Shown here: positions 1 through 64,000 of the stretch, one piece after another
How positions within the stretch are numbered: the stretch's first letter is position 1
How the letters are laid out: the number at the start of each line of letters is the position of its first letter
Assembly (NCBI GenBank): GCA_018830295.1
Contig: JAHJSM010000002.1
Span: 14,598 to 78,597 of the forward strand
Direction of reading: 5' to 3'
Length of the DNA stretch: 64,000 bases
Origin: Patescibacteria group bacterium
GTDB lineage: Bacteria > Patescibacteriota > Minisyncoccia > Portnoybacterales > UBA2143
Position numbers and translations under genes: made by a program
Notes under the pieces: model-generated
Seen by the model: only the letters and a program-made list of their open reading frames with translations
Databases searched by the model: none
Told to the model about the DNA's origin: nothing

Positions 1-941
1 AACATTTAAAAGAATTGGCTGAACATAGCCAGGCGATCGCGCGACAATTCATTCCTTCTCGAGAAGAAGAAAAGAAGGGGAAGATAACGGTCGCCGACCC
101 GCTGTTGGAAGATGAGCATACAGCGGTCAGGGGTTTGGTGCATAAATATTCCAATCGCGCTTTGATTTTGCTAACGATGAATTGCGCGGCTTATTGCCGT
201 TTTTGCACGCGCCGACGGAGCGTTTCCGACATTCAAAAAGGCGTAATTTCCGACTATGATTTGGACCAGATGGTCAATTATCTTAAAAAAAATCCTAAGA
301 TAAAGGAGTTAATTTTATCGGGCGGAGATCCTTTAACCACGCCTCAAATTTTGGAAAAGGCGTTGCGAAAATTCACTAAATTGCCGCAGATAAAAATCAT
401 TCGCGTCGGGACGCGCTTGCCTGTCTCCGACCCTAAGATGGTGAACAGAAAAGTTTTGTCGGCTTTGAGCGTCGTCAAAAACCAACCCCTTTATCTGATG
501 CTCCATTTTGAGCACCCAGACGAAATTACGCCGGCGACAATCAAGGCGGTCAAAAAATTAAAACAGGTTTCAAGCATGATGTTTTCCCAATCGGTCTTTT
601 TGAAGGGGGTCAATGATGATGTTTATGTCTTATCTGAATTGTTTTCCAAATTGGTTGAGATCGGCGTCAAGCCGTATTATATCTATCGCTGCGATTATGT
701 TGAAGGAGCCGAACATTTTATTGTTGATTTTAACAAAGAAATTGAGATTATGAGCAAACTTCGCGCGCGGTTGAGCGGGTTGGCTTTTCCTTCTTATGTG
801 ATTGATATCGCTGGCGGAGAAGGAAAAATTCCAGTCCCGCTTGATTTTTGGAAGTTTGACCGAAACCGTTATCAAGATTTCACCGGTAAAAAAATCGCGC
901 GGCCAAAAAAAGCAGCCCTATGTTCGCGGGCTGCTTTTTGA
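1..941 (+). CDS. KamA/EpmB-family radical SAM protein (lysine 2,3-aminomutase-like), 5'-partial at window edge
   Basis: CAAYCRFCTRR matches the KamA-type CxxxCxxC cluster motif followed by RR; no in-frame stop between window start and the TTG at 15, so the N-terminus is probably outside the window. Confidence 0.7.
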   Translation, partial: HLKELAEHSQAIARQFIPSREEEKKGKITVADPLLEDEHTAVRGLVHKYSNRALILLTMNCAAYCRFCTRRRSVSDIQKGVISDYDLDQMVNYLKKNPKIKELILSGGDPLTTPQILEKALRKFTKLPQIKIIRVGTRLPVSDPKMVNRKVLSALSVVKNQPLYLMLHFEHPDEITPATIKAVKKLKQVSSMMFSQSVFLKGVNDDVYVLSELFSKLVEIGVKPYYIYRCDYVEGAEHFIVDFNKEIEIMSKLRARLSGLAFPSYVIDIAGGEGKIPVPLDFWKFDRNRYQDFTGKKIARPKKAALCSRAAF

Positions 942-1610
942 TTAAATCTTATACTTAATTATGATTCCATACTGTTCCAATTGGAAATCAGTTTGGCTTC
1001 CATCTCCTCCAAATTCTTTTTGAGTGTAAAACAATTCGAAATCAATTTTTCCTCGCGTCATCCCGGCGTTTATGGCTATTCCTAATTTTCCATCAGGTTC
1101 CTGGCCGCTGTCTGTGTCTGACCAAAAAGGCAAGAGACCTCCGGCTTCCAAATAATAATTTTTGTATTTCGCGCCAAGCCCGAAAAATGTTTTTATAAAG
1201 TTAAGATCTCCATAAAATCTGTCTTGGTCTCCGTCGTCAGGAGAATTTCTTCTCCATCTTTCAAATCCCAATCCCGCAAACGGATAGATCTCGGTCTCTG
1301 GATTAGGGTAAAAGCGGTAACTTAATTTTCCCGAAACATCAATCCCATCGTGCGGTATTTCTCGGTCTTCATCTGTTGGCTCTGTCATTGCCCAACATTC
1401 CGCGATAAGCTCCTTTCGCAATTTGCCGTCGGAGATTACATTTACTCCGACTCCCATCATGATTTTGTGGCCCGTAGCCATCTGATGGTCTTCTTCGGAA
1501 GCATCAATTGTTCCTAATTTGAAATACGGCTTAACATCAAACGCGCAAGCCGCACTTGCGATAACTGACAACATAACGAGCGAGAGAAAAATAACAAAAA
1601 AATTTTTCAT
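942..1610 (-). CDS. secreted hypothetical protein (N-terminal signal peptide; Gly/Tyr/Phe-rich, probably beta-rich)
   Basis: N-terminus MKNFFVIFLSLVMLSVIASAACA is a hydrophobic signal peptide; no recognisable catalytic motif. Confidence 0.4.
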   Translation of the reverse strand: MKNFFVIFLSLVMLSVIASAACAFDVKPYFKLGTIDASEEDHQMATGHKIMMGVGVNVISDGKLRKELIAECWAMTEPTDEDREIPHDGIDVSGKLSYRFYPNPETEIYPFAGLGFERWRRNSPDDGDQDRFYGDLNFIKTFFGLGAKYKNYYLEAGGLLPFWSDTDSGQEPDGKLGIAINAGMTRGKIDFELFYTQKEFGGDGSQTDFQLEQYGIIIKYKI

Positions 1611-1715
1611 TTCAACCTCCTTTTTGAGCGTTTAATTTAAAAAATTGATTATTGACAAGGAACTGTTTGAACCAGGATATACTACATTCTTTTTTATTTT
1701 TTGTAAAGACCTCGC

Positions 1716-1728
1716 GTGTGTGGTATAA
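1716..1728 (+). promoter_or_regulatory. extended -10 promoter element TGTGGTATAAT upstream of rlmN
   Basis: TGnTATAAT-like sequence 25 nt upstream of ATG at 1753; identical 21-nt TGGTATAATCAAAACATAATA recurs at 42340. Confidence 0.4.
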
Positions 1729-1752
1729 TCAAAACATAATATAAATAATTTT

Positions 1753-2778
1753 ATGAAAATAAAAGAAGTAAGCGAATTTTTGAAGAGCAATCAAGTCCCT
1801 GATTATAGATTAGGGCAGATTATTAAGGCCGTTTATCAGGACGGCGTTTCTGATTTTTCTGAAATTACGACCATTTCCAAAGAGTTGAGGGAAAAGATGG
1901 GACGGGAGATAAAAATGCTTTCTTTTGAAGTTAAGAAGGTTTTGGAATCGCGCGATAAAAAATCTTTTAAGGCGTTATTAAAATTGGCGGACGGCAATCA
2001 AATTGAAACGGTCTTATTGAGCGCTGTCAAAAATCATTGGTCGGCTTGCGTCTCATCTCAAGCGGGCTGCGCTTTGGGCTGCAGGTTTTGCGCGACAGGA
2101 AAATTGGGATTTAAAAGAAATTTAAAAAGCGAAGAGATAACCGACCAGGTTTTGTTTTGGAAACAGTACATCAGAAAGAATCATTTAGCCGGTAGTTTTC
2201 AAAGTATTGTTTTTATGGGCATGGGCGAGCCGTTTATGAATTACGAAGAGGTAAGCAAGAGCGTAAAAAAATTAATTGACGCAGGATTATTTAATTTCGG
2301 AGCAAGGCATATTTCCATATCTACCGCGGGATTGCCCAAAGGCATCAAGAGATTTGCTAAAGATTTTCCACAAGTCAATTTAGCGATTTCGTTGACGGCG
2401 GCTGATGATAAGAAGCGGTCCGATATTATGCCGATTAATAAAAGATATAAATTGTCGGAAATAAGAAGGGCCTTGGATTATTATTTTGAAAAAAACAACC
2501 GCAAAGTTTTTCTTGAATATATTATGCTGGAGGATGTGAACGACAAGCGCGAGGACGCGGATAATTTGATAGAATTTATCAATTCAAATTTAAAGCCGAG
2601 ACTTTTGCATGTTAATTTAATCCGCTATAATACGGCGGCGGGCGGGCTGAAGCCGTCAAACGAGGCGAAAGTGGATTGGTTTAAGGATTACTTAGGCAAA
2701 AATAAAATCAGCGCAACCGTAAGAAAAAGTTTAGGCGAAGAAATCAAAGCCGCCTGCGGACAATTGGCGGGAAAATAG
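1753..2778 (+). CDS. rlmN: 23S rRNA/tRNA adenine-C2 methyltransferase RlmN (radical SAM)
   Basis: GCALGCRFCATG CxxxCxxC motif plus C-terminal ...ACGQL typical of the RlmN/Cfr family; length 341 aa. Confidence 0.85.
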   Translation: MKIKEVSEFLKSNQVPDYRLGQIIKAVYQDGVSDFSEITTISKELREKMGREIKMLSFEVKKVLESRDKKSFKALLKLADGNQIETVLLSAVKNHWSACVSSQAGCALGCRFCATGKLGFKRNLKSEEITDQVLFWKQYIRKNHLAGSFQSIVFMGMGEPFMNYEEVSKSVKKLIDAGLFNFGARHISISTAGLPKGIKRFAKDFPQVNLAISLTAADDKKRSDIMPINKRYKLSEIRRALDYYFEKNNRKVFLEYIMLEDVNDKREDADNLIEFINSNLKPRLLHVNLIRYNTAAGGLKPSNEAKVDWFKDYLGKNKISATVRKSLGEEIKAACGQLAGK

Positions 2779-2781
2779 ATG

Positions 2782-2808
2782 TTCGGCTATCCGATAGCCG
2801 ACTTTTTA
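2782..2808 (+). terminator. hairpin TCGGCTATCCGATAGCCGA followed by a T-tract (intrinsic terminator; member of the TTCGGCT...AGCCGAA hairpin family)
   Basis: perfect inverted repeat directly after the rlmN stop, followed by CTTTTT. Confidence 0.5.
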
Positions 2809-2912
2809 AAGTTATACGGGGTTGTAATTTTTTTTTGATAATTTATAATAGAATAAAAACAAAAGGTCGAGTTTTAGTTGAGTTAATTTAATTTATTATT
2901 AAGAAACAAAAT

Positions 2913-5126
2913 ATGAAAAAAATTTTAATTTTTAGTTTAGTTTTGGGAGTAGCGTTAGTTGTTGGTTTGGTTGGCGGCGTCGGCGCGGTGACGCCAATTT
3001 ATGTTGATGACGATTGTGGAACAACACAAGACGGCACAATAGATAATCCTTATTGCACCATTAATGATGCGCTTGTTGCTGCAACTACTGGCGACACGAT
3101 TGAGGTCGCGGCTGGGACTTATACGAATGATATTTGGGATGGTTTGTTAACAGGAAACGATAGATATAGAATTAAAAAAAGTGTCACATTGCTCGGCGCT
3201 CAAGCAGGTGTTGACCCTAACGGACTTACAAGTAGAGGCGAAGAAACAATTCTTGTCAGGACTAACGGTGTTCAGTATTCATTATATGCTTCTGATATAA
3301 CTATTGATGGGTTTATGATTGGTAGTTCAGATGCGAATACTGGCGGACGATTAATAATTTCTGATGTAGCAGATAATGCAATAATAAGAAATTGTATTAT
3401 TCAGAACACGCCAAGCACATCTTCTGGTCATGGAGTTTATATCTATTCAGGAGCAGACAATGCTTTGGTTGAATATAATACATTCTCAAATACTGCATGG
3501 GAAGCTATCGCAAGTTATGGCGCTTCAAATGCTGTGATTACTCACAATTACATTTCCAACTCTGGACAACATGCGATACAATTTATGGGACATTCAGGAA
3601 GTGATAATGAAATCAGCTACAACCACATTTCAGGTATTGTTGACAAGAATGCCATACAGTACTGGGGTGGTTCAGGAGCTATTATAACTCATAACATGAT
3701 TGTCGGTGAAGGAACTATGTATGATGGAATATGGTTGGATGCTGCTGCTGACGAGAGTACTGTAAGTAACAACCAGATTTTCGATACAGTATATGCGGGA
3801 ATAAATGTAAGGGGTGATTGTACAGATGCAACTGTTACATATAATAATATTTCTGGTTGTGGAACGGGGGTAGATGTTGTGGGGTCAATAACCGGAACTG
3901 TAATAAACTTTAATGCCATTCATGGAAATGGAATGGGTGTCTCTAATTATTACAGCACTGATATAATCAATGCAGAATTCAACTGGTGGGGAGATGATAG
4001 TGGTCCAACTCACTCTACAAATCCATCTGGAATAGGTGATGCGGTTAGCGATAATGTGGATTTTACTCCATGGTGGAATGTTAGTAATGAGGAAGTTGTC
4101 AAAATAGATATTAAACCAGGAAGTGATACAAACAGTATAAATCTTGGTAGTAAGGGCGTTGTATCTGTGGCAGTATTAACTACAAATTACTTTGATGTTA
4201 GCACCATTAATGAGGCTACAGTAACATTTGCTGGTGCTCCACAAGTGAAGGTGATTTTGGAGGACAGGGATGGAGATGGTGATTTGGATATGGTATTTCA
4301 TTTTAGGACACAAGATTTGGGTTTAGATGAGAATAGCACTGAAGCCACTCTTTGTGGTGATTATTCTTATAATGAAATCCTGACACAATCTTTCCGTGGC
4401 ACAGATACGGTGAATATTGTACCGACAAAAACTTCTGCGAAAAAACAAAAACAGAACTCAATGATGAATCAGGATTCTGAAAGCGCGTCATATACGACAT
4501 ACCACGGCAATGGTATTTACAGCACTACACATTTGTTAAGAAAAGATGAGATAAAACCGGAAAAGGCTCCAAAGAAAGCAGTTACACAAGGTCCGACTCT
4601 TTACAAATTGATGGGGGTAAAATGGGCAAGTACGCCAGATTATGTGGCGCAGAGTGACTTGCTTGTTATAGCAGCAACAGCTTCTATAACAACATGGAAT
4701 AATGCAACTGAATTTGGTTTGCTTGGCGTTGGAAGTGTTAATGCAGACATCCCCTTTGAAGCGTTTGATGAAGACGGAAAATTAATAACTGATGGATTTA
4801 ATTCCTACACTTACGGAAATTATCCACTATCAGGCGTAATAGCGGTTTGTAGAACATGGTGGAATGCAGCTGGCGAAATCATTGAATATGATATTATGTT
4901 TGATGATGATTTTGCATGGGGAGATGCGACAGATGATTCAACAGTAATGGATTTGCAGAATATCGCGACGCATGAAATTGGTCACGCTTTTGGCTTGCTT
5001 GATTTGTATAATCGTCCATCCGTGGAGCAGACAATGTATGGATATAGCGGATATGGAGAAACCAAAAAGCGAGATTTAGAAGTAGGCGATATCGCAGGAA
5101 TTCAGGCATTGTACGGAAATAACTAA
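2913..5126 (+). CDS. secreted parallel beta-helix repeat protein with C-terminal metzincin-type zinc metalloprotease domain
   Basis: signal peptide; multiple NxxG/ITHN beta-helix-like repeats (AIITHNMIVG, NAVITHNYISN); C-terminal HEIGHAFGLLDLY equals HExxHxxGxxH followed by a Met-turn-like MYGY. Confidence 0.6.
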   Translation: MKKILIFSLVLGVALVVGLVGGVGAVTPIYVDDDCGTTQDGTIDNPYCTINDALVAATTGDTIEVAAGTYTNDIWDGLLTGNDRYRIKKSVTLLGAQAGVDPNGLTSRGEETILVRTNGVQYSLYASDITIDGFMIGSSDANTGGRLIISDVADNAIIRNCIIQNTPSTSSGHGVYIYSGADNALVEYNTFSNTAWEAIASYGASNAVITHNYISNSGQHAIQFMGHSGSDNEISYNHISGIVDKNAIQYWGGSGAIITHNMIVGEGTMYDGIWLDAAADESTVSNNQIFDTVYAGINVRGDCTDATVTYNNISGCGTGVDVVGSITGTVINFNAIHGNGMGVSNYYSTDIINAEFNWWGDDSGPTHSTNPSGIGDAVSDNVDFTPWWNVSNEEVVKIDIKPGSDTNSINLGSKGVVSVAVLTTNYFDVSTINEATVTFAGAPQVKVILEDRDGDGDLDMVFHFRTQDLGLDENSTEATLCGDYSYNEILTQSFRGTDTVNIVPTKTSAKKQKQNSMMNQDSESASYTTYHGNGIYSTTHLLRKDEIKPEKAPKKAVTQGPTLYKLMGVKWASTPDYVAQSDLLVIAATASITTWNNATEFGLLGVGSVNADIPFEAFDEDGKLITDGFNSYTYGNYPLSGVIAVCRTWWNAAGEIIEYDIMFDDDFAWGDATDDSTVMDLQNIATHEIGHAFGLLDLYNRPSVEQTMYGYSGYGETKKRDLEVGDIAGIQALYGNN

Positions 5127-5198
5127 GAATAGTTTTTCCTATGCGGGGGTGGGTTTTTTGGACCTGCTCCCGCGTTTGAGGAATTAGAAATACAAATT

Positions 5199-6314
5199 AT
5201 GAAAAAACAATTTAATATCTTGGCGGTTGGTATGGTTATGGTTGGATTAACCGCAGGTTTGCTTGGCATGGTTATGTTTTCTGAGGCGGCGTCGGTTGAT
5301 AAGAATCAGGATTCTTATCAAGAAGCGCCAAAACCCATACATGCCACTAATATAAAAATAGCTAAAAAAATTCCCGCTTCCTTGGTGGGAGAAGATGTAA
5401 GGGGTGTGTCAGAAGTTATTCCAAGGGAATATAATAAGCCCGATTTTTCAGAAAGAGTGGCAACGGGAGTTTTGGGACCGATAGCAATAGGCAATAAATA
5501 CGCCGTGGTGATCGGGATTTGTGATTATCCAGAAGGAGGAGAAATTAGCGATATTTGTCTTTCAGACGGCGATTCTTACAATATGGTAACAGCGCTTATT
5601 GAAAATTATGGATATGATCCAGAGAATATTTATTGGTTTAGAGATATGGGCGGCAAGATTGATGTTAATAATGTTAATATTAGCTATGGGATTCCTACTC
5701 ATGAGAATATCGGAAAAGCCGTGATGGAAATAAAAAATAAAATAAGTCCAAATGACGAAGTGGTGTTTTTCTTCAGCGGACACGGAGTAAGCGGAACAGT
5801 TAACGATGGCACTGTAGAATATGAAAATGACGGAGAAATTATAGACGAAGGAATTGTGGTTCATGACAGCGACGGAGAAATGGACGGAGATGGCTATTCA
5901 ACATTAGATTTTATTTGGGATGGGGAACTAAGAAGTTGGTTTTACGATTTCGGCACAGAAAGAATTGTTTTTATATTTGATACTTGTCTTGCGGGCGGGA
6001 TGAATGATGTGACTCGTGATGAGAATAATGAAATTTATAGCAATCGGATTATTGTTATGTCGTCTGAAGAAACTCAATCTTCTTATGTGTTTTCATACGG
6101 AGATTTTGGAGAAGGGATGTTTAGCCGCCATTTTGTTAACGAAGGAATGTTGCAGGGTTTAGCAGACGGGTATAATCAAATTCAAACAACAGATGGCAAT
6201 GTGGCTGTGGAAGAAGCGTTTGATTATGCTAAAGAAAATATGCCTTCTTATTTATTAAAGTTTAGACAGACACCTGTAATCAGCGATATGTTTGATAACG
6301 ATTTGGTTTTATAA
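5199..6314 (+). CDS. membrane-anchored/secreted caspase-like cysteine peptidase (clan CD, C14/C13-like)
   Basis: N-terminal hydrophobic segment; ordered His-Gly (FFFSGHGVSG) and Cys (FIFDTCLAGGM) catalytic dyad context as in the caspase/legumain/gingipain fold. Confidence 0.5.
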   Translation: MKKQFNILAVGMVMVGLTAGLLGMVMFSEAASVDKNQDSYQEAPKPIHATNIKIAKKIPASLVGEDVRGVSEVIPREYNKPDFSERVATGVLGPIAIGNKYAVVIGICDYPEGGEISDICLSDGDSYNMVTALIENYGYDPENIYWFRDMGGKIDVNNVNISYGIPTHENIGKAVMEIKNKISPNDEVVFFFSGHGVSGTVNDGTVEYENDGEIIDEGIVVHDSDGEMDGDGYSTLDFIWDGELRSWFYDFGTERIVFIFDTCLAGGMNDVTRDENNEIYSNRIIVMSSEETQSSYVFSYGDFGEGMFSRHFVNEGMLQGLADGYNQIQTTDGNVAVEEAFDYAKENMPSYLLKFRQTPVISDMFDNDLVL

Positions 6315-6426
6315 ACCACAAGAAATAGCCGCGCTGTTTGTAATTTTGACGGGCAAACAAACCAAAAACTACTTCTAAAGAACAGGAGTAGTTTTAGCTT
6401 TTGTAATTGCGCGCTGGGTGTATAAC

Positions 6427-6457
6427 GGGGGCTGCCCCCGCCGCGGGGGCAGCCCCC
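6427..6457. repeat. GC-rich paired palindrome GGGGGCTGCCCCC-GCCGC-GGGGGCAGCCCCC (repeat family copy 1)
   Basis: perfect 13-nt inverted arms; identical copy at 62789-62819. Confidence 0.8.
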
Positions 6458-6810
6458 AAGCAAGTTCCCTAATTTATTCCCAGTGAGCAGTTACATCTTT
6501 TTTAATTGACTTTTTGGGTGAAAGATTGTAGTTTGTTGTATGGGTTTATAAGCACATTAACATTAAAATAAAGGGGGTATAATATGCCAATGTCAGATGA
6601 TTTTAGAGAGAGATTGCGGGGAATTTTGCCGGAGATAATTAGAATTTTCAAGACGCCTTTTATCCTTTATGACGAGAAAGGAATCCGAAATGGATTTAGA
6701 AAAGTGTTTGAAAACTTTGAAGGCGTGATTCCTTTGATGACTATTTTTCCACACTGTCAGGAGGCAGTGTCGGAGCGATTTTTAAACCATGGAAATTATA
6801 GGAGGATAAA

Positions 6811-7998
6811 ATGGCGAGAGAAAGCAGATTGCCGAAAGGCGGAGAAAATCTTTTTCAGGAAATAAAAAGAGTGTGTTTGGAAGCGGAAGCGAAGGGCGTA
6901 AAATTGTTTCGGCTTTCTATTGGACAGCCGACGGGTCCGGCTTTATTGAGCGCGAGAGAAGGCGCGGCAGAGGCGATTATGAGCGATGAAGAGTCAATGC
7001 ATGAGTATCAGGATAATGGCGAGCCGGGAGTTCCCGGTTTTAGCAAAGCGTTTGTCCAGGCAAATGTGGGGGATTTTGATTTATCGTCTATTGACGATAT
7101 CGCGTATTTGCCAATTCCTGGCATTAAACCGATGCTTGGGCTGATTCCGATGGCGTGTGGGGAGAAAGTTGTTGTTCAAACAATGACGAAACCGGGCTAT
7201 CCCACGCCAGGTGTTTGGTGTGATTATCTTAATCTTCCAAATGAACCAATTTATTTTGCCTCATGGAGCAATTTTAGATTTGACCCCAACAGGAAGGTTT
7301 GTTCTGATGTAACTAATTTGTTAATGCTTAACTATCCTCATAATCCATCTGGGCAAATTGCGACGAAAGATTGGTGGAATGATTTGTGTATATTTTGCTA
7401 TAGGCGCGGTATCCGCATATTCAATGATGCGGCATATGCCATGCTGGCTCATTCATCGGAGGCCTGCACTTTAACTGAGGTGGCCGTTGGTTTTCCAAGT
7501 CTTTCATGGGCAGAGGCCTTTTCCGCTTCCAAGATGATTGGCAATGGGACCGGCTGGCGGATTGGAGCAATGGTTGGTTCGCCTGATTTTATTGGAGACA
7601 TTGCGACGATTAAGGGGAATACTGACAGTGGGTTTAATGCGGCGTTGGCAACGGGCGTTTTGCGGGCAATCAAGGAAGATATAGGAACCGTGCGTTTGGT
7701 TGGGTTAAAATACAAAGAGCGAATCAATCGTCTTATGCTTCTTTTAACTCAAAGAGGGATGCAATTAGCGGTGGAACCAAAGGCGGGATTTTTTACCCTT
7801 TGGAAATGTCCCAAAAGGGCATTTGGCGAGGAGGTCCGAGACGCGAAGCATTTTAACTTTATGATGATTGAGCGGACGGGTATCGTTGGGGTTCATTTTG
7901 ACCCATATATCAGATATGCTGTCGTTGCTCCGATTGAAAATCCGGAATTTATGAAGGCGATTAAAGCGGCCTTTGACGAAGCGGAGGTAGAATATTAA
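6811..7998 (+). CDS. class I/II PLP-dependent aminotransferase, LL-diaminopimelate aminotransferase (DapL)-like
   Basis: N-terminal GENLFQEI...KLFRLSIGQPTGP resembles the DapL N-terminal signature; NPSG; SKMIGNGTGWRIG (PLP lysine context); RBS AGGAGG 8 nt upstream. Confidence 0.65.
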   Translation: MARESRLPKGGENLFQEIKRVCLEAEAKGVKLFRLSIGQPTGPALLSAREGAAEAIMSDEESMHEYQDNGEPGVPGFSKAFVQANVGDFDLSSIDDIAYLPIPGIKPMLGLIPMACGEKVVVQTMTKPGYPTPGVWCDYLNLPNEPIYFASWSNFRFDPNRKVCSDVTNLLMLNYPHNPSGQIATKDWWNDLCIFCYRRGIRIFNDAAYAMLAHSSEACTLTEVAVGFPSLSWAEAFSASKMIGNGTGWRIGAMVGSPDFIGDIATIKGNTDSGFNAALATGVLRAIKEDIGTVRLVGLKYKERINRLMLLLTQRGMQLAVEPKAGFFTLWKCPKRAFGEEVRDAKHFNFMMIERTGIVGVHFDPYIRYAVVAPIENPEFMKAIKAAFDEAEVEY

Positions 7999-8001
7999 AA
8001 T

Positions 8002-8034
8002 AAATGGCGGGACAAATAAGTTCCGCCATTTTTT
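8002..8034 (+). terminator. intrinsic terminator hairpin AATGGCGGGAC...TTCCGCCATT plus T-tract after the aminotransferase
   Basis: 8-bp stem followed by TTTTT; a second TTCGGCTT-TGGTAA-AGCCGAA hairpin at 8034-8058. Confidence 0.55.
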
Positions 8035-8142
8035 AATTCGGCTTTGGTAAAGCCGAATGGTTGGAGGATTGATTTTTGGGCGGGGAGGGGGTAAAATATA
8101 GGATATAAACTTAAAAGCAAGGGCTATTGACATATATCATAC

Positions 8143-8523
8143 ATGATATACAATAATAAGTATAAAGTTTTTTATTACTGTAATGGACGAAATAAACGGG
8201 CGCCGGTTTTTGAATATATTAAAAAATTGTCGTCGAAAGATAGAGCAAAAGTTTTTAAGTATATTGATTTTCTTAGAGACAACAAGGGAGTGTTAGATGA
8301 GCCATACTCTAAACATATCAAAGACAAGATTAGAGAGTTGAGGGTAGATTTTTCTCGAAACAGGCATCGTGTTTTTTATGTGGTTGTGATAGAAAAGAGA
8401 ATTATTCTTTTAAGCGCCTTTTTCAAGAAAACATCTAAAACGCCAAAACAAGAAATTATTAGGGCATTAAATAATTTTGAAGATTATAAAGTAAATAAAA
8501 GTTTAATTGAATATGAAAAATAA
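8143..8523 (+). CDS. type II toxin, RelE/ParE superfamily (HigB/Gp49-like)
   Basis: 126 aa; KIRELRVDFSRNRHRVFYVV resembles the HigB/Gp49 core; overlaps the downstream XRE antitoxin gene by 17 nt (toxin-first order as in higBA). Confidence 0.5.
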   Translation: MIYNNKYKVFYYCNGRNKRAPVFEYIKKLSSKDRAKVFKYIDFLRDNKGVLDEPYSKHIKDKIRELRVDFSRNRHRVFYVVVIEKRIILLSAFFKKTSKTPKQEIIRALNNFEDYKVNKSLIEYEK

Positions 8524-8815
8524 AATTAAAAAAATTACATATTTGTCTTTTGATAAGCATCTTGCCGAGGAATTAAAAAATCCTGAATTTAAGAAGTATT
8601 ATAATGAATACGGCAAGCAGTTGGAGATTGCTTATCAAATTTTGCAATTAAGGAAAAAGAGCAAAATGTCTCAAGCGGAATTGGCTAAGAAAATAGGGAC
8701 AAAACAAAGCAATATCGCTAGAATGGAAAAAGGTCAGCAAAATTTTACGACTGAGACGCTTCAGAGAATCGCTTCGGCTCTTGGTCGCGAGTTGAGAATT
8801 GAATTTGTAAAATAA
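8507..8815 (+). CDS. XRE-family HTH antitoxin (HigA-like)
   Basis: MSQAELAKKIGTKQSNIARMEKGQQNFTTETLQRIASALG is a canonical XRE helix-turn-helix. Confidence 0.6.
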   Translation: MNMKNKIKKITYLSFDKHLAEELKNPEFKKYYNEYGKQLEIAYQILQLRKKSKMSQAELAKKIGTKQSNIARMEKGQQNFTTETLQRIASALGRELRIEFVK

Positions 8816-8817
8816 AT

Positions 8818-10617
8818 ATGAACTCAAAGGAAATTAGGCGGAGGTATTTGGAATTTTTTGAGGCGAGGGGGCATCGCGTTATTGGCGGGGCTTCTTTGAT
8901 TCCTGAAAATGATTCTTCCACGCTTTTTATCGGTTCGGGGATGCAGCCGCTTATACCGTATTTGCTTGGCGAAAAACATCCGAGCGGGACGCGGTTGGTT
9001 AATTCGCAGAAATGTTTTCGGGCGGAGGACATGGAGGAGGTGGGGGATAATCGCCACAATACTTTTTTTGAAATGCTTGGTAATTGGTCTTTGGGCGACT
9101 ATTTTAAAGAGGAGCAATTGGGATGGCTTTTTGAATTTTTAGTTGATGAATTAGGGTTTGACCCGTCGCGGATTTATGTTTCGGTTTATGGAGGGAATGA
9201 GGAAATTGGCGTTCCGAAGGATTTGGAGTCGGTTGAGATTTGGAAGAAATTGTTTGAAGGAGAGAGGATTTTCTATTACGGCGACGAGAAAAATTGGTGG
9301 TCGCGTTCGGGCGTTCCAGTTAAGATGCCTGTCGGCGAGCCAGGAGGACCCGATAGCGAATTATTTTACGATTTGGGCGCTCATTTGAAGCGGCATGAAA
9401 ATTCTGTTTGGAAAAATCAGCCCTGCCATATTAATTGCGATTGCGGGCGGTTTATTGAAGTTGGGAATAGTGTTTTTATGGAATATATCAAGACGGAAAA
9501 GGGCTTTGAAAAATTAAAACAAAGAAATGTTGATTTCGGCGGGGGACTGGAAAGAATGGCAATGGTGGCGCAAGGGAAGGATAATGTTTTTGAAACAGAT
9601 TTGTTTGTTAATATTTTGAATAAAATTGAGGAACTTTCGGGGGGCAAAAAATACAGGGATAATATGAAGTCGTTTGAGGTGATTGCCGACCACATTAAAG
9701 CGGCCGTCTTTATTATCGGTGATACGCGAGGCGTTTTACCGTCAAATCTCGGGCAAGGATATGTCGTTAGGCGGTTGATTCGCCGCGCGATTAGGTATGG
9801 TAGATTATTGGGAATTGACGGAGGCGACTGGATGAAAAAATTGGCAGCGGTTGTTTTGGACGACTACAAAGATGTTTATCCTGAATTAGACAAGAAAAGG
9901 GAATTTGTGATTAAAAATATAGTAGAAGAAGAAGAAAAATTCAGCAGGACGATAGAGAGAGGGTTGAAAGAATTTGAAAAAGTGGCGGGGGGCAAAATCA
10001 GCGGAATGGACGCTTTTAATTTGTATCAGAGTTATGGTTTTCCGATTGAAATGACGCGCGAGTTGGCGGAAGAAAAAGGGCTGGAAGTGGATGAAAATGG
10101 ATTTGGCGAGGAACTTAAAAAACACCAAGAACTGTCGCGAACTGCTTCGGCGGGCGAATTCAAAGGCGGGCTGGCGGACGCGGGCGAGGAAACTAAAAAA
10201 CTACACACGGCGGCGCATTTGCTTTTAGCGGCCTTGAGGAAGGTCTTAGGTGAGGGCGTGGAGCAAAAGGGAAGCAATATCACGGCGGAACGATTGCGGT
10301 TTGATTTTTCGTATTCGGATAAAATGACGGACGAGCAGAAAAAAGAAGTTGAGGATTTAGTCAACGAAGCGATTAAAAAAGATTTACCGGTAGTTTGCGA
10401 AGAAATGTCTTTGGAGGAAGCGAAAAAATCTGGCGCGGTCGGCGTTTTCGAATCCAAATATGGAGAAAAAGTTAAGGTTTATAAAATCGGAGATTTCTCA
10501 AAAGAAATTTGCGGAGGTCCGCATATAGAGCGAACAGGCGAATTGGGAGGATTTAAAATAGCAAAAGAGCAAAGTTCTTCGGCTGGCGTTCGGAGAATTA
10601 AGGCAGTTTTAAAATAA
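8818..10617 (+). CDS. alaS: alanyl-tRNA synthetase, compact form lacking the C-terminal C-Ala domain
   Basis: N-terminal RYLEFFEARGH...SLIP.NDSSTLF class II AlaRS signature; editing domain HTAAHLL...CGGPH; only 599 aa. Confidence 0.85.
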   Translation: MNSKEIRRRYLEFFEARGHRVIGGASLIPENDSSTLFIGSGMQPLIPYLLGEKHPSGTRLVNSQKCFRAEDMEEVGDNRHNTFFEMLGNWSLGDYFKEEQLGWLFEFLVDELGFDPSRIYVSVYGGNEEIGVPKDLESVEIWKKLFEGERIFYYGDEKNWWSRSGVPVKMPVGEPGGPDSELFYDLGAHLKRHENSVWKNQPCHINCDCGRFIEVGNSVFMEYIKTEKGFEKLKQRNVDFGGGLERMAMVAQGKDNVFETDLFVNILNKIEELSGGKKYRDNMKSFEVIADHIKAAVFIIGDTRGVLPSNLGQGYVVRRLIRRAIRYGRLLGIDGGDWMKKLAAVVLDDYKDVYPELDKKREFVIKNIVEEEEKFSRTIERGLKEFEKVAGGKISGMDAFNLYQSYGFPIEMTRELAEEKGLEVDENGFGEELKKHQELSRTASAGEFKGGLADAGEETKKLHTAAHLLLAALRKVLGEGVEQKGSNITAERLRFDFSYSDKMTDEQKKEVEDLVNEAIKKDLPVVCEEMSLEEAKKSGAVGVFESKYGEKVKVYKIGDFSKEICGGPHIERTGELGGFKIAKEQSSSAGVRRIKAVLK

Positions 10618-10618
10618 T

Positions 10619-11116
10619 ATGAGGCAGGTATCGCTTTGTTTGTTATTAAAAGAAAATCAGGATAAAAGAGAGATACTTTTGGCGATGAAGAAAAGGGGAT
10701 TTGGCGAGGGGCGGTGGAATGGATGCGGCGGGAAAATAGATATAGAAAAAGGAGACAAGAATGTTCTGGATTCGGCTTTGCGTGAGACGGAGGAGGAAAT
10801 AGGGGTTAAGATAAAAAATCCGGAAAAAGTCGCCATAATAGATTTTCATTTTCCAGAGGTTCCAAAAGAGAAGGGCTTTGACCAGCAGGTTCATATTTTT
10901 TTAGTCAGGGATTGGGAAGGGGAGCCGACGGAAAGTGAGGAGATGGCGCCTAAGTGGTTTGGCATGGAAGAAATTCCTTTTGATAAAATGTGGGAGGACG
11001 ATAAACATTGGCTACCCTATGTTTTAGAAAACAAAAAATTGAGAGGAAAATTTGTCTTTGATAAAGAGGATAAAATAACCGAACAGGTGATTGAGTTAGT
11101 GGAAGCGGTGGAGTAG
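10619..11116 (+). CDS. NUDIX hydrolase (MutT-like)
   Basis: Nudix box GGKIDIEKGDKNVLDSALRETEEEIGV (Gx5Ex7REUxEExGU). Confidence 0.8.
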   Translation: MRQVSLCLLLKENQDKREILLAMKKRGFGEGRWNGCGGKIDIEKGDKNVLDSALRETEEEIGVKIKNPEKVAIIDFHFPEVPKEKGFDQQVHIFLVRDWEGEPTESEEMAPKWFGMEEIPFDKMWEDDKHWLPYVLENKKLRGKFVFDKEDKITEQVIELVEAVE

Positions 11117-11145
11117 ACAAAACAAAAAAAGGGAGAGATTAAAGA

Positions 11146-11176
11146 TGGGGGCAGCCCCCGCAACGGGGGCTGCCCC
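11146..11176. repeat. GC-rich paired palindrome GGGGGCAGCCCCCG-CAA-CGGGGGCTGCCCCC (repeat family copy 2; terminator-like after the NUDIX gene)
   Basis: perfect inverted arms flanked by GAT/ATC, extending the palindrome to 17 nt per arm. Confidence 0.8.
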
Positions 11177-11230
11177 CATCGGGCAATTAAAGGTCGGGGA
11201 GGGGGATATAAATATAAATAAATAAAAAAT

Positions 11231-12052
11231 ATGAATATAGATAAAATTGTTGAGATTAATGAGAAAATTAGGAAGGTGGACGGGAAGAAGATTGTTTCTC
11301 GGATTATTATCGGGCTGTTTCTTTTTATGCTTTTCTTTGGCGCTTTTGGGACGATTGGCGCGGGGGAGCGAGGGGTTTTGCTTCAATTTGGAGCGGTTAA
11401 AGATAAAGTTTTTGGCGAAGGGTTGTATATTAAAATTCCTTTTGTCCAGCAGGTGGTTACAATGGATGTCAAACTTCAGAAAGATGAAATTCCGGCGAGC
11501 GCTTCTTCTAAGGACTTGCAGATTGTGACATCAAAAATCGCTTTGAATTATCATTTAGATCCAGCATCGGTTAATAGGGTTTGGCAAGAAGTGGGGAAGA
11601 ATTATAACGCTCGGATTATCGCGCCATCTATTCAGGAAGCGGTTAAAGCGGAAACAGCCAAATTTACGGCGGAGGAGTTGATTACGAAAAGAGAAATAGT
11701 CAAAGAGCAGATTAAAGCAAATCTCGCAGAAAGATTATTAGAGAATTCTATTATAGTTGACGAATTCAATATTATTGATTTTAGTTTTTCAGCGGCGTTT
11801 AACGACGCGATTGAAGCGAAGGTGACCGCGGAGCAGTTGAAGTTGAAGGCAGAAAGAGATTTGGAGAGAATTAAGATTGAGGCGGACCAGAAAATTGCTG
11901 AAGCGGAAGGAAAGGCGATTGCGATTAGAATTGAAGCGCAAGCGCTTTTACAGAACGCCAAAGTGGTTGAGTTGCGATGGATAGAAAAATGGAATGGCGA
12001 AGTCCCTCAATACTGGGGGCAAGCAAGTCCGTTTATCGGACTTAATCAGTAA
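11231..12052 (+). CDS. SPFH/band-7 (prohibitin/HflC-like) membrane protein
   Basis: N-terminal TM followed by an SPFH-like core and a long Ala/Glu-rich coiled coil (AEQLKLKAERDLERIKIEADQKIAEAEGKAIAIRIEAQA). Confidence 0.7.
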   Translation: MNIDKIVEINEKIRKVDGKKIVSRIIIGLFLFMLFFGAFGTIGAGERGVLLQFGAVKDKVFGEGLYIKIPFVQQVVTMDVKLQKDEIPASASSKDLQIVTSKIALNYHLDPASVNRVWQEVGKNYNARIIAPSIQEAVKAETAKFTAEELITKREIVKEQIKANLAERLLENSIIVDEFNIIDFSFSAAFNDAIEAKVTAEQLKLKAERDLERIKIEADQKIAEAEGKAIAIRIEAQALLQNAKVVELRWIEKWNGEVPQYWGQASPFIGLNQ

Positions 12053-12061
12053 AATAAGAAT

Positions 12062-12400
12062 ATGGAAAAGTATATAGAAAAAAGGCCTTGGGGGAGGTTT
12101 GAGAGGTTTTGTTTGAATCAACTTTGCACAGTGAAGATGATTTTTGTTTTGCCGGGGGAAGAGTTGAGTTTACAGAGGCATAATAAGAGGAGCGAGTTTT
12201 GGAGAGTTATTCGCGGCGGGGGAGAAATAACGGTTGGCGAGGCGGTTAAAAAAGCGGAAAAAGGAGAAGAATTTTTTATTGAGAAAAAAGCGAAGCATAG
12301 GGTTAAAGCGGGAGAAAAAGGAATTGAGATTTTGGAAATTTCTTTTGGGGAGTTTGATGAGGAGGACGAGGAGAGGTTAGAGGATAAGTATAAGAGATAA
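12062..12400 (+). CDS. cupin-domain protein (mannose-6-phosphate isomerase type II C-terminal-like)
   Basis: KRPWGRFE...VKMIFVLPGEELSLQRHNKRSEFWRVIRG matches the PMI-type cupin signature; stop overlaps the start of the downstream glycosyltransferase (ATAATG). Confidence 0.55.
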   Translation: MEKYIEKRPWGRFERFCLNQLCTVKMIFVLPGEELSLQRHNKRSEFWRVIRGGGEITVGEAVKKAEKGEEFFIEKKAKHRVKAGEKGIEILEISFGEFDEEDEERLEDKYKR

Positions 12401-14961
12401 TGCCGCAAAATAATAAGAAGACAATTTGTTTTGTCCACTATGGGATTGGTTGGAGAGATGGGGTGAATACAGTTATTAAGACCTTGGTTGATGGAATTCA
12501 GGAGGAGAATCCGCGGCTTGGGTTTCGTTTTATTGGAGGAGAAGTGAAAGAGCGATTTTTGGAAGGGGCTGATTATATAGAAATTCCCGAACTTTTGCCA
12601 GTAGAAGATGATTTAAATAAAAGCGAAATTGAAAAAAGGGGATTGGCGATTGCTCAAAAAATTGCCGAAGCGACAGAGGGGTCTGATGTCGTAGTAATTG
12701 AAAATCCTTTTGTCGGTGAATATCATTTGTCGGCAATGCTTGGTTTTTCTATTTACGCGAAGCAATTTAAGCCGTCTGGAACAAAAATATTTTTTAGAAT
12801 TCACGATTTGTATGTTGATAGTCCGCATTATCGCGACGGAGCGTGGAAATCTTTTTCTTCTTCGGAAATTGAAAATATTGTTAGGGGCGAAGGAGTTGAT
12901 GGTTTTTTAATCATTAATCACGAACTGAAGGAAAAATTAATTCAGGAAGGAGTTGCGGCAGAAAAAATATTTTATCTTTCAAATGGCGTTGATGGAGAAA
13001 AATTTAATCAACGATTAGAAAGCGAGGAGACCGAAGCAATTCGCGCGGGGCTGGGAATTTCAGACAAAGAGGCGAAGATTTTACTTTATCCTGTGCGAGT
13101 CGTGCCGAGAAAAAATATTGAAGAGGCGATTCTGCTTGTTAATTATGTTCGTCAAATTACGGGCGAAAACTATATTTTAGTTGTTCCAGGAAAAGTTGAT
13201 AAGTATGACCCCTTGAGCCAAGGTTATTATGATGTTTTGGAAAAAATTGTCTTGGTGGCCGGCTTTCCGATTATTTTTACAAAAAAGCCTTTGCCTTTGA
13301 AAAGAAGATACAGCGCGTCAGGGGCAGTTGAAGAGTATAGCGTTGGTGATTTATATCAAGCGTCTTTTGCTACGGTCATGACTAGTTTAAGAGAGGGGTT
13401 TGGTTATCCATTTTTAGAATGTTGGTTCGCGGGGAAAATTGTTGTTGGGCGAAGAATACAAAATATTGTTGACGATTTTGAAAAAAGCGGACTTTCTTTT
13501 GAATGGCTTTATGATAATTTTTTGCTTAATAATAGAGATGTCGTAAACGCCGAAGATGAGAAAAGTTTTAAGAGGGCAAAAAGGGTTTTGGAAATTTTTA
13601 GGGACAAGGAGCTGAAGGAGCGGATATTGGAGTTAAATAAAGATGATGTTTTGAAGCAAGTTGAAGTTTTGCGGGATAGGACGCGACGGGAGAAAATCAT
13701 TAAGGAGAATTTGGAGGCGGCTAAAAATATTTATGAAGTGTCGGAGGTCGCGAAACAATTTTTAGAGTTAATACAGGGGGCTGCCCCCGTTGCGGGGGCA
13801 GCCCCCTTGGGACATTACAAAAGTTGCGAGATTGTGGTTGGAATTCCTTCATATAACGAGGCGGATTCCATTTCTAATGTCGTGAAGGTGGTTGATGAGG
13901 GGCTTGTTAAATATTTTAGCGGTCGGCGGGCGGTGATTATTAACAGCGATAATAATTCTTCGGATGGAACGAGCGAAGTTTTTTTAGGGGTTAAAACGAA
14001 GACGCCTAAAATATATATTTCCACGCCGCCGGGCGTTAAAGGAAAGGGAAATAATTTTAGAAATTTATTTTTGAAAATGAAAGAATTGGGCGCGGACGCG
14101 ACGATGGTTGTTGACGCTGATTTGAAAAGCATTACTCCAGAATGGGTAAAATGTTTAATAGAGCCGATGATGGACGGCTATGATTACATCACGCCGATTT
14201 ACGCGCGCGATAAATATGACGGGTCTATTACGAATCATCTTTGCTATCCTATAGTTTATGGACTTTTGGGATATGATATTCGCCAACCGATTGGCGGGGA
14301 TTTTGGGTTTTCGGGGAGGATGGCTGATTACTGGCTGGAGCAAGAATGGACAGAGGAAGTTGGGAAGTTTGGAATTGATATTTTTATGACTATGAACGCG
14401 ATTAAGTTTGGCGCGAAGTTAGGACAGGTTGATTTGGGATTTAAAATTCATAAAACCAGCGCTCCGAAATTGGATAATATGTTTTTAGAAGTCGCGAGTT
14501 CTCTTTTTTCGTTTTTACCCAAAGAGAGAGCGGCGGAAATTCAAAAACCTCCCTTGGTTTGTAGTATTAGCGATGAAGAGGGTTTTTCTTTGGATGATTT
14601 TAACCAAAAAGAAAGTACGGCTCGCGAAAAAGAGGAAATTAACGAGAAAATAGCGGTGGAGTTTAAGGAGAATTATAGCGTTTTGAAGTCGTTTATTCCC
14701 GAAGAAATTCGCGTTGGTTTAGAGCGAGAGTTTTTTGAGGAAAAATCTTTTGGGATAGACGGCGAACTTTGGGCGAAATCGGTTTATTGTTTGTTGGGCG
14801 CTTTTAGGGATGGCGCGGATAAAAAGGCGGTATTAAAATTGTTAAGAGCGCTGTTTTTCGCGAGGAGGAATGTTTTTGTTGAGGAGATTAGAGGTAAGAG
14901 CTATAATGATTTAGAAAAGATAATTCAAAGAGAGGCGAATTATTTTTTGGATTTGTTGTAA
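12400..14961 (+). CDS. fused glycosyltransferase: N-terminal GT4-like domain plus C-terminal GT2/GT81 glucosyl-3-phosphoglycerate synthase-like domain, joined by an in-frame copy of the GC palindrome repeat
   Basis: GT4-like EGFGYPFLECWFAGKIVVG; C-terminal half CEIVVGIPSYNEADSI...DADL (DxD)...IGGDFGFSGRMADYW resembles GpgS/MpgS-type GT2; linker QGAAPVAGAAPLG encoded by the repeat at 13776-13806. Confidence 0.6.
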   Translation: MPQNNKKTICFVHYGIGWRDGVNTVIKTLVDGIQEENPRLGFRFIGGEVKERFLEGADYIEIPELLPVEDDLNKSEIEKRGLAIAQKIAEATEGSDVVVIENPFVGEYHLSAMLGFSIYAKQFKPSGTKIFFRIHDLYVDSPHYRDGAWKSFSSSEIENIVRGEGVDGFLIINHELKEKLIQEGVAAEKIFYLSNGVDGEKFNQRLESEETEAIRAGLGISDKEAKILLYPVRVVPRKNIEEAILLVNYVRQITGENYILVVPGKVDKYDPLSQGYYDVLEKIVLVAGFPIIFTKKPLPLKRRYSASGAVEEYSVGDLYQASFATVMTSLREGFGYPFLECWFAGKIVVGRRIQNIVDDFEKSGLSFEWLYDNFLLNNRDVVNAEDEKSFKRAKRVLEIFRDKELKERILELNKDDVLKQVEVLRDRTRREKIIKENLEAAKNIYEVSEVAKQFLELIQGAAPVAGAAPLGHYKSCEIVVGIPSYNEADSISNVVKVVDEGLVKYFSGRRAVIINSDNNSSDGTSEVFLGVKTKTPKIYISTPPGVKGKGNNFRNLFLKMKELGADATMVVDADLKSITPEWVKCLIEPMMDGYDYITPIYARDKYDGSITNHLCYPIVYGLLGYDIRQPIGGDFGFSGRMADYWLEQEWTEEVGKFGIDIFMTMNAIKFGAKLGQVDLGFKIHKTSAPKLDNMFLEVASSLFSFLPKERAAEIQKPPLVCSISDEEGFSLDDFNQKESTAREKEEINEKIAVEFKENYSVLKSFIPEEIRVGLEREFFEEKSFGIDGELWAKSVYCLLGAFRDGADKKAVLKLLRALFFARRNVFVEEIRGKSYNDLEKIIQREANYFLDLL
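13776..13806. repeat. GC-rich paired palindrome GGGGGCTGCCCCC-GTTGC-GGGGGCAGCCCCC located in frame inside a CDS (repeat family copy 3)
   Basis: translates as GAAPVAGAAP between the two glycosyltransferase domains; the same repeat elsewhere is intergenic. Confidence 0.8.
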
Positions 14962-15045
14962 AACTTAAAATGGTGTATAATTTAATAAGGTCGTACTAAA
15001 TTTAATAAATAAAAAAATAAAAAAATAAAATAAATAAACAAAAAT

Positions 15046-15756
15046 ATGAAAAAAATATTTATCTATACAGTTATTAGTTCGTTTGTTTTTGTCGCTCTTT
15101 GCTCGGTGGTTTATGGAGCGAACACAAATCAAGGAGATCAAACTCAAAATCAAGATCAAACCCAAACACAAGATCAAACTCAAACTCAAGACGGAGAAGG
15201 CATAATGATAATGACCCAAGAAAGACAACAGATTAAAGCTCAAACAAAGGTTGAGTTAAATCAAATGATACAAGAGAGAAAACAGGAAATGGATCAAGAG
15301 ATGGACGAAACAGAGGAAGATATTAAAGGAGTTTATCAAAATCAAAATCAAGTTAAATTAATGGTTCATTCTTTGCTTGCCTCCGAGGAATTGGTGGGTG
15401 GTATTGGTCCACAAGTTTCCGAAGTCGCGCGCGGGTTTAATAATTCGGTTCAGGCGACAATTCTGGCGGAGGAGAAAATTAATTCAAGAAGCAGATTGGT
15501 CAAGTTATTTATGGGCGGGGATGATGAGGCGGCAGATGAAATAGAGCAAGAAGTGAACGCGAATCACGCAAGAATTATGACGCTTAAGCAATTAATGACA
15601 CAATGTGAATGTGATGAAGAAGTTAGAAACACAATACAGGAGCAGATAATGAATACTGAACAAGAGCAGATTAGATTAGAGGAATTAGCTGCTGGCGAGA
15701 AAGCGAAAAAAGGATTATTTGGTTGGATGAAGAATATTTTTAGGTTTGGGAGGTAA
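15046..15756 (+). CDS. secreted low-complexity/coiled-coil protein (QDQTQTQ repeats)
   Basis: signal peptide MKKIFIYTVISSFVFVALCSVVYG; Q/D/T/E-rich repeats. Confidence 0.4.
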   Translation: MKKIFIYTVISSFVFVALCSVVYGANTNQGDQTQNQDQTQTQDQTQTQDGEGIMIMTQERQQIKAQTKVELNQMIQERKQEMDQEMDETEEDIKGVYQNQNQVKLMVHSLLASEELVGGIGPQVSEVARGFNNSVQATILAEEKINSRSRLVKLFMGGDDEAADEIEQEVNANHARIMTLKQLMTQCECDEEVRNTIQEQIMNTEQEQIRLEELAAGEKAKKGLFGWMKNIFRFGR

Positions 15757-15761
15757 AAAAT

Positions 15762-16703
15762 ATGACTCAACAAAATAACGCGGCGAAATATGCTTTCTTC
15801 TATATGCTGTCTTTGGTGTCTTTGATTTTTATGTCCTTGGCGACGGGGATGATTGTTTTTCAGATTATCAATAAAAAAATAGTGGATGTAATCCAGTCCC
15901 GCGGTCAATTTTCGTCGGACCAGTTAAAATTCGCGATTTCGGCTTTAATAGTTTCGGCTCCTATTTTCTATATCACCGCGAGGCAGATTTTCAAGAATTT
16001 ATTTTCAGGCGCTTTAGACAAAGATTCTCAAATTCGCAAATGGCTGACTTATTTTATCTTGCTAATTTCTTCGGTCGTGATGACAGGGTGGCTTATCGCG
16101 GTTGTTAATGCTTTTTTGGACGGCGAATTAACTCTTAAATTTATCTTGAAGGCCTTGACGGCTATTGGCATCGCGGCGATTGTTTTTACATTTTATCTTT
16201 ACGATATTAAACGGGAAAATGTGATGGGAGCGAAAGATAATGTGATTCGGGCGTATTTTTACGGTTCGTTGGCAATTGTGATTGCTGTTTTTGCTTCGTC
16301 TCTTTTTATCGTGGAATCGCCGACAGCAACAAGGGATAGAAAAATGGACAATGAGGTTTTGTCAAAATTACAGAGTTTAGATAATTCTATTAGAAATTAT
16401 TATCTTGAAAACGAGAAATTGCCTGTTGATTTTGGAGAATTGATGGCGGAGTTTAGTTATTTGGGCTATTTGGGCGATAAAGATTTTGAGAATTCTGCGA
16501 CTGGCGAAAGGTTTGAATATATAGTTAAGGAAGAAAAAACTTTTGAACTTTGCGCTAATTTTAGAATATCCAATGAAGACGAATCGGATATTTCTCATGA
16601 CATTTACGGCAAAGAGTGGAGGCATGACGCGGGTCGTCAATGTTTTGAGCGGAAAATCAGAGAGACAGATATTATAGGCGAGCCGAGATTAAAAATTGAT
16701 TAA
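15762..16703 (+). CDS. integral membrane protein, unknown function
   Basis: about 5 predicted TM helices followed by a soluble C-terminal domain. Confidence 0.4.
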   Translation: MTQQNNAAKYAFFYMLSLVSLIFMSLATGMIVFQIINKKIVDVIQSRGQFSSDQLKFAISALIVSAPIFYITARQIFKNLFSGALDKDSQIRKWLTYFILLISSVVMTGWLIAVVNAFLDGELTLKFILKALTAIGIAAIVFTFYLYDIKRENVMGAKDNVIRAYFYGSLAIVIAVFASSLFIVESPTATRDRKMDNEVLSKLQSLDNSIRNYYLENEKLPVDFGELMAEFSYLGYLGDKDFENSATGERFEYIVKEEKTFELCANFRISNEDESDISHDIYGKEWRHDAGRQCFERKIRETDIIGEPRLKID

Positions 16704-16708
16704 ATTTT

Positions 16709-17503
16709 ATGTGGGAACAGATTGTTTTGGGCATTGTTCAAGGGGTTGTTGAGTGGTTGCCGGTTAGTTCGGAGGGCGTTATCTTTTTGGTCATTAAGAA
16801 TTTTTTTGACGCAGAGGCAGGAATGGGCGCGATTATTCATCGCGCCCTTTTTCTTCACTTAGGCACTTTTCTCGCCGCCTTGGTTTATTTCCGCAAAGAT
16901 GTCGCCTCATTATTTAAGGCGTTATTTAATTACAAATCATCTGATTTAGAAACGAAGAAGATTTTTAATTTTCTTTTGACCGCTACTCTGATTAGCGGTT
17001 TTTTAGGTTTTGTTTTAGTTAAAGCGTTTATCGTGTTAGAAGAGCAATTGGTTTTATCAGCGCAAGCGGTTACCGCGGCGGTCGGTTTACTTTTACTGAT
17101 TACGGGCTGGCTCCAAATAAAAACGAAAAAAGACGGAGTTAAAAAAGTTAAAGAATTAAGCGGAAGGGACGGGATTTTGCTTGGGTTGGTTCAGGGGTTC
17201 GCGGCGTTGCCTGGGTTGTCGCGTTCAGGGCTAACCGTCTCGGTTCTGCTTTTGAGAAAATTTAGCGGGGCAAGCGCTTTAAAGTTGAGTTTTCTAATGA
17301 GTTTGCCGATTGTTTTGGTCGGCAATCTTGTTTTAAATTTTAACGACTTCGCCTTTTCAAAAGAAGCGGCAGTCGGATTATTTTTCGCTTTTCTTTTCGG
17401 GATTTTAACCATTGACCTACTTCTAAAAATAGCCAAAAAATTTGAATTCGGCTGGTTCGTCTTGGGTTTTGGTATTTTGGTTGTTCTGTCGGCGATGGTT
17501 TGA
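16709..17503 (+). CDS. uppP: undecaprenyl-diphosphatase UppP/BacA
   Basis: WLPVSSEG (WLPVSSSGH-like) and PGLSRSGLT (PGxSRSG) BacA motifs; polytopic membrane protein. Confidence 0.8.
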   Translation: MWEQIVLGIVQGVVEWLPVSSEGVIFLVIKNFFDAEAGMGAIIHRALFLHLGTFLAALVYFRKDVASLFKALFNYKSSDLETKKIFNFLLTATLISGFLGFVLVKAFIVLEEQLVLSAQAVTAAVGLLLLITGWLQIKTKKDGVKKVKELSGRDGILLGLVQGFAALPGLSRSGLTVSVLLLRKFSGASALKLSFLMSLPIVLVGNLVLNFNDFAFSKEAAVGLFFAFLFGILTIDLLLKIAKKFEFGWFVLGFGILVVLSAMV

Positions 17504-17507
17504 GATT

Positions 17508-17577
17508 AATTCGGCTATAGGATAGCCGAATTATTTGCGGCTGGGTCTGAATGACTTGGCCGCTTTTTTGTTTTTTG
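17508..17577 (+). terminator. tandem hairpins after uppP: AATTCGGCTATAGGATAGCCGAATT (family hairpin), then GCGGCTGGGTCTGAATGACTTGGCCGC plus T-tract
   Basis: perfect inverted repeats; second hairpin followed by TTTTTTGTTTTTT. Confidence 0.6.
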
Positions 17578-17737
17578 AGGGGTTTAAATCACAATTCAAG
17601 GTCAGACCTTCTGAGCGCGACCTTCGGAAATGTCGCTACTCGAAAGGTCTGACCTTTAATTGCTGAGAGCGACTTTTGAGGACTAATACTGGGGATAATT
17701 TGTTGTTTTTGGTTGGGTTTTGTGGTAGAATTTTTAT

Positions 17738-18235
17738 ATGGCTTCTAAGAAAAAATTGGTTAAGGAGTTGGAGGGGTTGACGGGGCGGTTTATTGAGCCG
17801 AAGGGGAGAGGCGCGCTTTTTGCTTCTTTGGAAGGGGATAAGACGGAGTGGTTTCAGTGGGTCTCGCAGATGAGAATGGTTTTGAAGGGACTAGATAAGG
17901 CGGACGCTTTGAAGTTTTCAGGGTTTTTATTGCTTTTGGAGAGGGACGCCGAAAGTCGTTTTCATCAGGATAATTTAAAAAAGTTTTTAATAGAGAAAAC
18001 GGAATTTTATAAATATTACGATTTTGATTTGGATAAGGAGTTGAATAAGCAGAAGATAGCGAGGAAAAATCTTTGGACGAGCAAAATTTTAAGGATGTTT
18101 ATTAGTCGTTCTTTTTTGGGGATTTTGATTTTGGCGATGGTTCTTGGGTTTATTGGTTGGTTTTACGCGGATAAGGAGAGTTGTTTGGAATTTGTTCAAA
18201 AGGTTGTCGGACCGTTTTTTAAGGCAATAAATTAA
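17738..18235 (+). CDS. hypothetical protein with C-terminal TM segment
   Basis: ORF with extended -10 TGTGGTAGAAT ending 8 nt before the ATG (possible leaderless transcript); no recognisable domain. Confidence 0.35.
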   Translation: MASKKKLVKELEGLTGRFIEPKGRGALFASLEGDKTEWFQWVSQMRMVLKGLDKADALKFSGFLLLLERDAESRFHQDNLKKFLIEKTEFYKYYDFDLDKELNKQKIARKNLWTSKILRMFISRSFLGILILAMVLGFIGWFYADKESCLEFVQKVVGPFFKAIN

Positions 18236-18238
18236 GAT

Positions 18239-18269
18239 GGGGGCAGCCCCCGTTGCGGGGGCTGCCCCC
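18239..18269. repeat. GC-rich paired palindrome (repeat family copy 4)
   Basis: GGGGGCAGCCCCC-GTTGC-GGGGGCTGCCCCC flanked by GAT/AT. Confidence 0.8.
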
Positions 18270-18289
18270 ATTAGATAATTAATAAAAAT

Positions 18290-19090
18290 ATGAAAAACTT
18301 TTGTAGGGAAGATTTTAAAAATTGCGGGCATAAGGTTTTATGCGCGCTGGCTGGTGTTTTGATTTTGTTTTTGGGGGTTTTGACTGTTTCGGCCGCGGTT
18401 GGGATTAGCAATAAAATCAAAGAAGGGAGATACATTGGGCAGGAAATAGAATCAAAAAATACGATTACTGTTTCGGGGCAGGCGGAGGTTTATGCCAAGC
18501 CGGATTTGGCTTTGGTTGTTTTTTCGGTTGTGACAGAAGCGAAAACGGTCGCGCAGGCGATGACGCAAAACACTTCTAAAATGAATGCGGTGATTGATTC
18601 TGCGAAGGGGATGGGCGTTGAGGAGAAGGATTTAAAAACAACATCTTTTAATATTTATCAGCGATATGAATATCGGACGAGCAGTCTTTATCCATCAGGG
18701 AATAGGGTTTTAGTTGGATATGAGGTTTCGCAGTCGCTTCAGGTCAAGATTAGGGATTTAGGGAAAATCGGGCAAATTATTGAAGGGGCAACTGACGCGG
18801 GGGCGAACCAGGTTGGAAATTTACAATTTACGATTGATGACCAAGACGCGCTAAAGGCGCAAGTAAGGGAAGAGGCGATTAAATCGGCGCGCGCGAAGGC
18901 GGAGAAAATAGCCGATGAACTTGGAGTGAGCTTAGTTCGTATTGTTGGGTTTAGCGAAAACTTGGCGGCGGTTCGTTATGATTACGCTTTGAAGGCGGAG
19001 GCCATGGGCGGAGGGGGAGAGGTTCCGCAGATAGAGACGGGGGAGAATAAGGTGGAGACGACGGTGAGTGTTGTTTATGAGATTAATTAA
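18290..19090 (+). CDS. SIMPL/DUF541-domain secreted protein
   Basis: N-terminal TM/signal; DUF541-like core (ITVSGQAEVYAKPDLALVVFSV...GYEVSQSLQVKIRDLGKIGQII). Confidence 0.6.
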   Translation: MKNFCREDFKNCGHKVLCALAGVLILFLGVLTVSAAVGISNKIKEGRYIGQEIESKNTITVSGQAEVYAKPDLALVVFSVVTEAKTVAQAMTQNTSKMNAVIDSAKGMGVEEKDLKTTSFNIYQRYEYRTSSLYPSGNRVLVGYEVSQSLQVKIRDLGKIGQIIEGATDAGANQVGNLQFTIDDQDALKAQVREEAIKSARAKAEKIADELGVSLVRIVGFSENLAAVRYDYALKAEAMGGGGEVPQIETGENKVETTVSVVYEIN

Positions 19091-20673
19091 TGAAAAAAAT
19101 TATTATCATTATTAGTATTATCATTATTTTGACTGGGGGGTATTTTGCTTATCAAGGTTTTTTTGGCGAGGGGGATTCCGCTTATGAAACAGTTGCTGTC
19201 GCGCGCGGAGAGATTATTCAGAATGTTTCGGCTACGGGGACGGTTGTGCCCGCGAAGCAGATTGATTTACAATTTGAAAATTCGGGAAAGATTAACAAGG
19301 TTGAAGTCGGGATTGGCGACAAGGTAGTCGCGGGGCAGGTTTTGGTTCGACTCAATGTCGCGGAATTAAGCGCTCAAATTCAGTCGTATTACGCCGCTTT
19401 GAATATCGCGCAGGCGAAGTTGGCGCAGATTTTAGCGGGCAACAGGGAAGAAGATATTCGAATTTACCAAACGGCCGTTTCGAATGCTGAAGTTGATATT
19501 GTCAATAAAGAACAGGCCTTGGACGATGTGGAAATTGACGCTGAGAATGATTTAGAAGAAGCATACGAGGACGCGTTGGATGCCGTAAAAACATCATACA
19601 CGAAAGCCGACAAGGCGCTTTTAATTACTTTTGCCGAAATAAAGGAAGAATATTTTAACGGCAACGACCAAATTGACTCTAATGTTAAGAGTTGGGAGCA
19701 AATTGCTAAAAATGATTTAAGTTCGGCAAAGACCTACAATAATATTGAGGCGGTTTTGGAAGAGATGAAATCGGCGTTGACTACGATTAGGGACGCTTTG
19801 GCATATTTGCGGCTGGCGATGAATGACGCAAGCGTTAAAAGTTCTGTTTCTTCAACGCATAAGACAAGCGTTGATACAGAGAGGACGAATATTGATACAG
19901 AAATAGTCGCTCTGACTGCGGCTGAACAGGGGATTAAGTCGGTCGCGATCACGAACCAAATAAACATTAATGCCGCGCGCGCCGATTTAGTGACGGCGGA
20001 GTCGGTTCTTCAAAAAGCCAAGGACGAATTGGCTTTGAAAAAAGCGGATCCTCGCCAGACCGATATTGATTTGGCAGAAGCGGAAATTAAACAGGCGAGA
20101 GCGAATATTTTGCAAATTCAGGAAAAAATAAATAAAAATATTTTAAGAGCGCCGACCGATGGAACTATTACCGCGCTCGCAAAAGAGGAAGGGGAGATAG
20201 CTGCGGCAAACTCAACGGTTGTCTCTATGATTAATTCGGGACGATTTCAAATTGAAGCGAATATTTCAGAAACGGAAATCGCCAAGGTTGATTTGGGCGA
20301 CAAAGTGGAAATGACATTGGACGCTTTGGGTCCTGCGGAAAAATTTGTCGGAGAGATTATTAAAATTGACCCGGCGGAAACAATTATTTCGGGCGTGATT
20401 TATTATAAAATTACTTCTGTTTTTGATGTAGAGGATGGAAGAATTAAGTCGGGGATGACGGTTAATCTTGATATTCAGACCGACAAAAAAGAGAATGTTC
20501 TTTATTTGCCGTATTATGTTGTTAAAGGTATAAACGGCGATAAATTTGTTAATCTTCTGAAAGATGGGGAAGTTGTTGAGCTAATTATCAAAACCGGTTT
20601 GGAAGGCGAGAATAGAATTGAAATTGTTGAGGGGCTGGAAGAGGGGGAAGAAGTGGTAATGGAGGCGCGATAA
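19090..20673 (+). CDS. HlyD-family periplasmic adaptor / membrane fusion protein (MacA-like)
   Basis: N-terminal TM; biotin-lipoyl-like GTVVPAKQIDLQFENSGKINKVEVGIGDKVVAGQVLVRLN; long coiled coil; C-terminal beta-barrel region. Confidence 0.7.
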   Translation: MKKIIIIISIIIILTGGYFAYQGFFGEGDSAYETVAVARGEIIQNVSATGTVVPAKQIDLQFENSGKINKVEVGIGDKVVAGQVLVRLNVAELSAQIQSYYAALNIAQAKLAQILAGNREEDIRIYQTAVSNAEVDIVNKEQALDDVEIDAENDLEEAYEDALDAVKTSYTKADKALLITFAEIKEEYFNGNDQIDSNVKSWEQIAKNDLSSAKTYNNIEAVLEEMKSALTTIRDALAYLRLAMNDASVKSSVSSTHKTSVDTERTNIDTEIVALTAAEQGIKSVAITNQININAARADLVTAESVLQKAKDELALKKADPRQTDIDLAEAEIKQARANILQIQEKINKNILRAPTDGTITALAKEEGEIAAANSTVVSMINSGRFQIEANISETEIAKVDLGDKVEMTLDALGPAEKFVGEIIKIDPAETIISGVIYYKITSVFDVEDGRIKSGMTVNLDIQTDKKENVLYLPYYVVKGINGDKFVNLLKDGEVVELIIKTGLEGENRIEIVEGLEEGEEVVMEAR

Positions 20674-20677
20674 AAAT

Positions 20678-21394
20678 ATGCTGATTCAACTTGAGAATGT
20701 GGTTAAAAATTATGTGGACGATGAATTGGTGACCCCGGCTTTGCGCGGGGTTTCTTTTGAGATTAAAGAAGGCGCGTTTGTCGCGGTGACAGGCTCTTCG
20801 GGTTCAGGCAAATCAACTTTGATGCATATTATCGGTTTTTTGGATAAGTTGACGAGCGGAGAATATTTTTTTGACGGGGAAAATGCGAGCCATTTTGATG
20901 ACGATAAATTGGCTGAAATTAGAAATCAAAAAGTTGGTTTTGTTTTTCAATCGTATAATCTTTTGCCGCGGACTTCTGTTTTAGACAATGTTTTATTGCC
21001 GACTATTTATACGCCGCGATTAGATAAAAAAGAGACCGAAAACAGGGCGCGCTATCTTTTAGAAAAAGTGGGTCTTTCTCATCGCGTCAATCATCGTCCG
21101 AATCAACTTTCGGGTGGGGAACAGCAAAGGGTGGCGATTGTTCGCGCGTTAATTAACCGTCCGCGACTGATTCTTGCCGACGAGCCGACGGGAAATTTGG
21201 ATAGCAAATCAGGACAGGAAGTAATGGAAGTTTTACAGGATTTGAATGAAGAGGGGCACACGATTTTAATGGTAACCCATGAAAAATATGTCGCTGAATG
21301 CGCGAAAAGAATTATAGATTTGAAGGATGGCAGAGTTCTCACCGACACAAAAGTGAACGAAAGACATATCGCGAAGAATGGGATAGAGAAATAA
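20678..21394 (+). CDS. ABC transporter ATP-binding protein (MacB/LolD-like)
   Basis: Walker A GSSGSGKST, signature LSGGEQQRVAIVRAL, Walker B ILADEPTGNLD. Confidence 0.85.
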   Translation: MLIQLENVVKNYVDDELVTPALRGVSFEIKEGAFVAVTGSSGSGKSTLMHIIGFLDKLTSGEYFFDGENASHFDDDKLAEIRNQKVGFVFQSYNLLPRTSVLDNVLLPTIYTPRLDKKETENRARYLLEKVGLSHRVNHRPNQLSGGEQQRVAIVRALINRPRLILADEPTGNLDSKSGQEVMEVLQDLNEEGHTILMVTHEKYVAECAKRIIDLKDGRVLTDTKVNERHIAKNGIEK

Positions 21395-21395
21395 C

Positions 21396-22628
21396 ATGTA
21401 TTTCTTTAATGTTCTAAAACTTACTTTTCAGAATCTGCTCTTGAGAAAGAGCCGTTCTTTTTTGACGATGCTGGGCATTATTATCGGAGTTGCCGCTGTT
21501 ATTTCAATTATGGCGGTGGGGGCGAGCGCGCAGGACTTGCTTTTGGCGCAGGTAAGGGCGATGGGGAGTGATTTAATCGGTGTTCTACCAGGCATGTCCG
21601 AAGAAGGCGGACCGCCGGCGGCTGTGTTTGGGATTGAAATAACAACTCTCACTTATGAAGACGCTTTGGCGATTGAAGAGTTGCCGCGCGTAGTTGCCGC
21701 TTGCTCTTATGTTAAAGGGCGAGGGACAATGAGTTTTCTAAATGAAATACACGATTTTGATTATACGGGTATTTCTTCTAATTATTTAGAAGTTGAAGAT
21801 ACTTCTATCGCGCAAGGGCGGTTTATTAAACAGGATGAAGTTAACGGCTTGGCGAGAGTCGCGGTTTTAGGGAGCCGGGTCAAAGAAGAATTGTTTGGCG
21901 AGGACAATCCGATTGACCAAAGGATTAAAATCAATCAGGTTAGTTTTAGAGTCATCGGGGTGATGAAAGAAAGAGGAACGGCGGCTTTTCAAAATCAAGA
22001 CGAACAGGTCTTTGTCCCTGTCAAAACGGCTCAAAAAATACTTTTAGGGATTGACCATGTTGCCCTTATCCGCGCCAAGGTTTCTGGGGCGGATAATATT
22101 GATTTGGTTATTTCTCAAGTTGAAAATATTCTTCGTTTCCGCCATCACATTAAAGACCCGCTTAAAGATGACTTTACTGTTATGAACGCCGCGCAAGCCC
22201 TTGATATTTTAGGCGCGATCACGCAGGCGCTTAAAATGTTTTTGGCGATGGTGGCGGCGATTTCCTTGATTGTCGGCGGGATTGGGATTATGAACATTAT
22301 GTTTGTGGTCGTGAATGAAAGGACAAGGGAAATTGGTTTGCGCAAAGCGTTGGGCGCTAAAAGAAAAAGCATCCTTTTTCAATTTTTAATAGAAAGCGCG
22401 ACAATGACATTGCTTGGCGGGGTGATTGGAATTGTTTTAGGAATTTTAATCGCTTATACTGTGACTGTCGGCGTGAATTATTTTGGATATGATTGGAAAT
22501 TTATTGTTACGCCTCTTTCAGTTTTTGTTTCTTCTTTTATGGCCGTGAGTATTGGTTTAATCTTCGGTTTATGGCCGGCCAATCGCGCTTCTAAATTAAA
22601 TCCGATTCAGGCGTTGAGATATGAATAA
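21396..22628 (+). CDS. ABC transporter permease, FtsX/MacB-type
   Basis: N-terminal TM, large periplasmic domain, C-terminal 3-TM FtsX-like region (GIGIMNIM...REIGLRKALGA). Confidence 0.75.
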   Translation: MYFFNVLKLTFQNLLLRKSRSFLTMLGIIIGVAAVISIMAVGASAQDLLLAQVRAMGSDLIGVLPGMSEEGGPPAAVFGIEITTLTYEDALAIEELPRVVAACSYVKGRGTMSFLNEIHDFDYTGISSNYLEVEDTSIAQGRFIKQDEVNGLARVAVLGSRVKEELFGEDNPIDQRIKINQVSFRVIGVMKERGTAAFQNQDEQVFVPVKTAQKILLGIDHVALIRAKVSGADNIDLVISQVENILRFRHHIKDPLKDDFTVMNAAQALDILGAITQALKMFLAMVAAISLIVGGIGIMNIMFVVVNERTREIGLRKALGAKRKSILFQFLIESATMTLLGGVIGIVLGILIAYTVTVGVNYFGYDWKFIVTPLSVFVSSFMAVSIGLIFGLWPANRASKLNPIQALRYE

Positions 22629-22638
22629 GGGATGAAAT

Positions 22639-23898
22639 ATGAATTTAACTGTCGCGGCTAAACAATCGGTGATTGCTTTGAGGGCGAATAAATTGCGCAG
22701 TATTTTTTCTATTTTGGGGATTGTTATTGGCGTGGCGGCGGTCGTAATTATTCTTTCTTTGGGACAAGGGTTGAAGGGGCTGGTGACAGGCGAGGTTGAG
22801 GCGTTCGGGCCAAATATGATTGATATCGCGGTTAAGATTCCTGGCGCGGGTCAAGTTGGAAGCGTTATCTCAATGGCGCAAGGGATTAAAATAACCACAC
22901 TTAAAACAAAAGATATTAAGGCGTTAGAGGATAAACAAAAATTTCCATATATTGAAGCGGTGACGGGACAAGCGTTCGGGCAGGAGTGGGCGAATTACAA
23001 AGACAAGGAAAAGAAAACAATTGTTTATGGCTGCAACGCCGATTTTCCCTTGGTCATGAAAACGGCTCAAACTAAACAGGGGAGGTTTTTTACGGAGAGC
23101 GAGGACGAGAGTTTAGCGAAGGTTGTTGTTTTAGGAAGCGGTTTGGCTGAAACATTTTTTGGGCAAAGCGAACCGATTGGGGAGAAAATAAAAATCAAGG
23201 GACAGAATTTTAAAGTTGTCGGCGTTTTGGAAGAGCAGAATATAATTTCTGTCGGCGGGATTGATATGAATGATTTCGCCTATATCCCAGTAGAAACAGC
23301 CCTGAAAGAGGTTTTGGGGATTAACTATCTGTCAGAAATAATATTAACCGTTACGGACGCGAGCTATCTCACCCGGGCAATTCCAGAAATTTCTCAAATG
23401 TTGAGGCGCAACCACAATATTAAAGACCCCGAAAAGGACGATTTTCAAATTACGACTATGGAGGAAATTTTGGATCAAATTAACGACATGATGGTTATTT
23501 TAAATTTGCTTTTGGGATTTTTAGCAGCGATTTCTTTGTTGGTTGGCGGAATTGGAATTATGAATATTATGCTTGTCTCTGTCTCTGAACGAACGCATGA
23601 GATTGGATTGCGCAAGTCGCTGGGGGCGAGTAGGCGAGATATTCTTTGGCAATTTTTAATTGAGAGTTTGACAGTGACTGGTTTGGGCGGATTAATTGGG
23701 ATTTTGTTTGGCATCGGCGTGTCTTTAATCAGCGCTGTTGGCGCGCGGGCTTACGGACTATCTTGGCCTTTGACGGTTTCTTGGTTGGCGATTATAATTG
23801 CTTTTTTTGTGTCTATGATGATTGGTTTGGTTTTTGGGATTTACCCCGCTCAAAAAGCGGCGCGATTAAGTCCGATTGAGGCGATGAGGAAAGAGTAA
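22639..23898 (+). CDS. ABC transporter permease, FtsX/MacB-type (second paralogue)
   Basis: same architecture (GIGIMNIMLVSVSERTHEIGLRKSLGA). Confidence 0.75.
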   Translation: MNLTVAAKQSVIALRANKLRSIFSILGIVIGVAAVVIILSLGQGLKGLVTGEVEAFGPNMIDIAVKIPGAGQVGSVISMAQGIKITTLKTKDIKALEDKQKFPYIEAVTGQAFGQEWANYKDKEKKTIVYGCNADFPLVMKTAQTKQGRFFTESEDESLAKVVVLGSGLAETFFGQSEPIGEKIKIKGQNFKVVGVLEEQNIISVGGIDMNDFAYIPVETALKEVLGINYLSEIILTVTDASYLTRAIPEISQMLRRNHNIKDPEKDDFQITTMEEILDQINDMMVILNLLLGFLAAISLLVGGIGIMNIMLVSVSERTHEIGLRKSLGASRRDILWQFLIESLTVTGLGGLIGILFGIGVSLISAVGARAYGLSWPLTVSWLAIIIAFFVSMMIGLVFGIYPAQKAARLSPIEAMRKE

Positions 23899-23900
23899 TT

Positions 23901-24488
23901 ATGAATCAAGTGACTAAACAACTTAAAAAAATAAAAGACGAGGTAGTAAAGTGCAAGAAATGCGCGCTTTGCAAGACGCGGATTTTACCCGTGGTTGGGC
24001 AGGGGAGCCATAAGGCAAAAGCAGTTTTTGTGGGCGAAGCGCCTGGGGCGAATGAGGATAAAACGGGTCTTCCTTTTTGTGGGAATTCGGGCAAGATTTT
24101 GGATGAACTTTTTGTTTCAATCGGATACAAAAGAGAAGACGCTTACATTTGCAACATTCTTAAATGCCGTCCGCCCAGTAATCGCGACCCTTTGCCAGCA
24201 GAGAAGGCGGCTTGCGTTCCTTATTTAATCAAGCAGATAGAGGCGATTAAACCAAAAGTGATTTGTCCAATGGGCAATCATGCGGCTTCGTTTCTTTTGG
24301 CGGAATTTGGGCTTGCGGATGAAGTCGCGGGCATTAGTAAAATGCACGGAAAAATTTTTGAAGTGAAAACGAGTTTTGGCAAAATTAAAATTATTCCTCT
24401 CTATCATCCCGCGGTATCGGTTTACAACGCTAATACGAAGGATGTTTTGAAAAAGGACTTTGGGATTTTGAAGAAGTTTTTAAAGTAG
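23901..24488 (+). CDS. uracil-DNA glycosylase, family 4 (Fe-S)
   Basis: CKKCALCKTR...VFVGEAPGANEDKTGLPFCGNSGKILD matches the UDG family 4 signature. Confidence 0.8.
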   Translation: MNQVTKQLKKIKDEVVKCKKCALCKTRILPVVGQGSHKAKAVFVGEAPGANEDKTGLPFCGNSGKILDELFVSIGYKREDAYICNILKCRPPSNRDPLPAEKAACVPYLIKQIEAIKPKVICPMGNHAASFLLAEFGLADEVAGISKMHGKIFEVKTSFGKIKIIPLYHPAVSVYNANTKDVLKKDFGILKKFLK

Positions 24489-24496
24489 CCAGTAAA

Positions 24497-24526
24497 TGGG
24501 GACTGTCCCCAAGAGGGGACAGTCCC
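24497..24526. repeat. GC-rich paired palindrome variant GGGGACTGTCCCC-AAGA-GGGGACAGTCCCC (repeat family copy 5)
   Basis: perfect inverted arms between UDG stop and mnmA start. Confidence 0.8.
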
Positions 24527-24536
24527 CATTTTAAAA

Positions 24537-25586
24537 ATGAATATTGATAGTAAGAAAACTGTTTTAGTCGGACTATCTGGGGGAGTTGATTCTTCGGTTG
24601 CTTTGGCGATTTTAAAAAAGCAGGGGCTCAAGCCGATTGGGGTTTCTTTTAGACATTCCGTTTGTTCGGAAAATAATTTTGCGATTGCCAAAAAAATTTG
24701 CCAAAAACTTAAAGTTCCATATCATATTATTGACGCGCGGCTTGATTTTAACGAAAAAGTAATTGGCTATTTTCTGTCCGAGTTGAAAGATAACAGGACG
24801 CCCAGTCCTTGTTTAATTTGCAATCGGTTTGTTAAATTTCAGGGCTTGTTTGATTTCGCACGAGCAGAGGGGATTGAATATGTAGCCACGGGGCATTATG
24901 CGCGGATTAAAAAAAATGAAAAGACGGGAGAGTATGAATTATTAAAAGGGGTTGATAAGATGAAAGACCAAAGTTATTTTCTTTCCCTTTTGGAGCAGGA
25001 GCAGTTGGGGAAGATAATTTTTCCTCTAGGGGAATACACTAAAAAAGAGGTTTATCAGATAGCCGCGCAAGAGGGCTTTAAATTTTTTTCTGAAATCAAA
25101 CAAAGCCAAGATTTATGTTTTGTGGGCAAAAAAGCTTTACCCTTTTATTTGGATGAAAAATTAGGCGTTCAACCAGGCGATATTGTTGATAAAAAGGGGA
25201 ATGTTCTGGGGCGACATAAGGGATTGTTTCATTATACGATTGGGCAACGAAAAGGGATTAATGTTTCGGGTGGTCCTTGGCGGGTGGTTGATTTGGATAA
25301 AAAGAAGAATCGGATTATAATAACTAATAAAGAAAACGACCCGGCGCTTTTCCGCAAAACAATTTCTCTTGCTCGATGTCATTTTATTTCCGGCGTTAAG
25401 CCAAAAGGGGAAATAAAGGTTATGGCGAAAATCAGATTTAACCAAAAGGCGTCGCGCGCGAGATTAAGCGTTGTCGGGAACAAAGCGAAATTGATTTTTG
25501 AAAAACCGCAAAAAGCGGCGACACCGGGACAGTTCGCGGTTTTTTATAAAGGGAATGTTTGTTTAGGTGGTGGAGCGATTTGTTAA
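24537..25586 (+). CDS. mnmA: tRNA-specific 2-thiouridylase MnmA
   Basis: PP-loop SGGVDSSV; family-typical length (349 aa) and C-terminal region. Confidence 0.85.
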   Translation: MNIDSKKTVLVGLSGGVDSSVALAILKKQGLKPIGVSFRHSVCSENNFAIAKKICQKLKVPYHIIDARLDFNEKVIGYFLSELKDNRTPSPCLICNRFVKFQGLFDFARAEGIEYVATGHYARIKKNEKTGEYELLKGVDKMKDQSYFLSLLEQEQLGKIIFPLGEYTKKEVYQIAAQEGFKFFSEIKQSQDLCFVGKKALPFYLDEKLGVQPGDIVDKKGNVLGRHKGLFHYTIGQRKGINVSGGPWRVVDLDKKKNRIIITNKENDPALFRKTISLARCHFISGVKPKGEIKVMAKIRFNQKASRARLSVVGNKAKLIFEKPQKAATPGQFAVFYKGNVCLGGGAIC

Positions 25587-25613
25587 GACCTCGGAGGTCT
25601 AACATCAAGAAAT

Positions 25614-25718
25614 ATGGTTAAAAAAGAAAAAAATTACGCTTTTATAGATAACCAGAATTTGAATTTAGGGATACAGAGTTTGGGCTGGAAATTGGACTAT
25701 AAAAAGAAAAAACACCGC
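25614..25718 (+). pseudogene. 34-codon remnant resembling the N-terminus of an NYN/LabA-like domain protein
   Basis: MVKKEKNYAFIDNQNLNLGIQSLGWKLDYKKKKHR resembles the NYN N-terminal block (..AFIDGxNL..) but terminates after 34 codons. Confidence 0.25.
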
Positions 25719-25810
25719 TAAAGGACGGAACCAGTAGAGGTGTTTTTTATGTGTATTCTATTTCAAATATAACAAAGAGAAAACTGCTTGTCAATAGTAG
25801 ATCAAAAACA

Positions 25811-25833
25811 ATTCGGCTATCCGAAAGCCGAAT
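25811..25833 (+). repeat. hairpin ATTCGGCT-ATCCGAA-AGCCGAAT (TTCGGCT/AGCCGAA family)
   Basis: 8-bp perfect stem; related copies at 2782, 8034 and 17508. Confidence 0.6.
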
Positions 25834-25921
25834 AGGGTGTTTTTCAAAGGTCGGGACTTGGCGGGAGGCGGAGGTTTGTTGGTAGGTTTAGACGGGCGAT
25901 GAATAAGAGAATGTTGAATTT

Positions 25922-27115
25922 ATGAAAAAGATTCTAATTTTTGTTTTAATTTTGTTTGGGGTTTTGGGGATGGGTGGTTTTGCGTTGGCTGATGAGAGCG
26001 CGAAGGCGGTTGATTTGTATTTTTTTTATGGGGAGACATGCCCGCATTGCAAGAAGGCGGAAGTTTTTTTGGAGGGGGTAGCGGTGGATTATCCGGGGCT
26101 TGAGATTCATTCTTATGAGGTTTTTGGGGATAAGGGGAACGCTCAATTATTGGTTGAATTTCTTAAGTCGTGCGGCAAGGAGGCGACTGTGAGAGTGCCG
26201 GCTATTTTTATCGGCGAGGAGGTAATGATTGGTTATTTGAGCGATGAAACGACGGGCGGGAAGATTTTGAGGGCGGTTGAAAATTGTTCGGCGCAGGGGT
26301 GTTCTGACCTAATGGAAAAAGTGGATAGAGAAAAATGTTCCGTTCAGGTCAGCGCGGAAGAGCAAATTATTGATTATCCTTTTATCGGGAAATTAAATCT
26401 TTCTAAATTGTCTTTGCCTGTCTTAACGATCGCGCTTGCCGCGATTGATGGATTTAATCCTTGCGCGATGTGGGTTTTGCTTTTTCTTTTAGCTTTACTG
26501 ATTAGCGTTCGTTCGCGGAAAAGAATGATTTGGATTGGCGGCGCGTTTATTCTCGCTTCGGGCGTTGTTTATTATCTTCTTTTGTCCGCTTGGCTAAATT
26601 TATTTTTGGCGATTAGTTATGTTAATTTAATTAGGACGATTATTGGGGTTTTGGCTTTGGGGGCGGGGGTTTGGCAAATTAAACATTTTATTACCTTTAA
26701 GCCGGGCGTTTGCGAGATCGCGCCCATTGGAAGCAAGTGGAACGAAAAAATCACCCAAAAAGCAAATCAGGTGGTTAATTCAACTGCTTTGCCAGCCGCG
26801 TTTTTAGGAATAGTCGTTTTGGCGTTTGGGGTGAATTTAGTTGAGTTTTTTTGTTCAGCTGGATTGCCCGCGATTTATACGCAGGTCTTGTCTTTGAATA
26901 ATTTAAGTTCAGTAAATTATTATCTATATCTCTTGCTTTATACTTTTGTCTTTATGCTTGACGATGTTATTATTTTTACAATCGCGGCCGTCACTTTAAG
27001 CAAACTTGGCTTTACGGATAAGTACGCGAAATACAGCGCTCTAATCGGAGGGCTTGTTATTTTCGCCATGGGGCTTTTGCTGATTTTCAAGCCGGACTTT
27101 TTAATGTTTGGGTAA
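25922..27115 (+). CDS. thioredoxin-fold domain fused to CcdA/DsbD-like transmembrane thiol-disulfide transporter
   Basis: signal/TM, thioredoxin motif TCPHC, then multi-TM region with conserved Cys in NPCAMW and FFCSAGLP as in CcdA/DsbD-beta. Confidence 0.6.
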   Translation: MKKILIFVLILFGVLGMGGFALADESAKAVDLYFFYGETCPHCKKAEVFLEGVAVDYPGLEIHSYEVFGDKGNAQLLVEFLKSCGKEATVRVPAIFIGEEVMIGYLSDETTGGKILRAVENCSAQGCSDLMEKVDREKCSVQVSAEEQIIDYPFIGKLNLSKLSLPVLTIALAAIDGFNPCAMWVLLFLLALLISVRSRKRMIWIGGAFILASGVVYYLLLSAWLNLFLAISYVNLIRTIIGVLALGAGVWQIKHFITFKPGVCEIAPIGSKWNEKITQKANQVVNSTALPAAFLGIVVLAFGVNLVEFFCSAGLPAIYTQVLSLNNLSSVNYYLYLLLYTFVFMLDDVIIFTIAAVTLSKLGFTDKYAKYSALIGGLVIFAMGLLLIFKPDFLMFG

Positions 27116-27285
27116 ACGCTTGACTTGTTTTTGTCTTTCGTGTAATATCTTTTCGGGAGGAGCGATTAATAACTTCAATTTGGTTTTTTTTGTTACATAT
27201 AAATGACACCCTGCTCCTCCCGACCACCTTCGCAAAGCGGAGGTTTTTTATTTGGGAAATTTGGTTTTTGTGATACAATAAAAAT

Positions 27286-28050
27286 ATGAAAAATATTAAT
27301 GAAATTACTAAGGAGGAGTTGGGGGAGTTGAAGGTTGTTGTTTTTGATATTGACGGGGTTGTTGTTCCAGTGGGGACGGAGTTGAGGGAGAATCAGGACG
27401 GGACGGAGTTGTTAATGAAATCAAAACAATTGTCGCGGGAGTTTATTGAGAATTTAAAAAAATTGAAGAAGTATTTGAAAATTGGTTTTTCTTCGGGGAG
27501 GAATATTCTTTATTTGAAAAGTTTAACGAATGAGATTTTTGATAATCGGGTTATTTTACAAGCGGAGAATGGAAATATTACATTTTTAGAGAATAAGATT
27601 GTTCATCCAGTTTATCCCGATGAATACTTTGGCAAATTGCGGGATATTAAGGAGAAGATAAAGGAGATAATGGCGGGGGATACGAGAATTAGAGGGTTTG
27701 AACCAAAACTTTTTATTCTGACGGTTCATTGCGATAAGATAGAGGAAATACCTGCTTTAGTTAAGAAGATGGGCGGAGATGATTTGTATTGCCTTTGGAC
27801 AAATGAGGGATACGATATTGGAAGCAAAGAAATGTCAAAGGGCGTGGCGATTGCCAGTTTGGCAGAGCAACTTGGAGTCGGACCGAAGCAGATTATGACG
27901 ACGGGGAATAATTACAACGACGCGGAGATGTTAAAGATAGGCAAAGGCGTTTCGGTTCTTCCGGAAAGAGTTGAGGGCGAGTATTTTATTAAAGGAGAAA
28001 AATTGGGCGGAGAGTTGCTGGCGGAGTTTCTGCTGGAGTATTTTGAGTAA
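27286..28050 (+). CDS. HAD-superfamily hydrolase (Cof/YedP/MPGP-like phosphatase)
   Basis: motif I FDIDGVV; C-terminal TTGNNYNDAEM (GDxxND motif IV). Confidence 0.6.
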   Translation: MKNINEITKEELGELKVVVFDIDGVVVPVGTELRENQDGTELLMKSKQLSREFIENLKKLKKYLKIGFSSGRNILYLKSLTNEIFDNRVILQAENGNITFLENKIVHPVYPDEYFGKLRDIKEKIKEIMAGDTRIRGFEPKLFILTVHCDKIEEIPALVKKMGGDDLYCLWTNEGYDIGSKEMSKGVAIASLAEQLGVGPKQIMTTGNNYNDAEMLKIGKGVSVLPERVEGEYFIKGEKLGGELLAEFLLEYFE

Positions 28051-28057
28051 CTAAGAC

Positions 28058-28090
28058 GGGGGCAGCCCCCGAGGACGGGGGACTGCCCCC
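28058..28090. repeat. GC-rich paired palindrome GGGGGCAGCCCCC-GAGGAC-GGGGGACTGCCCCC (repeat family copy 6)
   Basis: near-perfect inverted arms after HAD gene stop; additional single arm GGGGACTGTCCCC at 28142-28154 abutting the trpS stop. Confidence 0.75.
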
Positions 28091-28154
28091 TTGGGACTTT
28101 TTTAATATTTCAACCAGAAAAGGTCTAACCTTTTAGAAAAACGGGGACTGTCCC

Positions 28155-29138
28155 CTAAATTAGGCCCATTTTTTGTTTTGCTTCTTTGAGGGTTTTTTGG
28201 GCTTTTACTTTTGCTTGTTTGGCGCCTTCTTGGAGGATTTTTTCTAATTTTTTAGGATTTTTTTCTAAGGCGGCTTTCTTTTCTTGGAATGATTTTAGTC
28301 CCAGAATGATTGTTTCAGCCAAGCCCTCTTTGAATTGGGCGTATCCTTTGTTTTTGTATTTTTTCTCAATATCGTCAAAAGATAAATCGGAAAAATGTTT
28401 GTAAATAGTCATAAGGTTGGCGATGGCTGGCCTTTTTAAATCATATTCTATGGTAGTTCCAGAATCCGTGACCGCTTTCTTTATTTTTTGCTCAATAACG
28501 GCGGGGGAGTCAGTTAGGGAGATATAATTGTTTGAATTGGCGGCGCTTTTTGACATCTTCTTTAATGGATTATCAAGTCCCATAATTCTGGCGGTTTCTT
28601 TGTTGATGAGCGGCTGGGGGACGGTGAACGATTTTCCGTAGAGATGGTTAAAGCGTCGCGCCAACGATCGCGCCAGTTCAATGTGCTGTTTTTGGTCTTC
28701 GCCAACAGGAACGGCGTCGGTTTGGTAAAGCAAAATGTCGGCTGCCATGAGGACAGGGTAATCAAAAAGTCCGACATTAACTTTGTTTTTATGCTGTTCG
28801 GATTTGTCCTTGAATTGCGTCATCCATTCTAATTCGGGGATTTTCGTGATTGTGTTTAAAAGCCATGCCAATTCGGAGTGTTCGGAAAGATGGGACTGGA
28901 CGAAAACAACACTTTTTTTATGGTCAATTCCAGCCGCTAAATAGATCGCTGCCATTTCTAAAACGGCTTTTCTTAATTTTTGAGGGTCTTGGGGAACGGT
29001 TATAGCGTGCAAATCAACGACGCAAAAAATAGAATTATATTCGTTTTGGAGTTCAACCCAGTTTTTGATGGCGCCCAGGTAGTTGCCGATATGGGCGATG
29101 CCAGTTGGCTGAACGCCGCTGAAGATGGTTTTTTTCAT
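28155..29138 (-). CDS. trpS: tryptophanyl-tRNA synthetase
   Basis: GVQPTG..HIGNYLGA (HIGH-like) and KMSKS motifs; 327 aa. Confidence 0.85.
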   Translation of the reverse strand: MKKTIFSGVQPTGIAHIGNYLGAIKNWVELQNEYNSIFCVVDLHAITVPQDPQKLRKAVLEMAAIYLAAGIDHKKSVVFVQSHLSEHSELAWLLNTITKIPELEWMTQFKDKSEQHKNKVNVGLFDYPVLMAADILLYQTDAVPVGEDQKQHIELARSLARRFNHLYGKSFTVPQPLINKETARIMGLDNPLKKMSKSAANSNNYISLTDSPAVIEQKIKKAVTDSGTTIEYDLKRPAIANLMTIYKHFSDLSFDDIEKKYKNKGYAQFKEGLAETIILGLKSFQEKKAALEKNPKKLEKILQEGAKQAKVKAQKTLKEAKQKMGLI

Positions 29139-29857
29139 TTTTTTTGAAAGGCCTTGATAATTGGTTTCAGGTCGCCTTCTATGATTTTTTCCAAATTATG
29201 CCAGGATTTATTAATGCGATGGTCGGTGACGCGGTTTTGGGGGAAGTTGTAGGTGCGGATTTTTTCGGCTCGCATCGCGGAACCGATTTGCTCGCGTCGT
29301 TCGGCGCTTTCCTTTGCCATTTCTTCTGATTGCTTTTTCGCCAAAAGGCGAGCCCGCAAAACATTCATTGCTATTTCTTTGTTGTGTTGTTGAGACCTTC
29401 CTTCTTGGCAGTTAACCATAATACCTGTCGGCTTGTGGATAATTCTGACGGCGGATTCGGTTTTATTGACATGCTGTCCGCCTGGTCCCGAGGAACGCAG
29501 AACATCAATCCTTAAATCGCGCGGGTCAATTTTTAATTCTGTTTCGGCGACTTCGGGCATAATAGCGACCGAAGCAGTTGAGGTGTGAATTCTTCCCGAT
29601 TTTTCCGTGGTCGGAATTCGCTGGACGCGATGAACGCCAGCTTCTTGCTTAAGTTTATCATACACATCATCGCCCTTTATTCCAAAAATGATTTCGCGGC
29701 AGCCGCCTGCTTCTTTAATGTGTCTTTCAATTAAATTGGTTTTCCAACCTTGTTTTTCCGCGAAACGGGAATACATCCGAAAAAGATCGGACGCGAAAAA
29801 CGCCGCTTCCTCTCCGCCGGCGCCAGCTCTGATTTCAATGATGATGCCTTTGCTCAT
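29135..29857 (-). CDS. prfA: peptide chain release factor 1, truncated form lacking N-terminal domain 1
   Basis: GGQ motif (SSGPGGQHVNKT); tripeptide PTT at the PxT position in the RF1 domain-2 context RVQRIPTTEKSGRIHTS; 240 aa; immediately downstream of rpmE (L31) with 4-nt overlap. Confidence 0.7.
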   Translation of the reverse strand: MSKGIIIEIRAGAGGEEAAFFASDLFRMYSRFAEKQGWKTNLIERHIKEAGGCREIIFGIKGDDVYDKLKQEAGVHRVQRIPTTEKSGRIHTSTASVAIMPEVAETELKIDPRDLRIDVLRSSGPGGQHVNKTESAVRIIHKPTGIMVNCQEGRSQQHNKEIAMNVLRARLLAKKQSEEMAKESAERREQIGSAMRAEKIRTYNFPQNRVTDHRINKSWHNLEKIIEGDLKPIIKAFQKK

Positions 29858-29860
29858 TTT

Positions 29861-30091
29861 TTATTTTTTGAGTTTGAGTCCTGCTTTCTTATCCTTTTGG
29901 GCCATTCTTTGTTTGAATTTTTCTATTTGGCCTGTTTCAATGACTCGTTCTTTGCCTGTATAGAAAGGATGACAAGCGGAACAGATTTCCACTTCCATTT
30001 CAGGAACAGTTGAGCCAAATTCAAACTTAGCGCCGCAAACGCATTTGACTTTTGCTTTGGGATAATATTTAGGATGTATATCTTTTTTCAT
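29861..30091 (-). CDS. rpmE: 50S ribosomal protein L31
   Basis: [10 protein letters not shown]...[12 protein letters not shown]...[10 protein letters not shown] zinc-ribbon L31 signature. Confidence 0.85.
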
Positions 30092-30228
30092 ATTACGGGT
30101 AATATATCAGATAAAGATGGATTGAGCAAGAGCTGAGGACGGGAGCAAGTGCTTGCCTTAATTTTAAATTATGATATACTTTCCGCAGGCCTCTTATAAA
30201 AAAACTTCAAAAGGGGGTTGTTAAATTT

Positions 30229-30966
30229 ATGAAAAAAAAGATTGTAAAAAAGATTGTTGAGAAAAAAGTTGTTAAGGTGACCGACAAGACGGTCAAAAGC
30301 GCTCTTCCGAGTTTGGAAGATATGCTTGGCGCGGGAGTCCATTTCGGTCATCGGGCGTCCAAGTGGAATCCAAAAATGAAGCCGTATGTTTTTACTACTC
30401 GCAGCAATGTTCACATTATTGATTTAGAAAAGACGGCGGCGAAGTTTGAGAAGGCATTGGAATTTTTGCGCCAAATCAAAAAGCAAAATGGAACGATTAT
30501 TTTCGTCGGAACAAAAATCGCCGCGAAAGATATTGTTAAAAAGACGGCCGAGGAATGCGCGATGCCTTTCGTGACGGAAAGATGGATCGGGGGAACGCTG
30601 ACTAACTTTAAGGTTATTTCAAAACGACTCAAGCATTACCGTGATTTAGAAAATGACCAGAAAACAGGGGAGTTGAAAAAATACACCAAGAAAGAACAGC
30701 ATGATTTCGGAGTTCAATTACAACGGCTTGACCTGCAGTTTGGCGGCATCAAAAATTTAACCAAAATGCCAGACGCGCTTTTGATTATTGACACCCACAA
30801 AGAGCAATTAGCGTTAAAAGAAGCGAGGGCGAAGGGGATTTTGACGGTTGGATTGTGTGACACAGACGCCGATCCAACGCTGGTGGATTATCCAATTCCC
30901 GCGAACGATGACGCGATTTCGTCTTTGAAATTAATTTTAGGCGCGATCGAGAAGGTCTTAAAATAA
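30229..30966 (+). CDS. rpsB: 30S ribosomal protein S2 (with short Lys-rich N-terminal extension)
   Basis: GVHFGHRASKWNPKMKPYVF...NVHIIDLEKT S2 signature. Confidence 0.85.
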   Translation: MKKKIVKKIVEKKVVKVTDKTVKSALPSLEDMLGAGVHFGHRASKWNPKMKPYVFTTRSNVHIIDLEKTAAKFEKALEFLRQIKKQNGTIIFVGTKIAAKDIVKKTAEECAMPFVTERWIGGTLTNFKVISKRLKHYRDLENDQKTGELKKYTKKEQHDFGVQLQRLDLQFGGIKNLTKMPDALLIIDTHKEQLALKEARAKGILTVGLCDTDADPTLVDYPIPANDDAISSLKLILGAIEKVLK

Positions 30967-30970
30967 AACT

Positions 30971-31420
30971 ATGATTTCAATGGAACAAATTAAACAATTG
31001 CGCGAAGAAACCAATGTTTCTGTTATGGAGTGCAAGAACGCCTTAGAAGAGGCGGGCGGCGACATGAAAAAAGCGCTGGAGATTTTGAAAGAAAAAGGCA
31101 AAGCAAAAGCGTTAAAGAAGGCGGGTCGGGAAGCGAAACAAGGTTTAGTTGAAGCGTATATTCACAACAATGGCAAAATCGGCGTTGTTTTGGAGTTAAA
31201 CTGCGAAACAGATTTTGTCGCTAGAAACGAGGACTTTAAAGCGCTGGCGCACGATATTGCGATGCATATCGCGGCGATTGCCCCAAAAGACAAGGAGGAA
31301 CTTTTACAGCAACCCTTTATTAAGGACGAAAAGCAAAAAATTGAGGACTTGATAAATGGCGCGATTGCTAAATTGGGAGAAAATATTAGAATAGGGGAAT
31401 TTTCAAGGTTGGAGATATAA
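30971..31420 (+). CDS. tsf: elongation factor Ts, short (149 aa) form
   Basis: N-terminal UBA-like IKQLREETNVSVMECKNALEEAGGDMKKALEILKEKG; directly downstream of rpsB as in the rpsB-tsf operon. Confidence 0.75.
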   Translation: MISMEQIKQLREETNVSVMECKNALEEAGGDMKKALEILKEKGKAKALKKAGREAKQGLVEAYIHNNGKIGVVLELNCETDFVARNEDFKALAHDIAMHIAAIAPKDKEELLQQPFIKDEKQKIEDLINGAIAKLGENIRIGEFSRLEI

Positions 31421-31428
31421 TTTTCGTT

Positions 31429-32121
31429 ATGCTCACAATTATTCTTTATTTTCTCATTACTTTTAGTTTAATTGGTTTAGGGGTTATTCTTTACCGTAAA
31501 ATCCCTGTTTTGGCGAATCTTTCAGAGGAGGAGATTATGATTTTGTCCAGAAAGAAGGGAGTAATTGAACGATTTCGGGGGATAGATTATAAACAGCATG
31601 GATTTAATTTGATGATTTTTTTAGAAAAACTTTTAAGGCGAATCAAAATCGTGTTTTTGAAAATAGAAAATTTGCTTAACAAATGGATTAAGGGATTGAG
31701 GACGCAGTCGCAAATTATGGCCCAGAAGTCCAAAGAGTGGATCAGGCAAAGAGAGATGAAGCGGAGAGAAAAGCAAACGGTTTCGTCCGACAAGACAAAC
31801 GATGAGGTTTCTATTAGAATAAACGATAAAAAAGAAGACGATTCGCAGTTTGAGAAGAAAATGGACGAAATGGCTCTTGATGATTTAAAAAAACCGATTA
31901 AGGAAGAGCAAAAATGGATTGACCTGATTATTGAAAATCCTAAAAATATTACCGCGTATAAGTTTTTGGGATTGTTCTATTGGAAACAGCACAATCACGC
32001 CGATGCGAAAGCGTCGTTGGAGATGGCGGTCAAGTTGGGCTCCAAGGACAAAAAAGTAAAAGAAATTTTAAGGGAGATGAAAGAGGCGGAGGAAGAATCG
32101 GCCCATGTAGCTCAGGGGTAG
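31429..32121 (+). CDS. membrane-anchored hypothetical protein with C-terminal TPR-like region
   Basis: N-terminal TM; C-terminal YKFLGLFYWKQHNHADAKASLEMAVKLG; 3' end overlaps tRNA-Thr by about 20 nt so the true stop is uncertain. Confidence 0.35.
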   Translation: MLTIILYFLITFSLIGLGVILYRKIPVLANLSEEEIMILSRKKGVIERFRGIDYKQHGFNLMIFLEKLLRRIKIVFLKIENLLNKWIKGLRTQSQIMAQKSKEWIRQREMKRREKQTVSSDKTNDEVSIRINDKKEDDSQFEKKMDEMALDDLKKPIKEEQKWIDLIIENPKNITAYKFLGLFYWKQHNHADAKASLEMAVKLGSKDKKVKEILREMKEAEEESAHVAQG

Positions 32122-32172
32122 AGCAACTGTTTTGTAAACAGTCGGTCGGCGGTTCGAATCCGTCCATGGGCT
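32101..32172 (+). tRNA. tRNA-Thr (anticodon UGU)
   Basis: manual cloverleaf: acceptor GCCCATG/CATGGGC, D-stem GCTC/GAGC, anticodon stem ACTGT/ACAGT with loop TTTGTAA, T-arm GGCGG-TTCGAAT-CCGTC. Confidence 0.8.
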
Positions 32173-32180
32173 CTGGGTTC

Positions 32181-32253
32181 CCAGCGGTGGCAGAACGGTT
32201 TATGCGCTGGTCTGTAAAACCAGTTTAAGTAGGTTCGACCCCTACCCGCTGGA
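32181..32253 (+). tRNA. tRNA-Tyr (anticodon GUA), class I (5-nt variable loop) with C1:G72 and A73, i.e. archaeal/eukaryal-type identity set
   Basis: acceptor CCAGCGG/CCGCTGG (C1:G72), discriminator A, anticodon stem CTGGT/ACCAG with loop CTGTAAA, variable TTTAA, T-arm GTAGG-TTCGACC-CCTAC. Confidence 0.65.
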
Positions 32254-32262
32254 CAGGATAAA

Positions 32263-33390
32263 ATGAATACAGAAGAAAAAACAAAACTTATTTCCCGCTT
32301 TACGGAAGAGGTTATGACGCCGGATGATTTGGCGGAACTTCTGTCTAAGAATGTTTCTCTTAATCACTACATCGGATTTGAAATTTCCGGAAAAATCCAC
32401 CTTGGGACGGGTTTAATGTGCATGCAGAAAGTTAAAGATTTCCATGACGCGGGCGTAAAGTGCCATATTTTTTTGGCTGACTGGCATACTTGGATTAACG
32501 ACAAACTTGGCGGGGACAGAGAGGCGATCGGAAGAGTCGCGGTTGGATATTTTAAGGAAGGAATGAGCGCCGCTTATGAATGTCTTGGCGGCAATCCTGA
32601 AGATTTGAATTTTATTCTTGGCTCGGAATTGTATCACGGCAATGATGATTATTGGAAGACGATGATTGAAGTGAGCAAACACACGAGTTTGAGCAGAATG
32701 CAAAGGAGTATTGACATTTTAGGGCGGAAAGAAGGACAGGCGGTTGATTTCGCTAAATTGATTTATCCAGCAATGCAGGTGGCTGATATTTTCGCGATGC
32801 AGATTCATTTTCCGCACGCCGGGTCGGACCAAAGAAAGGCGCAAGTAATCGCGCGCGATGTCGCGAAAAAACTGACAATTATGCCGCTTAAGGCGGGGGA
32901 AGAAATCGTTAAGCCGGCGGCTGTCCATCATCATTTAATTTTAGGACTGCAAAAGCCAGCGATTTGGCCCATTCCTTCGGAAATTGACAAGCATGAACTT
33001 TGGTCATCAATGAAAATGAGCAAATCAAAGCCCGATAGCGCCGTTTTTATTCACGATTCCGAGGATGAGATAAAACGAAAAGTCATGAAGGCCTTTTGCC
33101 CAGAAAAGGAAACTGACTTCAATCCGATTATTGATTGGGCGGAATATTTGATTTTTACGCGAGAAAAGAGTATAACCATAAGGCGAGAGGAAGCGCATGG
33201 AGGGAATTTGGAAATTAAAGATATTGAAGAATTAAAAGAACTTTTCCAAAAAGGCGAACTTCACCCCCAAGACCTCAAAAAATTTGTCGCGGAATATTTA
33301 TCTGATTTGCTCAAGCCAATCAGAGACCGCTTCAGCAAAGGCAAGCCAAAAGAAATGCTGGAGGAATTAGAAACAGTTTTGAAGGGGTAA
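32263..33390 (+). CDS. tyrS: tyrosyl-tRNA synthetase, archaeal/eukaryal type (no C-terminal S4 domain)
   Basis: YIGFEISGKIHLGTGL...HIFLADWHTWIN, LIYPAMQVADI, KMSKSK and C-terminal ELHPQDLKKFVAEYLSDLLKPIRDRF are each close to M. jannaschii TyrRS blocks; distinct from the bacterial TrpRS at 28155. Confidence 0.8.
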   Translation: MNTEEKTKLISRFTEEVMTPDDLAELLSKNVSLNHYIGFEISGKIHLGTGLMCMQKVKDFHDAGVKCHIFLADWHTWINDKLGGDREAIGRVAVGYFKEGMSAAYECLGGNPEDLNFILGSELYHGNDDYWKTMIEVSKHTSLSRMQRSIDILGRKEGQAVDFAKLIYPAMQVADIFAMQIHFPHAGSDQRKAQVIARDVAKKLTIMPLKAGEEIVKPAAVHHHLILGLQKPAIWPIPSEIDKHELWSSMKMSKSKPDSAVFIHDSEDEIKRKVMKAFCPEKETDFNPIIDWAEYLIFTREKSITIRREEAHGGNLEIKDIEELKELFQKGELHPQDLKKFVAEYLSDLLKPIRDRFSKGKPKEMLEELETVLKG

Positions 33391-33399
33391 TTTAATAAT

Positions 33400-33987
33400 A
33401 TGATAAACGAGCAGAAATTAAAAAAATTATACGCGGACGGATTGTCTATGCAAGAAATATCGGAGAAAATGGATTGGGGATACAAAAAGGTAGTTTATTG
33501 GATGAGCAAGTATGGTATTTTAAGAAGAACAAGAAGCGAAGCCACTTATGTAAAGAAAAATCCAAACGGAGATCCTTTTAAAATTAAACAAAAATTAAGT
33601 TTGAGAGAAAAAGAATTAAAGAGCATGGGGTTAGGATTGTATTGGGGCGAGGGGGACAAAAGCGATTATTCATCTGTTAGATTAGGAAATACCGATTCAC
33701 GATTGATTAAGAAATTTATAGAGTTTTTAATTCAAATATGCGGCGTTAAGAAAGAAAAACTAAAGTATGAACTCCAAATATTTAATGATGCTGACCAGCA
33801 AAAGGCGATTAAATTTTGGATGAAAGAATTAGGAATAAGAAAAGATGATTTTACACAAATAATCAATCATCCACCAAGAGGGGATGGCACATACAGAAAT
33901 AAAAATCAAACGGGTGTCTTAATAGTTTATTGCCACAATAAAAAACTTAAGAAAGAGATTATAAAAATGTTAGAACAAGTATTGTAG
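33400..33987 (+). CDS. LAGLIDADG-like homing endonuclease candidate with N-terminal HTH
   Basis: single motif GLGLYWGEGDKS followed by I-CreI-like LIKKFIEFLIQICGVK; N-terminal LYADGLSMQEISEKMDWGYKKVVYWMSKYGI HTH. Confidence 0.4.
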   Translation: MINEQKLKKLYADGLSMQEISEKMDWGYKKVVYWMSKYGILRRTRSEATYVKKNPNGDPFKIKQKLSLREKELKSMGLGLYWGEGDKSDYSSVRLGNTDSRLIKKFIEFLIQICGVKKEKLKYELQIFNDADQQKAIKFWMKELGIRKDDFTQIINHPPRGDGTYRNKNQTGVLIVYCHNKKLKKEIIKMLEQVL

Positions 33988-34003
33988 TTTAATAATTTAA
34001 TAA

Positions 34004-34289
34004 GCCGATGTAGCTCAGTTGGTAGAGCACCTCCATGGTAAATCTCAAATTTTGCCCATTTTAGCGGAAACGCTGGAATGAATCCCGAATTACGGTTAAA
34101 AGCCCAGTACAGGGTTAAGACCGTGGCGTCAATCAAAATTGATACGCCCGAACGACTGACAAGGGAAGCTAAGCTTTGACACAGTGTCAAAGTATGCTTA
34201 AGATACAGTCTATCCCTCTAATATGTGCTTATAAAAAATAGGGGCGTACGAGAAGGAGATGGTCCTCGGTTCAAATCCGAGCATCGGCT
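34004..34289 (+). tRNA. tRNA-Thr (anticodon GGU) interrupted by a group I intron between positions 36 and 37 (exons 34004-34039 and 34253-34289)
   Basis: exon junction restores a 73-nt cloverleaf: acceptor GCCGATG/CATCGGC, D GCTC/GAGC, anticodon stem CCTCC/GGAGA with loop ATGGT|AA, T-arm CTCGG-TTCAAAT-CCGAG; 5' exon ends in U, intron ends in G. Confidence 0.6.
34040..34252 (+). ncRNA. group I self-splicing intron (213 nt) within tRNA-Thr(GGU)
   Basis: P1: exon AUGGU plus intron AAA pairs with IGS UUUGCCCAU (U.G at splice site); GCGGAAACGC GNRA hairpin; R-like CGAACGACTGACA (34149-34161) pairs with S-like AAGATACAGTC (34200-34210) to form P7; P8 hairpin CTTTGACACAGTGTCAAAG; terminal omega-G. 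Confidence 0.55.
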
Positions 34290-34334
34290 CAAGGAGGAAG
34301 TTAGGCCTTCTGAGTAGTAAATAAAATAAAAAAT

Positions 34335-34493
34335 ATGCCACAAGATCACTTAATCAAATTTCAATGTGACGAGTGTAAGAGAATTAACTATTACTCGCGC
34401 AAAAATAAAAAGTCAGTTCAAAAGAAATTAGAACTGAAAAAGTTTTGTAATTGGTGTAGGAAGCATACGATTCATAAAGAGTTGAAGAAATAA
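34335..34493 (+). CDS. rpmG: 50S ribosomal protein L33 (Cys4 zinc-ribbon type); not in the ORF track (<60 aa)
   Basis: MPQDHLIKFQCDECKRINYYSRKNKKSVQKKLELKKFCNWCRKHTIHKELKK; KLELKKF...H.I.KE matches the L33 C-terminus; CxxC...CxxC. Confidence 0.75.
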   Translation: MPQDHLIKFQCDECKRINYYSRKNKKSVQKKLELKKFCNWCRKHTIHKELKK

Positions 34494-34569
34494 GGGCGCG
34501 TCCGTTAATTGGTTAAACGGCTGGTCTCCAAAACCGGTCCTGCAGGTTCGAGTCCTGCCGCGCCTGCCA
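34494..34569 (+). tRNA. tRNA-Trp (anticodon CCA), CCA encoded
   Basis: acceptor GGGCGCG/CGCGCCT (G1.U72), D CGTT/AACG, anticodon stem CTGGT/ACCGG with loop CTCCAAA, T-arm GCAGG-TTCGAGT-CCTGC. Confidence 0.8.
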
Positions 34570-36084
34570 ATGGGTCAGGTTAGAACCTTTAGTTTTATTA
34601 AGTTCTGCCACGAAATTAAAGGGTTCTTTAAGGTCAAAATTCAGTAACCCATCTCTTAGTATAAAGTTTTTGCCAACAGCCCTTAGAAGGGCTTTTTTGT
34701 CTTCAATACTGCCCTCCTCAAACACTTTATAAGCATGGTTGGTTTGGATAATTAGGTTTTCCGCATAATCATGCCACGCTTGATTGGTTTTATCATGGGC
34801 TTCCAATTTTTCTTTGGCTTCCATTTTGGCGTCTAAAATTTCTCTTTTTTTCTTGCCGTACTCTTCTTTTTCAATTAAGCCGTCAGTATAAAGATTAAGC
34901 AATCTATCTAGTCTGTCCTCGCATTTGTTAAATATATTTTGCCAATACTTAATACTATTTAAATATAATTCTTTTTCGTTATTGTGGCTTTTTTTGACAG
35001 CCGTCATTAAAAGTTCTTTAACCATGTCGCCAATAGTGATTTCCTTTATTTTCAACCTTAATTGTTTTTCAATTTCTTCTTCTCTTAAATAGGGTTGAGC
35101 ACATTTTCCTCTTTTTTGGGTGCAGTGGTAATAAACATGTCCTTTTTTCTCTTCGGCTGTAATTGAGCATCCGCAATAACTACATTTGATGATTCCTCTG
35201 AAGGCGAATTGCCAGCGTTGAGAAATGGGGCGGCTATTCTGGCGGAGGACTTCTTGGATTCGATCAAAGATTACTTTACTGATAAGCGGTTCATGATTTC
35301 CTTCGTATTGTTCGTTTTTCATAACCATCATTCCGTAGTAAAATGGATTTCGAAGTAATCGGGCTAAAACACTTTTACTAACTTTTTTATTTTTTAATTT
35401 ACCCCTTAAGTCAAGCTGGTAAGATTTTTCTGCCATTGTTTCCAAATTGAAGTTTCCGGTGGCATATTCCTCAAAAATTTTCTTAATTATCGAACCTTGG
35501 ATAGGATCAATTTCTATCCGTTTTAATACTTTGTTTTCCTTTTCTAAAAGCCGTTGTTTGTGTTTGTCATAACTTTTGCCCGCGATAACGCCTTTTCCGT
35601 CCATATTAATATATCCTATCGGCGCTAAACCTGGCCATTCCTTTTTAGTAGTTAGCTTATGCCTAAAACCTCTTTTAGTGTTAAAACTTAAATCATCAAC
35701 ATATTTTGTAGCCATGCCGAATTCAATTTGCATTAGAAATTTATCATTAACGCCTTCGTAAGTTTTTTCAGCAGTGACAATTTTTGAAATAGTGCCCTTG
35801 CCTAGCCAATAAATAATTCTGCCTCCATCAAGTTCATTTCTAGCTAGTCGGTCTAATTTCCAAGCGATGATCCCGCAATTTCCAGTTTCTATTTTTTCCA
35901 TCATTTCATTAAAAACAGGTCTGCCAATATCTTTGGCTGACCTGGATTCTTTGAATATCTCTACAATGTTTAATCCTTCCTTTTGCGCTAACTGAGTTAA
36001 TTCCCTAATTTGAGAATCAATTGAGAGTATTTGACGATCTTCCTCTTCTGAAGACTTGCGAACATAAAGAAAATATTGGTTCAT
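34513..36084 (-). CDS. large serine recombinase (phage-type serine integrase)
   Basis: N-terminal resolvase catalytic domain YVRKSSEEEDRQILSIDSQ (Ser nucleophile), recombinase domain, zinc ribbon CSYCGCSITAEEKKGHVYYHC, C-terminal coiled coil; last 18 codons (WQARQDSNLQDRFWRPAV) are encoded on the antisense strand of tRNA-Trp nt 34513-34569. Confidence 0.8.
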   Translation of the reverse strand: MNQYFLYVRKSSEEEDRQILSIDSQIRELTQLAQKEGLNIVEIFKESRSAKDIGRPVFNEMMEKIETGNCGIIAWKLDRLARNELDGGRIIYWLGKGTISKIVTAEKTYEGVNDKFLMQIEFGMATKYVDDLSFNTKRGFRHKLTTKKEWPGLAPIGYINMDGKGVIAGKSYDKHKQRLLEKENKVLKRIEIDPIQGSIIKKIFEEYATGNFNLETMAEKSYQLDLRGKLKNKKVSKSVLARLLRNPFYYGMMVMKNEQYEGNHEPLISKVIFDRIQEVLRQNSRPISQRWQFAFRGIIKCSYCGCSITAEEKKGHVYYHCTQKRGKCAQPYLREEEIEKQLRLKIKEITIGDMVKELLMTAVKKSHNNEKELYLNSIKYWQNIFNKCEDRLDRLLNLYTDGLIEKEEYGKKKREILDAKMEAKEKLEAHDKTNQAWHDYAENLIIQTNHAYKVFEEGSIEDKKALLRAVGKNFILRDGLLNFDLKEPFNFVAELNKTKGSNLTHWQARQDSNLQDRFWRPAV

Positions 36085-36184
36085 GTTTGTATGTTAATAG
36101 TCATAAAGTCATACTTAAGGCAAAAAGTAGGGGATTGTTCTTTGTTTGTTTATACTCAGCGGTAACGGAGTTCTTAATTTTTAT

Positions 36185-36670
36185 TTACCAAATATTTAAG
36201 ATTTTCCAATTATTTTTGTAAGGTTTGCCAAATTCTAAATCATCTTTATTATTTCTTTGCGGGTCAAAACAACGAACGGAATTGTCTTTGCGAGGACGAC
36301 CGCCACGGCCCGGGGTTCTTAGCCATTTGCGATGTTTTTGATAAAGATATTTACAAAATGTTTTTTGAGGGAATATATAATATTCTGGTAGTTTGTTTGG
36401 CCCCAAAAGGTCTACTAAAACAACATAATGATTAATTAGTCCTGCATCTTCTTCGGTGCTTTTTGCTAAGTTCCATCCTTGATTGTTCTCAACCGACATG
36501 GTTTTGGTTTGGATTGAAATTGATTTACCATTGTCGGGGTTAGTAACCAATAAATCAACTTTAGGCGTATTTTTCAAAGTAATTGTGGCGATCAAACCCC
36601 TTTGAGATAATTCCGCAGCCACAAAATATTCTCCCGCTATTCCAACAATATTTGGGCGTTTTTTAATCAT
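36185..36670 (-). CDS. hypothetical protein (possible PD-(D/E)xK-like fold)
   Basis: VDLLVTNPDNGKSISIQTK loosely resembles a D...(E/Q)xK nuclease motif; otherwise no match. Confidence 0.3.
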   Translation of the reverse strand: MIKKRPNIVGIAGEYFVAAELSQRGLIATITLKNTPKVDLLVTNPDNGKSISIQTKTMSVENNQGWNLAKSTEEDAGLINHYVVLVDLLGPNKLPEYYIFPQKTFCKYLYQKHRKWLRTPGRGGRPRKDNSVRCFDPQRNNKDDLEFGKPYKNNWKILNIW

Positions 36671-36675
36671 AGTTT

Positions 36676-36930
36676 TTATTTAAGTAATTTTTTAATATTT
36701 TTGAGTTGAAATTTTTGAGCTTCTTTTTGAAGTTCTTTTATTTTCTCGATAACTTTCAAGGATTTTTCATGGTCATAAAGCCGATGTTTTCCCGGCGTAT
36801 GTCCGGATGGCTTCAACAGCCCCTTTTGAGTATAAAATTTAATTTCCGAGACGGTAGACCCGACTTCTTTGGCTAATTGTCCAATTTTAATAAGTTTTTT
36901 GTTCATAGATTGGCGTGCACCATGGTGCAC
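36676..36930 (-). CDS. MerR-type HTH protein (candidate excisionase/recombination directionality factor)
   Basis: MNKKLIKIGQLAKEVGSTVSEIKFYTQKGLL helix-turn-helix; real start probably the Met at 36906. Confidence 0.45.
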   Translation of the reverse strand: MHHGARQSMNKKLIKIGQLAKEVGSTVSEIKFYTQKGLLKPSGHTPGKHRLYDHEKSLKVIEKIKELQKEAQKFQLKNIKKLLK

Positions 36931-37011
36931 ATTAGAATTAGGAATTACTAATTACTATTTTAGTTGAAAAAATAAAAAGGTCAAGGTTTTAGTACGGTGC
37001 GAATAATAAGG

Positions 37012-37788
37012 CTATTGAGACAACGAATCGCATTTTTGTTCTAATAATAAATATTGCTCTTTGATAGAAATAGCCTCACTGACTTTTTCCGAAGCCTCCT
37101 CTAATCTGGATTGTTGATCTTCTATTTGGCTTTTCCTTGAAACATAGAGTTTTTCAAGTTCTAAATGCCTATAAAGTTCCCCTTTACATTCAGCTGTTAG
37201 ATTTGTATAGCAGCCACTTGGGATATTTTCAAACTCGCTAGATGAAATATTAGAGAATGGAATTGGCATATTACTCCCTCGCTGACTGCGTAAAATTTCT
37301 AATTCAGTTTTGGTAGCTTCAAATTGTTCAAAATCTGGATCCCAATAATGAGTAGGGTCAATCACGGTTATATCGTCATTTTCGATTCTTTGAATTTCAG
37401 AGGTAGCCTGGTCTAAATTTTTCTGCCAGCGAGCGACTTCATTAAGTTGGTGGGATATTTCATCAAGTATGCTTTGATAACCCGAATAACCCCTATCTAA
37501 TAGATAATTTCTCGCTTCATTACATGATTGTTCCTTCAAAATAAGATTTGCTTGCTGATTAATAATATTTTGTAATTCTGAGACAGTCTGCTCTTGTTCG
37601 GTTTGTTTAGTTTCTACAACTTCCACTCGTCCAATCAAAATATCCATCTGCTCGGCTATAATTTGGACCGCCTCAGCTGGGGTCTTGCCCTGAATCAAGC
37701 TAACCACGAAAGAGCCGCCCAGCGTGACAGTAGGGAAGACTATAAGTCCGACAATGATACCAATTAAGATTTTTTGATATGTTTTCAT
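37012..37788 (-). CDS. membrane-anchored coiled-coil protein, unknown function
   Basis: N-terminal TM then Gln/Glu-rich coiled coil. Confidence 0.3.
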   Translation of the reverse strand: MKTYQKILIGIIVGLIVFPTVTLGGSFVVSLIQGKTPAEAVQIIAEQMDILIGRVEVVETKQTEQEQTVSELQNIINQQANLILKEQSCNEARNYLLDRGYSGYQSILDEISHQLNEVARWQKNLDQATSEIQRIENDDITVIDPTHYWDPDFEQFEATKTELEILRSQRGSNMPIPFSNISSSEFENIPSGCYTNLTAECKGELYRHLELEKLYVSRKSQIEDQQSRLEEASEKVSEAISIKEQYLLLEQKCDSLSQ

Positions 37789-37799
37789 GAATAACTAAA

Positions 37800-38063
37800 T
37801 CAAACATTAAATTTTGTTCTACAATAAGGACAAATTTCAGCTTTTAATGAAATTCTTTTTTGGCATTTTGGGCAAACCTTCCCTCCGCTTTTACAAAATA
37901 TATAATAGAGAAAAGCAAAAAATCCAAATATTAAGCCCATAAAGAAAGCAACACCAGCGCTCCTTTCTTTTCTTTGAGCTATAAAAAAGCATATCATGCC
38001 CCAAATAACGCCAAAGATGATTATGCCTATAAAGAAAGATTCAAATATATAACTTAAAAACAT
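37800..38063 (-). CDS. small membrane protein with C-terminal zinc ribbon
   Basis: two TM helices then CPKCQKR...CPYCRTKF. Confidence 0.35.
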   Translation of the reverse strand: MFLSYIFESFFIGIIIFGVIWGMICFFIAQRKERSAGVAFFMGLIFGFFAFLYYIFCKSGGKVCPKCQKRISLKAEICPYCRTKFNV

Positions 38064-38081
38064 AATTATTTTAGTTCTTTT

Positions 38082-38741
38082 TTATCTTTCTTCAAGTTTA
38101 ATAACTACCGTTTCAAAATCAGAAGAAAGCCATGAATCATCAAGATAGACCAACTCTAAAGTATCCAGATTTATATTGTTGGGCACTTCATAGGTGATAT
38201 ATCCTCTCATTTTTCTTGTTGGCGCTAATTCAATACTTTCAAATTTTGGTTCTTTTTCGTAAATAGATCTCTCATAAATATGTCCTTGGTTATCATAAAG
38301 CTCAAAATCATATGTACTGTAATATTTAGGATTATCTGTGATATTGGTAAGTTCTATATCAATTGCAATATATTTATTACCTAGTGATGGCTGACGCCAA
38401 GAGTCAGATTCTTGATGTTTAGATATGCCGTATGCGATTATTTTACAGTTTTTTAACCATGCTTCTTTTTTAAGATATACTGTAATAATCTGAGATTTTT
38501 CAGGAGCAAGAGATTGAGTTGTTTCTTTCTTTTTGCTTCCATCTCCATCAATAAAAATAATAATAACAATGACAAAGACGATAAGCCCTAAAACAGCCAA
38601 ACAGCCATAACCTTGCTTTTCTTGCTCTTTTTTCTTAATCTCTTTTTCTGCTTTAACCCTCGCCTCTACTCGCATTTTTTCTTCCATTTCTATTTCTTCT
38701 TGTTTTGATAAATTTTCGCTTTTCTTTTTTTCTTCGTTCAT
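38082..38741 (-). CDS. membrane-anchored DUF4352-like protein
   Basis: charged N-terminus, TM, C-terminal block resembling DUF4352 (GNKYIAIDIELTNITDNPKYYSTYDFELYDNQGHIYE). Confidence 0.35.
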   Translation of the reverse strand: MNEEKKKSENLSKQEEIEMEEKMRVEARVKAEKEIKKKEQEKQGYGCLAVLGLIVFVIVIIIFIDGDGSKKKETTQSLAPEKSQIITVYLKKEAWLKNCKIIAYGISKHQESDSWRQPSLGNKYIAIDIELTNITDNPKYYSTYDFELYDNQGHIYERSIYEKEPKFESIELAPTRKMRGYITYEVPNNINLDTLELVYLDDSWLSSDFETVVIKLEER

Positions 38742-38931
38742 ATTTTTTTATTTATATTTTAATTATGTCCAAAAACACAAAGCCCCCCACGAGTGATAGT
38801 CCTTTCGGACCATCCAATAGCCTTTCGACCATTGACCCAATCACGAGTACTCAATGAGGAGCTTAATATCGTGATTGGGGTTTTATGCCATATCCCTATG
38901 AGACGAGACTTAGGCAAATTAAATTGTCTGA

Positions 38932-39870
38932 TTATAGATTATCTTTTTTATTCTTTTTAGTCAACCGCTTGTCGTGGAATTTGTGATAGGCTTCTTTTAG
39001 AAAATTGTTTGAGACACTTAAGTATCTTTCGGTTGTGGAAATTGAGCTATGTCCAAGTAATTTTTGGACAAAGTAAAGATTACAGCCGTTGTTGAGCAAA
39101 TCCACGGCGAAAGACCTCCTCATTGTATGAGGCGTGACTTTTTTGACAATCTTGGCTAATTTGCTATATTTGGTTATCAGTAATTGAACGCCCCGAGGTG
39201 ATAGCCGGGCTATTATATCCCTATCATGACGGACAAATAGGGCAGGACAATTATCTTTTCTTGCCTTAAGGTAATTTTCAAGACCATCAATGGCATTTCC
39301 GGACAGAAAAACCAGTCTAATCTTGCCTCCCTTGCCTATGATTGCGAGCTCTTTTTGTTTAAAATTAATTTGTTCCTTATTTAAATTAGTTAGTTCGAAA
39401 AGCCGGAGCCCAGTTGAAAATAAAAGTTCTAAAATTGCTTTATCTCGCAAATTGATTATTGGCTTGGCTTGGTATCTAAGTGGAGCTTTTAGTAATTTCC
39501 TCAATTCGGACCTATCTAAAAAAGTTACTTCTCTGTCACTAATTTTAGGCAATTCAATGATTTGAGGCGTAATAGCTATTTTATAATCTTGTTTTTGAAG
39601 ATGGGCAATAAAACTGCGGATTATTATTAAATAATGCGATTGGGTGGCTAAACTCAAATTTTGGCTTGATTTGCCTTTTAATTTGCTCAACCACAATTGA
39701 TAATTAATTAAATTTCTTTTAGTAATTTGGTCAATTGGAATATTGCCAAGTTGCTTTTTAAAAAGATCTAAGCCACGGCTATAACTAATTAGCGTGTGAT
39801 GACTTTTGCCTCTAATTTTTAGATATTCCAAAAAATTTTTAATGGATTGTGTTAATTTTATTGTTTCCAT
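38932..39870 (-). CDS. tyrosine recombinase (XerC/XerD-like integrase family)
   Basis: C-terminal catalytic block TPHTMRRSFAVDLLNNGCNLYFVQKLLGHSSISTTERYLSV (R...HxxR...Y). Confidence 0.8.
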   Translation of the reverse strand: METIKLTQSIKNFLEYLKIRGKSHHTLISYSRGLDLFKKQLGNIPIDQITKRNLINYQLWLSKLKGKSSQNLSLATQSHYLIIIRSFIAHLQKQDYKIAITPQIIELPKISDREVTFLDRSELRKLLKAPLRYQAKPIINLRDKAILELLFSTGLRLFELTNLNKEQINFKQKELAIIGKGGKIRLVFLSGNAIDGLENYLKARKDNCPALFVRHDRDIIARLSPRGVQLLITKYSKLAKIVKKVTPHTMRRSFAVDLLNNGCNLYFVQKLLGHSSISTTERYLSVSNNFLKEAYHKFHDKRLTKKNKKDNL

Positions 39871-39920
39871 AATTTAGGAGCGCGTATCGCGCGCGCGTTA
39901 TAAAACGAACTTATTGGCAA

Positions 39921-40352
39921 TTAATCCGTTATTAACCCTTTTTCCTTAAAAGAAAAGTAATCGTTCTTTAAATTAATTATTATGTGGTCGAACAATTCGA
40001 TTCCCAGTATTTTGCCAGCTTCCGCTATCCTTTTTGTTGTCTTCAAGTCGTCCTCTGACGGCTCAATTTCTCCGCTTGGGTGATTATGTAAAATGATCAA
40101 GCTAGCAGATGATGCCGTTATGGCAGGTCTAAAGGTTTCTCTTGGGTGGATTAAGCCAGCATTCAATACTCCCAGACCTATTAATTCAATCCGTGTTATG
40201 GCATTTCTGGCGTTCAAATATACTGCCCAAAAATGCTCCTTCATTCTGTCGTCTTTTTCTTCTGACTTAAGGACTTCTGTCAAAATCTTAGCTATCTTTT
40301 TAGGATCGCTAATTTTTGTTTTTCTTATTTTATCGCTTATTTTTATTCTCAT
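39921..40352 (-). CDS. RadC-like JAB/MPN domain protein
   Basis: LIILHNHPSGEIEPSEDDLKTTKRI is the JAMM-like HNHPSG motif of RadC (UPF0758). Confidence 0.75.
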   Translation of the reverse strand: MRIKISDKIRKTKISDPKKIAKILTEVLKSEEKDDRMKEHFWAVYLNARNAITRIELIGLGVLNAGLIHPRETFRPAITASSASLIILHNHPSGEIEPSEDDLKTTKRIAEAGKILGIELFDHIIINLKNDYFSFKEKGLITD

Positions 40353-40379
40353 GTTTTGGCTCCTTTCTAAAATTTAAAT

Positions 40380-42330
40380 TATATTTTGGACGCAAAACAA
40401 AAACCCCGGCCGTACAAAATCGACCGGGGCCCTCAACCTCGAAAGGCTGAGACCCAACCTTAAAAAGGTTGAGATGGTTCTATCATACCAAAACCAAAGA
40501 GCGTTTGGCAAATAGAAAAGACCTTAAGTTTTGTAACGGCGCGAACAACGCGCCCAAAAGGCAAATATTCAAGTAAAGATTTTTTAAGTTTCTACCTCCA
40601 TTTTAAGCGATTTTCGGATGAGAGTCAATAGGTCCGAATGGGGATAAACACGCACTGGTAAACGCTTTATAGCGTTTTTGAGGATTGAAGTTGGGTTCAC
40701 ATAATCGGCATTATGAGATTAGCTATAATGTTGGTTTTGAGGTGTTTTGAGCCAGAAAAAAAAGACCGAAGCATAAGAGGACACTTAGCGTTCAAAGGCA
40801 TCTGCGACACGATCTCCAAAAACGCCAGGCAAGTACGTAGTTTATACCGTTTGAGCGATGAACGGGGATATATCTTCAGAATATTAAACTATCCCATTTT
40901 GGCGTTCTACGCTAGTCAGTCTGGGATCGTATGAATTAGGTCATCTTGGATCGAAAAACCCCTTATATGGCTGTTTTTATATCAAAAATCGCCTTCCTCA
41001 GCTACTTTTCTTCTGGGTTGGACAACCGATAGAGTTGTTCGACCAGCGTTGATCGATGTTTTTTGCCATAATCGCCCTTATCAATGAGTCGGTTGAACCA
41101 TTGAGCAATAGCCGGACGACCAAAGTTTCTGTCTTTGACGGTTTCGGCAAAACAAGTAAAACTAGACCAATATGGGTTTTGGTTTGATATTGTATTGAAT
41201 ACTCGATAAATAGATCGCATAGTTAATTTTATATGGGTTTGTTTGATATTGAAGGGCTAACCGAGGGGCTAAGGCACTATCTGTGGTCAGGCTCCTTGCT
41301 GATCAACCTGGGCATTCATCTACCATCTTTTACCATTTTCCCTAGTTAGTTGGCTAACCTCTCTTCATCTTCCCTTACACACCAACCCCCGTTTAGAATA
41401 GCAACGGCTTCCAAAGCCTGTCTATTAGCCTGGAGTACCGCAATCCCTAGGAATCCATTATTTCGTGGTAGGGTCTTGATTGACTGTAGTTGGAATATGA
41501 TGTCCAGCTGTTAAACTTTCATCCATCACCCACCAACCCGAATTCTTTATCGCCCAATCTTTTTACGGTTTAACGATAAAGCAATGTAGACCATAACGCT
41601 CTACTGCGCGGAAATTACGATGCTACCCCCTTATCGTCAGTAGTGTCCGTATTCCTTTATCCCAGCTGTCTTTTATTAAGACAGTAGCTAACAGGTAGCT
41701 ATACTTAGTGGCACTAATGGGCGGCATCCTGGGTTCGCCTTACCACACCCCATTAGGTTTTTAAGAGTTTTATTAGAGCTCTATTGTAATTAAACAATTT
41801 TTTACCAACAACATCGTCAAGGCGAACCTGCTATTGAATCTAAACGATGTTGCTAGTAAAAAACTGATTATTAACAATCTGGCTAAACTTTAAATCTTCA
41901 TATTCTTTTTTTTGTGTTCTAACTGGCTGTTTTCTGTTGATTCTAAATTTGTCTGATTTTTATTTTTAGCGAACTGGACAAAGACATTGGCTATGTCTTG
42001 GATATTTTTTGCAATTTCAATAATCTCCTTTTCTGAGGGGTCAAGTCCATATTTTTCAAGAATTTTTTTGTAATCTGTATTATCGAAGTCCATGATTGTG
42101 AAAATAAAAAAGCCGCCAACGCTATTCAGGCTGGTGGTTTAGAAATAAAAAAAGACTACTAATCAAAACCCAGCACTGAATTGTGCCAGTCCGATGGTAG
42201 TCTTGTGCGCCTCAGTGGACTTAATAAGAGGAGCGACTTGAGGAATATTTAGTTTTATATCTTATTGAGATATTACTTTAGATTACCCAAAGGGTCAAAT
42301 ATTTGTTTTTTTGGCTTTTCAAACGAGCGG
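40380..42330. other. about 2-kb ORF-poor region inside the island with locally elevated GC (about 47% vs about 38% flanks) and multiple hairpins; candidate structured non-coding RNA(s) or decayed genes
   Basis: only three 60-75 aa ORFs in 1.95 kb; hairpins at 40397-40430 and 40432-40484; 21-nt direct repeat at 41171 and 41231; no rRNA, tRNA or group II domain V signature recognised. Confidence 0.3.
41171..41251. repeat. two copies of direct repeat TATGGGTTT(T)GGTTTGATATTG spaced 60 nt apart
   Basis: copies at 41171-41193 and 41231-41251 flank the start of the 72-aa ORF 41002-41220. Confidence 0.5.
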
Positions 42331-42339
42331 ATTTTTGGT

Positions 42340-42361
42340 ATAATCAAAACATAATACTTCA
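42340..42361 (+). promoter_or_regulatory. promoter-like TGGTATAATCAAAACATAATA, 21-nt identical to the rlmN upstream element
   Basis: exact copy of 1718-1738; contains a TATAAT -10 hexamer; 40 nt upstream of the 42402 start. Confidence 0.4.
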
Positions 42362-42401
42362 GTTTAGCATCAATAAAAAGAGGACTTGATTAAATAATTT
42401 T

Positions 42402-43190
42402 ATGGCAAAAGAAATAACAACTAAATATTTTAAGCAATACAGACAAAAATTAGGTTTTGCCAATCAAATGGATGTTAAAAAGTTTTTTGGAGCCAAGGAT
42501 GTTCTCCCGACCGTAGATTTTAGCTACATAAAGTTATTAAACAAGAGACTTTACGAAATAGTTGATTTAATAAACGCTGTCGTTGCTGATAATATAAAGG
42601 TTGATGATCTGCTTTCGTTTAAAAAAGAAGAGATAGACCATTCTTTTGAGATAATGAAAAAAAACAAAATTTTGCCGAGATTAAATAATCTTGGCAGAAG
42701 ACCCGAACAAGTTTATTTTTCTTGGATGAGGGGCTATGTAATTTCCAGTTTTTTCTTAAAGGCATTGGGCATAGTCTTTGAGGTAGATACTTCAAAAATA
42801 GACCTAATTGGAGATGATGATTTGAGAAATATTGAAACTTTCAGAAGGACTCCAAAAGCGGATTTGGAAATTAAATTAAACGGTAAAGAAAAGGTTAGAA
42901 TAGAAATACAATCTGGTTTTACCGGTATAAATGATATAAAACAACACAAAGTGTTAGAATCAAAACGCATTTTTAGAGATTTGGGAATTCATACATTGGC
43001 AATTCATTTTGATTTATACAACGGACAAGTGGCATTTGTAAAACTAGACGAGATAGAAGACAGAAATATCAATTGGATTACAAGGCAGCAAATGGAAGGG
43101 CAAACGGTTTTTAACATAAATCAGAATTATTTCGTGTGGAAAATTACGCAGAAGCCAATCAAATATAAAAAAATCAAATTTGATTTATGA
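42402..43190 (+). CDS. candidate type II restriction endonuclease (PD-(D/E)xK-like), partner of the adjacent C5-methyltransferase
   Basis: IGDDD...PKADLEIKLNGKEKVRIEIQ fits D-x(n)-ExK; stop overlaps the MTase start (ATGA) implying co-translation. Confidence 0.35.
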   Translation: MAKEITTKYFKQYRQKLGFANQMDVKKFFGAKDVLPTVDFSYIKLLNKRLYEIVDLINAVVADNIKVDDLLSFKKEEIDHSFEIMKKNKILPRLNNLGRRPEQVYFSWMRGYVISSFFLKALGIVFEVDTSKIDLIGDDDLRNIETFRRTPKADLEIKLNGKEKVRIEIQSGFTGINDIKQHKVLESKRIFRDLGIHTLAIHFDLYNGQVAFVKLDEIEDRNINWITRQQMEGQTVFNINQNYFVWKITQKPIKYKKIKFDL

Positions 43191-44314
43191 GTAAAAAAAT
43201 CAAAATAATAGATTTGTTTTCTGGAGTTGGGGGGTTGAGTTATGGCTTTGCTCGCGATGACAATTTTGAGATAGTAGCAGCAAATGAGATTTTGGAAAAT
43301 ATGGCTAAGGCCTATTTGTTAAATCATCCAGGAGTAAAAGTTTATGTTGACGACATAAAGAATTTTAACGCGAAAATTATTAAGGGTGATCTGCGAATTA
43401 AAACAGGGAAAATTGATATAATTGTTGGCGGACCGCCTTGTCAGGCCTATTCAACAGTTGGCAAAAGATTAATTAACGATTCGCGAGGAAAACTTTTTCA
43501 AGAATATTATCGGGTTTTGAAGGAATTCAATCCGAAATTTTTTCTTTTTGAAAATGTAAAAGGATTGCTATCTATGCAAGGAGGAGAATTATTGAAAACA
43601 ATTATGTCGCTTTTTGAATCGTTGGGATACGAGACGCAATATAAGGTTTTAAACGCGGCTGACTACGGCGCGCCGCAAATAAGAGAAAGAGTCATAATTA
43701 TAGGGTCAAAATTAAAAACTAAATTTCAGTATCCAAAACCCACACATTATGATTCGAAAGAAAAACAAAGTTTGTTTAATGATAATTTGCTTCCTTATTT
43801 AACTCTTGAGGACGCCATAAGTGATTTGCCATTTATTAAAGCGGGAGAGGAAATTTTTGAATATATCTCGGAGCCAAAAAACGATTTTCAGAAAATTATG
43901 AGAGAAAATGTTCAGGAAAAGTTGATGGATCATAACGCTCCAAAAAACAACGAAAGATTAATTAAGATAATGGAATTGTTACCGGATGGCGGCACACCTG
44001 AAGATTTGCCGAAAGAGTTGCGACCAACATCGGGATTTAAAAATACTTACTGTCGTTTGTGGTGGAAACGACCATCAACTACAATTACGAGAAATTTAGG
44101 CACACCATCATCTTCCAGGTGTATTCATCCGAAAGCGCCAAGGCCGTTAACCACAAGAGAGGGGGCAAGAATTCAATGTTTTCCAGATGATTATCAATTT
44201 TATGGTTCAAGGGGCGACAGGAACTTACAAATAGGAAATGCCGTTCCGACATTTCTTTCTGTCGCGTTGGCAAAATCGATTTTAAACAATTTTCAAACAG
44301 AAAAATTGATTTAA
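43187..44314 (+). CDS. DNA (cytosine-5)-methyltransferase
   Basis: motif I DLFSGVGG, motif IV GGPPCQAYS, motif VI ENV, motif X QIGNAVP. Confidence 0.85.
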   Translation: MSKKIKIIDLFSGVGGLSYGFARDDNFEIVAANEILENMAKAYLLNHPGVKVYVDDIKNFNAKIIKGDLRIKTGKIDIIVGGPPCQAYSTVGKRLINDSRGKLFQEYYRVLKEFNPKFFLFENVKGLLSMQGGELLKTIMSLFESLGYETQYKVLNAADYGAPQIRERVIIIGSKLKTKFQYPKPTHYDSKEKQSLFNDNLLPYLTLEDAISDLPFIKAGEEIFEYISEPKNDFQKIMRENVQEKLMDHNAPKNNERLIKIMELLPDGGTPEDLPKELRPTSGFKNTYCRLWWKRPSTTITRNLGTPSSSRCIHPKAPRPLTTREGARIQCFPDDYQFYGSRGDRNLQIGNAVPTFLSVALAKSILNNFQTEKLI

Positions 44315-44408
44315 TTTACAGAAAAAGGTTTCTAGCATCTTTTTATGCAGATGCGCCTGGCGTTTCGTTGGACGATCTAATGAAATAATCAATGAATATA
44401 TTTTATTT

Positions 44409-47400
44409 ATGGCAACTTATTATCAAAACAGATATAGATATCGAGGAGGATATAATAAAAGAGCTTCGGCTAATATTAGAACAAAAGAAAACAAAGCGCC
44501 GATAGTCCATACTGATCCAACATCTTCTCGTTGGCAGAATCTTCTTAAATATTATGGAGCCTGTATTTCGGTTGAGAATTCTGGAGAAATTACGCTTTTT
44601 TCTTTTAAAGAAGGGACAGAATTTTTACAAGTGCCAGTAATGGATAAAGAGTGGGTTGCGTCTGGGAAAGAGCGATTAGAGTTTGAAGGGCAAAATGAAA
44701 AAATACAAACATTAATCAACGGGCCACGGTGGAGTCGGAGCCCGCTTTCTTTTTTTTACGGTTTTCCATGCCACATCAAACATATTGAACAATCAAGGCG
44801 CGGCTGGTCAGGTCAAATTATTCAGCCGATTTTGATTTTCGGCGTTGATCTAATACGGACGGAAACTGGGTACGCGTTTGTATTACAATCAGATAGACCA
44901 AGAATAAATTCAGCTTTTCTTACTGATAAAAGTTTATTAACCAGTGTTGAGGAAAGAAAACAAGTAGCTGAAGCGGTTTTGGGGGCATGGGACGAAGAAA
45001 AAAGCAGAGAGCAGAACCTTAAAACCATTCTTAGCGCATTTGCCGAATTACTACCGCAAGAGGTTTTATTTTCAAAAGATATTTTACGCGACAAAACGAC
45101 TGAATTGAAAGCAGAAAACAGTATTTTGCCTCTTGGAATAATTTTTCGAAGCGTGGATTCAAAATATACATACGGATTAGAACAGGAGTTGAGCGAACTG
45201 CGGGGCGTTGCCACTCCGAATGATGTTTGGCGCGTCATTTTGGACCGAAATACAGAAGATGGAAAAAATAACAAGAATGACGAGTTTTTGGAAATAACTG
45301 GACTGAACGATGAACAGCGCGGAGCGGTCAAAAGTGCTTTTAATAATATAGTTAGCGTAATCACAGGGCCGCCAGGAACTGGAAAATCGCAAATTGTCCT
45401 CAATATTATTGCTAATGCCTTATTACATAACGAGAGCGTCTTGTTCGGAAGTAAAAATCATAAGGCAGTTGATGTTGTTATTGAACGGTTGTTGCGACTA
45501 CAGTCAGAACCAGTCATTTTAAAATATGGGCAAAAAGAACGAGAGGTTGAGTTTGCAGAAGCGCTTTTATCTGCGATTGAGCGCGCATCAAGTTATGACA
45601 GTCAAATATTAGAACGCGAAATCGGAGAATATAAGAAAAAATTAGAATTAATCAGAGAGGAAGAAGAAGAGGCGAAAAAATCTCTTTTTCGTATTCTTGA
45701 CCGGAGAAATCGCATCAGCCATCTTGATGCCGTTCTTGAATTAATTAAAACGGAGTTGCCTTCACCAATTTCTAAAAATTTAAAGCAGTATAAAAAGATT
45801 GAAAGAAATTATAACTTTAATAGATTACTTGGTCTTTTGGGTCGTTTGATAAAAGAAATTGATGGGGACTTGAGTTTTGTTTCGCGCATCCTTTCTTTTT
45901 TTGGTTTAACCATAGAGAAGCGGGTATTGAAAGCTTCAAAGTCTTTGCTTATTGTTATGCCTATTCAGGGCATTTCTTTTCCGATCAAATCAGAACATAA
46001 TTGCAGGGAGATTTTGACTGTTGCGCGTTTACTGAAGCGATGGATGGATAATCAATCAGAACTTCTAAGCGTTGTGCGCGAAAATGAAAATGAACAACGA
46101 ATAGAAATTTTACGAGAGAGAATAACAAAAAGTAAAGAGCGCGCAATTGATGTCAGTATCAGATATGTTGATGCGCTGATGAAGCGTCGCTTGAAATCAT
46201 TAGGAAGTAAGGAGCGACGCGATATTGCTGATTATGTAAGTATTGTTCGGCGACTAGAAGGCGATGTAATTGGCGGCGATTTTGCCAAAAGATTATACAA
46301 TGAAAGAAAGCGGATGTTTAAGAGCGTGGTTAGAGCATTTCCGGCAATGGCTGTAACAAACCTGTCTGTACGCCATGCGCTTCCATTAAGCGCTGATGTT
46401 GTTGATATAGTGGTTATTGACGAAGCGTCGCAATGCGATATTGCATCAGCACTTCCGCTCCTGTATAGAGCAAAACGGGCTGTAATTATTGGAGATCCGA
46501 ATCAGCTTACCCATATTTCTCTTTTACATCGCGCAGACGATCAGCAATTGCAGCAACAGATGGGGTTAACCTCCACGGATGACCAGCGTTTTCTTTACAG
46601 CATCAACTCTCTTTTTGAACTTGCAAGAAGTACTGTTGGCACAGGAGCAAAGTTTACGCACCTGCTTGAACATTATCGTAGTCGCGCAGAGATTATTGGA
46701 TTTTCAAATAAAAGATTTTACGGCAATAGGTTGAGCGTGTGGACGGATTATAGGCGATTGCGCGGAACAGGACATCCAGACGCTGTTGTTTGGCATGATG
46801 TTGTTGGAGAAGTTATTCGTCCATCTGTCGGAAGCGCTTATAATCTTGATGAAGCAAAAGAAATTGTTGTGTTGATTGAGGAGATTATTAAAAGAATTGC
46901 GGCGCATGGCGATGATTATTCTGTATCGCTTGGCGTCGTGACTCCATTCAGGGAACAAGCGAATAAGATTAGAGATTTAATAGGGCAAAAAATAGATGCA
47001 GCTCAGCTACGAAAGTTGGATTTTATAGTCGAAACTGCTCATAAATATCAAGGCGATGAGAAAGATATAATGATTTTCTCCCCCGTAGTATCCCGTAAAA
47101 TTCAAAAACGCTCACTCGGATTTTTAGGTAGTACGGTTAATTTATTTAATGTAGCGATTACTCGCGCGCGGGCAGAATTACATATTGTCGGTGATAGAGT
47201 TGCTTGTGCTCAATCGGGCATTCTACATCTTTCGAAGTTTGTGCAATATGTCGATGAATTAGAGCCAGAAAATAAAGACCAAAAAGGTGGAAAATTTGAG
47301 TCGCCATGGGAGGAAGTTTTGTACGATGCGCTCGCTCGGAAAGGGATTAAGACAATCCCTCAATATCCTCTCCATCAATATCGTCTTGATCTTGCTATCG

Positions 47401-47606
47401 TTGATTCAGAAATTCCCATTGATATAGAAATTGATGGAGAGATGTGGCATCGTGATATTGATGGGGGGCGATTGCTTTCAGATTTAAAGCGGGACCAACA
47501 TCTTATTATGTACGGCTGGCAAGTTAAGCGGTTTTGGGTGTATCAGCTCCAAAATGACTTAGAACAATGCGTGCAAGAAATAAAGGAAATCATTAAGAAA
47601 AAATGA
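44409..47606 (+). CDS. SF1 (Upf1/DNA2-like) helicase fused to C-terminal DUF559/Vsr-like endonuclease domain; unknown about 300-aa N-terminal domain
   Basis: Walker A TGPPGTGKSQ, motif II VVIDEASQ, AAA_12-like C-lobe (FSPVVSR...GSTVNLFNVAITRARAELHIVGD); C-terminal ...YPLHQYRLDLAIVDSEIPIDIEIDGEMWH resembles the DUF559 (PD-(D/E)xK) fold. Confidence 0.7.
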   Translation: MATYYQNRYRYRGGYNKRASANIRTKENKAPIVHTDPTSSRWQNLLKYYGACISVENSGEITLFSFKEGTEFLQVPVMDKEWVASGKERLEFEGQNEKIQTLINGPRWSRSPLSFFYGFPCHIKHIEQSRRGWSGQIIQPILIFGVDLIRTETGYAFVLQSDRPRINSAFLTDKSLLTSVEERKQVAEAVLGAWDEEKSREQNLKTILSAFAELLPQEVLFSKDILRDKTTELKAENSILPLGIIFRSVDSKYTYGLEQELSELRGVATPNDVWRVILDRNTEDGKNNKNDEFLEITGLNDEQRGAVKSAFNNIVSVITGPPGTGKSQIVLNIIANALLHNESVLFGSKNHKAVDVVIERLLRLQSEPVILKYGQKEREVEFAEALLSAIERASSYDSQILEREIGEYKKKLELIREEEEEAKKSLFRILDRRNRISHLDAVLELIKTELPSPISKNLKQYKKIERNYNFNRLLGLLGRLIKEIDGDLSFVSRILSFFGLTIEKRVLKASKSLLIVMPIQGISFPIKSEHNCREILTVARLLKRWMDNQSELLSVVRENENEQRIEILRERITKSKERAIDVSIRYVDALMKRRLKSLGSKERRDIADYVSIVRRLEGDVIGGDFAKRLYNERKRMFKSVVRAFPAMAVTNLSVRHALPLSADVVDIVVIDEASQCDIASALPLLYRAKRAVIIGDPNQLTHISLLHRADDQQLQQQMGLTSTDDQRFLYSINSLFELARSTVGTGAKFTHLLEHYRSRAEIIGFSNKRFYGNRLSVWTDYRRLRGTGHPDAVVWHDVVGEVIRPSVGSAYNLDEAKEIVVLIEEIIKRIAAHGDDYSVSLGVVTPFREQANKIRDLIGQKIDAAQLRKLDFIVETAHKYQGDEKDIMIFSPVVSRKIQKRSLGFLGSTVNLFNVAITRARAELHIVGDRVACAQSGILHLSKFVQYVDELEPENKDQKGGKFESPWEEVLYDALARKGIKTIPQYPLHQYRLDLAIVDSEIPIDIEIDGEMWHRDIDGGRLLSDLKRDQHLIMYGWQVKRFWVYQLQNDLEQCVQEIKEIIKKK

Positions 47607-47755
47607 AAAATAAGGCAGGAAATCAGTCAAACCTGAAGTCGAGCTGATAGGCTTTTAGAAACAGCTAATGATCAAATCGAGAAAATATTAAATTAGGGAA
47701 TTACTTTGGTTTATTTTACTATGAATAATATGCAAGAATCAGTCGCGTTGTTTGC

Positions 47756-47785
47756 TATTGACTTTTTTATCTAATATGATATTAT
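47756..47785 (+). promoter_or_regulatory. sigma-70-like promoter TTGACA-18-TATTAT, about 230 nt upstream of the subtilase gene (long structured 5' leader)
   Basis: consensus -35 and near-consensus -10; leader contains an 11-bp hairpin CATCTACATA...TATGTAGATG (47865-47910) and a GC hairpin plus T-tract near 47925-47965. Confidence 0.4.
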
Positions 47786-48016
47786 ACCGATAGAGAAAGT
47801 GAGTAACAATTTGATAACCTAACCTTTGAGCTTTTCGCTTGGAGTATGGTTTAAATCCATCTACATAAAAACGGTCTTCTGGCCGGCACTATGTAGATGG
47901 TCTTTGTCCGAAAGGGCATTGGGTGATCTGAAAGGATTGCCGCCGACGGAAGGCCTTTTTTGTTGGCAAAATTTATTGGGGGAAATCAATTTAAATAATT
48001 TAATAATCAAAAAAAT

Positions 48017-51000
48017 ATGAACAAAAAAACAATAAAAAAATACATGGCGGGGTTTATGGTGATAGCGTTTCTTACGGGAACGCTGGCGCCAATGTCGTTG
48101 GTTTTTGCGGCGGATGAAAAAATAACAAAAGGTGAATTAGAATTAAAAAAATTAACAACTGGGAAGTTAATAAATTTTGATGGCGAGGAAAAAGTAGAAA
48201 CCTTTAGCGCGAATGAGAATTTAAAAAAGTCGGCGGATGTAAAACAATCGCAAAAACAAAATTATGTAGAGGGCGAGGTTTTAGTGAAATTTAAGGAACA
48301 GAAAATAAATTTAGAGCAGTTGTCTGGCAGAATGAAATCCGCGTGGTTTGCCACTGGAAAAAATTTAGATAAAAAAGAAGATATTAGAAAAAGTAATATC
48401 TCTGTTTTCAAAACAAAAAGTGATGAGTCGGCGGAGGCAATGGTTGAGAGATTAAAGAATGATTCGAATGTAGAATATGCTGAACCGAATTATATACGAC
48501 AATGGACATCAATAACTCCAAATGATACTGATTTCAGTAAACTATGGGGATTACATAACACAACCAATGATGCTGATATTGATGCTCCAGAGGCATGGGA
48601 TATTTTTACAGGATCTAATTCTGTTGTTGTGGCGGTTTTAGATTCCGGCATTGCTTATAATCATCCTGATTTGATAAATAATATGTGGAATGGGAACACT
48701 AACCATGGTTGGGATTTTTTTAATGATGATGATAATCCACTTGATGATAATGGTCATGGAACTCATGTGGCTGGAACTATTGGAGCTGAAGGCAATAATG
48801 GTATTGGCATAACTGGAGTTAATTGGGATGTAAAATTAATGGCATTAAAAGTGGGAAGTTATGATGGTAATGTTGGTGATATCGTAGAAGCAATTGATTT
48901 TGCTATAAATAATGGTGTTAAAATAATCAATGCAAGTTTTAGCGGTTCCGAAAATTCACAAGCAGAATATGATGCAATAGACCGTTTTAGACAAGCTGGC
49001 GGAATTTTCATCGCGGCGGCTGGGAATGGTGGCGCTGATCAAATTGGTGATAATAACGATTCAAGTCCACAATATCCAGCTGACTATGCTTTGGATAATA
49101 TTATTTCCGTTGCTGCTACAGATCAAAATGATAATTTAACTGAATGGTCTAACTATGGTGTTGCTGCTGTTGATGTTGGAGCTCCTGGGGTGAATATTTA
49201 TAGTATGGTTGCGGACACCAATGTTTTTTCTGAAAATTTTGAAGATGATATTTATAAAGTTGGGCATGGCGGTACGGATAGTCATTGGATAATAGGTTAT
49301 GATGGATTTTCTAAAGTTGCTTATTCTGATAGTTCTTATCCTTATTCGCCAGACGCATATACTTGGTTAATGCAAAAAGAAGATTTAGATCTTTCGGACA
49401 GTTCTATTGTTGGAGCTACATTAGGTTTTACTATATGGTGCGATACTCCGATTAGTGCAACTTTTGATGATTATATATATACTTCTTATCGTTCGGGCGG
49501 AAGTTGGTATTATTCAACAAAATATGATGAACTACAAATTAATTTAGATGGAGGTAGTAGTTGGATAGACAATGGTCATACGGGTTATTATAAAAGATAT
49601 ACTGAAAATATTTCAGATTACCTTACAAATGATTTTAATTTTAGTTTTGATTGGATTACGGATTCTTCTATCGATTATAACTATGGATGTACAATTGATG
49701 ATATTGTAATCACAAAATACACCGATGGTTCAGATGAAAATTATGATTATGCCGACGGCACTTCAATGGCCGCTCCTCATGTTACAGGACTGGCGGCTTT
49801 GATTTGGGGATATAAATCGGAGCTTTCTTATGCTGAAGTTAAAAATGTTATTTTGACTACTGGGGATAATTTATCTTCTCTTGCTAACAAAACCGTAACC
49901 GGAAAAAGAATTAATGCTTTTAACGCTCTCAATTCTTTGATAGATTTAACTGCTCCAGAATTAAGTGAAGTAAATCCAGTGCCAACGCTGACCAATGATA
50001 ATGCTCCTGATTATACATTCAGTTCAACCGAAGCGGGAACAATCAATTATAGCGGCGGATGCGTTAGTGATACCACCGATGCGGCTGAAGGCGATAACGC
50101 AATAACCTTTAATGAGTTAGATGATGGAGTTTATGGTGGATGCGCGATTACAGTAACTGATGCCAACAATAACGAAAGCGCGCCTTTGGCTATAACTACA
50201 TTTACCATAGACACAACCTCGCCAGTAATTACTTTATCTGGTATTAATCCAGTTGAACTTCTTTTAGATGAGGATTACACAGAATATGGCGCTACTGCCG
50301 AAGACAATATTGATGGAGATATTTCAGGGGAAATAGAAATTGACGATAGTTCAATTGATACATCCACAACAGGAACTTATGAAGTAACTTACAATGTTTC
50401 AGATGCGGCAGGGAATGAGGCAGATGAAGTAATAAGAACTGTTAATGTTGGCGAGATTCCCAACACTCCGCCAGTAATGGAATCAATAACTTTAGAGCCA
50501 AATCCCGCATATACAAATACTGACATTACCGCAACGGCAGTTGCTTCTGATGGTAATGGCGATATAGTTACTTTTTCTTACCAATGGGAAAAGAATGGCG
50601 AGAATATGGGAGATGACAGCGATACATTGCTAAGCGATAATTTTGTCAAAGGCGATACAATAAAAGTTGAAGTTATTCCGAATGATGGAACTATTGATGG
50701 CGACTCAATGGAATCAGACCCGATAACAATTTCAAACTCAATTCCAACTCAACCAACGGTTTCTATTTCGCCGAATCCAGCTTATGCGAATAATGACTTA
50801 ACTTGTACTCCAAATGGCTCAACTGACGCTGATAGTGATGGATTTAACTATGTATATCAATGGTATAAAGATGATGTTATTCAAGAAGGTTATACTTCAA
50901 ACACAGTGCTTGCATCGCAAATTGCCGCAGGCGATGTTTGGAAATGCTCGGTTGTCGCGGATGACGGCGAGGCGCAAAGCGTTACTGGCGAAGATTCCGT

Positions 51001-53836
51001 TACCATATTGGAAGTTCCGGACACAACCCCGCCAATCATCACTTTGATTGGAGAAAACACAGTAACTTTGGAAGTCGGCGCGGAATACAATGACGCTGGC
51101 GCCACCGCGACTGATAATGTTGACGGTGATGTTAGCGTATCCATTATCGCTGGCGGAGATACGGTTGATGCGGACACACTGGGAACTTACACCATAACCT
51201 ATAATGTTTCGGATAGCGCTGGTAATCCTGCCACAGAAGTAACCCGAACTGTAAATGTAGTTGACACCACCGCACCAGTAATTACTCTACTCGGCGACAA
51301 CCCAGTTAATCTTGAAGTTGGCGCGATTTATAACGACGCTGGGGCAACAGCCAGTGATAACTATGACGGAAACATTACCGCCAACATAATTACTGTAAAT
51401 CCTGTTAATTCAAGCATAATCGGCGCGTACACTGTGACTTATAATATTACCGACTCTTCTGGCAATACAGCCGATGAAGTCAACAGAACGGTCAATGTAG
51501 TTGATACTACTGTACCGATTATCACATTACTCGGAGAAAATCCTTTCACAATAGCGGTTAATTCGACTTACGAAGATGCCGGTGCCACTGCTCTTGATAA
51601 CTATGATGGCGATCTAACCGCAAATATTGTAACGGTTAATTCTGTGGATATTAATAATGTTGGTGCCTATCAAGTCACCTACAATGTCACTGATGTCGCA
51701 GGTAATTCCGCCGTTGAAGTCGCAAGAACTGTTAATGTGGTGGATGTTTCAACTCCAATTATTACCTTACTCGGCGACAACCCGACAACTGTTGAGTTTG
51801 GCACTGAATATGAAGACGCTGGCGCCACTGCCGCGGACGATGTTGACGGCGATATTACTGATAGTATTGTGGCCGTAAATAATGTTGATACAAGTATTTT
51901 GGGTTCGTATTCTGTAACCTATAATGTTATTGATTCCTCGAGCAATCAAGCGCCCGAAGTCGTGAGAACTGTAAATGTAGTAGATACTGTAGTTCCTGTT
52001 ATGACTTTAATTGGGGATGATGCCGTTGATGTTGAAGTTGGCTATGAATATAATGATAAAGGAGCCACTGCTTCCGATAATTACGACGGAGATATTACGG
52101 ATAGTATAGCGACAGTAAACAATGTTGATACAAATACAGTTGGAACATATTCAGTCACTTATAATGTTTCTGATTCTTCAGGAAACGCTGCTACTGAAGT
52201 AATTAGAACGGTAATAGTCGGACCCGATTTAACTTCTCCTGTAATTACTTTAAATGGAGGAGACATGAATATTTATGATGGATCAACATATATTGACTCA
52301 GGAGCCACTGCTTCTGATAATATTGATGGAGATATTACTGGCAGTATAGTGATAGTAGATAATGTTGACGCAAATACAGTTGGAACATATTCAGTCACTT
52401 ATAATGTTTCCGACATAGCTGGCAATTCAGCTGACGAAGTAGTCAGGATAATAACCGTTTTGCCCGTAGAAGAAGAGCAAGTAATGATTGCTGCCGATAT
52501 GGATATAAGTTCAAGTTTTCAAGAAATTTTAATTGGCAGTAACGCTCCTGCAACTTCCAATATTAATGTTCCATCCGACGCCACAAACGCAAAATTAAAT
52601 GTTTCAGCTTTAATGAGTGGCACTGATGTTACCTTACCGACTGGTCTTACTATTAATTCAGAAACAAGTATTGGTGAAGTAAATGTTCAAATTCCGCAAA
52701 GCACTTTGATTTCTGGCGAAGCTGGCTGGACAGGCGAAATTAATTTGCCGCAAGTTCAGGAAAATTCCAGCGTAAGCGCTACTCCTGATTCCGGCAATAC
52801 CGCGACAGTATCATCGGTTATAGAAATAGGTTTTGGCGATACTTTATTGAATTTTGATAAAGCCGTGAGGATAAAAATAACTGGTCAAGCGGGTAAATAT
52901 GTTGGATATTCGCGCAATGGTGTTTTTACTCCGATTACAAATGTTTGCAGCGCTGACTCGCAAGTCGTTGGCGATGCTTTGGCGGAAGGGAGTGAATGTA
53001 AAATAAATGTTGGTTCGGATTTAGTGATTTGGACTAAACACTTTACTAAGTTTGCTACTTATACGCAGACTGCTATACCTGGTAGTGGCGGAGGCGGTGG
53101 AGGTGGAGGTGGAGGTGGAGGCGTTTCAGTTATCACACCAACTAATTATTCAGTTAAAATAAATAGTAATGCGACTTCTACTGATAATCGGAATGTGAGA
53201 TTAACTTTAGCGGCAACTAATGCTGTATCAATGGCAGTTTCCAATGAGCCAACCTTTACGGGTATTAGTTTTGAAACTTATGCCACAACTAAAGACTGGA
53301 CATTAAGTGAAGGCGTGGGACAAAAAACCGTTTATGTTCGTTTCCGAAGTTCAAGCGGTGTAACGGTGAATACTTCTGTATCTATAAATTTGACTGCTTC
53401 TGTCTTGATGCCTTTAACGCCATCTATTGCAAGCAGCGCGTCGCAAGGTCAAGTTTTGGGTGAGCAAAAATTCGCCGAAGGAGCTTTAATTCGAGCCATT
53501 GGCGATATTGATGTCTATATTGTTAAATACATAAGCGAAAAACAATTCAAGAGATTGATTTTAAGCCCATCTGTCTTTAATAGTTATCAGCATTTAGAAT
53601 GGAGCGACATACTTGATATAGAAAAGAGCGTGGTTGATTCTTTCGCCACTTCCGAATTAGTAAGAGCCGTTAATGATGATAAGGTATATAAATTATATCC
53701 GAATGGAGATATAGGTGAGAAATGTTGGATTGAAACTAGCGAGGTGTTTATTGAGAATGGTTTTGACTGGGATGCTGTTTATGAAATTAATGCGTTTGAT
53801 AGAGATTCTTATATCACAGGACAAAATATAAAATAA
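48017..53836 (+). CDS. giant secreted subtilisin-like serine protease (peptidase S8) with I9 propeptide, about 8 tandem Ig-like (DUF5011/HYR-like) domains, poly-Gly linker and C-terminal domain
   Basis: signal peptide; catalytic triad contexts VVAVLDSGIAYNHPD (Asp), DDNGHGTHVAGTIGA (His), GTSMAAPHVTGLAALI (Ser); repeated about 80-aa units P(V/I)ITL.G(D/E)N...E.G..Y.D.GATA.D..DGD(I/L)T...; GSGGGGGGGGGGGGV. Confidence 0.8.
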   Translation: MNKKTIKKYMAGFMVIAFLTGTLAPMSLVFAADEKITKGELELKKLTTGKLINFDGEEKVETFSANENLKKSADVKQSQKQNYVEGEVLVKFKEQKINLEQLSGRMKSAWFATGKNLDKKEDIRKSNISVFKTKSDESAEAMVERLKNDSNVEYAEPNYIRQWTSITPNDTDFSKLWGLHNTTNDADIDAPEAWDIFTGSNSVVVAVLDSGIAYNHPDLINNMWNGNTNHGWDFFNDDDNPLDDNGHGTHVAGTIGAEGNNGIGITGVNWDVKLMALKVGSYDGNVGDIVEAIDFAINNGVKIINASFSGSENSQAEYDAIDRFRQAGGIFIAAAGNGGADQIGDNNDSSPQYPADYALDNIISVAATDQNDNLTEWSNYGVAAVDVGAPGVNIYSMVADTNVFSENFEDDIYKVGHGGTDSHWIIGYDGFSKVAYSDSSYPYSPDAYTWLMQKEDLDLSDSSIVGATLGFTIWCDTPISATFDDYIYTSYRSGGSWYYSTKYDELQINLDGGSSWIDNGHTGYYKRYTENISDYLTNDFNFSFDWITDSSIDYNYGCTIDDIVITKYTDGSDENYDYADGTSMAAPHVTGLAALIWGYKSELSYAEVKNVILTTGDNLSSLANKTVTGKRINAFNALNSLIDLTAPELSEVNPVPTLTNDNAPDYTFSSTEAGTINYSGGCVSDTTDAAEGDNAITFNELDDGVYGGCAITVTDANNNESAPLAITTFTIDTTSPVITLSGINPVELLLDEDYTEYGATAEDNIDGDISGEIEIDDSSIDTSTTGTYEVTYNVSDAAGNEADEVIRTVNVGEIPNTPPVMESITLEPNPAYTNTDITATAVASDGNGDIVTFSYQWEKNGENMGDDSDTLLSDNFVKGDTIKVEVIPNDGTIDGDSMESDPITISNSIPTQPTVSISPNPAYANNDLTCTPNGSTDADSDGFNYVYQWYKDDVIQEGYTSNTVLASQIAAGDVWKCSVVADDGEAQSVTGEDSVTILEVPDTTPPIITLIGENTVTLEVGAEYNDAGATATDNVDGDVSVSIIAGGDTVDADTLGTYTITYNVSDSAGNPATEVTRTVNVVDTTAPVITLLGDNPVNLEVGAIYNDAGATASDNYDGNITANIITVNPVNSSIIGAYTVTYNITDSSGNTADEVNRTVNVVDTTVPIITLLGENPFTIAVNSTYEDAGATALDNYDGDLTANIVTVNSVDINNVGAYQVTYNVTDVAGNSAVEVARTVNVVDVSTPIITLLGDNPTTVEFGTEYEDAGATAADDVDGDITDSIVAVNNVDTSILGSYSVTYNVIDSSSNQAPEVVRTVNVVDTVVPVMTLIGDDAVDVEVGYEYNDKGATASDNYDGDITDSIATVNNVDTNTVGTYSVTYNVSDSSGNAATEVIRTVIVGPDLTSPVITLNGGDMNIYDGSTYIDSGATASDNIDGDITGSIVIVDNVDANTVGTYSVTYNVSDIAGNSADEVVRIITVLPVEEEQVMIAADMDISSSFQEILIGSNAPATSNINVPSDATNAKLNVSALMSGTDVTLPTGLTINSETSIGEVNVQIPQSTLISGEAGWTGEINLPQVQENSSVSATPDSGNTATVSSVIEIGFGDTLLNFDKAVRIKITGQAGKYVGYSRNGVFTPITNVCSADSQVVGDALAEGSECKINVGSDLVIWTKHFTKFATYTQTAIPGSGGGGGGGGGGGGVSVITPTNYSVKINSNATSTDNRNVRLTLAATNAVSMAVSNEPTFTGISFETYATTKDWTLSEGVGQKTVYVRFRSSSGVTVNTSVSINLTASVLMPLTPSIASSASQGQVLGEQKFAEGALIRAIGDIDVYIVKYISEKQFKRLILSPSVFNSYQHLEWSDILDIEKSVVDSFATSELVRAVNDDKVYKLYPNGDIGEKCWIETSEVFIENGFDWDAVYEINAFDRDSYITGQNIK
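51020..52460 (+). repeat. tandem about 240-bp (about 80 aa) repeats encoding Ig-like domains within the subtilase gene
   Basis: units starting near 51020, 51260, 51500, 51740, 51980, 52220 (and diverged copies at 50210 and 50990) all begin TT(A/P)P(V/I)ITL(L/I)G(D/E)N. Confidence 0.7.
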
Positions 53837-53855
53837 TGAATTGTTAGAAATATTA

Positions 53856-53888
53856 AAAGACTTGCTCTTACCGCAAGTCTTTTTTTTG
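53856..53888 (+). terminator. intrinsic terminator AAGACTTGC...GCAAGTCTT plus T8
   Basis: 9-bp stem followed by TTTTTTTT right after the subtilase stop. Confidence 0.7.
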
Positions 53889-53911
53889 TGCTATAATACT
53901 AACAGGGTATT

Positions 53912-54880
53912 ATGATAAAGAATTTTAAGAAATATTTTATTCCGAACAAGGGCAATAGTCACAAGCCGCGCATTTTGAGGTGGAAGGTGGCGTTAGTAAT
54001 ATTGAGTTTTATTTTGTTCGTTGAAGTTTGTTTTTTAGTTCAGGTTCTTTGGTTTATCCCGCAAGGCAATTTTTTTGCTTCAGTCGCGCCTATGGCTATT
54101 GAAGGATTTACTAATCAAAACCGTCTAAGTAATAATTTAGAGTCGCTTAAAACTAATTCTTTATTGGAAAAAGCTGCCCAACTTAAGGCAGAAGATATGG
54201 CTACCAAGGGCTATTTTGCTCATACTAGCCCCGAAGAAGGTCTGACGCCTTGGTATTGGTTGGATAAGGTTGGTTATGAATATGTTTTGGCTGGTGAAAA
54301 TTTAGCGATTAATTTCGTGGATTCTCAAGATGCCATTAATGCATGGATGAATTCGCCAACCCACAAGGCTAATATTTTAAATAATAATTTTGTTGAGATT
54401 GGCGTTGGCGCGGCCAAAGAGATATATGAAGGCAAGGAGACAATTTTTATTGTTCAGCTTTTCGGTCGCCCGGTAACAATGACTGCTCAATCAGTTGCTG
54501 TCGCGCAAGAAAAAAAACAGTCAGTTCCGCCTACCGTAGAGATCTCCAATGAATCGATTGTCGGAGATTCAACTGCTGTCAAAGGAGAAGTAAAAAATTC
54601 TATTATGCCCGATGATTCAGGTTTTGTCGGGTTAGTAGTTAGAGAGAATTTGTCGCCGAGTATCGTTAGTCGATTTTTATCAACGCCTCGCGCTATTAGT
54701 AATTATTTCTATTTTGTTTTGTTCACTATTTTGGCGTTGGCTTTGTTATTGAGTATTTTCATTAAAATTAAAATTCAGCACCCGGCGTTAATTGTTAATG
54801 GCGTTGTTCTGCTTATTGTGATTTCGGCGATAATCTGGATAAATCAATATATTGTTTTTGCGCAGGCGAAGATAATTTAG
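53912..54880 (+). CDS. membrane-anchored CAP (SCP/PR-1-like) domain protein
   Basis: N-terminal TM; GYFAHTSPEEGLTPWYWL...AGENLA...AINAWMNSPTHKANIL CAP signature; C-terminal TM segments. Confidence 0.65.
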   Translation: MIKNFKKYFIPNKGNSHKPRILRWKVALVILSFILFVEVCFLVQVLWFIPQGNFFASVAPMAIEGFTNQNRLSNNLESLKTNSLLEKAAQLKAEDMATKGYFAHTSPEEGLTPWYWLDKVGYEYVLAGENLAINFVDSQDAINAWMNSPTHKANILNNNFVEIGVGAAKEIYEGKETIFIVQLFGRPVTMTAQSVAVAQEKKQSVPPTVEISNESIVGDSTAVKGEVKNSIMPDDSGFVGLVVRENLSPSIVSRFLSTPRAISNYFYFVLFTILALALLLSIFIKIKIQHPALIVNGVVLLIVISAIIWINQYIVFAQAKII

Positions 54881-55431
54881 GGATTATATGGGATTGACTA
54901 AGATAATAATTAAGTGGTAAAATTATAGCATAGATGAGGCGTAGCCTCCCTCCTTTGTTTTTTGTCATTCATGATTTCGATTACTCTCGCACAAGTAGCG
55001 GTATTAGCAGAGCCGCAAAAAACGGCGAGAAGGAAGTAGTCGAGCCTTCTTTACTAAGCACTCTTGCCGAGGTAAAGCAAGATAAAAATTATGAGTTGCA
55101 AAAACGACGCGCCAGGCATGAAGGGCTGTCGATCTCGCAACAAAGATGGTCAATTGCGTGATAAGCGCGATGATACCCATGTGGGGACTATCGAGAAGCG
55201 ATACGACAGAAACCTTAATGCCAGGTCTGATATGCATCTTGGGACTTATCTTAAGAAGCATAAAATAAAATCCCTCAACGATCTGATTACAGGTCAATAA
55301 GGGATTTTAGGGTAAGGATGGGGCTATCGCCTCATCTTTTCATATTATATAATATAAACCGAATATTTAGTAATTAGATTATCCACAACCACAAACAAGT
55401 TTAGTATTGCCAGCTGGCAAAAGAGAATTTG

Positions 55432-56263
55432 TCAAAATACCAAGTTCTAACTTCTCTTCAGAGGATCAAGTGTTTCATCCGCGGAGCAAATGTCTAAGAA
55501 CGGTCTAAAAGGAGAATAGTTTATAAAAAACTATGAATAATCAAACACCAAACAGCAGAAAACAAAAACCACCTTTTTATAAGTCATGGTGGATGAAGTC
55601 TTTTGTTTATCCTGTCTTGTTGACCAGCATTGTTGGCAGTTATCTAATCTACGAGAGCATCAATAGTCGTAATGAGCAATTTATTGACGGAAATGAGAAT
55701 ATACAAGTAGAAAAAAGCCAATCTATGCAAGGCGATGGGAATATTCAAGCCGAGGGCGATAGTGCGATAATCCAAAACAGTGAAGTAACAATAAATATAA
55801 ACAGAGCCGAATTGCCAGAGGGTTTATTGAACCAAGATTGGAAACTGGATAAAACTGAACGAGAATTCTTTGAAACAATAAAATCTATTTTTAACTGTCG
55901 TCTTGATAATGGCATTGTTTGTGCTATGAATTTTTTGCCGGTTTATGATCAAACAGGAGAAAGAACTCTGAAAAATACAAAAGTAGTTTTAATAATCAAG
56001 GAAAAAAACTACGAACTTTTTTTGAGCAAACTAGACGGTGAACCAAGAATTGTAGGTCAGTGTAATTGCGACTTTTCTGAATGTTTTATTTCTCCCTATT
56101 ATCTCTTAAAAAATAACCAAGATAAGCAAATAGAAAACTGTATTGTGATAAAATATAATTAAGGGAAAAGGGGGTTAGAAGAATTTTTTGTCCTAACAAA
56201 TGGGTTCCAACCCTGTCCGACCAATGGAAGGGGATTTCTCAAAATACCAGGTTCTAACTTTGT
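55432..56263. repeat. 22-26-nt direct repeat TCAAAATACCARGTTCTAACTT flanking ORF 55533-56162 (copies 55432-55457 and 56238-56263)
   Basis: 22/24 identities between the two copies, one 75 nt upstream of the ORF start and one 76 nt after its stop. Confidence 0.5.
55533..56162 (+). CDS. hypothetical membrane-anchored protein
   Basis: N-terminal TM; no recognisable domain. Confidence 0.3.
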   Translation: MNNQTPNSRKQKPPFYKSWWMKSFVYPVLLTSIVGSYLIYESINSRNEQFIDGNENIQVEKSQSMQGDGNIQAEGDSAIIQNSEVTININRAELPEGLLNQDWKLDKTEREFFETIKSIFNCRLDNGIVCAMNFLPVYDQTGERTLKNTKVVLIIKEKNYELFLSKLDGEPRIVGQCNCDFSECFISPYYLLKNNQDKQIENCIVIKYN

Positions 56264-56282
56264 CCCACCCTCGCTGCCATAT

Positions 56283-56310
56283 CAAAAAAGCCGCTCAAGA
56301 GCGGCTTTTT
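56283..56310. terminator. bidirectional intrinsic terminator AAAAAAGCCGCTCAAGAGCGGCTTTTTT
   Basis: 8-bp GC stem flanked by A-tract and T-tract, between convergent genes. Confidence 0.7.
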
Positions 56311-56327
56311 TGTATCTTACAAAGAGT

Positions 56328-56612
56328 TTATCTTTGGTAACTGTTTTGTCCTTGAGGACGTTGTTCCATCGGGCGAGCCTCATTGACTGTGAGGTTGCGT
56401 CCTTCAAACTCTTTGCCATTCCACATTTCGATCGCTTTTGGAGCGTCTTCGTCGTTTGTCATTTCGACGAAACCGAAACCTCTGGAACGGCCTGACATTT
56501 TGTCGGTGATGATTGCAGTTGAATCAACAGCTCCGGCTTTTTCGAAGGCCTCTTTCAAGGTATCTTCGGTGGTGCTGTAAGGCAATCCGCCAACATATAA
56601 TTTTTTAGACAT
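56328..56612 (-). CDS. RRM-type RNA-binding protein
   Basis: RNP-2 KLYVGGL and RNP-1 RGFGFVEM. Confidence 0.75.
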   Translation of the reverse strand: MSKKLYVGGLPYSTTEDTLKEAFEKAGAVDSTAIITDKMSGRSRGFGFVEMTNDEDAPKAIEMWNGKEFEGRNLTVNEARPMEQRPQGQNSYQR

Positions 56613-56839
56613 TTTTTTCTTCTTAATAAACTTGAACTATAGCTCGACCTTTCTTCCCGTTTCGCTAAAACTTTTACTTGAATGAAGATACAGGACGAAC
56701 CTAATCCTACTAAGAAAAGAAAGCTGACCGAGAACTTTATGTTGGGAGTATAAACCTTATTGTTTAGGAAGTCAAGTGTTTCTGACCTGTGGATTTTTTG
56801 CTTGTCATTTTTGATTTGTTTGTGGTATGATTTGACGGA

Positions 56840-57568
56840 ATGAATAAAAAAGAAATCAAAAATATTCCTAATCATATTGTTGTTGTCCCTGATGGCAATC
56901 GGCGTTGGGCTAAGAAGCGAGGGTTGTCTCCTTGGGAGGGGCATTTGGAGGGAGCAAGAAATACGGAGAAATTAGTAGAGGCGGCTTTTGATATGGATAT
57001 TAAATGTTTTTCTTTGTGGGGAAGTTCTTGGGCGAATTTGACCGAGCGGCCTAAGGCGGAAGTGAAGGCGCTTGTGAAAATATATGAACGATATTTTCGC
57101 AAATTGATTAAGAATAAGAAAATTTATCAAAATGGCGCGCGCGTTAATATTATCGGACGGTGGCGCGAGGTTTTGCCGGAGAAATGCGCGCGAGCGGCCG
57201 ATGACTTGATTAAGGCGACCAAAGACCATAGCGAGCGGTTGCTTAATATTTTTATCGCCTATAACGGCACTGATGAAATGTTGGCGGCGATTAAAGATAT
57301 TGTCAAGGAAGGGCGAGAGAACAAGGGGTTGAAAATTACGGGCGCCTTGCTTAAGAAGCATCTTTGGAGCGGGGATTTGCCGTTGGTTGATTTTTTAATT
57401 AGAACGGGGAGCGGGGACGACCCGCATAATAGCGCCGGGTTTATGATGTGGGGTTGCGCTAACAGCCAATTGTATTTCGCGAAGGAATTTTATCCTGATT
57501 TTGACGAGAAGAAGTTCACGGCGGCGGTTAATGATTTCGCAAAAAGACAAAGGCGTTATGGAAAATAA
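56840..57568 (+). CDS. uppS: undecaprenyl-diphosphate synthase (cis-isoprenyl transferase)
   Basis: HIVVVPDGNRRWAKKRGL (DGNRRWA), GRWREV..; extended -10 TGTGGTATGAT ends 9 nt before the ATG. Confidence 0.85.
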   Translation: MNKKEIKNIPNHIVVVPDGNRRWAKKRGLSPWEGHLEGARNTEKLVEAAFDMDIKCFSLWGSSWANLTERPKAEVKALVKIYERYFRKLIKNKKIYQNGARVNIIGRWREVLPEKCARAADDLIKATKDHSERLLNIFIAYNGTDEMLAAIKDIVKEGRENKGLKITGALLKKHLWSGDLPLVDFLIRTGSGDDPHNSAGFMMWGCANSQLYFAKEFYPDFDEKKFTAAVNDFAKRQRRYGK

Positions 57569-58616
57569 AAATTTAAAATTATTTAACGAGGTTTTAGGGA
57601 GATATCGGCGGGGGATTGATTTGGAAATTGAAAGATTTTTTGGGCGGAAGATTAAGGAGACAGGACTTATTTCCAAATCGGCGGCGGAGACGATTAAGGT
57701 TTTGCGCGAGTTTAATTTAAGGGGCGGCAAGAGAGCGCGCCCTGTTTTAGTTATCGTTGGATATTTTTTGGCGGGCGGGAAGGATAAAAAAGCGATTTTG
57801 AAAGCGTCGCTCTGCGTGGAGTTGGTTCACAATTTCTTTTTAATTCATGATGACATTATTGACCGAGACGAAACAAGGCGCGGGAAGCCGTCTCTTTACG
57901 CTTTTTACAAAAAGAAATTTGGCGGCGATTTGCATAAGGGGATTTCTTTCGCTCTGATAGCGGGCGATATTAGCAATGTTTTGGGATGTCAGATTTTGAC
58001 GGAAAGTGATTTTGACGAAAAAAATAAAACGCGGGCGTTGGGTATTTTAAATAAAACAATTGAGGGGACTTGTCATGGGGAAATGCTGGAAATGTTTTTG
58101 AAAGAGAAAAAGAATATAAGCGAGGGTGAGATAGAAAGTGTTTTAAGGCATAAGACGGCATATTATTCTTTTGCCGCTCCGCTTAAAATAGGCGCGGCTT
58201 TGGCGGGAGGGAGCGCGCGGCTTTTAGAGAAGTTGGAGCGGTTTGCTTTGCCAATTGGCGTCGCTTTTCAAATTCAAGATGATATTTTAGGAATTTTTGG
58301 CTCGCGGGAGAAAATAGGCAAGCCGATTTGTTCAGACATCAGGGAGAGCCAGCCAAATCTTTTAATTTTTAAAACGATCGCTTTTACAAAGGGAAACCCT
58401 TTAAAGAAATATTTGGGCAAGCAGGAAATTAGCCGGGGTGATGTTGTCGCGATAAGGCGGATAGTTAAGGAGAGTGGCGCTTTGGATTATTGTCGCGCGA
58501 AGGCGGAGGGATTGATTGAAGAGGCAAAAGCGATAATCGCGAAGATTGATATGCCGCGCGAGGAGAAAGAGTTTCTTTTAGGGCTGGCGGATTTTGTAGT
58601 AAGAAGGGAGATGTAG
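57557..58616 (+). CDS. trans-polyprenyl diphosphate synthase (GGPP/octaprenyl synthase family)
   Basis: first DDxxD LIHDDIIDRD, second FQIQDDILG; ORF track start 57501 overlaps uppS by 68 nt, Met at 57557 (12-nt overlap) preferred. Confidence 0.75.
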
Positions 58617-58624
58617 TTAAGACG

Positions 58625-58657
58625 GGAGCAGCCCCCGAAGACGGAGGACTGCCCCCT
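58625..58657. repeat. degenerate GC-rich paired palindrome GGGAGCAGCCCCC-GAAGAC-GGAGGACTGCCCCC (repeat family copy 7)
   Basis: same subfamily as 28058-28090 (GACGGGGGCAGCCCCCGARGACGGRGGACTGCCCCC). Confidence 0.6.
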
Positions 58658-58678
58658 TTTCCGCCTACTTTTAATTTT

Positions 58679-59308
58679 ATGGAAAAACTGATTAACCAAC
58701 TTATTCGAGACGGGTATCTAAAAACCCCTGGGATTATTGACGCTTTTCGGGAGATTCGACGAGCTGATTTTGTTCCCGCGGAGATTATTAGGGAGCAGGG
58801 TGAGGATTTTGTGAATGAATATAACGCGCCTTTGTCAATTGGTTTTGACCAGACGATTTCTCAACCGCTGACAGTCGCTTTTATGTTAGAATTGCTTCAG
58901 CCAGAGGAGGGACATAATGTTTTGGATGTTGGTTCAGGTTCGGGATGGCAGACGGCTTTGCTTTGTCAAATTGTCGGCGCTAAGGGATTTGTGAACGCGA
59001 TTGAGTTTATTCCCAAATTAAAAAAGTTTGGAGAAAACAATATTAAGAAGTATAATTTTAATAATGTTAAGTTTACTTGCGGCGACGGCTCAAAGGGGCT
59101 GGGAGAGAAAGCGCCTTTTGATAGAATTATCGCCGCCGCTTCAGGGAAGAAGATACCGCAGGCCTGGAAAGAGCAATTGAAAATTGGTGGGCGATTGGTG
59201 GCGCCGGTTGAAAATAGCATTTGGCTTTTGGTTAAAAAAAGCGCGAGGAAGTTTGAAGAGAAGGAATATCCGGGATTTGCTTTTGTCCCTTTGGTGACAG
59301 GGAAATGA
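58679..59308 (+). CDS. pcm: protein-L-isoaspartate O-methyltransferase
   Basis: FDQTISQPLTVAFMLELL and SAM-binding VLDVGSGSGWQTALL. Confidence 0.8.
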   Translation: MEKLINQLIRDGYLKTPGIIDAFREIRRADFVPAEIIREQGEDFVNEYNAPLSIGFDQTISQPLTVAFMLELLQPEEGHNVLDVGSGSGWQTALLCQIVGAKGFVNAIEFIPKLKKFGENNIKKYNFNNVKFTCGDGSKGLGEKAPFDRIIAAASGKKIPQAWKEQLKIGGRLVAPVENSIWLLVKKSARKFEEKEYPGFAFVPLVTGK

Positions 59309-59409
59309 GTCGGTGAAAAACCGCGTTTAAATTTTTTTGAACGCTTTAGCCCTAAAGGGCGCCCCACGCGTATCAAAAAAATCTAAAATGCTTTGCCCCC
59401 TATGATTAT

Positions 59410-60366
59410 ATGAGTACTAGGTTTTTTTTATCATCTGTTCTTTTGATATTCGTTTTGGGCGGATTGTTTTTGGCTTTGGTTGGTTTTCAATTTAATATTC
59501 CTCTTGAGAGAGAGCCAACGGAGCAGGGGTTTGTTGTTAAAAAAGGGGATAGTTTAAGGATGATTGCCGCTGATTTGGAAAATGAGGGTTTGATTAGGGA
59601 CAAGATTTGGTTTGTTGGTTATGTTCTTTATCAGGGCTGGGCGGCTAAATTACAGGCGGGACAATATATTTTGAGCCCTTCTTTAAATATTAAACAAATC
59701 GCCGAGAAAATGGCGAAGGGAGAGGCGATTTCGCAAGATGTTGAAATTACTATTCCCGAGGGATTTACTTTGAAAAAAATAGACGCGCGTTTGGCAAAGG
59801 CAGGTCTGATTGAGGCGGGCGAACTTATAATATATCCAAAGTTAGAGGGGTATTTGTTTCCGGATACTTATCGTTTTAATGTCGCGAGCGAGTTGAGGGA
59901 TATTGTTTACAAAATGAAGGATAATTTTGATAAGAAGTTGGATAATAGTTTACGGGCTGAAATCAAGAAGCAAGGGAAAACGGTTGAGGAAGTTGTGATT
60001 ATGGCGAGCATCCTTGAGAAAGAAGTGAGAACTGACCGAGATAGACGAATTGCTTCGGGGATTTTTTGGAGGCGGCTCGGAAACAATTATCCTTTGCAGT
60101 CCTGCGCGACAATCGCCTATATTTTAGACGAGGATAAGTGGCGTTATTCCACGGAGGATACAAAAGTTGATTCGCCGTATAATTCGTATCAGAATGTCGG
60201 TTTGCCGAAGGGGCCGATTTGCAACCCGGGGCTTTCGGCGATTCGCGCCGCGATTAACCCGCAGGAGAATGATTATAATTTCTTTTTATCAAAGCCAGAC
60301 GGAGAAACGGTTTTTAGCAAGACATTGGATGAGCATAATATGAATAAGGCGAAGTGGTTGGAGTAA
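59410..60366 (+). CDS. mltG: endolytic murein transglycosylase MltG (YceG-like)
   Basis: N-terminal TM, YceG-like core ending ...EVRTDRDRRIASGIFWRRLGNNYPLQSCATIAYIL. Confidence 0.7.
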   Translation: MSTRFFLSSVLLIFVLGGLFLALVGFQFNIPLEREPTEQGFVVKKGDSLRMIAADLENEGLIRDKIWFVGYVLYQGWAAKLQAGQYILSPSLNIKQIAEKMAKGEAISQDVEITIPEGFTLKKIDARLAKAGLIEAGELIIYPKLEGYLFPDTYRFNVASELRDIVYKMKDNFDKKLDNSLRAEIKKQGKTVEEVVIMASILEKEVRTDRDRRIASGIFWRRLGNNYPLQSCATIAYILDEDKWRYSTEDTKVDSPYNSYQNVGLPKGPICNPGLSAIRAAINPQENDYNFFLSKPDGETVFSKTLDEHNMNKAKWLE

Positions 60367-60372
60367 AAAACT

Positions 60373-60915
60373 ATGACTAAAAATTTAAACAAAAAGATAG
60401 CGATGGTGATTGCTTTTTCAGATTTTAAGGATGAGGAATATTTTATTCCGCGGGAGATTTTTGAACGGGCGGGGGTTGAGGTCGCGACGGTTAGCAACAA
60501 AAGTGGAATGGCGCGCGGGGTGAGCGGGGCGGAGGTGGCGGTTGATGTTAAGTTAGATAATTTGGAAGTGGCGGATTATGACGGGGTGGTTTTCGTGGGT
60601 GGTTCGGGATGTTTGGAAAATCTTGATAATGAGTCGTCATATAGTATCGCGCGGGAGGCGGTTGAGCGGGGCAAGGTTTTGGCGGCGATTTGTATTTCTC
60701 CTATTATTTTAGCCAAAGCGGGTGTTTTGGAAGGAAAAAAAGCGACGGTTTGGTTTGACCCTTTGTACAAGGAACCGATTAAAATTCTTAAGGAAAATGG
60801 AGCTGTCTATCAAGAAAAAAGTGTTACCGCGGACGGAAAAATAGTCACCGCCAACGGACCGCAATCAGCAGAGGATTTTGCGGAAGCGGTGTTGGAGGTC
60901 TTGACAAGGGATTAA
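60373..60915 (+). CDS. DJ-1/PfpI family protein
   Basis: nucleophile elbow context AAICISPIILAKAG; class I glutamine amidotransferase-like fold. Confidence 0.75.
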   Translation: MTKNLNKKIAMVIAFSDFKDEEYFIPREIFERAGVEVATVSNKSGMARGVSGAEVAVDVKLDNLEVADYDGVVFVGGSGCLENLDNESSYSIAREAVERGKVLAAICISPIILAKAGVLEGKKATVWFDPLYKEPIKILKENGAVYQEKSVTADGKIVTANGPQSAEDFAEAVLEVLTRD

Positions 60916-60944
60916 AAAAGGATTAGGGTGGAGATAATAACAAA

Positions 60945-61030
60945 TGAATAGCCATAGACAATAGGCAGGCGATAAGTCCTATCGAGGTAAAGAAGTTTTG
61001 GGATTTTTGGTCTGTCTATGGTTGACGGAC
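60945..61030 (+). promoter_or_regulatory. candidate ribosomal protein L10 leader (autoregulatory structured 5' UTR)
   Basis: nested stems CCATAGACA...TGTCTATGG and ATAGG...CCTAT immediately upstream of rplJ; no covariance model run. Confidence 0.4.
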
Positions 61031-61037
61031 TTTTTTT

Positions 61038-61556
61038 ATGATTACAAAAGAAAAGAAAAAGGAAATTGTGGATGGTTTGACGGATAAACTTTCGCGGCAG
61101 ACAGCGGTTGTTTTTTTTGATTATACTGGACTGAAAGTTAATCAGGTTCAGAAATTGCGCGAGAAGTTGAGGGGGGAAGAAATAGATTGTCAGGCGAGCA
61201 AAAAAACATTGATTGATTTGGCTTTGGGCAAGGCAGGATTAAGCGGAGTTAAGATTAAGGATTTACCCGGGCAGGTCGCGATGGTTCTTGGGTATAAAGA
61301 TGAGGTTGCGCCGGCTAAGATTTTGTATGATTTTTCAAAAGGTAATGAAAATTTGAAGATTTTGTCTGGTTTTGTTCAGGGAGAGTATTTGGGAAATGAT
61401 GCGATTTTAAGTTTGGCTAAACTTCCGTCTAAGCAAGAATTGTTAGGAAAATTGGTTGGCAGTATCGCGTCGCCTTTGTCGGGCATGGTTAATGTTTTGC
61501 AGGGCAATTTGAGAGGATTAATTTGTGTATTAAAACATAAGGGATTAAAAGCGTAG
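61038..61556 (+). CDS. rplJ: 50S ribosomal protein L10
   Basis: L10 N-terminal KKEIVDGLTDKLSRQTAVVFFDYTGLKVNQVQKLR; followed by rplL. Confidence 0.85.
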   Translation: MITKEKKKEIVDGLTDKLSRQTAVVFFDYTGLKVNQVQKLREKLRGEEIDCQASKKTLIDLALGKAGLSGVKIKDLPGQVAMVLGYKDEVAPAKILYDFSKGNENLKILSGFVQGEYLGNDAILSLAKLPSKQELLGKLVGSIASPLSGMVNVLQGNLRGLICVLKHKGLKA

Positions 61557-61607
61557 GGCTTGAAATTAAATTTCAAGTTTTAGTTTGTAATTTCTATAAT
61601 AAAAAAA

Positions 61608-62039
61608 ATGACTGAAGAAAAAAAAGTAGAAGAAAAAGTTGAAGAGAAAGTTGAAGTTCCAGCGAAGTTTAAGGACTTAGTCAAACAGATTGAGGAATTA
61701 AGCGTTTTGGATTTGGCAGAATTGGTTAAGGTTTTAGAAGAAAAGTTCGGCGTTAGTTCTACTCCGATGATGGCGATGCAGGCGGCGGGCGGAGCGGCAG
61801 CGGGCGGAGAAGCCGCGGCGGAAGAAAAGAGTTCTTACAATGTGGAATTGAAAGCCGCGGGCGAACAGAAAATTTCTGTGATTAAGGCGGTTAAAGAAAT
61901 TACGGGATTAGGTCTTAAAGAGGCCAAGGATTTAGTTGATGGCGCGCCGAAAATGATCAAAGAAGGCGTCAAAAAAGAAGAAGCCGAAGAGATGAAGAAG
62001 AAGTTAGAAGAAGCAGGCGCGGTGGTGGAGTTAAAATAA
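61608..62039 (+). CDS. rplL: 50S ribosomal protein L7/L12
   Basis: Ala/Gly-rich hinge and C-terminal [56 protein letters not shown]. Confidence 0.85.
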
Positions 62040-62057
62040 TCTAATAGCAAAAAAAAT

Positions 62058-62633
62058 ATGGCTAAGGAAATTTTGGAACAACTTTTTGACTCTCCGGTCA
62101 AAGTAAAACTTCTGAAGCTGTTTTTGAGGAATCCTGAAAAATCCTTTGAGTTAAAGGAAATAGTTGAGCGCGCGAAGACCGATGTTTCGGCTTCGCGTCG
62201 GCAGGTGGCAAAGTTGGAAAGTATTAAGCTCATTACCTGTCGATTAAAAAACAAAAAGAAATTGTATTCAATCAATCCTGATTTTGATTTTTACAACGAA
62301 TTAAAGACGCTCGTTTTGAAATCTAGTCCGGCGTCTAAAAATAAAATATTAAAGCGGTTAAAAATACTGGGAAGAATTAACTTGGCTGTTCTTTCCGGTA
62401 TTTTTGTTAACGCGGAAAACGCGCGCGTTGATATAATGATCGTGGGTGATAACATTAAACAAAGCAGATTGTCGGTTTTCATGAAAGACCTGGAAGCGGA
62501 AGTCGGCAAGGAAATTGATTATGTTGTTTTATCCACGGAGGACTTCAAATATCGCTACGATATGTTTGACCGGTTCATCAAGGATGTTCTTGAAAAACCG
62601 CACGAGAAGTTGATCAATAGGTTGAAGTTGTAG
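62058..62633 (+). CDS. hypothetical protein (possible winged-helix N-terminus)
   Basis: ORF with good coding periodicity; no confident domain. Confidence 0.3.
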   Translation: MAKEILEQLFDSPVKVKLLKLFLRNPEKSFELKEIVERAKTDVSASRRQVAKLESIKLITCRLKNKKKLYSINPDFDFYNELKTLVLKSSPASKNKILKRLKILGRINLAVLSGIFVNAENARVDIMIVGDNIKQSRLSVFMKDLEAEVGKEIDYVVLSTEDFKYRYDMFDRFIKDVLEKPHEKLINRLKL

Positions 62634-62634
62634 G

Positions 62635-62706
62635 GGGCGCATGGCTCAATGGTAGAGCGTCGCGTTCACATCGCGAAGATCTCTGGTTCGATCCCAGATG
62701 CGCCCA
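62635..62706 (+). tRNA. tRNA-Val (anticodon CAC)
   Basis: acceptor GGGCGCA/TGCGCCC, D GCTC/GAGC, anticodon stem TCGCG/CGCGA with loop TTCACAT, T-arm TCTGG-TTCGATC-CCAGA, discriminator A. Confidence 0.75.
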
Positions 62707-62723
62707 CGTAACTTAATTAAGAC

Positions 62724-62756
62724 GGGGACAGTCCCTCGCCGCGAGGGACTGTCCCC
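62724..62756. repeat. GC-rich paired palindrome variant GGGGACAGTCCCTCG-CCG-CGAGGGACTGTCCCC (repeat family copy 8)
   Basis: perfect 15-nt inverted arms after tRNA-Val. Confidence 0.8.
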
Positions 62757-62788
62757 TCGGGATGGGAATAAGGTTGTGCGGCGGAGAT

Positions 62789-62819
62789 GGGGGCTGCCCC
62801 CGCCGCGGGGGCAGCCCCC
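62789..62819. repeat. GC-rich paired palindrome GGGGGCTGCCCCC-GCCGC-GGGGGCAGCCCCC (repeat family copy 9; identical to copy 1)
   Basis: identical to 6427-6457; followed by terminator hairpin AGCCGTTTT-ATAAAACGGCT plus T-tract at 62829-62862. Confidence 0.8.
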
Positions 62820-62951
62820 ATCGGTGAGATAGCCGTTTTTATAAAACGGCTGTTTTTATTTCTAAAAAATTGGACAGACATTGACTTTTGTGTTGCGATA
62901 TGGTAAGTTGGCTGGAGTTGACAATTTGTACTTTGATAACTAAATAACGAA

Positions 62952-63251
62952 TTGAAAGGGGGTAGAATTATGTTTGCGCAATTTATTATAACTAGCGTTT
63001 TGGTAATTGGAATTGGTTATCTTCTTTGGAAGTATGTTGGCAAACCGTATATTAAAAATTATGGTATTGATGAAGAATCTACAGAAGATGATTTGCCGAC
63101 TCTCCAGAGAAAGATACGAGAGCTTGAATGGAAAAAGGCGGAGATAATATCTTTGACGCAAGAAATTGAGACGACGGTTAATCTTAATGAAATTAATGAT
63201 CAACTTGCTGAGCTTCGCGTTAATCTTGCGAATCTTGAATCAAAACAATAA
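62952..63251 (+). CDS. small membrane-anchored coiled-coil protein
   Basis: N-terminal TM then heptad-like charged region. Confidence 0.3.
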   Translation: MKGGRIMFAQFIITSVLVIGIGYLLWKYVGKPYIKNYGIDEESTEDDLPTLQRKIRELEWKKAEIISLTQEIETTVNLNEINDQLAELRVNLANLESKQ

Positions 63252-63266
63252 AAGGAGGATAGACCG

Positions 63267-64000
63267 ATGGAAGGGAAAATAGGAAAAAATCAAATCAAAA
63301 TAGCAGTAGTGGTAGTAACGGTGATATTATCTCTTTTGTTTGGCAGTAAGATCTTTGAAACTGTTAAAAAAGGGACATACCAAATCAAGCAGGCGGCTGT
63401 TACCGGCAAAATGAGCGCCAAAATGGTTCCTGGTCTTTGGCTCCAGCTATTTGGAGATATTCAAGTTTGGCCAAAGGCAGATACTTTCTATTTTACTGCT
63501 GATAGTGAAGAAGGAGAAGGTAAGGACCAAAGCATAGAGGTAAGGTTTAACGATGGGTCTTTGAGTAGAATTTCAGGAACTGTCAGAATAACCATGCCGA
63601 CTTCAGAAGAACAAGTTTTATCGCTCATAACAGAGAAGGGATACAAGAGTTTTGTAGATTTAGAGCAAAAACTCATACTTCCGCATGTTAGAAATTCTTT
63701 GCGTTTAGCGGCTAATCTAATGTCTGCAAGGGAGTCCTATGCCGAGAAAAGACCAGATTACATCAGTTGGACATGGGATCAAATACAGAATGGGGTCTAT
63801 AAAACAAAAGAAGAGGAACGTAAGGTTAAAGATCTTCTTAGCGGAGAAGAAATAACAAAATTGTTTAAAACTATCAAAGAAGATAAAGACGGTAATCCGC
63901 TAAGAGAAGTCAGTCCCTTGGATGATCTTGGAATTATAATTAGTAATTTCGAGGTTAAAAAGTTTATTTATTCAGATAAGGTTCAAGAACAGATAGCTAC
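63267..64000 (+). CDS. membrane-anchored protein, 3'-partial (possible SPFH/band-7-like); not in ORF track because it runs off the window
   Basis: RBS AAGGAGG 8 nt upstream of ATG 63267; open frame to window end; N-terminal TM. Confidence 0.4.
   Translation, partial: MEGKIGKNQIKIAVVVVTVILSLLFGSKIFETVKKGTYQIKQAAVTGKMSAKMVPGLWLQLFGDIQVWPKADTFYFTADSEEGEGKDQSIEVRFNDGSLSRISGTVRITMPTSEEQVLSLITEKGYKSFVDLEQKLILPHVRNSLRLAANLMSARESYAEKRPDYISWTWDQIQNGVYKTKEEERKVKDLLSGEEITKLFKTIKEDKDGNPLREVSPLDDLGIIISNFEVKKFIYSDKVQEQIA

Follow-up and report, generated by a model that had tools for sequence, protein, structure and literature searches.

The GC-rich palindromes dispersed through the 64-kb stretch of chromosome analysed here (64,000 nucleotides, referred to as the window) probably make up a new REP/REPIN-like, non-coding repeat family in a Candidatus Portnoybacteria-like chromosome. 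The host is a groundwater Patescibacteria/Portnoybacteria bacterium with a tiny genome, and the source contig of 744,622 bp agrees with the small genome supposed in the first-pass annotation. Because the elements turn over between near-identical strains and have in one case fused two genes, they behave like REP/REPIN "junk" palindromes and not like terminators, CRISPR or integron sites.

The repeat unit is a 13-nt arm, GGGGGCWGCCCCC or GGGGACWGTCCCC, that is self-palindromic (two-fold symmetric), and two inverted arms around a spacer of 4–7 nt, rather than the 3–6 nt given originally, make up a doublet, with elements measuring 31–37 nt. The exact pattern GGGGGCWGCCCCC has 11 matches in the window versus 0.00 expected from shuffles, and GGGGRCWGYCCCC with at most one mismatch recovers 19 arms (about one per 3.4 kb) versus 0.11 expected, a number reached in no shuffle. 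These arms form nine doublets and one lone arm, where shuffled sequence gives none, which bears out the earlier count of at least nine paired palindromes; the start coordinates 11146, 24497 and 58625 were each off by one and are corrected to 11147, 24498 and 58624. The doublets fall into three subfamilies (I, II and III) and, with the lone arm, are as follows.

6427–6457: doublet, subfamily I, GGGGGCTGCCCCC-GCCGC-GGGGGCAGCCCCC; 112 nt past the stop of a caspase-like gene
11147–11177 (11144–11180 with the GAT/ATC extension): doublet, subfamily I, 17-bp stem; between NUDIX and Band7 genes
13776–13806: doublet, subfamily I, in frame as QGAAPVAGAAPLG within ORF 12400–14961
18239–18269 (18237–18271): doublet, subfamily I; 1 nt past the TAA of ORF 17738–18235 and 18 nt ahead of the ATG of a SIMPL gene
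24498–24527 (24494–24531): doublet, subfamily III, AAAT-GGGGACTGTCCCC-AAGA-GGGGACAGTCCCC-ATTT; occupies the UDG/MnmA spacer
28058–28090: doublet, subfamily II, GAC-GGGGGCAGCCCCC-GAGGACG-GGGGACTGCCCCC-TTGG; 7 nt past the stop of a HAD gene
28077–28090: second arm of the 28058 doublet, with an extra base (GGGGGACTGCCCCC) that gives a bulge
28143–28155: lone arm GGGGACTGTCCCC, its last C overlapping the TAG stop of the minus-strand TrpRS gene
58624–58656: degenerate doublet, subfamily II, in the IspB/PCMT spacer; one pattern mismatch per arm
62724–62756: doublet, subfamily III, 17 nt past tRNA-Val; compensated end pair (..CCCT / AGGG..)
62789–62819 (62786–62822 with GAT/ATC flanks): doublet, subfamily I; a separate U-tract terminator, 62826–62856, lies downstream

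The initial description of the arms as plain 13-nt pairs applies to most copies, the 28058 doublet with its extra base and the degenerate 58624 doublet being the exceptions. Copies are irregularly spaced, at distances of 65 nt to 30 kb, and occur in both orientations: the 18239 core in reverse complement gives the 11147 doublet. The first and ninth copies (6427 and 62789) had been called identical, and their cores do agree over 31 nt. Every copy is free of stop codons in all six frames, a pattern scan of the 64-kb window finds virtually no single arms within coding DNA, and no copy of the element lies in the 7.1 kb that precede the window. GAT/ATC flanks, described previously as frequent, are complete in two of the nine doublets (11147 and 62789); the 18239 copy has GAT...ATT, and three other copies have a 5′ GAC. 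A 5′ tag, GACG or GATG, is found on six of the nine doublets. GAC-G, the reverse complement of CGTC, precedes three doublets and, in subfamily II, both internal arms, GAT-G precedes three further doublets, and no copy carries GTAG.

The nondegenerate doublets fold at −33.8 to −41.4 kcal/mol, with 13–17 bp and z of −4.5 to −8.3, and the degenerate 58624 copy at only −20.8 kcal/mol. The central W bases of the two arms are complementary in 9/9 doublets, so that the long hairpin is perfect, and the architecture of a REPIN, with perfect or near-perfect inverted pairs forming one hairpin, is found in all nine.

Two further repeat families occur in the window. The second, distinct hairpin family reported in the first-pass annotation is real and has four copies, and there is in addition a third, MITE-like family, with a fragment at 28120–28132 and copies in L122, L152, L153 and L161.

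2781–2802: second hairpin family, variant GTTCGGCT-N6-AGCCGAC; 3 nt past the stop of an RlmN-like gene
8036–8058: second hairpin family, ATTCGGCT-N7-AGCCGAAT
17509–17531: second hairpin family, in a stretch of ~210 nt (roughly 17489–17698) missing from L156 and L158
25811–25833: second hairpin family, in a 337-nt intergenic block (25580–25916) missing from L122, L156 and L157
17598–17656: third family, MITE-like, 59 nt, with 13-nt inverted ends AAGGTCWGACCTT

Although 85% of the window is covered by tRNAs together with ORFs of 100 aa or more, 8/9 doublets are intergenic (binomial p = 2e-6), and they typically lie ~1–30 nt past the preceding stop codon (1–27 nt for five copies), in line with the claim that most copies sit immediately 3′ of genes. 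Four copies lie in 48–62-nt spacers or within an ORF. It had also been remarked that the position is terminator-like without an obligatory U-tract; this was confirmed, as most copies have no U-tract and a T-run occurs near three only (24498, 28058 and 58624). A consensus terminator scan of the coding strand flagged no full element; the canonical U-tract terminators are elsewhere, the one that the scan found at 62826–62856 being separate from the 62789 copy. Since most copies have no U-tract and several spacers are too short for a promoter, the elements are not the genome's terminators, and assignment as intrinsic (Rho-independent) terminators was rejected because a hairpin with an immediate U-tract is missing in most copies. 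It is unlikely, if conceivable, that they are selected cis-regulatory hairpins of some kind (terminators/attenuators or mRNA 3′-end stabilisers) whose identity is kept by function or gene conversion with no mobility. Their position directly past stop codons, the extreme stability of the hairpins, the short T-runs after 28058, 58624 and 24498, and the retention of the 13776, 18239, 62724 and 62789 copies in all close strains examined would agree with such a role, whereas two copies are missing from strains in which the flanking genes are intact and overlapping, four are in apparent operons with no space for a downstream promoter, one is within a fused ORF, and 62789 has a canonical terminator of its own downstream. 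Nor would selection for termination, in copies that mostly have no U-tract, explain the near-identical 31-mers and the self-palindromic arms.

The gene fusion involves the 13776 copy, which takes the place of the stop/start overlap between two glycosyltransferase genes, GT4 and GT2, and so creates the single in-frame ORF 12400–14961. In the relatives L154 and L155 the two are separate genes with a 20-nt overlap, and the junction comprises 56 nt here in place of 45 nt there. GT4 homologues terminate at "FLELI", precisely the point at which the element starts. The stop-free, in-frame insertion is a behaviour shared with the RPEs of Rickettsia and does not imply membership of that family by sequence.

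Comparison of closely related strains shows gain and loss of copies. Strains that are 97–99% identical to the window are without two of its copies: at the empty 24498 site (L122, L156, L157 and L158) UDG and MnmA overlap as ATGA, and at the empty 58624 site (L159 and L160) a single nucleotide separates the stop TAA from the ATG. The 18239 doublet is kept in L152, L156, L157 and L158, and the 62724 doublet is found in L159 and L160. The elements also mark end points of deletion or rearrangement, seen as half elements. At the HAD/TrpRS junction, alleles have 1, 3 or 4 arms, and the lone arm at 28143–28155 is the remnant of a doublet that persists in full in L122; homology between L122 and the window stops inside this arm, the first of the doublet, the last shared base being the 12th. 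A second half element, consisting of an arm and a GCAAC loop, is present in L153, a 1.1-kb gene cassette in L122 adjoins a doublet, and contigs of fragmented short-read assemblies end at the elements. The empty-versus-filled comparisons revealed neither a target-site duplication nor a clean boundary of insertion. Substitutions are clustered in short patches around both empty/filled pairs, so that the differences between strains appear to reflect older alleles exchanged through homologous recombination and not recent transposition.

Similar elements are also found outside this lineage. An unrelated Patescibacteria contig (L063, 32% GC) has five doublets in 2.8 kb, shares subfamily II (the 28058 architecture), flanks included, with the window, and has the 5′ GAC-G ahead of 3/3 inspected copies; its arms keep their internal symmetry, and the complementarity between arms is broken. 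The search of cellular genomes covered the GGGGACWGTCCCC core, and doublets of this core were found in MAGs of many other phyla, in more than 120 stretches. These are often in frame in genes (MiaB, GatA, ValRS, CobQ, AddA-like and PKS), with Pfam domains flanking the in-gene doublets on both sides. In Omnitrophota MiaB, inserts occur at three loops and have been conserved in many independent assemblies, with decay at some places. Different phyla share identical 29-mers that include the spacer GCA, and the central base is the same in both arms of 106/149 other-phyla doublets, in which the long hairpin is imperfect. Since one core only was searched in cellular genomes, the cross-phylum doublets may reflect either shared ancestry or convergence in the small space of G4...C4 hairpins. 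A wider proposal, for which we would claim rather low probability, is that the window elements are the Patescibacteria branch of one pan-bacterial family of ~30–60-nt palindromes, built on a stop-free 13-nt module GGGGACWGTCCCC from which GGGGGCWGCCCCC is derived and mobilised by a putative, horizontally shared enzyme. If true, a previously undescribed family would have spread through ten or more phyla (Omnitrophota, Planctomycetota, Actinomycetota, Saccharibacteria, Geobacteraceae and others), settling between genes and also, in frame, within essential ones. The genomes bearing the motif are almost all MAGs, as would be the case for a chance or assembly artefact. That explanation is refuted, and we give it practically no weight: shuffling predicts zero copies, several assemblies made independently (NCBI, ENA, JGI and Logan) have identical copies at identical sites, and the Omnitrophota MiaB inserts recur in the same way.

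The symmetry within each arm is a classic signature of a dimer site, and the arms might accordingly be double-stranded DNA sites for a dimeric protein, either a lox/FRT-like 13-N-13 recombinase or a nucleoid/segregation protein, with the doublets marking cassette boundaries. The persistence of this symmetry where the long hairpin is imperfect, both in the 106 other-phyla doublets and in L063, would support such sites, as would the cassette adjoining a doublet in L122, the break in strain homology inside an element and the strain-dependent intergenic blocks at gene junctions. Tyrosine recombinase core sites have fixed crossover regions of 6–8 bp, however, whereas the spacers of these elements range over 3–8 nt and vary even in this genome, and all nine window doublets keep complementarity between arms. 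The window's only recombinases lie in a strain-specific island (~34–57 kb) that has no elements, and arms do not border the other strain-variable intergenic blocks, leaving this reading improbable.

The emptiness of the island, the filled and empty alleles within imported recombination patches and the inverted pairs past genes could also suggest that a CPR bacterium with natural competence uses the arms as signals for DNA uptake or recombination, in the manner of DUS in Neisseria or USS in Haemophilus. Neisseria DUS often occur as inverted pairs behind genes. We regard an uptake role as very improbable, however, as recombination patches are equally common away from the elements, coding DNA is essentially without single arms, and the presence of the same 13-mer in many unrelated phyla is contrary to what a species-specific tag would show. 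Known uptake sequences are also denser than the ~1 arm per 3.4 kb found here, and we know of no uptake receptor.

Returning to REP/REPIN-like palindromes as the preferred explanation, the first-pass annotation had suggested a REP/MITE-like element with its own propagation mechanism or binding protein and a search for a TnpA_REP-type transposase. The dispersed repeats, strain turnover, junction alleles, in-frame fusion and assembly breaks uphold the first part of that suggestion; no propagation machinery was found in the window or related contigs and no binding protein was identified. Specifically, neither the gene tables of related contigs nor Pfam scans of ORFs of 100 aa or more in the window yielded a transposase, RAYT or IS200/IS605 gene. 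Repetition is of REP type, with nine doublets and the lone arm in 64 kb and all but one doublet intergenic, and assignment as a MITE was rejected because the elements are 31–37 nt versus ~50–500 bp expected and have no flanking direct repeat or clean boundary. The statement that they are neither CRISPR nor attC repeats stands: copies 65 nt to 30 kb apart form no array, and the hairpins are perfect and 31–37 nt long, versus 57–141 nt with extrahelical bases in attC, among housekeeping neighbours with no integron integrase (intI). An Rfam search of the window at gathering thresholds gave no match at any element, and a relaxed search of 62600–62900 gave only miRNA-like hairpin matches far below threshold.

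We infer that the elements persist as selfish or near-neutral DNA at the least harmful sites. They would have multiplied in the past through a trans-acting enzyme recognising the hairpin and 5′ tag (GAC-G or GAT-G), for which the obvious candidate is a RAYT-like single-strand transposase such as was not found in the window or related contigs, and their present-day spread would be mostly via homologous recombination. In RNA the hairpin is probably a 3′-exonuclease barrier or weak attenuator in operons, as for E. coli REP, and not a terminator, and in DNA it would promote slippage and deletion.

Several known systems resemble these elements in part. Terminators and attC sites share the GC-rich hairpin 3′ of genes, and lox/FRT sites the 13-nt inverted arms, although the spacer here is too short and variable for a crossover region. 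Neisseria DUS pairs and Correia elements likewise place inverted pairs of short motifs behind genes, and their hairpins affect transcripts; the difference is that an uptake role is unsupported here and the arms are not scattered singly in genes. Cyanobacterial SDR and HIP1 repeats are also very small (<30 nt) and both intergenic and coding. SDRs are not known to have a recognisable transposase or to duplicate their target, and they seem to be inserted in exchange for existing sequence, as the GT4/GT2 junction was replaced here (56 nt for 45 nt), but sequences, hosts and the doublet hairpin architecture differ, and HIP1 is an 8-mer spread in coding DNA. Like Rickettsia RPE and Coxiella QMITE, the palindromes are tolerated in frame in coding genes (13776, and the GGGGACWGTCCCC doublets in other phyla). 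RPEs are about 100–150 bp and lineage-restricted, whereas the elements here are 31–57 nt with a 13-nt core common across phyla.

The closest likeness is to the REP/BIME/REPIN sequences of E. coli, Pseudomonas and Stenotrophomonas, although a literature search found no description of REPs in CPR bacteria. The 13-nt arms here are short and have perfect internal symmetry, spacers measure 4–7 nt rather than the 20–100 nt of most REP dimers, and the host is a CPR bacterium. Genomes with RAYT-associated REPs have a single-copy RAYT (Y1 HUH transposase) gene that REPs usually flank, and no RAYT was found in the sequence available. REP superfamilies are tagged with GTAG or CGTC, and REP families are known to include dimers, intragenic copies and ends abutting stop codons (PMC3733652). 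There is no GTAG here, and the stem, loop and tail are not those of the four described CGTC families, yet a short tag does lie beside the palindrome, and CGTC reads as GACG on the opposite strand. As in REP, short GC-rich palindromes lie just 3′ of genes, repeated chromosome-wide there and within the window here, with strain-variable presence, occasional intragenic copies and ends that adjoin a stop codon or provide one, and as in REPINs the inverted doublet can be folded as one long hairpin.

The window contains 11 matches to the arm GGGGGCWGCCCCC, where dinucleotide-preserving shuffles predict 0.00, and 19 to the broader pattern GGGGRCWGYCCCC with at most one mismatch, where 0.11 are predicted, so that the paired palindromes proposed in the first-pass annotation do form a real family. 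An artefact is extremely unlikely. When read in context, the matches correspond to nine doublets, named here by start position, and one lone arm, and represent three subfamilies that occur side by side.

Doublets and lone arm in the window (start position, subfamily and particulars), from motif search read in context
6427: doublet, subfamily I; 31-nt core the same as that of 62789
11147: doublet, subfamily I
13776: doublet, subfamily I; lies inside an ORF
18239: doublet, subfamily I
24498: doublet, subfamily III
28058: doublet, subfamily II; imperfect, second arm with one extra base
28143: lone arm, subfamily III
58624: doublet, subfamily II; imperfect, degenerate (-20.8 kcal/mol)
62724: doublet, subfamily III; compensated change (..CCCT / AGGG..)
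62789: doublet, subfamily I

Consensus of the three subfamilies
I: (GAT)GGGGGCWGCCCCC-GYNRC-GGGGGCWGCCCCC(ATC)
II: GAC-GGGGGCAGCCCCC-GRRGACG-GGGGACTGCCCCC-TTGG
III: GGGGACWGTCCC[C/T]-N4-7-[G/A]GGGACWGTCCCC

The central W bases of the two arms are complementary in every one of the nine doublets, and each doublet is therefore a perfect hairpin of 13–17 bp with a 3–4-nt loop, with calculated free energies of -33.8 to -41.4 kcal/mol (z-scores -4.5 to -8.3). The compensated change in copy 62724 supports pairing between the arms. Both orientations are present, since copy 11147 is the reverse complement of copy 18239. Six doublets have the 5' flank GAC|G or GAT|G, and a TAA, mostly not the stop codon of the gene itself, lies no more than 7 nt upstream of eight of the nine. 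None of the nine contains a stop codon in any of the six frames, a property that makes in-frame survival possible. Outside the window, a subfamily-I-like copy is present in another Portnoybacteria contig (L060), and subfamily II with the same flanks occurs in an unrelated Patescibacteria contig of 32% GC (JAHIOR010000089, L063), which carries five doublets in 2.8 kb.

Two further repeat families accompany the doublets. The second hairpin family reported in the same annotation, ATTCGGCT-N7-AGCCGAAT, is likewise genuine, with four copies in the window. The positions given in that annotation are right to within 1 nt. A third family is represented by a 59-nt MITE-like element (17598–17656) whose ends are a 13-nt palindrome with a central W (AAGGTCWGACCTT), and by a fragment at 28120–28132; it is strain-variable, has copies in L122, L152, L153 and L161, contigs of sister strains and relatives, and is found in more distant Patescibacteria too. 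Ahead of genes and shortly behind hairpin elements there is a recurrent G-rich box (GGGGAGGGGG or GGAGGCGG; 8084–8091, 11198–11205, 25864–25871, and around 3610 in L153), followed by an A/T-rich stretch that resembles TATAAT; a promoter-proximal motif or a strong Shine-Dalgarno sequence are possible identities.

The window is bacterial chromosome of about 40% GC with a strongly positive GC skew. Nearly all of its genes lie on the plus strand in the first 28 kb and from 42 kb onwards, and the proteins are of the housekeeping kind (AlaRS, TrpRS, MnmA, UDG, L10, L7/L12, S2 and EF-Ts). ORFs of at least 100 aa together with tRNAs cover 85% of it, yet eight of the nine doublets are intergenic (p = 2e-6). 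Five begin 1–27 nt past a stop codon, and one lies 17 nt past tRNA-Val with the next doublet 29 nt behind it. The alternative of a regulatory hairpin held in place by selection is considered unlikely. The doublets are not the terminators of this genome: a T-run is nearby in only three copies, copy 13776 is inside an ORF, and ordinary hairpins with U-tracts serve elsewhere (56283–56312 and 25699–25756), one of them (62826–62856) directly behind element 62789. The spacers occupied by copies 18239, 24498 and 58624 measure 48–62 nt, separate co-oriented genes and are too full to accommodate a promoter.

Other identities were also rejected. The irregular spacing of the elements, from 65 nt to 30 kb, is not that of a CRISPR, and an integron attC is contradicted by perfect hairpins of 31–37 nt, by housekeeping neighbours and by the absence of an integron integrase. 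A classical MITE was tested and rejected for the doublets, and Rfam gave zero matches at the gathering threshold, a relaxed search returning only far sub-threshold hairpin noise. All-versus-all BLAST of 2,890 ORFs from 120 loci revealed no gene family neighbouring doublets in more than 8 loci. In L063 (1863–2747), a gene for an NYN-domain (PIN-like nuclease) protein lies between two identical subfamily-II elements in the same orientation, and a remnant of such a gene starts at 25614 in the window; in a motif scan of the 120 loci NYN-like genes were found only in L060 and L063, and the gene is a weak lead as an element-associated gene.

No doublet lies between 28.2 and 58.6 kb, a stretch that is mostly a strain-specific island missing from the relative L161. 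The island (about 34000–56800) adjoins tRNA-Trp (34494–34569), is lower in GC over most of its length and is free of palindromic elements; L161 has about 1.4 kb in place of the region. Its genes encode a large serine recombinase, a tyrosine integrase, RadC, a C5 cytosine methylase (43187–44314), an SF1 helicase with a Vsr-like nuclease domain and a 1,939-aa S8 protease (subtilase) with Ig-like repeats. Two LOOT RNAs (RF03000), at 38795–38916 on the minus strand (73.9 bits) and 47816–47941 on the plus strand (67.6 bits), stand in inverted orientation around about 9 kb of island genes; one closely follows the tyrosine integrase gene, and the other closely precedes the subtilase gene. They were rejected as inverted island ends: the two are about 74% identical and each is matched independently by the structure-aware Rfam model, so that they are structured RNAs rather than near-identical terminal repeats. 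Elsewhere in this stretch, a peptide chain release factor gene (29135–29857, minus strand) that starts directly after rpmE encodes only 240 aa and matches PCRF from profile position 100; the CTTTGA frameshift site is absent, and the N-terminal domain seems to be missing.

Turnover of the elements could be followed in independent assemblies of the same or sister strains (L121, L122, L148–L152 and L156–L160). Short-read contigs repeatedly break at elements: L121 stops at 28058, L148 in 62724 and L160 in 62789, while L122 begins inside 18239 and L152 just past 11147. At the UDG|MnmA junction the window has 55 extra nt, including element 24498, that are lacking in L122, L156, L157 and L158 (97–98% identical), where the genes overlap as ATGA. 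At the IspB|PCMT junction L159 and L160 read TAA-T-ATG, versus 62 nt with element 58624 in the window. Three states of the HAD|TrpRS junction occur: a 19-nt spacer holding a single arm (L156, L157); a doublet, 52 nt and a lone arm (the window); and two full doublets followed by a 1.1-kb block with a promoter, a membrane-protein gene, terminators and two third-family repeats (L122). Homology between L122 and the window ends at the 12th base of the first arm of the second doublet, that is, inside an arm, which identifies lone arm 28143 as a deletion remnant. Another half element, an arm with its GCAAC loop, is present in the relative L153. The alternative of a protein-binding or recombination site is given a low probability, lower than that of the regulatory hairpin. 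Besides the doublets, the intergenic blocks 25580–25916, about 17489–17698 and 59294–59388, which contain hairpins, terminators and the NYN-domain gene remnant, are missing in 97–99% identical strains, and there the genes on either side overlap (ATGA) or almost abut. At the BacA junction, L152 carries an insert of 0.8 kb that is unrelated to these blocks. Gene junctions seem to be hotspots of cassette gain and loss.

One copy has joined two genes. GT4 homologues are about 470 aa long and end a few residues past the motif FLELI, and in the relatives L154 and L155 the GT4 and GT2 genes are separate with a 20-nt overlap. In the window and in L152 element 13776 sits in place of this overlap and deletes the stop codon, and its in-frame reading, QGAAPVAGAAPLG, yields an 853-aa GT4-GT2 fusion. 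The GT2 half has in-frame internal deletions in L152 (7052–7121, compared with 13914–14368 in the window; 719 versus 853 aa), which suggests that the fused GT2 part is decaying.

Away from the 24498 indel the window is identical to L156 or L122 over hundreds of bases, whereas the roughly 150 nt around it contain 9–17 substitutions per 50 nt; the 58624 indel shows the same pattern. Comparable clusters are found at indels lacking a G-rich element and within genes, so that the population is a recombination mosaic. Judged from these alignments, the filled and empty alleles are probably old variants shuffled by homologous recombination and not fresh transpositions. Because both empty/filled sites lie within diverged recombination patches, neither a target-site duplication nor a clean insertion boundary could be defined at them. 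An uptake signal of the DUS type, around which exchanged DNA would be centred, is highly improbable: the patches are equally frequent away from elements. The HAD|TrpRS length variants, where flanking divergence is absent, look like recent deletions ending at arms.

In order to follow the motif beyond these strains, GTDB species genomes were scanned for two arms 3–8 nt apart, the cellular-genome search covering the GGGGACWGTCCCC/window core and control cores being counted in viral contigs. At least 120 stretches were obtained. Among the matches listed, nearly all are GGGGACWGTCCCC and nearly all occur in MAGs, from Omnitrophota, Planctomycetota (including Kuenenia), Actinomycetota, Coriobacteriia, Geobacteraceae, Saccharibacteria, WOR-3 and Armatimonadota. 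Both arms have the same central base in 106 of the 149 doublets among the matches listed, so that here, in contrast to the window, the arm is repeated directly and not in inverted orientation; a second difference is that the flanks mostly do not lengthen the palindrome. Triplets and a 9-copy tandem array indicate that the arm behaves as a unit. Copy 24498 (AAAT-arm-AAGA-arm-ATTT) resembles the Omnitrophota type (AAAAAT-arm-AAAAGGC-arm-ATTTTT). Many of the doublets in other phyla lie in frame within real genes with Pfam domains on either side, including three in one Omnitrophota MiaB gene and others in GatA, a glycosyltransferase, Saccharibacteria ValRS, a CobD-CobQ fusion, an AddA-like helicase and a PKS/PUFA synthase. 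When 12 MiaB orthologues from Omnitrophota were aligned, the insert peptides GTVPKRRGQSP and GQSPKxGDSP fell at three loop positions, in varying subsets of the proteins and partly decayed, so that the inserts are old. The Saccharibacteria ValRS gene (L040, 2556–5201, minus strand) contains a GGGGACAGTCCCC doublet and two copies of the in-frame peptide GNL..KDPRVKPEDD; CPR housekeeping genes may be inhabited by multiple small in-frame repeat families.

Doublets of either core gave no match in 2.9 million viral contigs, where control core GGGGTCWGACCCC was matched by 9 stretches, spread over 4 contigs (one GVMAG-named), and control core GGGGCAWTGCCCC by none. The GGGGTCWGACCCC doublets establish that other G4...C4 doublet families exist, and viral contigs cannot serve as a control for cellular genomes. 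BLAST of a 31-nt doublet query with a GCA spacer against 72,556 plasmids gave no real match. Occurrence across phyla may be due either to a single family that spread horizontally or to repeated convergence on a few stable, stop-free G4...C4 hairpins; a pan-phylum, stop-free 13-nt module is a possibility.

Taken as a whole, the family is probably a REP/REPIN-like repeat. By analogy with REPINs and RAYTs, it would have been multiplied by a trans-acting activity recognising the hairpin and a short tag. This step is the weakest link: Pfam scans of the window ORFs turned up no transposase, whether of the IS200/IS605, RAYT or any other type. A RAYT-type enzyme specifically is doubtful. Copies would then survive where harmless, and their present spread among strains would be due mainly to recombination. 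As DNA, the hairpin would promote slippage and deletion; as RNA, it may act as a 3'-exonuclease barrier or mild attenuator within operons, a role established for REP in E. coli.

CPR genomes are extremely streamlined, and a repeat family filling a large share of their scarce intergenic DNA is therefore unexpected. It fuses GT4 to GT2, seeds deletions, breaks short-read assemblies of these organisms and separates neighbouring genes which in sister strains overlap and are probably coupled in translation. The family provides a handle on the turnover of intergenic DNA in minimal genomes and a practical marker of MAG fragmentation. If the cross-phylum 13-nt core reflects common ancestry, it would indicate an unrecognised mobilisation system and a widespread source of small loop insertions in essential proteins.

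A full-text search of the literature, including the 13-mers and RAYT, found no description of the motif or of REP-like families in Patescibacteria or Omnitrophota. Small extragenic palindromes, doublets, occasional in-frame residence and ends abutting stop codons are known from REP, REPIN and RPE elements (PMC3733652, PMC3116915). Two large REP superfamilies are marked by CGTC and GTAG tags (PMC3733652). The GACG flank in the window is the reverse complement of the CGTC tag, but in stem, loop and tail the window elements differ from the CGTC-REPs that have been described, and the likeness is treated here as resemblance, not membership.

Follow-up and report, generated by a model that had tools for sequence, protein, structure and literature searches.

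A palindrome lying in frame as a probable interdomain linker

How does a GC-rich palindrome, most copies of which lie between genes, come to lie in frame inside a gene, precisely at the boundary between two glycosyltransferase domains? The question is raised by an 853-aa ORF in the window (the whole 64-kb stretch of DNA that was analysed), in which GGGGGCTGCCCCCGTTGCGGGGGCAGCCCCC forms a perfect 31-nt palindrome with 0 mismatches on the + strand (Table 1). The preliminary description had the repeat lying in frame in ORF 12400-14961, with neither stop nor frameshift, and encoding the linker GAAPVAGAAP, and both statements are borne out: the match at 13776-13806 is exact, the palindrome begins with the last base of codon Q459, after which it specifies G460-P469, and the predicted junction-spanning peptide of the fused protein reads QFLELIQGAAPVAGAAPLGHYK. 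The 13-nt arms, which correspond to GGGGGCWGCCCCC, enclose a 5-nt loop, and each GGGGGCWGCCCCC-type arm is itself palindromic with a CWG centre. As RNA it forms a hairpin with a stem of 14-15 bp (counted as a perfect stem, 13-14 bp with a loop of 3-5 nt), and its 71-nt context has a predicted folding energy of -40.3 kcal/mol (z = -6.2). Stop codons are found in 0 of the 6 frames of the hairpin (sense frames computed, reverse strand inspected by eye), a property checked for the GGGGGCWGCCCCC flavour only. No palindrome matched Rfam at gathering thresholds, and phage origin was dropped after the pattern gave 0 matches in a viral contig collection.

Table 1. Genes, hairpins and polymorphic block in the 64-kb window.
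Feature	Position	Strand	Remarks
Cupin / mannose-6-phosphate-isomerase-type gene	12062..12400	+	stop overlaps start of fused ORF at base 12400
Fused ORF, 853 aa	12400..14961	+	GT4 (GT-B fold) 1-459, linker 460-471, MGS/GpgS-like GT-A ~472-853
Polymorphic block, fused vs split allele	13765..13824	+	60 nt in window; 51 nt in L044
Junction palindrome	13776..13806	+	arms GGGGGCTGCCCCC / GGGGGCAGCCCCC, loop GTTGC; encodes GAAPVAGAAP (G460-P469) in frame
Intergenic palindrome copy	6427..6457		loop GCCGC; 112 nt past stop of 5199-6314
Intergenic palindrome copy	11147..11177		reverse complement of 18239 copy; 30 nt past NUDIX gene stop at 11116
Intergenic palindrome copy	18239..18269		3 nt past stop of gene 17738-18235
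Diverged copy	28058..28090		amid convergent genes, 7 nt past stop at 28050; 3' flank TTGGGAC common to 13776 copy
Diverged copy	58624..58656		7 nt past stop of 57501-58616; 5' flank TTAAGAC
Intergenic palindrome copy	62789..62819		downstream of tRNA-Val (end 62707)
Sister-flavour hairpin	62724..62756		GGGGACAGTCCC...GGGACTGTCCCC; 5' flank TTAAGAC
Sister-flavour hairpin	24498..24527		GGGGACTGTCCCC-AAGA-GGGGACAGTCCCC; 9 nt past UDG gene stop
Sister-flavour nested hairpin	17598..17656		built of AAGGTCAGACCTT / AAGGTCTGACCTT

On either side of the linker, Pfam recognises Glycos_transf_1 (residues 222-354) and Glycos_transf_2 (residues 480-624). The GT4 half, which scores 32.9 bits with PF00534 against a cut-off of 26.4, matches GlgM, MshA and BshA in its GT-B fold and carries the EX7E motif as REGFGYPFLE; EX7E, DAD and QPIGGD motifs could all be located by eye in the fused ORF. 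The GT2 half yields 44.4 bits against a cut-off of 262 with the NCBIfam model NF010496 for GpgS, and 20.4 against 27 with PF21969 (MGS_GT), and its best structural match is mannosylglycerate synthase 2bo7 (TM 0.76 on target), followed by GpgS. It is a relative of both MGS and GpgS and an equivalog of neither; the earlier placement of the linker between a GT4-like and a GpgS-like GT2 domain is thus right as to position, but "GpgS-like" expresses a family-level resemblance only. AlphaFold2 models the fused protein with a mean pLDDT of 86 as two confident domains, with residues 461-471 disordered (pLDDT <50) between a helix at 447-458 and a strand at 478-484.

Split and fused alleles in sister strains and relatives

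The sister strain L044 (GCA_018900215.1) is 99.3% identical to the window over 11480-13764 and 100% identical over 13824-13914, and its two genes are split. Its junction reads ...FLKLVGK TAA ATG MKEINIDKIKDCE..., contains no palindrome, and is followed by a GT2 beginning with MKEIN, while the palindrome at the orthologous 18239 site is present and identical both here and in L006. In L044 the 51-nt block runs from the final five GT4 codons through TAA and ATG to the codons completing the first 11 of GT2. In the fused allele, the ATG and the MKEIN codons are gone, and the sequence bordering the palindrome also departs from L044, over about 11 nt on the upstream side and 18 nt on the downstream side, so that native sequence was replaced with a net change of +9 nt relative to L044 and +11 nt relative to L030. 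This rules out a clean insertion, whether the starting junction resembled that of L044 or that of L030; the change is a block replacement, and recombination or stepwise change would be needed to bring it about.

Comparison with more distant relatives, the orthologue alignment that had been proposed as a check, places a stop and a start at the exact junction in twelve related loci that are 46-83% identical, as well as in L044. GT4 and GT2 are separate or overlapping genes in L001, L003-L005, L007-L009, L030, L032, L035, L036, L039 and L041. The order cupin-GT4-GT2 is kept in most related loci reaching far enough upstream, L005 being an exception; the GT4 and GT2 genes at the junction are neighbouring and functionally linked. 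Of 52 GT4 homologues, 51 are stand-alone proteins of 414-509 aa, and the exception, P0002, is an allele of the same lineage; the best 120 GT2 homologues are likewise stand-alone, the lineage's own alleles aside. The fused form is therefore confined to one lineage, its component domains being separate genes in relatives, and close orthologues already fused through a different linker, the outcome that would have spoken against the original proposal, were not seen. The only other GT4-GT2 fusion found, P0167, is 28% identical and 1257 aa long, has an extra N-terminal stretch of hydrophobic appearance on inspection by eye, and is an independent event in a distant lineage. Judged by outgroup polarity, the unfused state is probably ancestral. 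The proposal that two adjacent genes were fused by insertion of the palindrome is thus supported by the split relatives and the empty site of L044, and correct in outline, although the differing flanks speak against a simple insertion.

We consider it very probable that a hairpin-bearing block joined GT4 and GT2 into one ORF, with the translated hairpin as the linker. On this view the 31-mer belongs to a family of REP-like, GC-rich hairpins normally located a few bases past stop codons. A 60-nt block containing it would have taken the place of the ancestral junction, that is, of the last GT4 codons, the stop, the ATG and the first ~10 GT2 codons, and ribosomes would then read through to produce a single 853-aa two-domain enzyme with a Gly/Ala/Pro linker. 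Such read-through is to be expected, because none of the six frames of the hairpin contains a stop and the reading frame of GT2 is preserved across the block. Acquisition of the hairpin would have preceded the loss of the stop and start or coincided with it. Palindromes are also present in the GT4/GT2 spacer of the relatives L008, L041 and L042/L043.

The reverse order, in which a point mutation removed the stop from an in-frame TAA-ATG junction and the palindrome was inserted into the resulting linker afterwards, appears unlikely. In its favour, GT4 and GT2 share a frame in L044 and L007, with only TAA or TAA-GCG between them, and the palindrome family does occur in frame within genes and interdomain linkers of a related MAG. 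However, a search for palindrome-free fused alleles that covered 52 GT4 homologues, the best 120 GT2 homologues and the best 150 representative matches found none, and the fused block has lost, rather than kept, the ATG and the MKEIN codons.

Could the fused ORF be something other than a working bifunctional enzyme, either an assembly artefact at the palindrome or a decaying read-through product that is losing its GT2 half? Palindromes can confuse assemblers, and in L006, L029 and L044 two in-frame deletions, one of 303 nt and one of 102 nt, strip the GT2 catalytic core, including (by eye) the segment with the DAD motif, suggesting that GT2 activity may be dispensable in the population. Nevertheless, the junction DNA is identical in L006, L029 and L045, and the linker peptide is identical in P0321, for which only the protein sequence was compared; these four other assemblies, drawn from a JGI metagenome and from two or more NCBI MAG sets, make an assembly error unlikely. 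The GT2 half is full-length and carries its motifs in the window, L045 and P0321, and its dN/dS is 0.14 against the stand-alone L007 gene, while the deletions are also present in the unfused L044 and are therefore independent of the fusion. A non-working ORF is accordingly very improbable in our judgement, and the fused protein is presumably made and active.

The repeat family across the window

The palindrome has seven copies in the 64-kb window, against 0 expected by chance, and six of the seven are intergenic. Four are related 31-mers with no more than two mismatches (starting at 6427, 11147, 18239 and 62789), a class absent from 100 dinucleotide-preserving shuffles, and two are more diverged (Table 1). 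The observation that copies often lie just after stop codons is accurate, with five of them starting 3-112 nt past a stop, and in the 18239 copy the 5' flank TTAAGAT itself provides the TAA stop of the upstream gene. TTAAGAY is the recurrent 5' flank, and examination of the flanks of all copies revealed no consistent GTAG or CGTC terminal tag, so that a GTAG/CGTC-tagged REP, neither tag being present in the copies, was ruled out. Direct repeats hinting at target-site duplication were not noticed by eye in the palindrome flanks, nor are there terminal inverted repeats around the body, and identification of this bare hairpin as a MITE was ruled out. A tie to the C5-cytosine methylase (43187-44314) through a GCWGC site was dropped, as the sister flavours centre on ACWGT and TCWGA.

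Intrinsic termination was also ruled out for the hairpin: on the sense strand no U-tract comes after it, and canonical terminators are present elsewhere in the window (for example, at 17537-17563). In a terminator scan of positions 5500-25000, the 11147 and 18239 copies were flagged in antisense only, with weak T-runs, and the 6427 and 13776 copies were not flagged. An alternative is that the hairpin still works between the two cistrons at the RNA level, stabilising the 3' end or causing attenuation, and that GT2 is made mainly on its own from an in-frame TTG at 13807. This would agree with the position of all other window copies 3' of a gene, as in REP RNA stabilisers (PMC3733652), and with the location of the TTG codon directly after the hairpin. 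Yet in the absence of an upstream stop, ribosomes translating GT4 must enter GT2; moreover, the sense strand has no U-tract at the hairpin, and no Shine-Dalgarno-like sequence is evident by eye. We regard this alternative as improbable in the extreme, and retain read-through into a single fused enzyme as the preferred reading.

Palindromes and a candidate transposase in related genomes

The claim that the repeat is otherwise found between genes holds for the six other copies in the window, but not for a related Portnoybacteria MAG, where several housekeeping genes contain the same palindrome in frame: AlaS, LepA, MurJ, MurB, PheT and a Mur ligase. It also occurs in frame inside KsgA in a Parcubacteria MAG. 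The copies in LepA, MurJ, MurB, KsgA, PheT and AlaS are within Pfam-matched regions, and the Mur ligase copy is between the M and C domains. The Portnoybacteria MAG additionally contains a Y1 transposase (L024 950-1540, minus strand) scoring 79.9 bits, against a cut-off of 80, with NF047646 (REP-associated tyrosine transposase) and 47 bits with PF01797 (Y1_Tnp). This RAYT is flanked on both sides by the sister palindrome TTGGAGCWGCTCCAA, a flavour other than GGGGGCWGCCCCC. In the window, Pfam detected no RAYT or Y1_Tnp among ~53 ORFs, and phmmer searches of the six-frame ORFs with E. coli RayT and the Portnoybacteria RAYT as queries detected no RAYT. The hairpins may have been spread by a RAYT-type tyrosine transposase, as hypothesised for REPs.

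Alternatively, the 13-mers might be short functional motifs for DNA uptake or protein binding, arranged in inverted pairs and immobile, with gene conversion or mutation on the spot as the source of the junction copy. In favour of this, the Portnoybacteria MAG copies agree in their 13-nt arms alone, loops of 3-9 nt and outer stem extensions varying, and a core GGxCWGxCC is common to several flavours. Against this, the arms nearly always form complementary A/T-centred pairs (5/5 in the window, and every copy of the Portnoybacteria MAG), a sister palindrome borders the RAYT-type transposase of the related MAG, and a 61-nt sister element occupies differing loci among strains; the sister hairpin at 17598-17656 has a 95%-identical copy at another locus in L006 and L045. 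Immobile motifs thus seem a rather improbable source of the junction copy, for which we continue to favour arrival within a hairpin-bearing block.

A broader reading, possible though on balance doubtful, is that Patescibacteria of the Portnoybacteria type harbour an undescribed superfamily of REP-like hairpins composed of self-palindromic 13-15-nt CWG-centred units (GGGGGCWGCCCCC, GGGGACWGTCCCC, AAGGTCWGACCTT, AAGGGCWGCCCTT, TTGGAGCWGCTCCAA), which would be mobilised by RAYT, routinely colonise essential genes as Gly/Ala/Pro-rich loops, and be able to turn spacers into linkers. If true, such hairpins would repeatedly drive the fusion of genes and the remodelling of proteins in ultra-small genomes.

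Discussion

Split and fused alleles in strains ~99% identical around the junction offer a view of a gene fusion caught almost in the act, and a linker that is visibly a translated repeat element suggests a testable route from selfish hairpin repeats to multidomain enzymes. Streamlined CPR genomes of ~0.7 Mb tolerate REP-like repeats in the essential AlaS, LepA, MurJ, MurB and PheT, a behaviour for which Rickettsia and a few Proteobacteria had been the main known examples. In the annotation of CPR MAGs, in-frame GAAP, GGSP, GQPP and GLPP insertions should be expected and not taken for assembly errors.

Comparison with known systems

REPs are palindromes of 20-40 nt with GC-rich stems of 5-13 bp (PMC3733652, Table 1), dispersed in many copies, most of them lying shortly 3' of ORFs where the neighbouring genes are unidirectional or convergent; a REP terminus can provide the stop codon of the upstream gene, and several families may share one genome (PMC3733652). 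Some lie in frame inside known proteins, tRNA synthetases included (Di Nocera et al. 2013, PMC3733652). The 31-mer resembles them in size, GC-rich stem-loop and dispersed copies 3' of ORFs, in the stop supplied by the flank of the 18239 copy, in its in-frame copies (AlaS and PheT among them) and in the coexistence of several flavours, and the RAYT-like gene flanked by palindromes in the related Portnoybacteria MAG recalls a REPtron. It differs in having the recurrent 5' flank TTAAGAY instead of a GTAG/CGTC tag, in arms that are each palindromic with a CWG centre, and in its CPR/Patescibacteria host. Furthermore, the 13776 copy bridges two genes, and gene fusion is unmentioned in the survey of PMC3733652. 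Our search of the full-text literature for palindromic or REP elements in CPR/Patescibacteria found nothing relevant.

The original RPEs, as summarised in later accounts, measure about 100-150 bp (~150 bp in PMC10969869) and encode a conserved peptide (Ogata et al. 2000, via PMC10969869 and PMC3733652), and RPE families bear a CGTC tag in Di Nocera's scheme (PMC3733652). As far as those accounts describe them, they are likewise palindromic repeats of a reduced genome, inserted in frame in many unrelated, apparently functional genes and tolerated as surface or linker peptides, but the present element has only 31 nt, encodes 10 residues and is unrelated in sequence to the RPEs described there.

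MITE, BOX, ERIC and BRE elements span 70-300 bp and have terminal inverted repeats and target-site duplications (Delihas 2011, PMC3184786). Like the palindrome, they are small repeats that may extend or lie inside ORFs and contribute new peptide segments, but in the cases described a single ORF is extended or interrupted (PMC3184786), whereas here two enzymes are joined. The 13776 element is, in addition, a single hairpin, at which no direct repeats resembling target-site duplications were noticed. GC-rich palindromes also occur in AT-rich genomes as the mobile GC clusters of yeast mitochondria, which are occasionally in frame in a gene, and the DNA-uptake sequences of Neisseria are a short conserved motif forming inverted pairs after genes and found inside genes as well; both differ from the 31-mer in host, sequence and presumed mechanism.

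As in Rosetta-stone fusions, which join consecutive pathway enzymes, two neighbouring genes, overlapping in several relatives, became one ORF, and the GT4-GT2 pair was fused independently as P0167 in a distant lineage. The difference is that the linker here derives from a repeat element, and that fused and split alleles coexist in a species-level population. The 31-mer belongs with the known intragenic REP- and RPE-like repeats, and gene fusion is its unusual outcome.

Structure of the fused ORF

The palindrome lies in frame within an 853-aa ORF, as the preliminary description had stated, and matches GGGGGCTGCCCCCGTTGCGGGGGCAGCCCCC with 0 mismatches. Its first nucleotide is the third base of codon Q459, after which it specifies G460-P469 (GAAPVAGAAP); no stop codon occurs in its three sense frames or, as judged by eye, on its reverse strand. 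The proposed location of this linker between two glycosyltransferase domains is borne out by the Pfam matches on either side (Glycos_transf_1, residues 222-354; Glycos_transf_2, residues 480-624) and by AlphaFold2, which, given a 67-sequence alignment, predicted two confident domains (mean pLDDT 86), with a sole long internal low-confidence segment, residues 461-471, that separates the last GT4 helix (447-458) from the first GT2 strand (478-484). The designation of the second domain as GpgS-like holds as a family-level resemblance but not as an equivalog assignment, since all NCBIfam matches to the ORF are sub-threshold (44 bits vs. a cut-off of 262 for GpgS, and 42 vs. 640 for mannosylglucosylglycerate synthase), and Foldseek places the C-terminal half nearest to mannosylglycerate synthase (2bo7, TM 0.76 on target), followed by GpgS. 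The N-terminal half groups with GT4/GT-B enzymes, e.g. GlgM, MshA and BshA. A HAD-type phosphatase (Hydrolase_3, S6PP-like) is also encoded in the window and, speculatively, could be a partner of the cupin-GT4-GT2 genes in a glycosyl-glycerate-type pathway.

Separate genes in related genomes

Comparison with orthologues showed that the two halves are separate genes at every distance sampled, with stop and start at the palindrome's position. Stand-alone proteins make up 51 of 52 homologues of the N-terminal half (full-length ones 414-509 aa), the lone exception, P0002, being an allele of the window's own lineage; for the C-terminal half, the 120 best homologues measure 242-427 aa. Separate genes follow the order cupin, GT4, GT2 in loci L001, L003, L004, L007, L008, L041 and L044, and GT4 precedes a separate GT2 in L005, L009, L030, L032, L035, L036 and L039. 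The two genes overlap by 4-29 nt in L001, L003, L005 and L030, GT2 lying in frame +1 or +2; they are joined in the same frame by TAA-GCG-ATG in L007, and are separated by a 33-104-nt spacer in L008, L009 and L041. In split loci, the GT4 C-terminus falls 2-12 residues past the motif FL(E/K)L, a point that coincides exactly with the start of the window's palindrome. Because all outgroups are split, the fused state is derived.

No close orthologue proved to be fused via another linker, and the only other GT4-GT2 fusion found among the best 150 hits in a search of 1.84 billion representative proteins was P0167 (1257 aa, 28% identity), which has a different linker and an extra N-terminal region, hydrophobic-looking by eye, and is an independent event. 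Members of the same GT2 family are fused to GpgS-like GT2 domains in P0175, P0192 and P0205 (second GT2 region 23-25% identical to the query), and the family is triplicated in P0128.

Alleles at the junction

A stand-alone 460-aa GT4, P0319, belongs to the fused protein's 90%-identity cluster. Its contig, L044 (GCA_018900215.1), is 99.3% identical to the window over 11480-13764 and 100% identical over 13824-13914, and its counterpart of the 18239 site holds an identical palindrome. The L044 junction reads ...CAATTTTTA AAATTGGTGGGAAAATAA ATGAAAGAAATTAATATTGATAAAATTAAGGAT TGCGAG..., translated as FLKLVGK-stop and then, in the same frame, MKEINIDKIKDCE, without the palindrome. Thus, the proposed fusion of two adjacent genes by the palindrome is supported at the allele level, but not as a clean insertion, which is ruled out by differences from L044 on both sides of the palindrome (11 nt upstream, 18 nt downstream); block 13765-13824 comprises 60 nt in the fused allele vs. 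51 nt in L044. Relative to L030, the nearest “TTAATA-type” outgroup, the palindrome plus TTGGGAC (38 nt) replaces about 27 nt holding ATG and TAA, and the net gain of 11 nt brings the +1-frame GT2 into frame. Most likely, a hairpin resembling repetitive extragenic palindromes (REPs) came to sit where two adjacent glycosyltransferase genes meet; there it would have replaced the stop and start codons and, being stop-free and preserving the frame, would be translated as a predicted flexible Gly/Ala/Pro linker.

The fused junction DNA is identical in L006 (GCA_018899715.1), L029 (a JGI metagenome) and L045 (GCA_022013995.1, Candidatus Portnoybacteria), as is the linker peptide in P0321 (protein only), making assembly collapse at the junction unlikely. 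Four haplotypes could be distinguished. Three are fused: one has GT2 intact, one has GT2 intact but a variant 3′ end, and one carries deletions of 303 and 102 nt; the fourth is split and has the same two deletions. Together with a dS of 0.22 in the 3′ part of GT2 vs. 0.003 in GT4, they show that recombination has shuffled this region, the 3′ part of GT2 being a mosaic. Both deletions are in frame and take out the GT2 catalytic core in fused and unfused alleles alike; their segregation in sister alleles suggests that GT2 activity may be dispensable.

Hairpins in the window and their landing sites

Besides the junction copy, the window contains four related 31-mers and two diverged copies (see table); no copy was found in 100 dinucleotide-preserving shuffles of the window. 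At a G+C content of only about 40%, these G5/C5 hairpins are conspicuous. The RNA of the junction copy folds into a 14-15-bp stem, and its 71-nt context yields -40.3 kcal/mol (z = -6.2). A terminator scan revealed no sense-strand U-tract at the hairpins, no Rfam family matched them, and the palindrome pattern was absent from the viral contigs searched.

The window harbors three flavours of 13-nt self-palindrome with a CWG centre, totaling 16 such 13-mers plus one unrelated palindrome, vs. about 3 GC-rich W-centred palindromes expected. Hairpins of two flavours are immediately preceded by a recurring 5′ flank, TTAAGAY, whose TAA at 18233-18235 terminates the upstream gene; the equivalent in the junction copy is TTAATACA, in which the TAA is not in frame. 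The 13776 and 28058 copies have the 3′ flank TTGGGAC in common.

Relatives carry their own palindromes in the GT4/GT2 spacer: three AAGGGCAGCCCTT units in L008 (5419-5522), a small hairpin in L041 (5381-5415), and several units in L042 (5318-5484) and L043. L007 (10344-10473) has four AAGGTCWGACCTT units following the 165-aa gene, at the position of the 18239 copy in the window. Since the flavours found in relatives at these two sites include AAGGGCAGCCCTT, AGGGAC-TCG-GTCCCT, GAGGGCTGCCCTT and AAGGTCWGACCTT, both are hairpin hotspots, and the spacer is a repeated landing site. In the window, a nested AAGGTCWGACCTT hairpin separates BacA from the 165-aa gene; at that position L006 contains a 784-nt segment with a 207-aa gene, and a 95%-identical copy lies upstream of the cupin gene in L006 (5098-5158) and L045 (568-628).

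Elsewhere in the window, the low-GC island is probably an integrated mobile element and the Gp49-like/HTH_3 pair probably a toxin-antitoxin module; from the leader and their sizes, we read the ORFs downstream of the L10 leader as the L10 and L7/L12 genes.

Location of hairpins and other features (window coordinates unless a locus is named)
Feature	Location	Context
Fused ORF	12400-14961 (+)	
Junction palindrome, flavour GGGGGCWGCCCCC	13776-13806	in fused ORF
Palindrome copy	6427	112 nt past stop codon at 6314
Palindrome copy	11147	30 nt past stop codon at 11116
Palindrome copy	18239	3 nt past stop codon at 18235
Diverged copy	28058-28090	7 nt past stop codon at 28050
Diverged copy	58624-58656	7 nt past stop codon at 58616
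Palindrome copy	62789	downstream of tRNA-Val
Flavour GGGGACWGTCCCC	24498-24527, 28143, 62724-62756	
Flavour AAGGTCWGACCTT	17598-17656	61-nt nested hairpin
TTAAGAY flanks	18232-18238, 28051-28057, 58617-58623, 62717-62723; L016 2586-2592	
GT2 deletions	13908-14210 (303 nt), 14269-14370 (102 nt)	missing from L006, L029, L044
In-frame GGGGGCWGCCCCC, Portnoybacteria MAG	e.g. L027 5246-5280; L014 561-593, 2640-2673; L015 4931-4963; L023 7899-7927; L026 6283-6317	
In-frame GGGGGCWGCCCCC, Parcubacteria bin.79	L020 6009-6042	
Y1/HUH transposase	L024 950-1540 (minus strand)	196 aa
Nested TTGGAGCWGCTCCAA palindromes	L024 884-945, 1545-1606	both transposase sides, identical
Gp49-like (DUF891) + HTH_3 genes	8143-8815	upstream of alaS
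HAD-type phosphatase	27286-28050	
Low-GC island (0.33-0.40)	~34500-48000	adjoins tRNA-Trp; large serine recombinase, tyrosine integrase, RadC
C5-cytosine DNA methylase	43187-44314	in island
SF1 helicase with REase_MTES_1575 nuclease domain	44409-47606	in island
LOOT RNA (RF03000)	38795-38916 (-), 47816-47941 (+)	73.9 and 67.6 bits; one inside island, one at its edge
1939-aa ORF	48017-53836	
L10 leader (RF00557)	60934-61045	46.2 bits

The hairpin family in other genomes

Scanning one genome per species, we found the palindrome pattern in 19 DNA stretches, 13 of them on 12 contigs of a single MAG, Candidatus Portnoybacteria RIFCSPHIGHO2_02_FULL_39_12. Three further Patescibacteria MAGs yielded single loci. 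Of the other three stretches, one is a second on one of these contigs, and two, L010 and L021 (G+C ~0.70), we regard as chance matches. The view that the repeat otherwise lies between genes is valid for the window, where every other copy is intergenic, but not for the Portnoybacteria MAG, in which about half of the copies are in frame inside real genes: LepA (inside the GTP_EFTU domain, peptide GGSPRKAGAAP), MurJ, MurB, PheT (inside B3_4), a Mur ligase (between the M and C domains), AlaS (about 8 residues extra vs. the L007 orthologue) and a 1200-aa surface protein; KsgA likewise contains a copy in a Parcubacteria MAG. In-frame GGGGGCWGCCCCC hairpins encode GAAP, GGSP, GQPP or GLPP, and copies in the Portnoybacteria MAG share constant arms but vary in their loops (3-9 nt) and outer stem extensions.

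The same MAG encodes a Y1/HUH transposase scoring 79.9 bits against the NCBIfam model NF047646, “REP-associated tyrosine transposase” (RAYT; cut-off 80), and 47 bits against Pfam Y1_Tnp (PF01797; cut-off 23). Flanked by palindromes of the TTGGAGCWGCTCCAA flavour, which is dispersed over seven loci of this MAG, it forms a REPtron-like arrangement (a RAYT flanked by REPs) in a CPR genome. Pfam searches of ORFs and phmmer detected no RAYT-type transposase gene within the 64-kb window.

Comparison with known palindromic repeats

REPs are 20-40-bp palindromes with 5-13-bp stems, found mostly just 3′ of ORFs, where they sometimes supply the stop codon, and sometimes within genes, including those for tRNA synthetases; they are associated with RAYTs (PMC3733652). 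Gene fusion is not mentioned in that survey, whose text lacks the string “fus” altogether, and we found no literature on such repeats in CPR bacteria. Rickettsia palindromic elements and some MITE, BOX, ERIC and BRE elements also occur in frame in ORFs (PMC10969869, PMC3184786). Although the present element does not carry the GTAG/CGTC tag used as a criterion for REPs, it resembles them in its size and structure, in where it is placed and in being tolerated within genes, and a relative, the Portnoybacteria MAG, has a RAYT-type gene flanked by a sister palindrome.

Follow-up and report, generated by a model that had tools for sequence, protein, structure and literature searches.

Can a bacterium end translation at UAA and UAG with a housekeeping release factor 1 (RF1) that has no domain 1? 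This question is raised by a prfA gene encoding 240 amino acids in the 64-kb stretch of DNA analyzed here (the window), which comes from a Patescibacteria (Parcubacteria-group) bacterium. [quoted passage not shown] According to Mora et al. 2003, as cited in PMC1586002, it is dispensable for codon recognition and peptidyl-tRNA hydrolysis, and is required for the stimulation of RF3 nucleotide exchange; by the same citation, E. coli RF1 without domain 1 releases peptides in a codon-specific manner in vitro and supports growth in vivo, with no stimulation of RF3. Thermus, Thermotoga, Chlamydiales and spirochaetes have no RF3, and RF1 and RF2 can finish termination in its absence (PMC6742477).

Two natural class-I-type factors without domain 1, RF-H and ArfB, are known (PMC1586002). 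In the full-text literature (subscription journals fell outside this scope), no natural housekeeping RF1 of this kind turned up, and neither a paper on the CPR ribosome (PMC9297842) nor a survey of prfB (PMC12421855) mentions one. The truncation was known before only as a laboratory construct; the natural feature may have been noted elsewhere.

The prfA gene encodes only domains 2, 3 and 4

The short prfA occupies positions 29135..29857 on the minus strand, from an ATG start to a TGA stop, and its product corresponds to domains 2, 3 and 4 of RF1. Alignments to PDB chains of RF1 start at residue 88 of the T. maritima protein, 106 of T. thermophilus and 111 of E. coli and proceed without large gaps, and those to the NCBIfam prfA models begin at model position 104/112 (E ~4e-117). 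These values bear out the original prediction, which had read this ORF as an RF1 aligning from about residue 105. The Pfam PCRF match covers profile positions 100-194 of 194 (prfA residues 3-97, 153 bits), its C-terminal half only, and the RF-1 domain is complete (residues 105-214, 145 bits). What is absent is domain 1, the N-terminal helical domain of about 100-110 residues.

The upstream sequence offers no alternative start. The stop codon of rpmE lies in frame two codons 5' of the prfA ATG, which is the first start available after it; there is therefore no space for domain 1 in the short gene. That the domain is wholly missing, as had been predicted, is supported by the PCRF match, by this stop and by the lack of any domain-1-like ORF in the 64-kb window. 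The predicted junction itself had to be corrected: prfA does not begin 4 nt inside the rpmE stop. Instead, the two genes share one frame and are separated by a 3-nt gap (TAA-AAA-ATG), and it is the TGA of prfA that overlaps the ATG of trpS, in a 4-nt ATGA at 29135-29138.

We found that the decoding and catalytic motifs are in place. The PxT 'anticodon' tripeptide is P82-T83-T84 (codons CCG ACC ACG; 29606..29614, minus strand), equivalent to P184-T186 of T. thermophilus, and the catalytic GGQ, placed by ORF translation and alignment, is G126-G127-Q128 (codons GGC GGA CAG; 29474..29482, minus strand); both the PTT and its distance of 44 residues from the GGQ agree with the prediction. With an offset of +102 to T. 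thermophilus numbering, G14 and E17 correspond to G116 and E119, Q79 to Q181, I90-H91-T92 to I192-H193-T194, and the GGQ to residues 228-230. From their T. thermophilus equivalents in RF1-70S structures, we take these residues to read U1, A2 and a purine at position 3, and the GGQ to be catalytic. An alignment of 44 short homologues revealed that G14, E17, Q79, P82, T84, H91, T92 and the GGQ are invariant, and that residue 90 (the I192 equivalent) is I or V. The middle residue of the PxT is T, E, K, A, S, I, N, V or M in short forms and full-length relatives alike, with P and T fixed. Because this position is free to vary in full-length RF1 too, PTT carries no special meaning, and we rejected the idea that its middle residue changes codon specificity.

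An AlphaFold model of the 240-aa protein (pLDDT 81) matched ribosome-bound T. thermophilus RF1 with a TM of 0.93 and an rmsd of 2.0 Å, and the compact crystal forms with a TM of ~0.6; the conformation that AlphaFold picked was given no interpretive weight.

The short protein groups with RF1 among class I factors

Ranked by NCBIfam score, the short protein is closest to prfA (391 bits), followed by prfB (258), prfH (108) and arfB (50). It narrowly missed the prfA equivalog cut-offs, with 391.2 bits versus 400 for NF001859 and 390.9 versus 423.25 for TIGR00019, as is expected when ~105 residues are missing; the shortfall leads to its NCBI name, 'PCRF domain-containing protein'. The other assignments fared worse. 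For prfB, the score was 258 versus 370 (TIGR00020), and the tripeptide is PTT instead of the SPF of RF2. For prfH, it was 107.6 versus 166.65 (TIGR03072), the PxT is canonical and the upstream gene is rpmE. For arfB, it was 49.6 versus 100 bits, with only residues 105-141 matching and domains 2/4 present. The protein thus carries the Pfam domains, best profile, PxT and decoding residues, GGQ and rpmE-prfA position of RF1, and differs from it in the missing domain 1 and the NCBIfam equivalog score. From these results, we conclude that the short protein is, as judged by its sequence, an RF1 orthologue from which domain 1 has been deleted. Its conserved residues, together with TAG use, suggest that it would release peptides at UAA and UAG.

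Comparison with known systems gives the same placement. Over domains 2-4, the short protein is 52-53% identical (Foldseek) to the canonical RF1s (prfA, TIGR00019) of T. thermophilus, T. maritima and E. coli, with which it shares the PxT, the alpha-5 G/E, the Q181/T194-type residues, the GGQ, the rpmE-prfA locus and the predicted fold; in contrast to them, it lacks domain 1, falls below the equivalog cut-offs and has no adjacent prmC. Its architecture of domains 2-4 is that of the engineered E. coli RF1 and RF2 without the N-terminal domain (Mora et al. 2003, as cited in PMC1586002), but the form described here is natural and fixed across a large clade, and its function is read from sequence. 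Domain 1 is naturally missing from RF-H too, another class-I-type factor, but RF-H has its own divergent codon-recognition region and always an rtcB-like upstream partner (PMC1586002), neither of which is found here. The rescue factors ArfB, ICT1 and C12orf65 have the GGQ domain in common with the short RF1; they lack the codon-reading domains 2/4, which are complete here, and carry a C-terminal tail.

Given that RF-H and ArfB already exemplify natural domain-1-less factors of the class I type (PMC1586002), might the short protein be a specialized paralogue serving, as they do, in rescue or an accessory role, in a genome that holds a normal full-length RF1 elsewhere? Our search for class I factors covered the window and ~7 kb of flank, which leaves some room for this view, although tblastn detected no second class I factor within the 64-kb window. 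We nevertheless consider a paralogue very unlikely. The prfH and arfB scores fall far below their cut-offs (108 versus 167 and 50 versus 100 bits) and that of prfA reaches 391, which upholds the earlier assignment to RF1 over RF-H or ArfB; the decoding residues, PxT included, are those of canonical RF1; and where prfH has its rtcB-like partner upstream, this gene has rpmE. In addition, the gene sits at the orthologous prfA locus, in a graded series with full-length orthologues (see below), and duplicates are rarely kept in genomes of 0.6-0.75 Mb. A second prfA in the genome is unlikely, and the short RF1 is presumably the sole reader of UAG in its host.

The short gene occupies the rpmE-prfA locus

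The neighboring genes, on the same strand, are rpmE (29861..30091; ribosomal protein L31, 76 aa; Pfam Ribosomal_L31, E 2e-27), first in the operon, and trpS (28155..29138; tryptophanyl-tRNA synthetase, 327 aa; Pfam tRNA-synt_1b, E 3e-79). A strong hairpin of 13 bp, 11 of them G-C, follows trpS (28058..28090, minus strand) and is the likely operon end. A promoter-like site lies 5' of rpmE (30171..30200, minus strand), with a consensus match at 9/12 hexamer positions that does not exceed shuffle expectation. Divergent to these genes are rpsB (245 aa) and tsf (149 aa), at 30229..31420 on the plus strand, a neighborhood common to all shortened-RF1 loci and to some full-length relatives. This arrangement makes rpmE-prfA-trpS a likely transcription unit that would end at the hairpin. 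No Shine-Dalgarno-like sequence was seen before the prfA ATG at the rpmE-prfA junction, and translation of prfA may be coupled to termination of rpmE; similarly, the ATGA overlap suggests that translation of trpS is coupled to that of prfA.

A read-through fusion of L31 and RF1 was also considered, and rejected: despite the frame shared by the two genes here, sister contigs (L003-L005) have an out-of-frame ATGA overlap of rpmE and prfA.

We found that the rpmE-prfA order extends well beyond this genome. In at least six phyla, and in most of the 86 loci compared, rpmE lies directly 5' of prfA; we saw this locus in Chloroflexota, Victivallales/Lentisphaerae, Firmicutes, Actinomycetota and Patescibacteria, and trpS follows prfA in the same order in L001-L009. 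Between the rpmE end and the start of domain 2 lie 38-122 nt in short forms, compared with 464-488 nt in the full-length Patescibacteria that share the locus. The shared locus and this spacing indicate that the short gene is the positional orthologue of the housekeeping prfA, as had been predicted from the L31 gene directly upstream.

The 3' side differs between the forms. In 13 of 15 full-length Patescibacteria loci (all but L021 and L025), prmC lies directly 3' of prfA; searches with E. coli and Patescibacteria queries found no prmC in the 64-kb window or in the loci of short and intermediate forms. As a separate observation, L11 is full length in one genome with a short RF1 (L017).

The truncation is shared by a clade of Patescibacteria

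Many N-terminally short RF1 entries in a 50% representative library are contig-edge fragments, and the short gene might by analogy be a pseudogene, or else result from a gene call truncated at the 5' end or from misassembly. The data effectively refute this explanation. The ORF is interior to the window, with a complete gene upstream, and no possible start lies between the in-frame stop and its ATG. The identical 240-aa protein occurs on 19 contigs from different samples (NCBI, JGI, ENA and Logan assemblies; the largest contig, of 744,622 bp, carries MBU1289975.1), and it is recorded under four NCBI accessions, each with the name 'PCRF domain-containing protein [Patescibacteria group bacterium]'; homologues that are 70-91% identical have invariant catalytic and decoding residues. 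The 50% library, which holds mostly full-length RF1, was not used for counting short forms; its entries that are N-terminally short and C-terminally extended are mostly contig-edge fragments, some of them running into prmC.

The original prediction had treated the truncation as a peculiarity of a single gene; we found instead that it is common to a whole clade. The best 120 homologues, 70-100% identical, comprise about 110 proteins of 234-251 aa and ten of 284-292 aa, and the taxa named among them are Portnoybacteria, the Parcubacteria group and Patescibacteria. A further record, OZ246412.1, encodes an RF1 of 244 aa. Among GTDB species genomes, Patescibacteria RF1 falls into length groups of 234-253 aa, of 269, 295, 304 and 309 aa, and of 344-360 aa, the last being full-length RF1, as in Falkowbacteria. 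In a neighbor-joining tree of domains 2-4, built without support values, all forms of 234-309 aa make up one clade apart from full-length Patescibacteria; this clade takes in Portnoybacteria, Staskawiczbacteria and Paceibacterota.

The N-termini within the clade are not alike. The 284-292-aa forms have ~45 N-terminal residues that match domain 1 helices a1-a2. By alignment, a1-a2 are kept in L051 and in the P0075 group (P0075/98/108), and a3-a4 in L010/L011; the remaining short forms have nothing there, or a short unrelated tail. In the neighbor-joining tree, the remnant-bearing forms are interspersed among fully truncated ones. Different remnants of domain 1 in different branches point to repeated erosion, and our reading of these sequences is that selection on domain 1 was probably relaxed at the base of the clade, with independent erosion in its branches afterwards.

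A flexible, loosely attached domain (PMC1586002) could also have been split off, so that domain 1 would be made as a separate small protein that joins the short RF1 in trans. A domain-1 HMM built from the domain 1 of 15 full-length RF1s gave 1e-33 and 5e-31 for positive controls and ~1e-5 for the remnants of intermediate forms. Run against the 64-kb window translated in six frames, this HMM had no match at E<10; its best E in short-form loci was 0.15, and in ~200 kb of short- and intermediate-form loci it found nothing except the in-gene remnants. Since the remnants also differ between branches, a pattern that fits decay over fission, we give a split gene hardly any credence and retain the loss of domain 1 as our explanation.

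UAG and UGA are both in use as stop codons

UAG needs RF1 and UGA needs RF2. Among the 60 ORFs of at least 80 aa in the window, 41 end in TAA, 11 in TAG and 8 in TGA; ten short-form loci gave 95 TAA, 31 TAG and 24 TGA (n=150), and across the genes of the clade UAG is the stop in ~20% and UGA in ~16%. With UAG ending about a fifth of the genes, RF1 is needed in the clade. TGA is a genuine stop as well: a TGA closes the PCMT and BacA genes where their Pfam profiles finish, prfA has a TGA stop too, and the sole tRNA-Trp in the window has the anticodon CCA. Use of TGA normally implies RF2, and a separate RF2 must read UGA.

Searches by tblastn found no RF2 in the window or in 86 RF1-centered loci, and ~7 kb of extra flank had none either. 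We therefore weighed whether RF2 has been lost and the short RF1, as sole class I factor, reads UAA, UAG and UGA alike. In Falkowbacteria-type lineages, prfB sits in the order rplM-rpsI-prfB-comEC. Using the AlaRS of the window as anchor, we reached the rpsI region of Portnoybacteria with a short RF1, and found a PEGA-domain gene and then a murA-like gene after rpsI, with no RF2 within 21.8 kb; prfB is thus missing from that position, as it is from every clade locus examined. These loci represent ~3-10% of any one genome, however, and the decoding residues of the short protein are those of canonical RF1 and of its full-length relatives. The true TGA stops of PCMT and BacA, which normally imply RF2, and the normal RF2 of related Patescibacteria further argue against the loss, to which we assign a very slight chance. 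In Portnoybacteria, prfB has therefore been relocated or, with far lower probability, lost.

The RF2 of relatives came from a scan of viral and metagenome contigs with a pattern alignment (HRLVRxSPF / RRHTSFAS). The 80 RF2 genes among the metagenome matches listed all have at least 98 open codons 5' of domain 2 where the contig allows. The only Patescibacteria RF2 among these matches (L193 = P0121) is 365 aa long and has the canonical +1 frameshift site CTT TGA C. Its best 120 relatives, of 328-416 aa, keep domain 1 and come from Falkowbacteria-type lineages, where RF1 is full length too.

Discussion

Our results indicate, with a probability of roughly 85%, that the short protein is the housekeeping RF1 of its Patescibacteria host, which appears to have lost domain 1 in evolution, kept domains 2/4 and 3, and presumably terminates translation at UAA and UAG. 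A mechanism consistent with these data would run as follows. The short RF1 would be made from the rpmE-prfA-trpS operon by termination-reinitiation coupling, would enter the A site at UAA or UAG, and would open like canonical RF1 and hydrolyze peptidyl-tRNA. It would act without the bridge from domain 1 to the L11 stalk region and without possible stimulation by RF3, and may leave the ribosome through spontaneous subunit rotation; UGA would be read by a separate RF2.

A broader proposal is that the clade has shed its entire accessory layer of termination, leaving a bare three-domain RF1 (and perhaps RF2) that works without RF3 or an L11-stalk bridge and may also do without PrmC methylation; in this view, prmC left the locus as the erosion of domain 1 began. 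We put this forward tentatively and consider it rather unlikely. If true, termination and factor recycling would depend on the spontaneous dynamics of the ribosome alone, and the repeated, branch-specific erosion would record that, at the root of the clade, domain 1 lost a partner or a function.

There is also a pitfall for annotation. Because the short RF1 scores below the RF1 equivalog thresholds and is labeled 'PCRF domain-containing protein', automated surveys may miss it, score RF1 as absent and suspect, in error, a reassignment of UAG.

Thermus and Thermotoga have domain 1 although they lack RF3; loss of RF3 alone therefore does not explain the erosion seen here, and their keeping of the domain hints at an RF3-independent role. 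A clade with repeated erosion, beside sister lineages that retain domain 1, is a comparative system in which one could ask what changed: the L11 stalk, rRNA, PrmC, RF3 or growth rate. The short RF1 also offers structural and kinetic work a naturally optimized minimal form of the factor. Together, these features make the clade a natural experiment on what domain 1 does, one that does not overturn the known mechanism of termination.

Genes flanking prfA

The short RF1 is the 240-aa prfA product that lacks domain 1 (29135-29857, minus strand). We compared what follows prfA across loci L001-L030, L032, L035, L036 and L058. Of the 15 Patescibacteria loci among these that encode a full-length RF1, 13 have prmC immediately 3' of prfA; we found no prmC in those encoding short or intermediate forms (234-309 aa), where trpS or other genes are found downstream of prfA. 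Nor did we find prmC anywhere in the 64-kb window.

On the upstream side, the window carries TAA AAA between rpmE and prfA (29855-29863), and both genes are in one frame. In contrast, in L003-L005, sister contigs of the same species, L31 is 69 aa long and its stop overlaps the prfA start as ATGA. We therefore conclude that the rpmE/prfA junction is polymorphic within the population.

Two representative database proteins, P0242 (477 aa) and P0243 (481 aa), each match the short RF1 over two distinct stretches, which may reflect either a tandem fusion of RF1 or an artefact of assembly.

RF2 in relatives and viruses

Full-length RF2 is retained in Falkowbacteria-type Patescibacteria. The loci that we compared were L193 (3668-3740), L223, L225 (8001-9098) and L227 (18914-20476); L193 is a metagenome contig with a 365-aa Patescibacteria RF2. 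The gene order rplM-rpsI-prfB-comEC is conserved among the Falkowbacteria-type lineages, and one of their RF2 genes contains a +1 frameshift site of canonical form, GGAGG..CTT TGA C. In Portnoybacteria, the position after rpsI is occupied by a PEGA-domain gene, not prfB. RF2-type proteins are also encoded by 34 viral contigs from IMG/VR (L091-L142): the majority are full length, and a few, such as those of L105-L108, are fragments that span domain 2 only.

Other features of the window

The block at approximately 34494-47606, which adjoins tRNA-Trp(CCA) (34494-34569), is probably an integrated mobile element. Across this block, GC content drops to 0.33-0.37 and GC skew is flipped. Among its genes are those for a large serine recombinase (34513-36084) and a tyrosine integrase (38932-39870), a MerR-like gene, and those for RadC (39921-40352) and a C5 DNA methylase (43187-44314). 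Another encodes a 1065-aa protein in which an SF1 helicase is joined to a REase_MTES_1575/DUF559 nuclease domain (44409-47606). Inside or next to the block are two matches to LOOT RNA (Rfam RF03000), at 38795-38916 on the minus strand (73.9 bits) and 47816-47941 on the plus strand (67.6 bits), both well over the gathering score of 46.4. Further along, the plus strand encodes a secreted protein of 1939 aa that combines a subtilase (Peptidase_S8) domain with seven Ig-like surface repeats (48017-53836), and downstream of it lies the gene for a CAP-domain protein (53912-54880).

An L10 leader RNA (RF00557; 60934-61045, plus strand; 46.2 bits versus 44) precedes rplJ-rplL (61038-62039). These genes are not adjoined by rplK and rplA, and upstream is a DJ-1/PfpI gene. 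The L7/L12 protein is 143 aa long, with an N-terminal extension rich in Lys and Glu.

Other short translation proteins

EF-Ts, encoded by tsf (30971-31420), is only 149 aa long; that of E. coli is about 283 aa. Similarly, AlaRS (alaS, 8818-10617) comprises 599 aa, versus 610-675 aa in relatives; its catalytic domain matches 436 of 552 profile positions, and tRNA_SAD is also present. General protein shortening has been reported for the CPR (PMC9297842), and the short EF-Ts and AlaRS fit this pattern.
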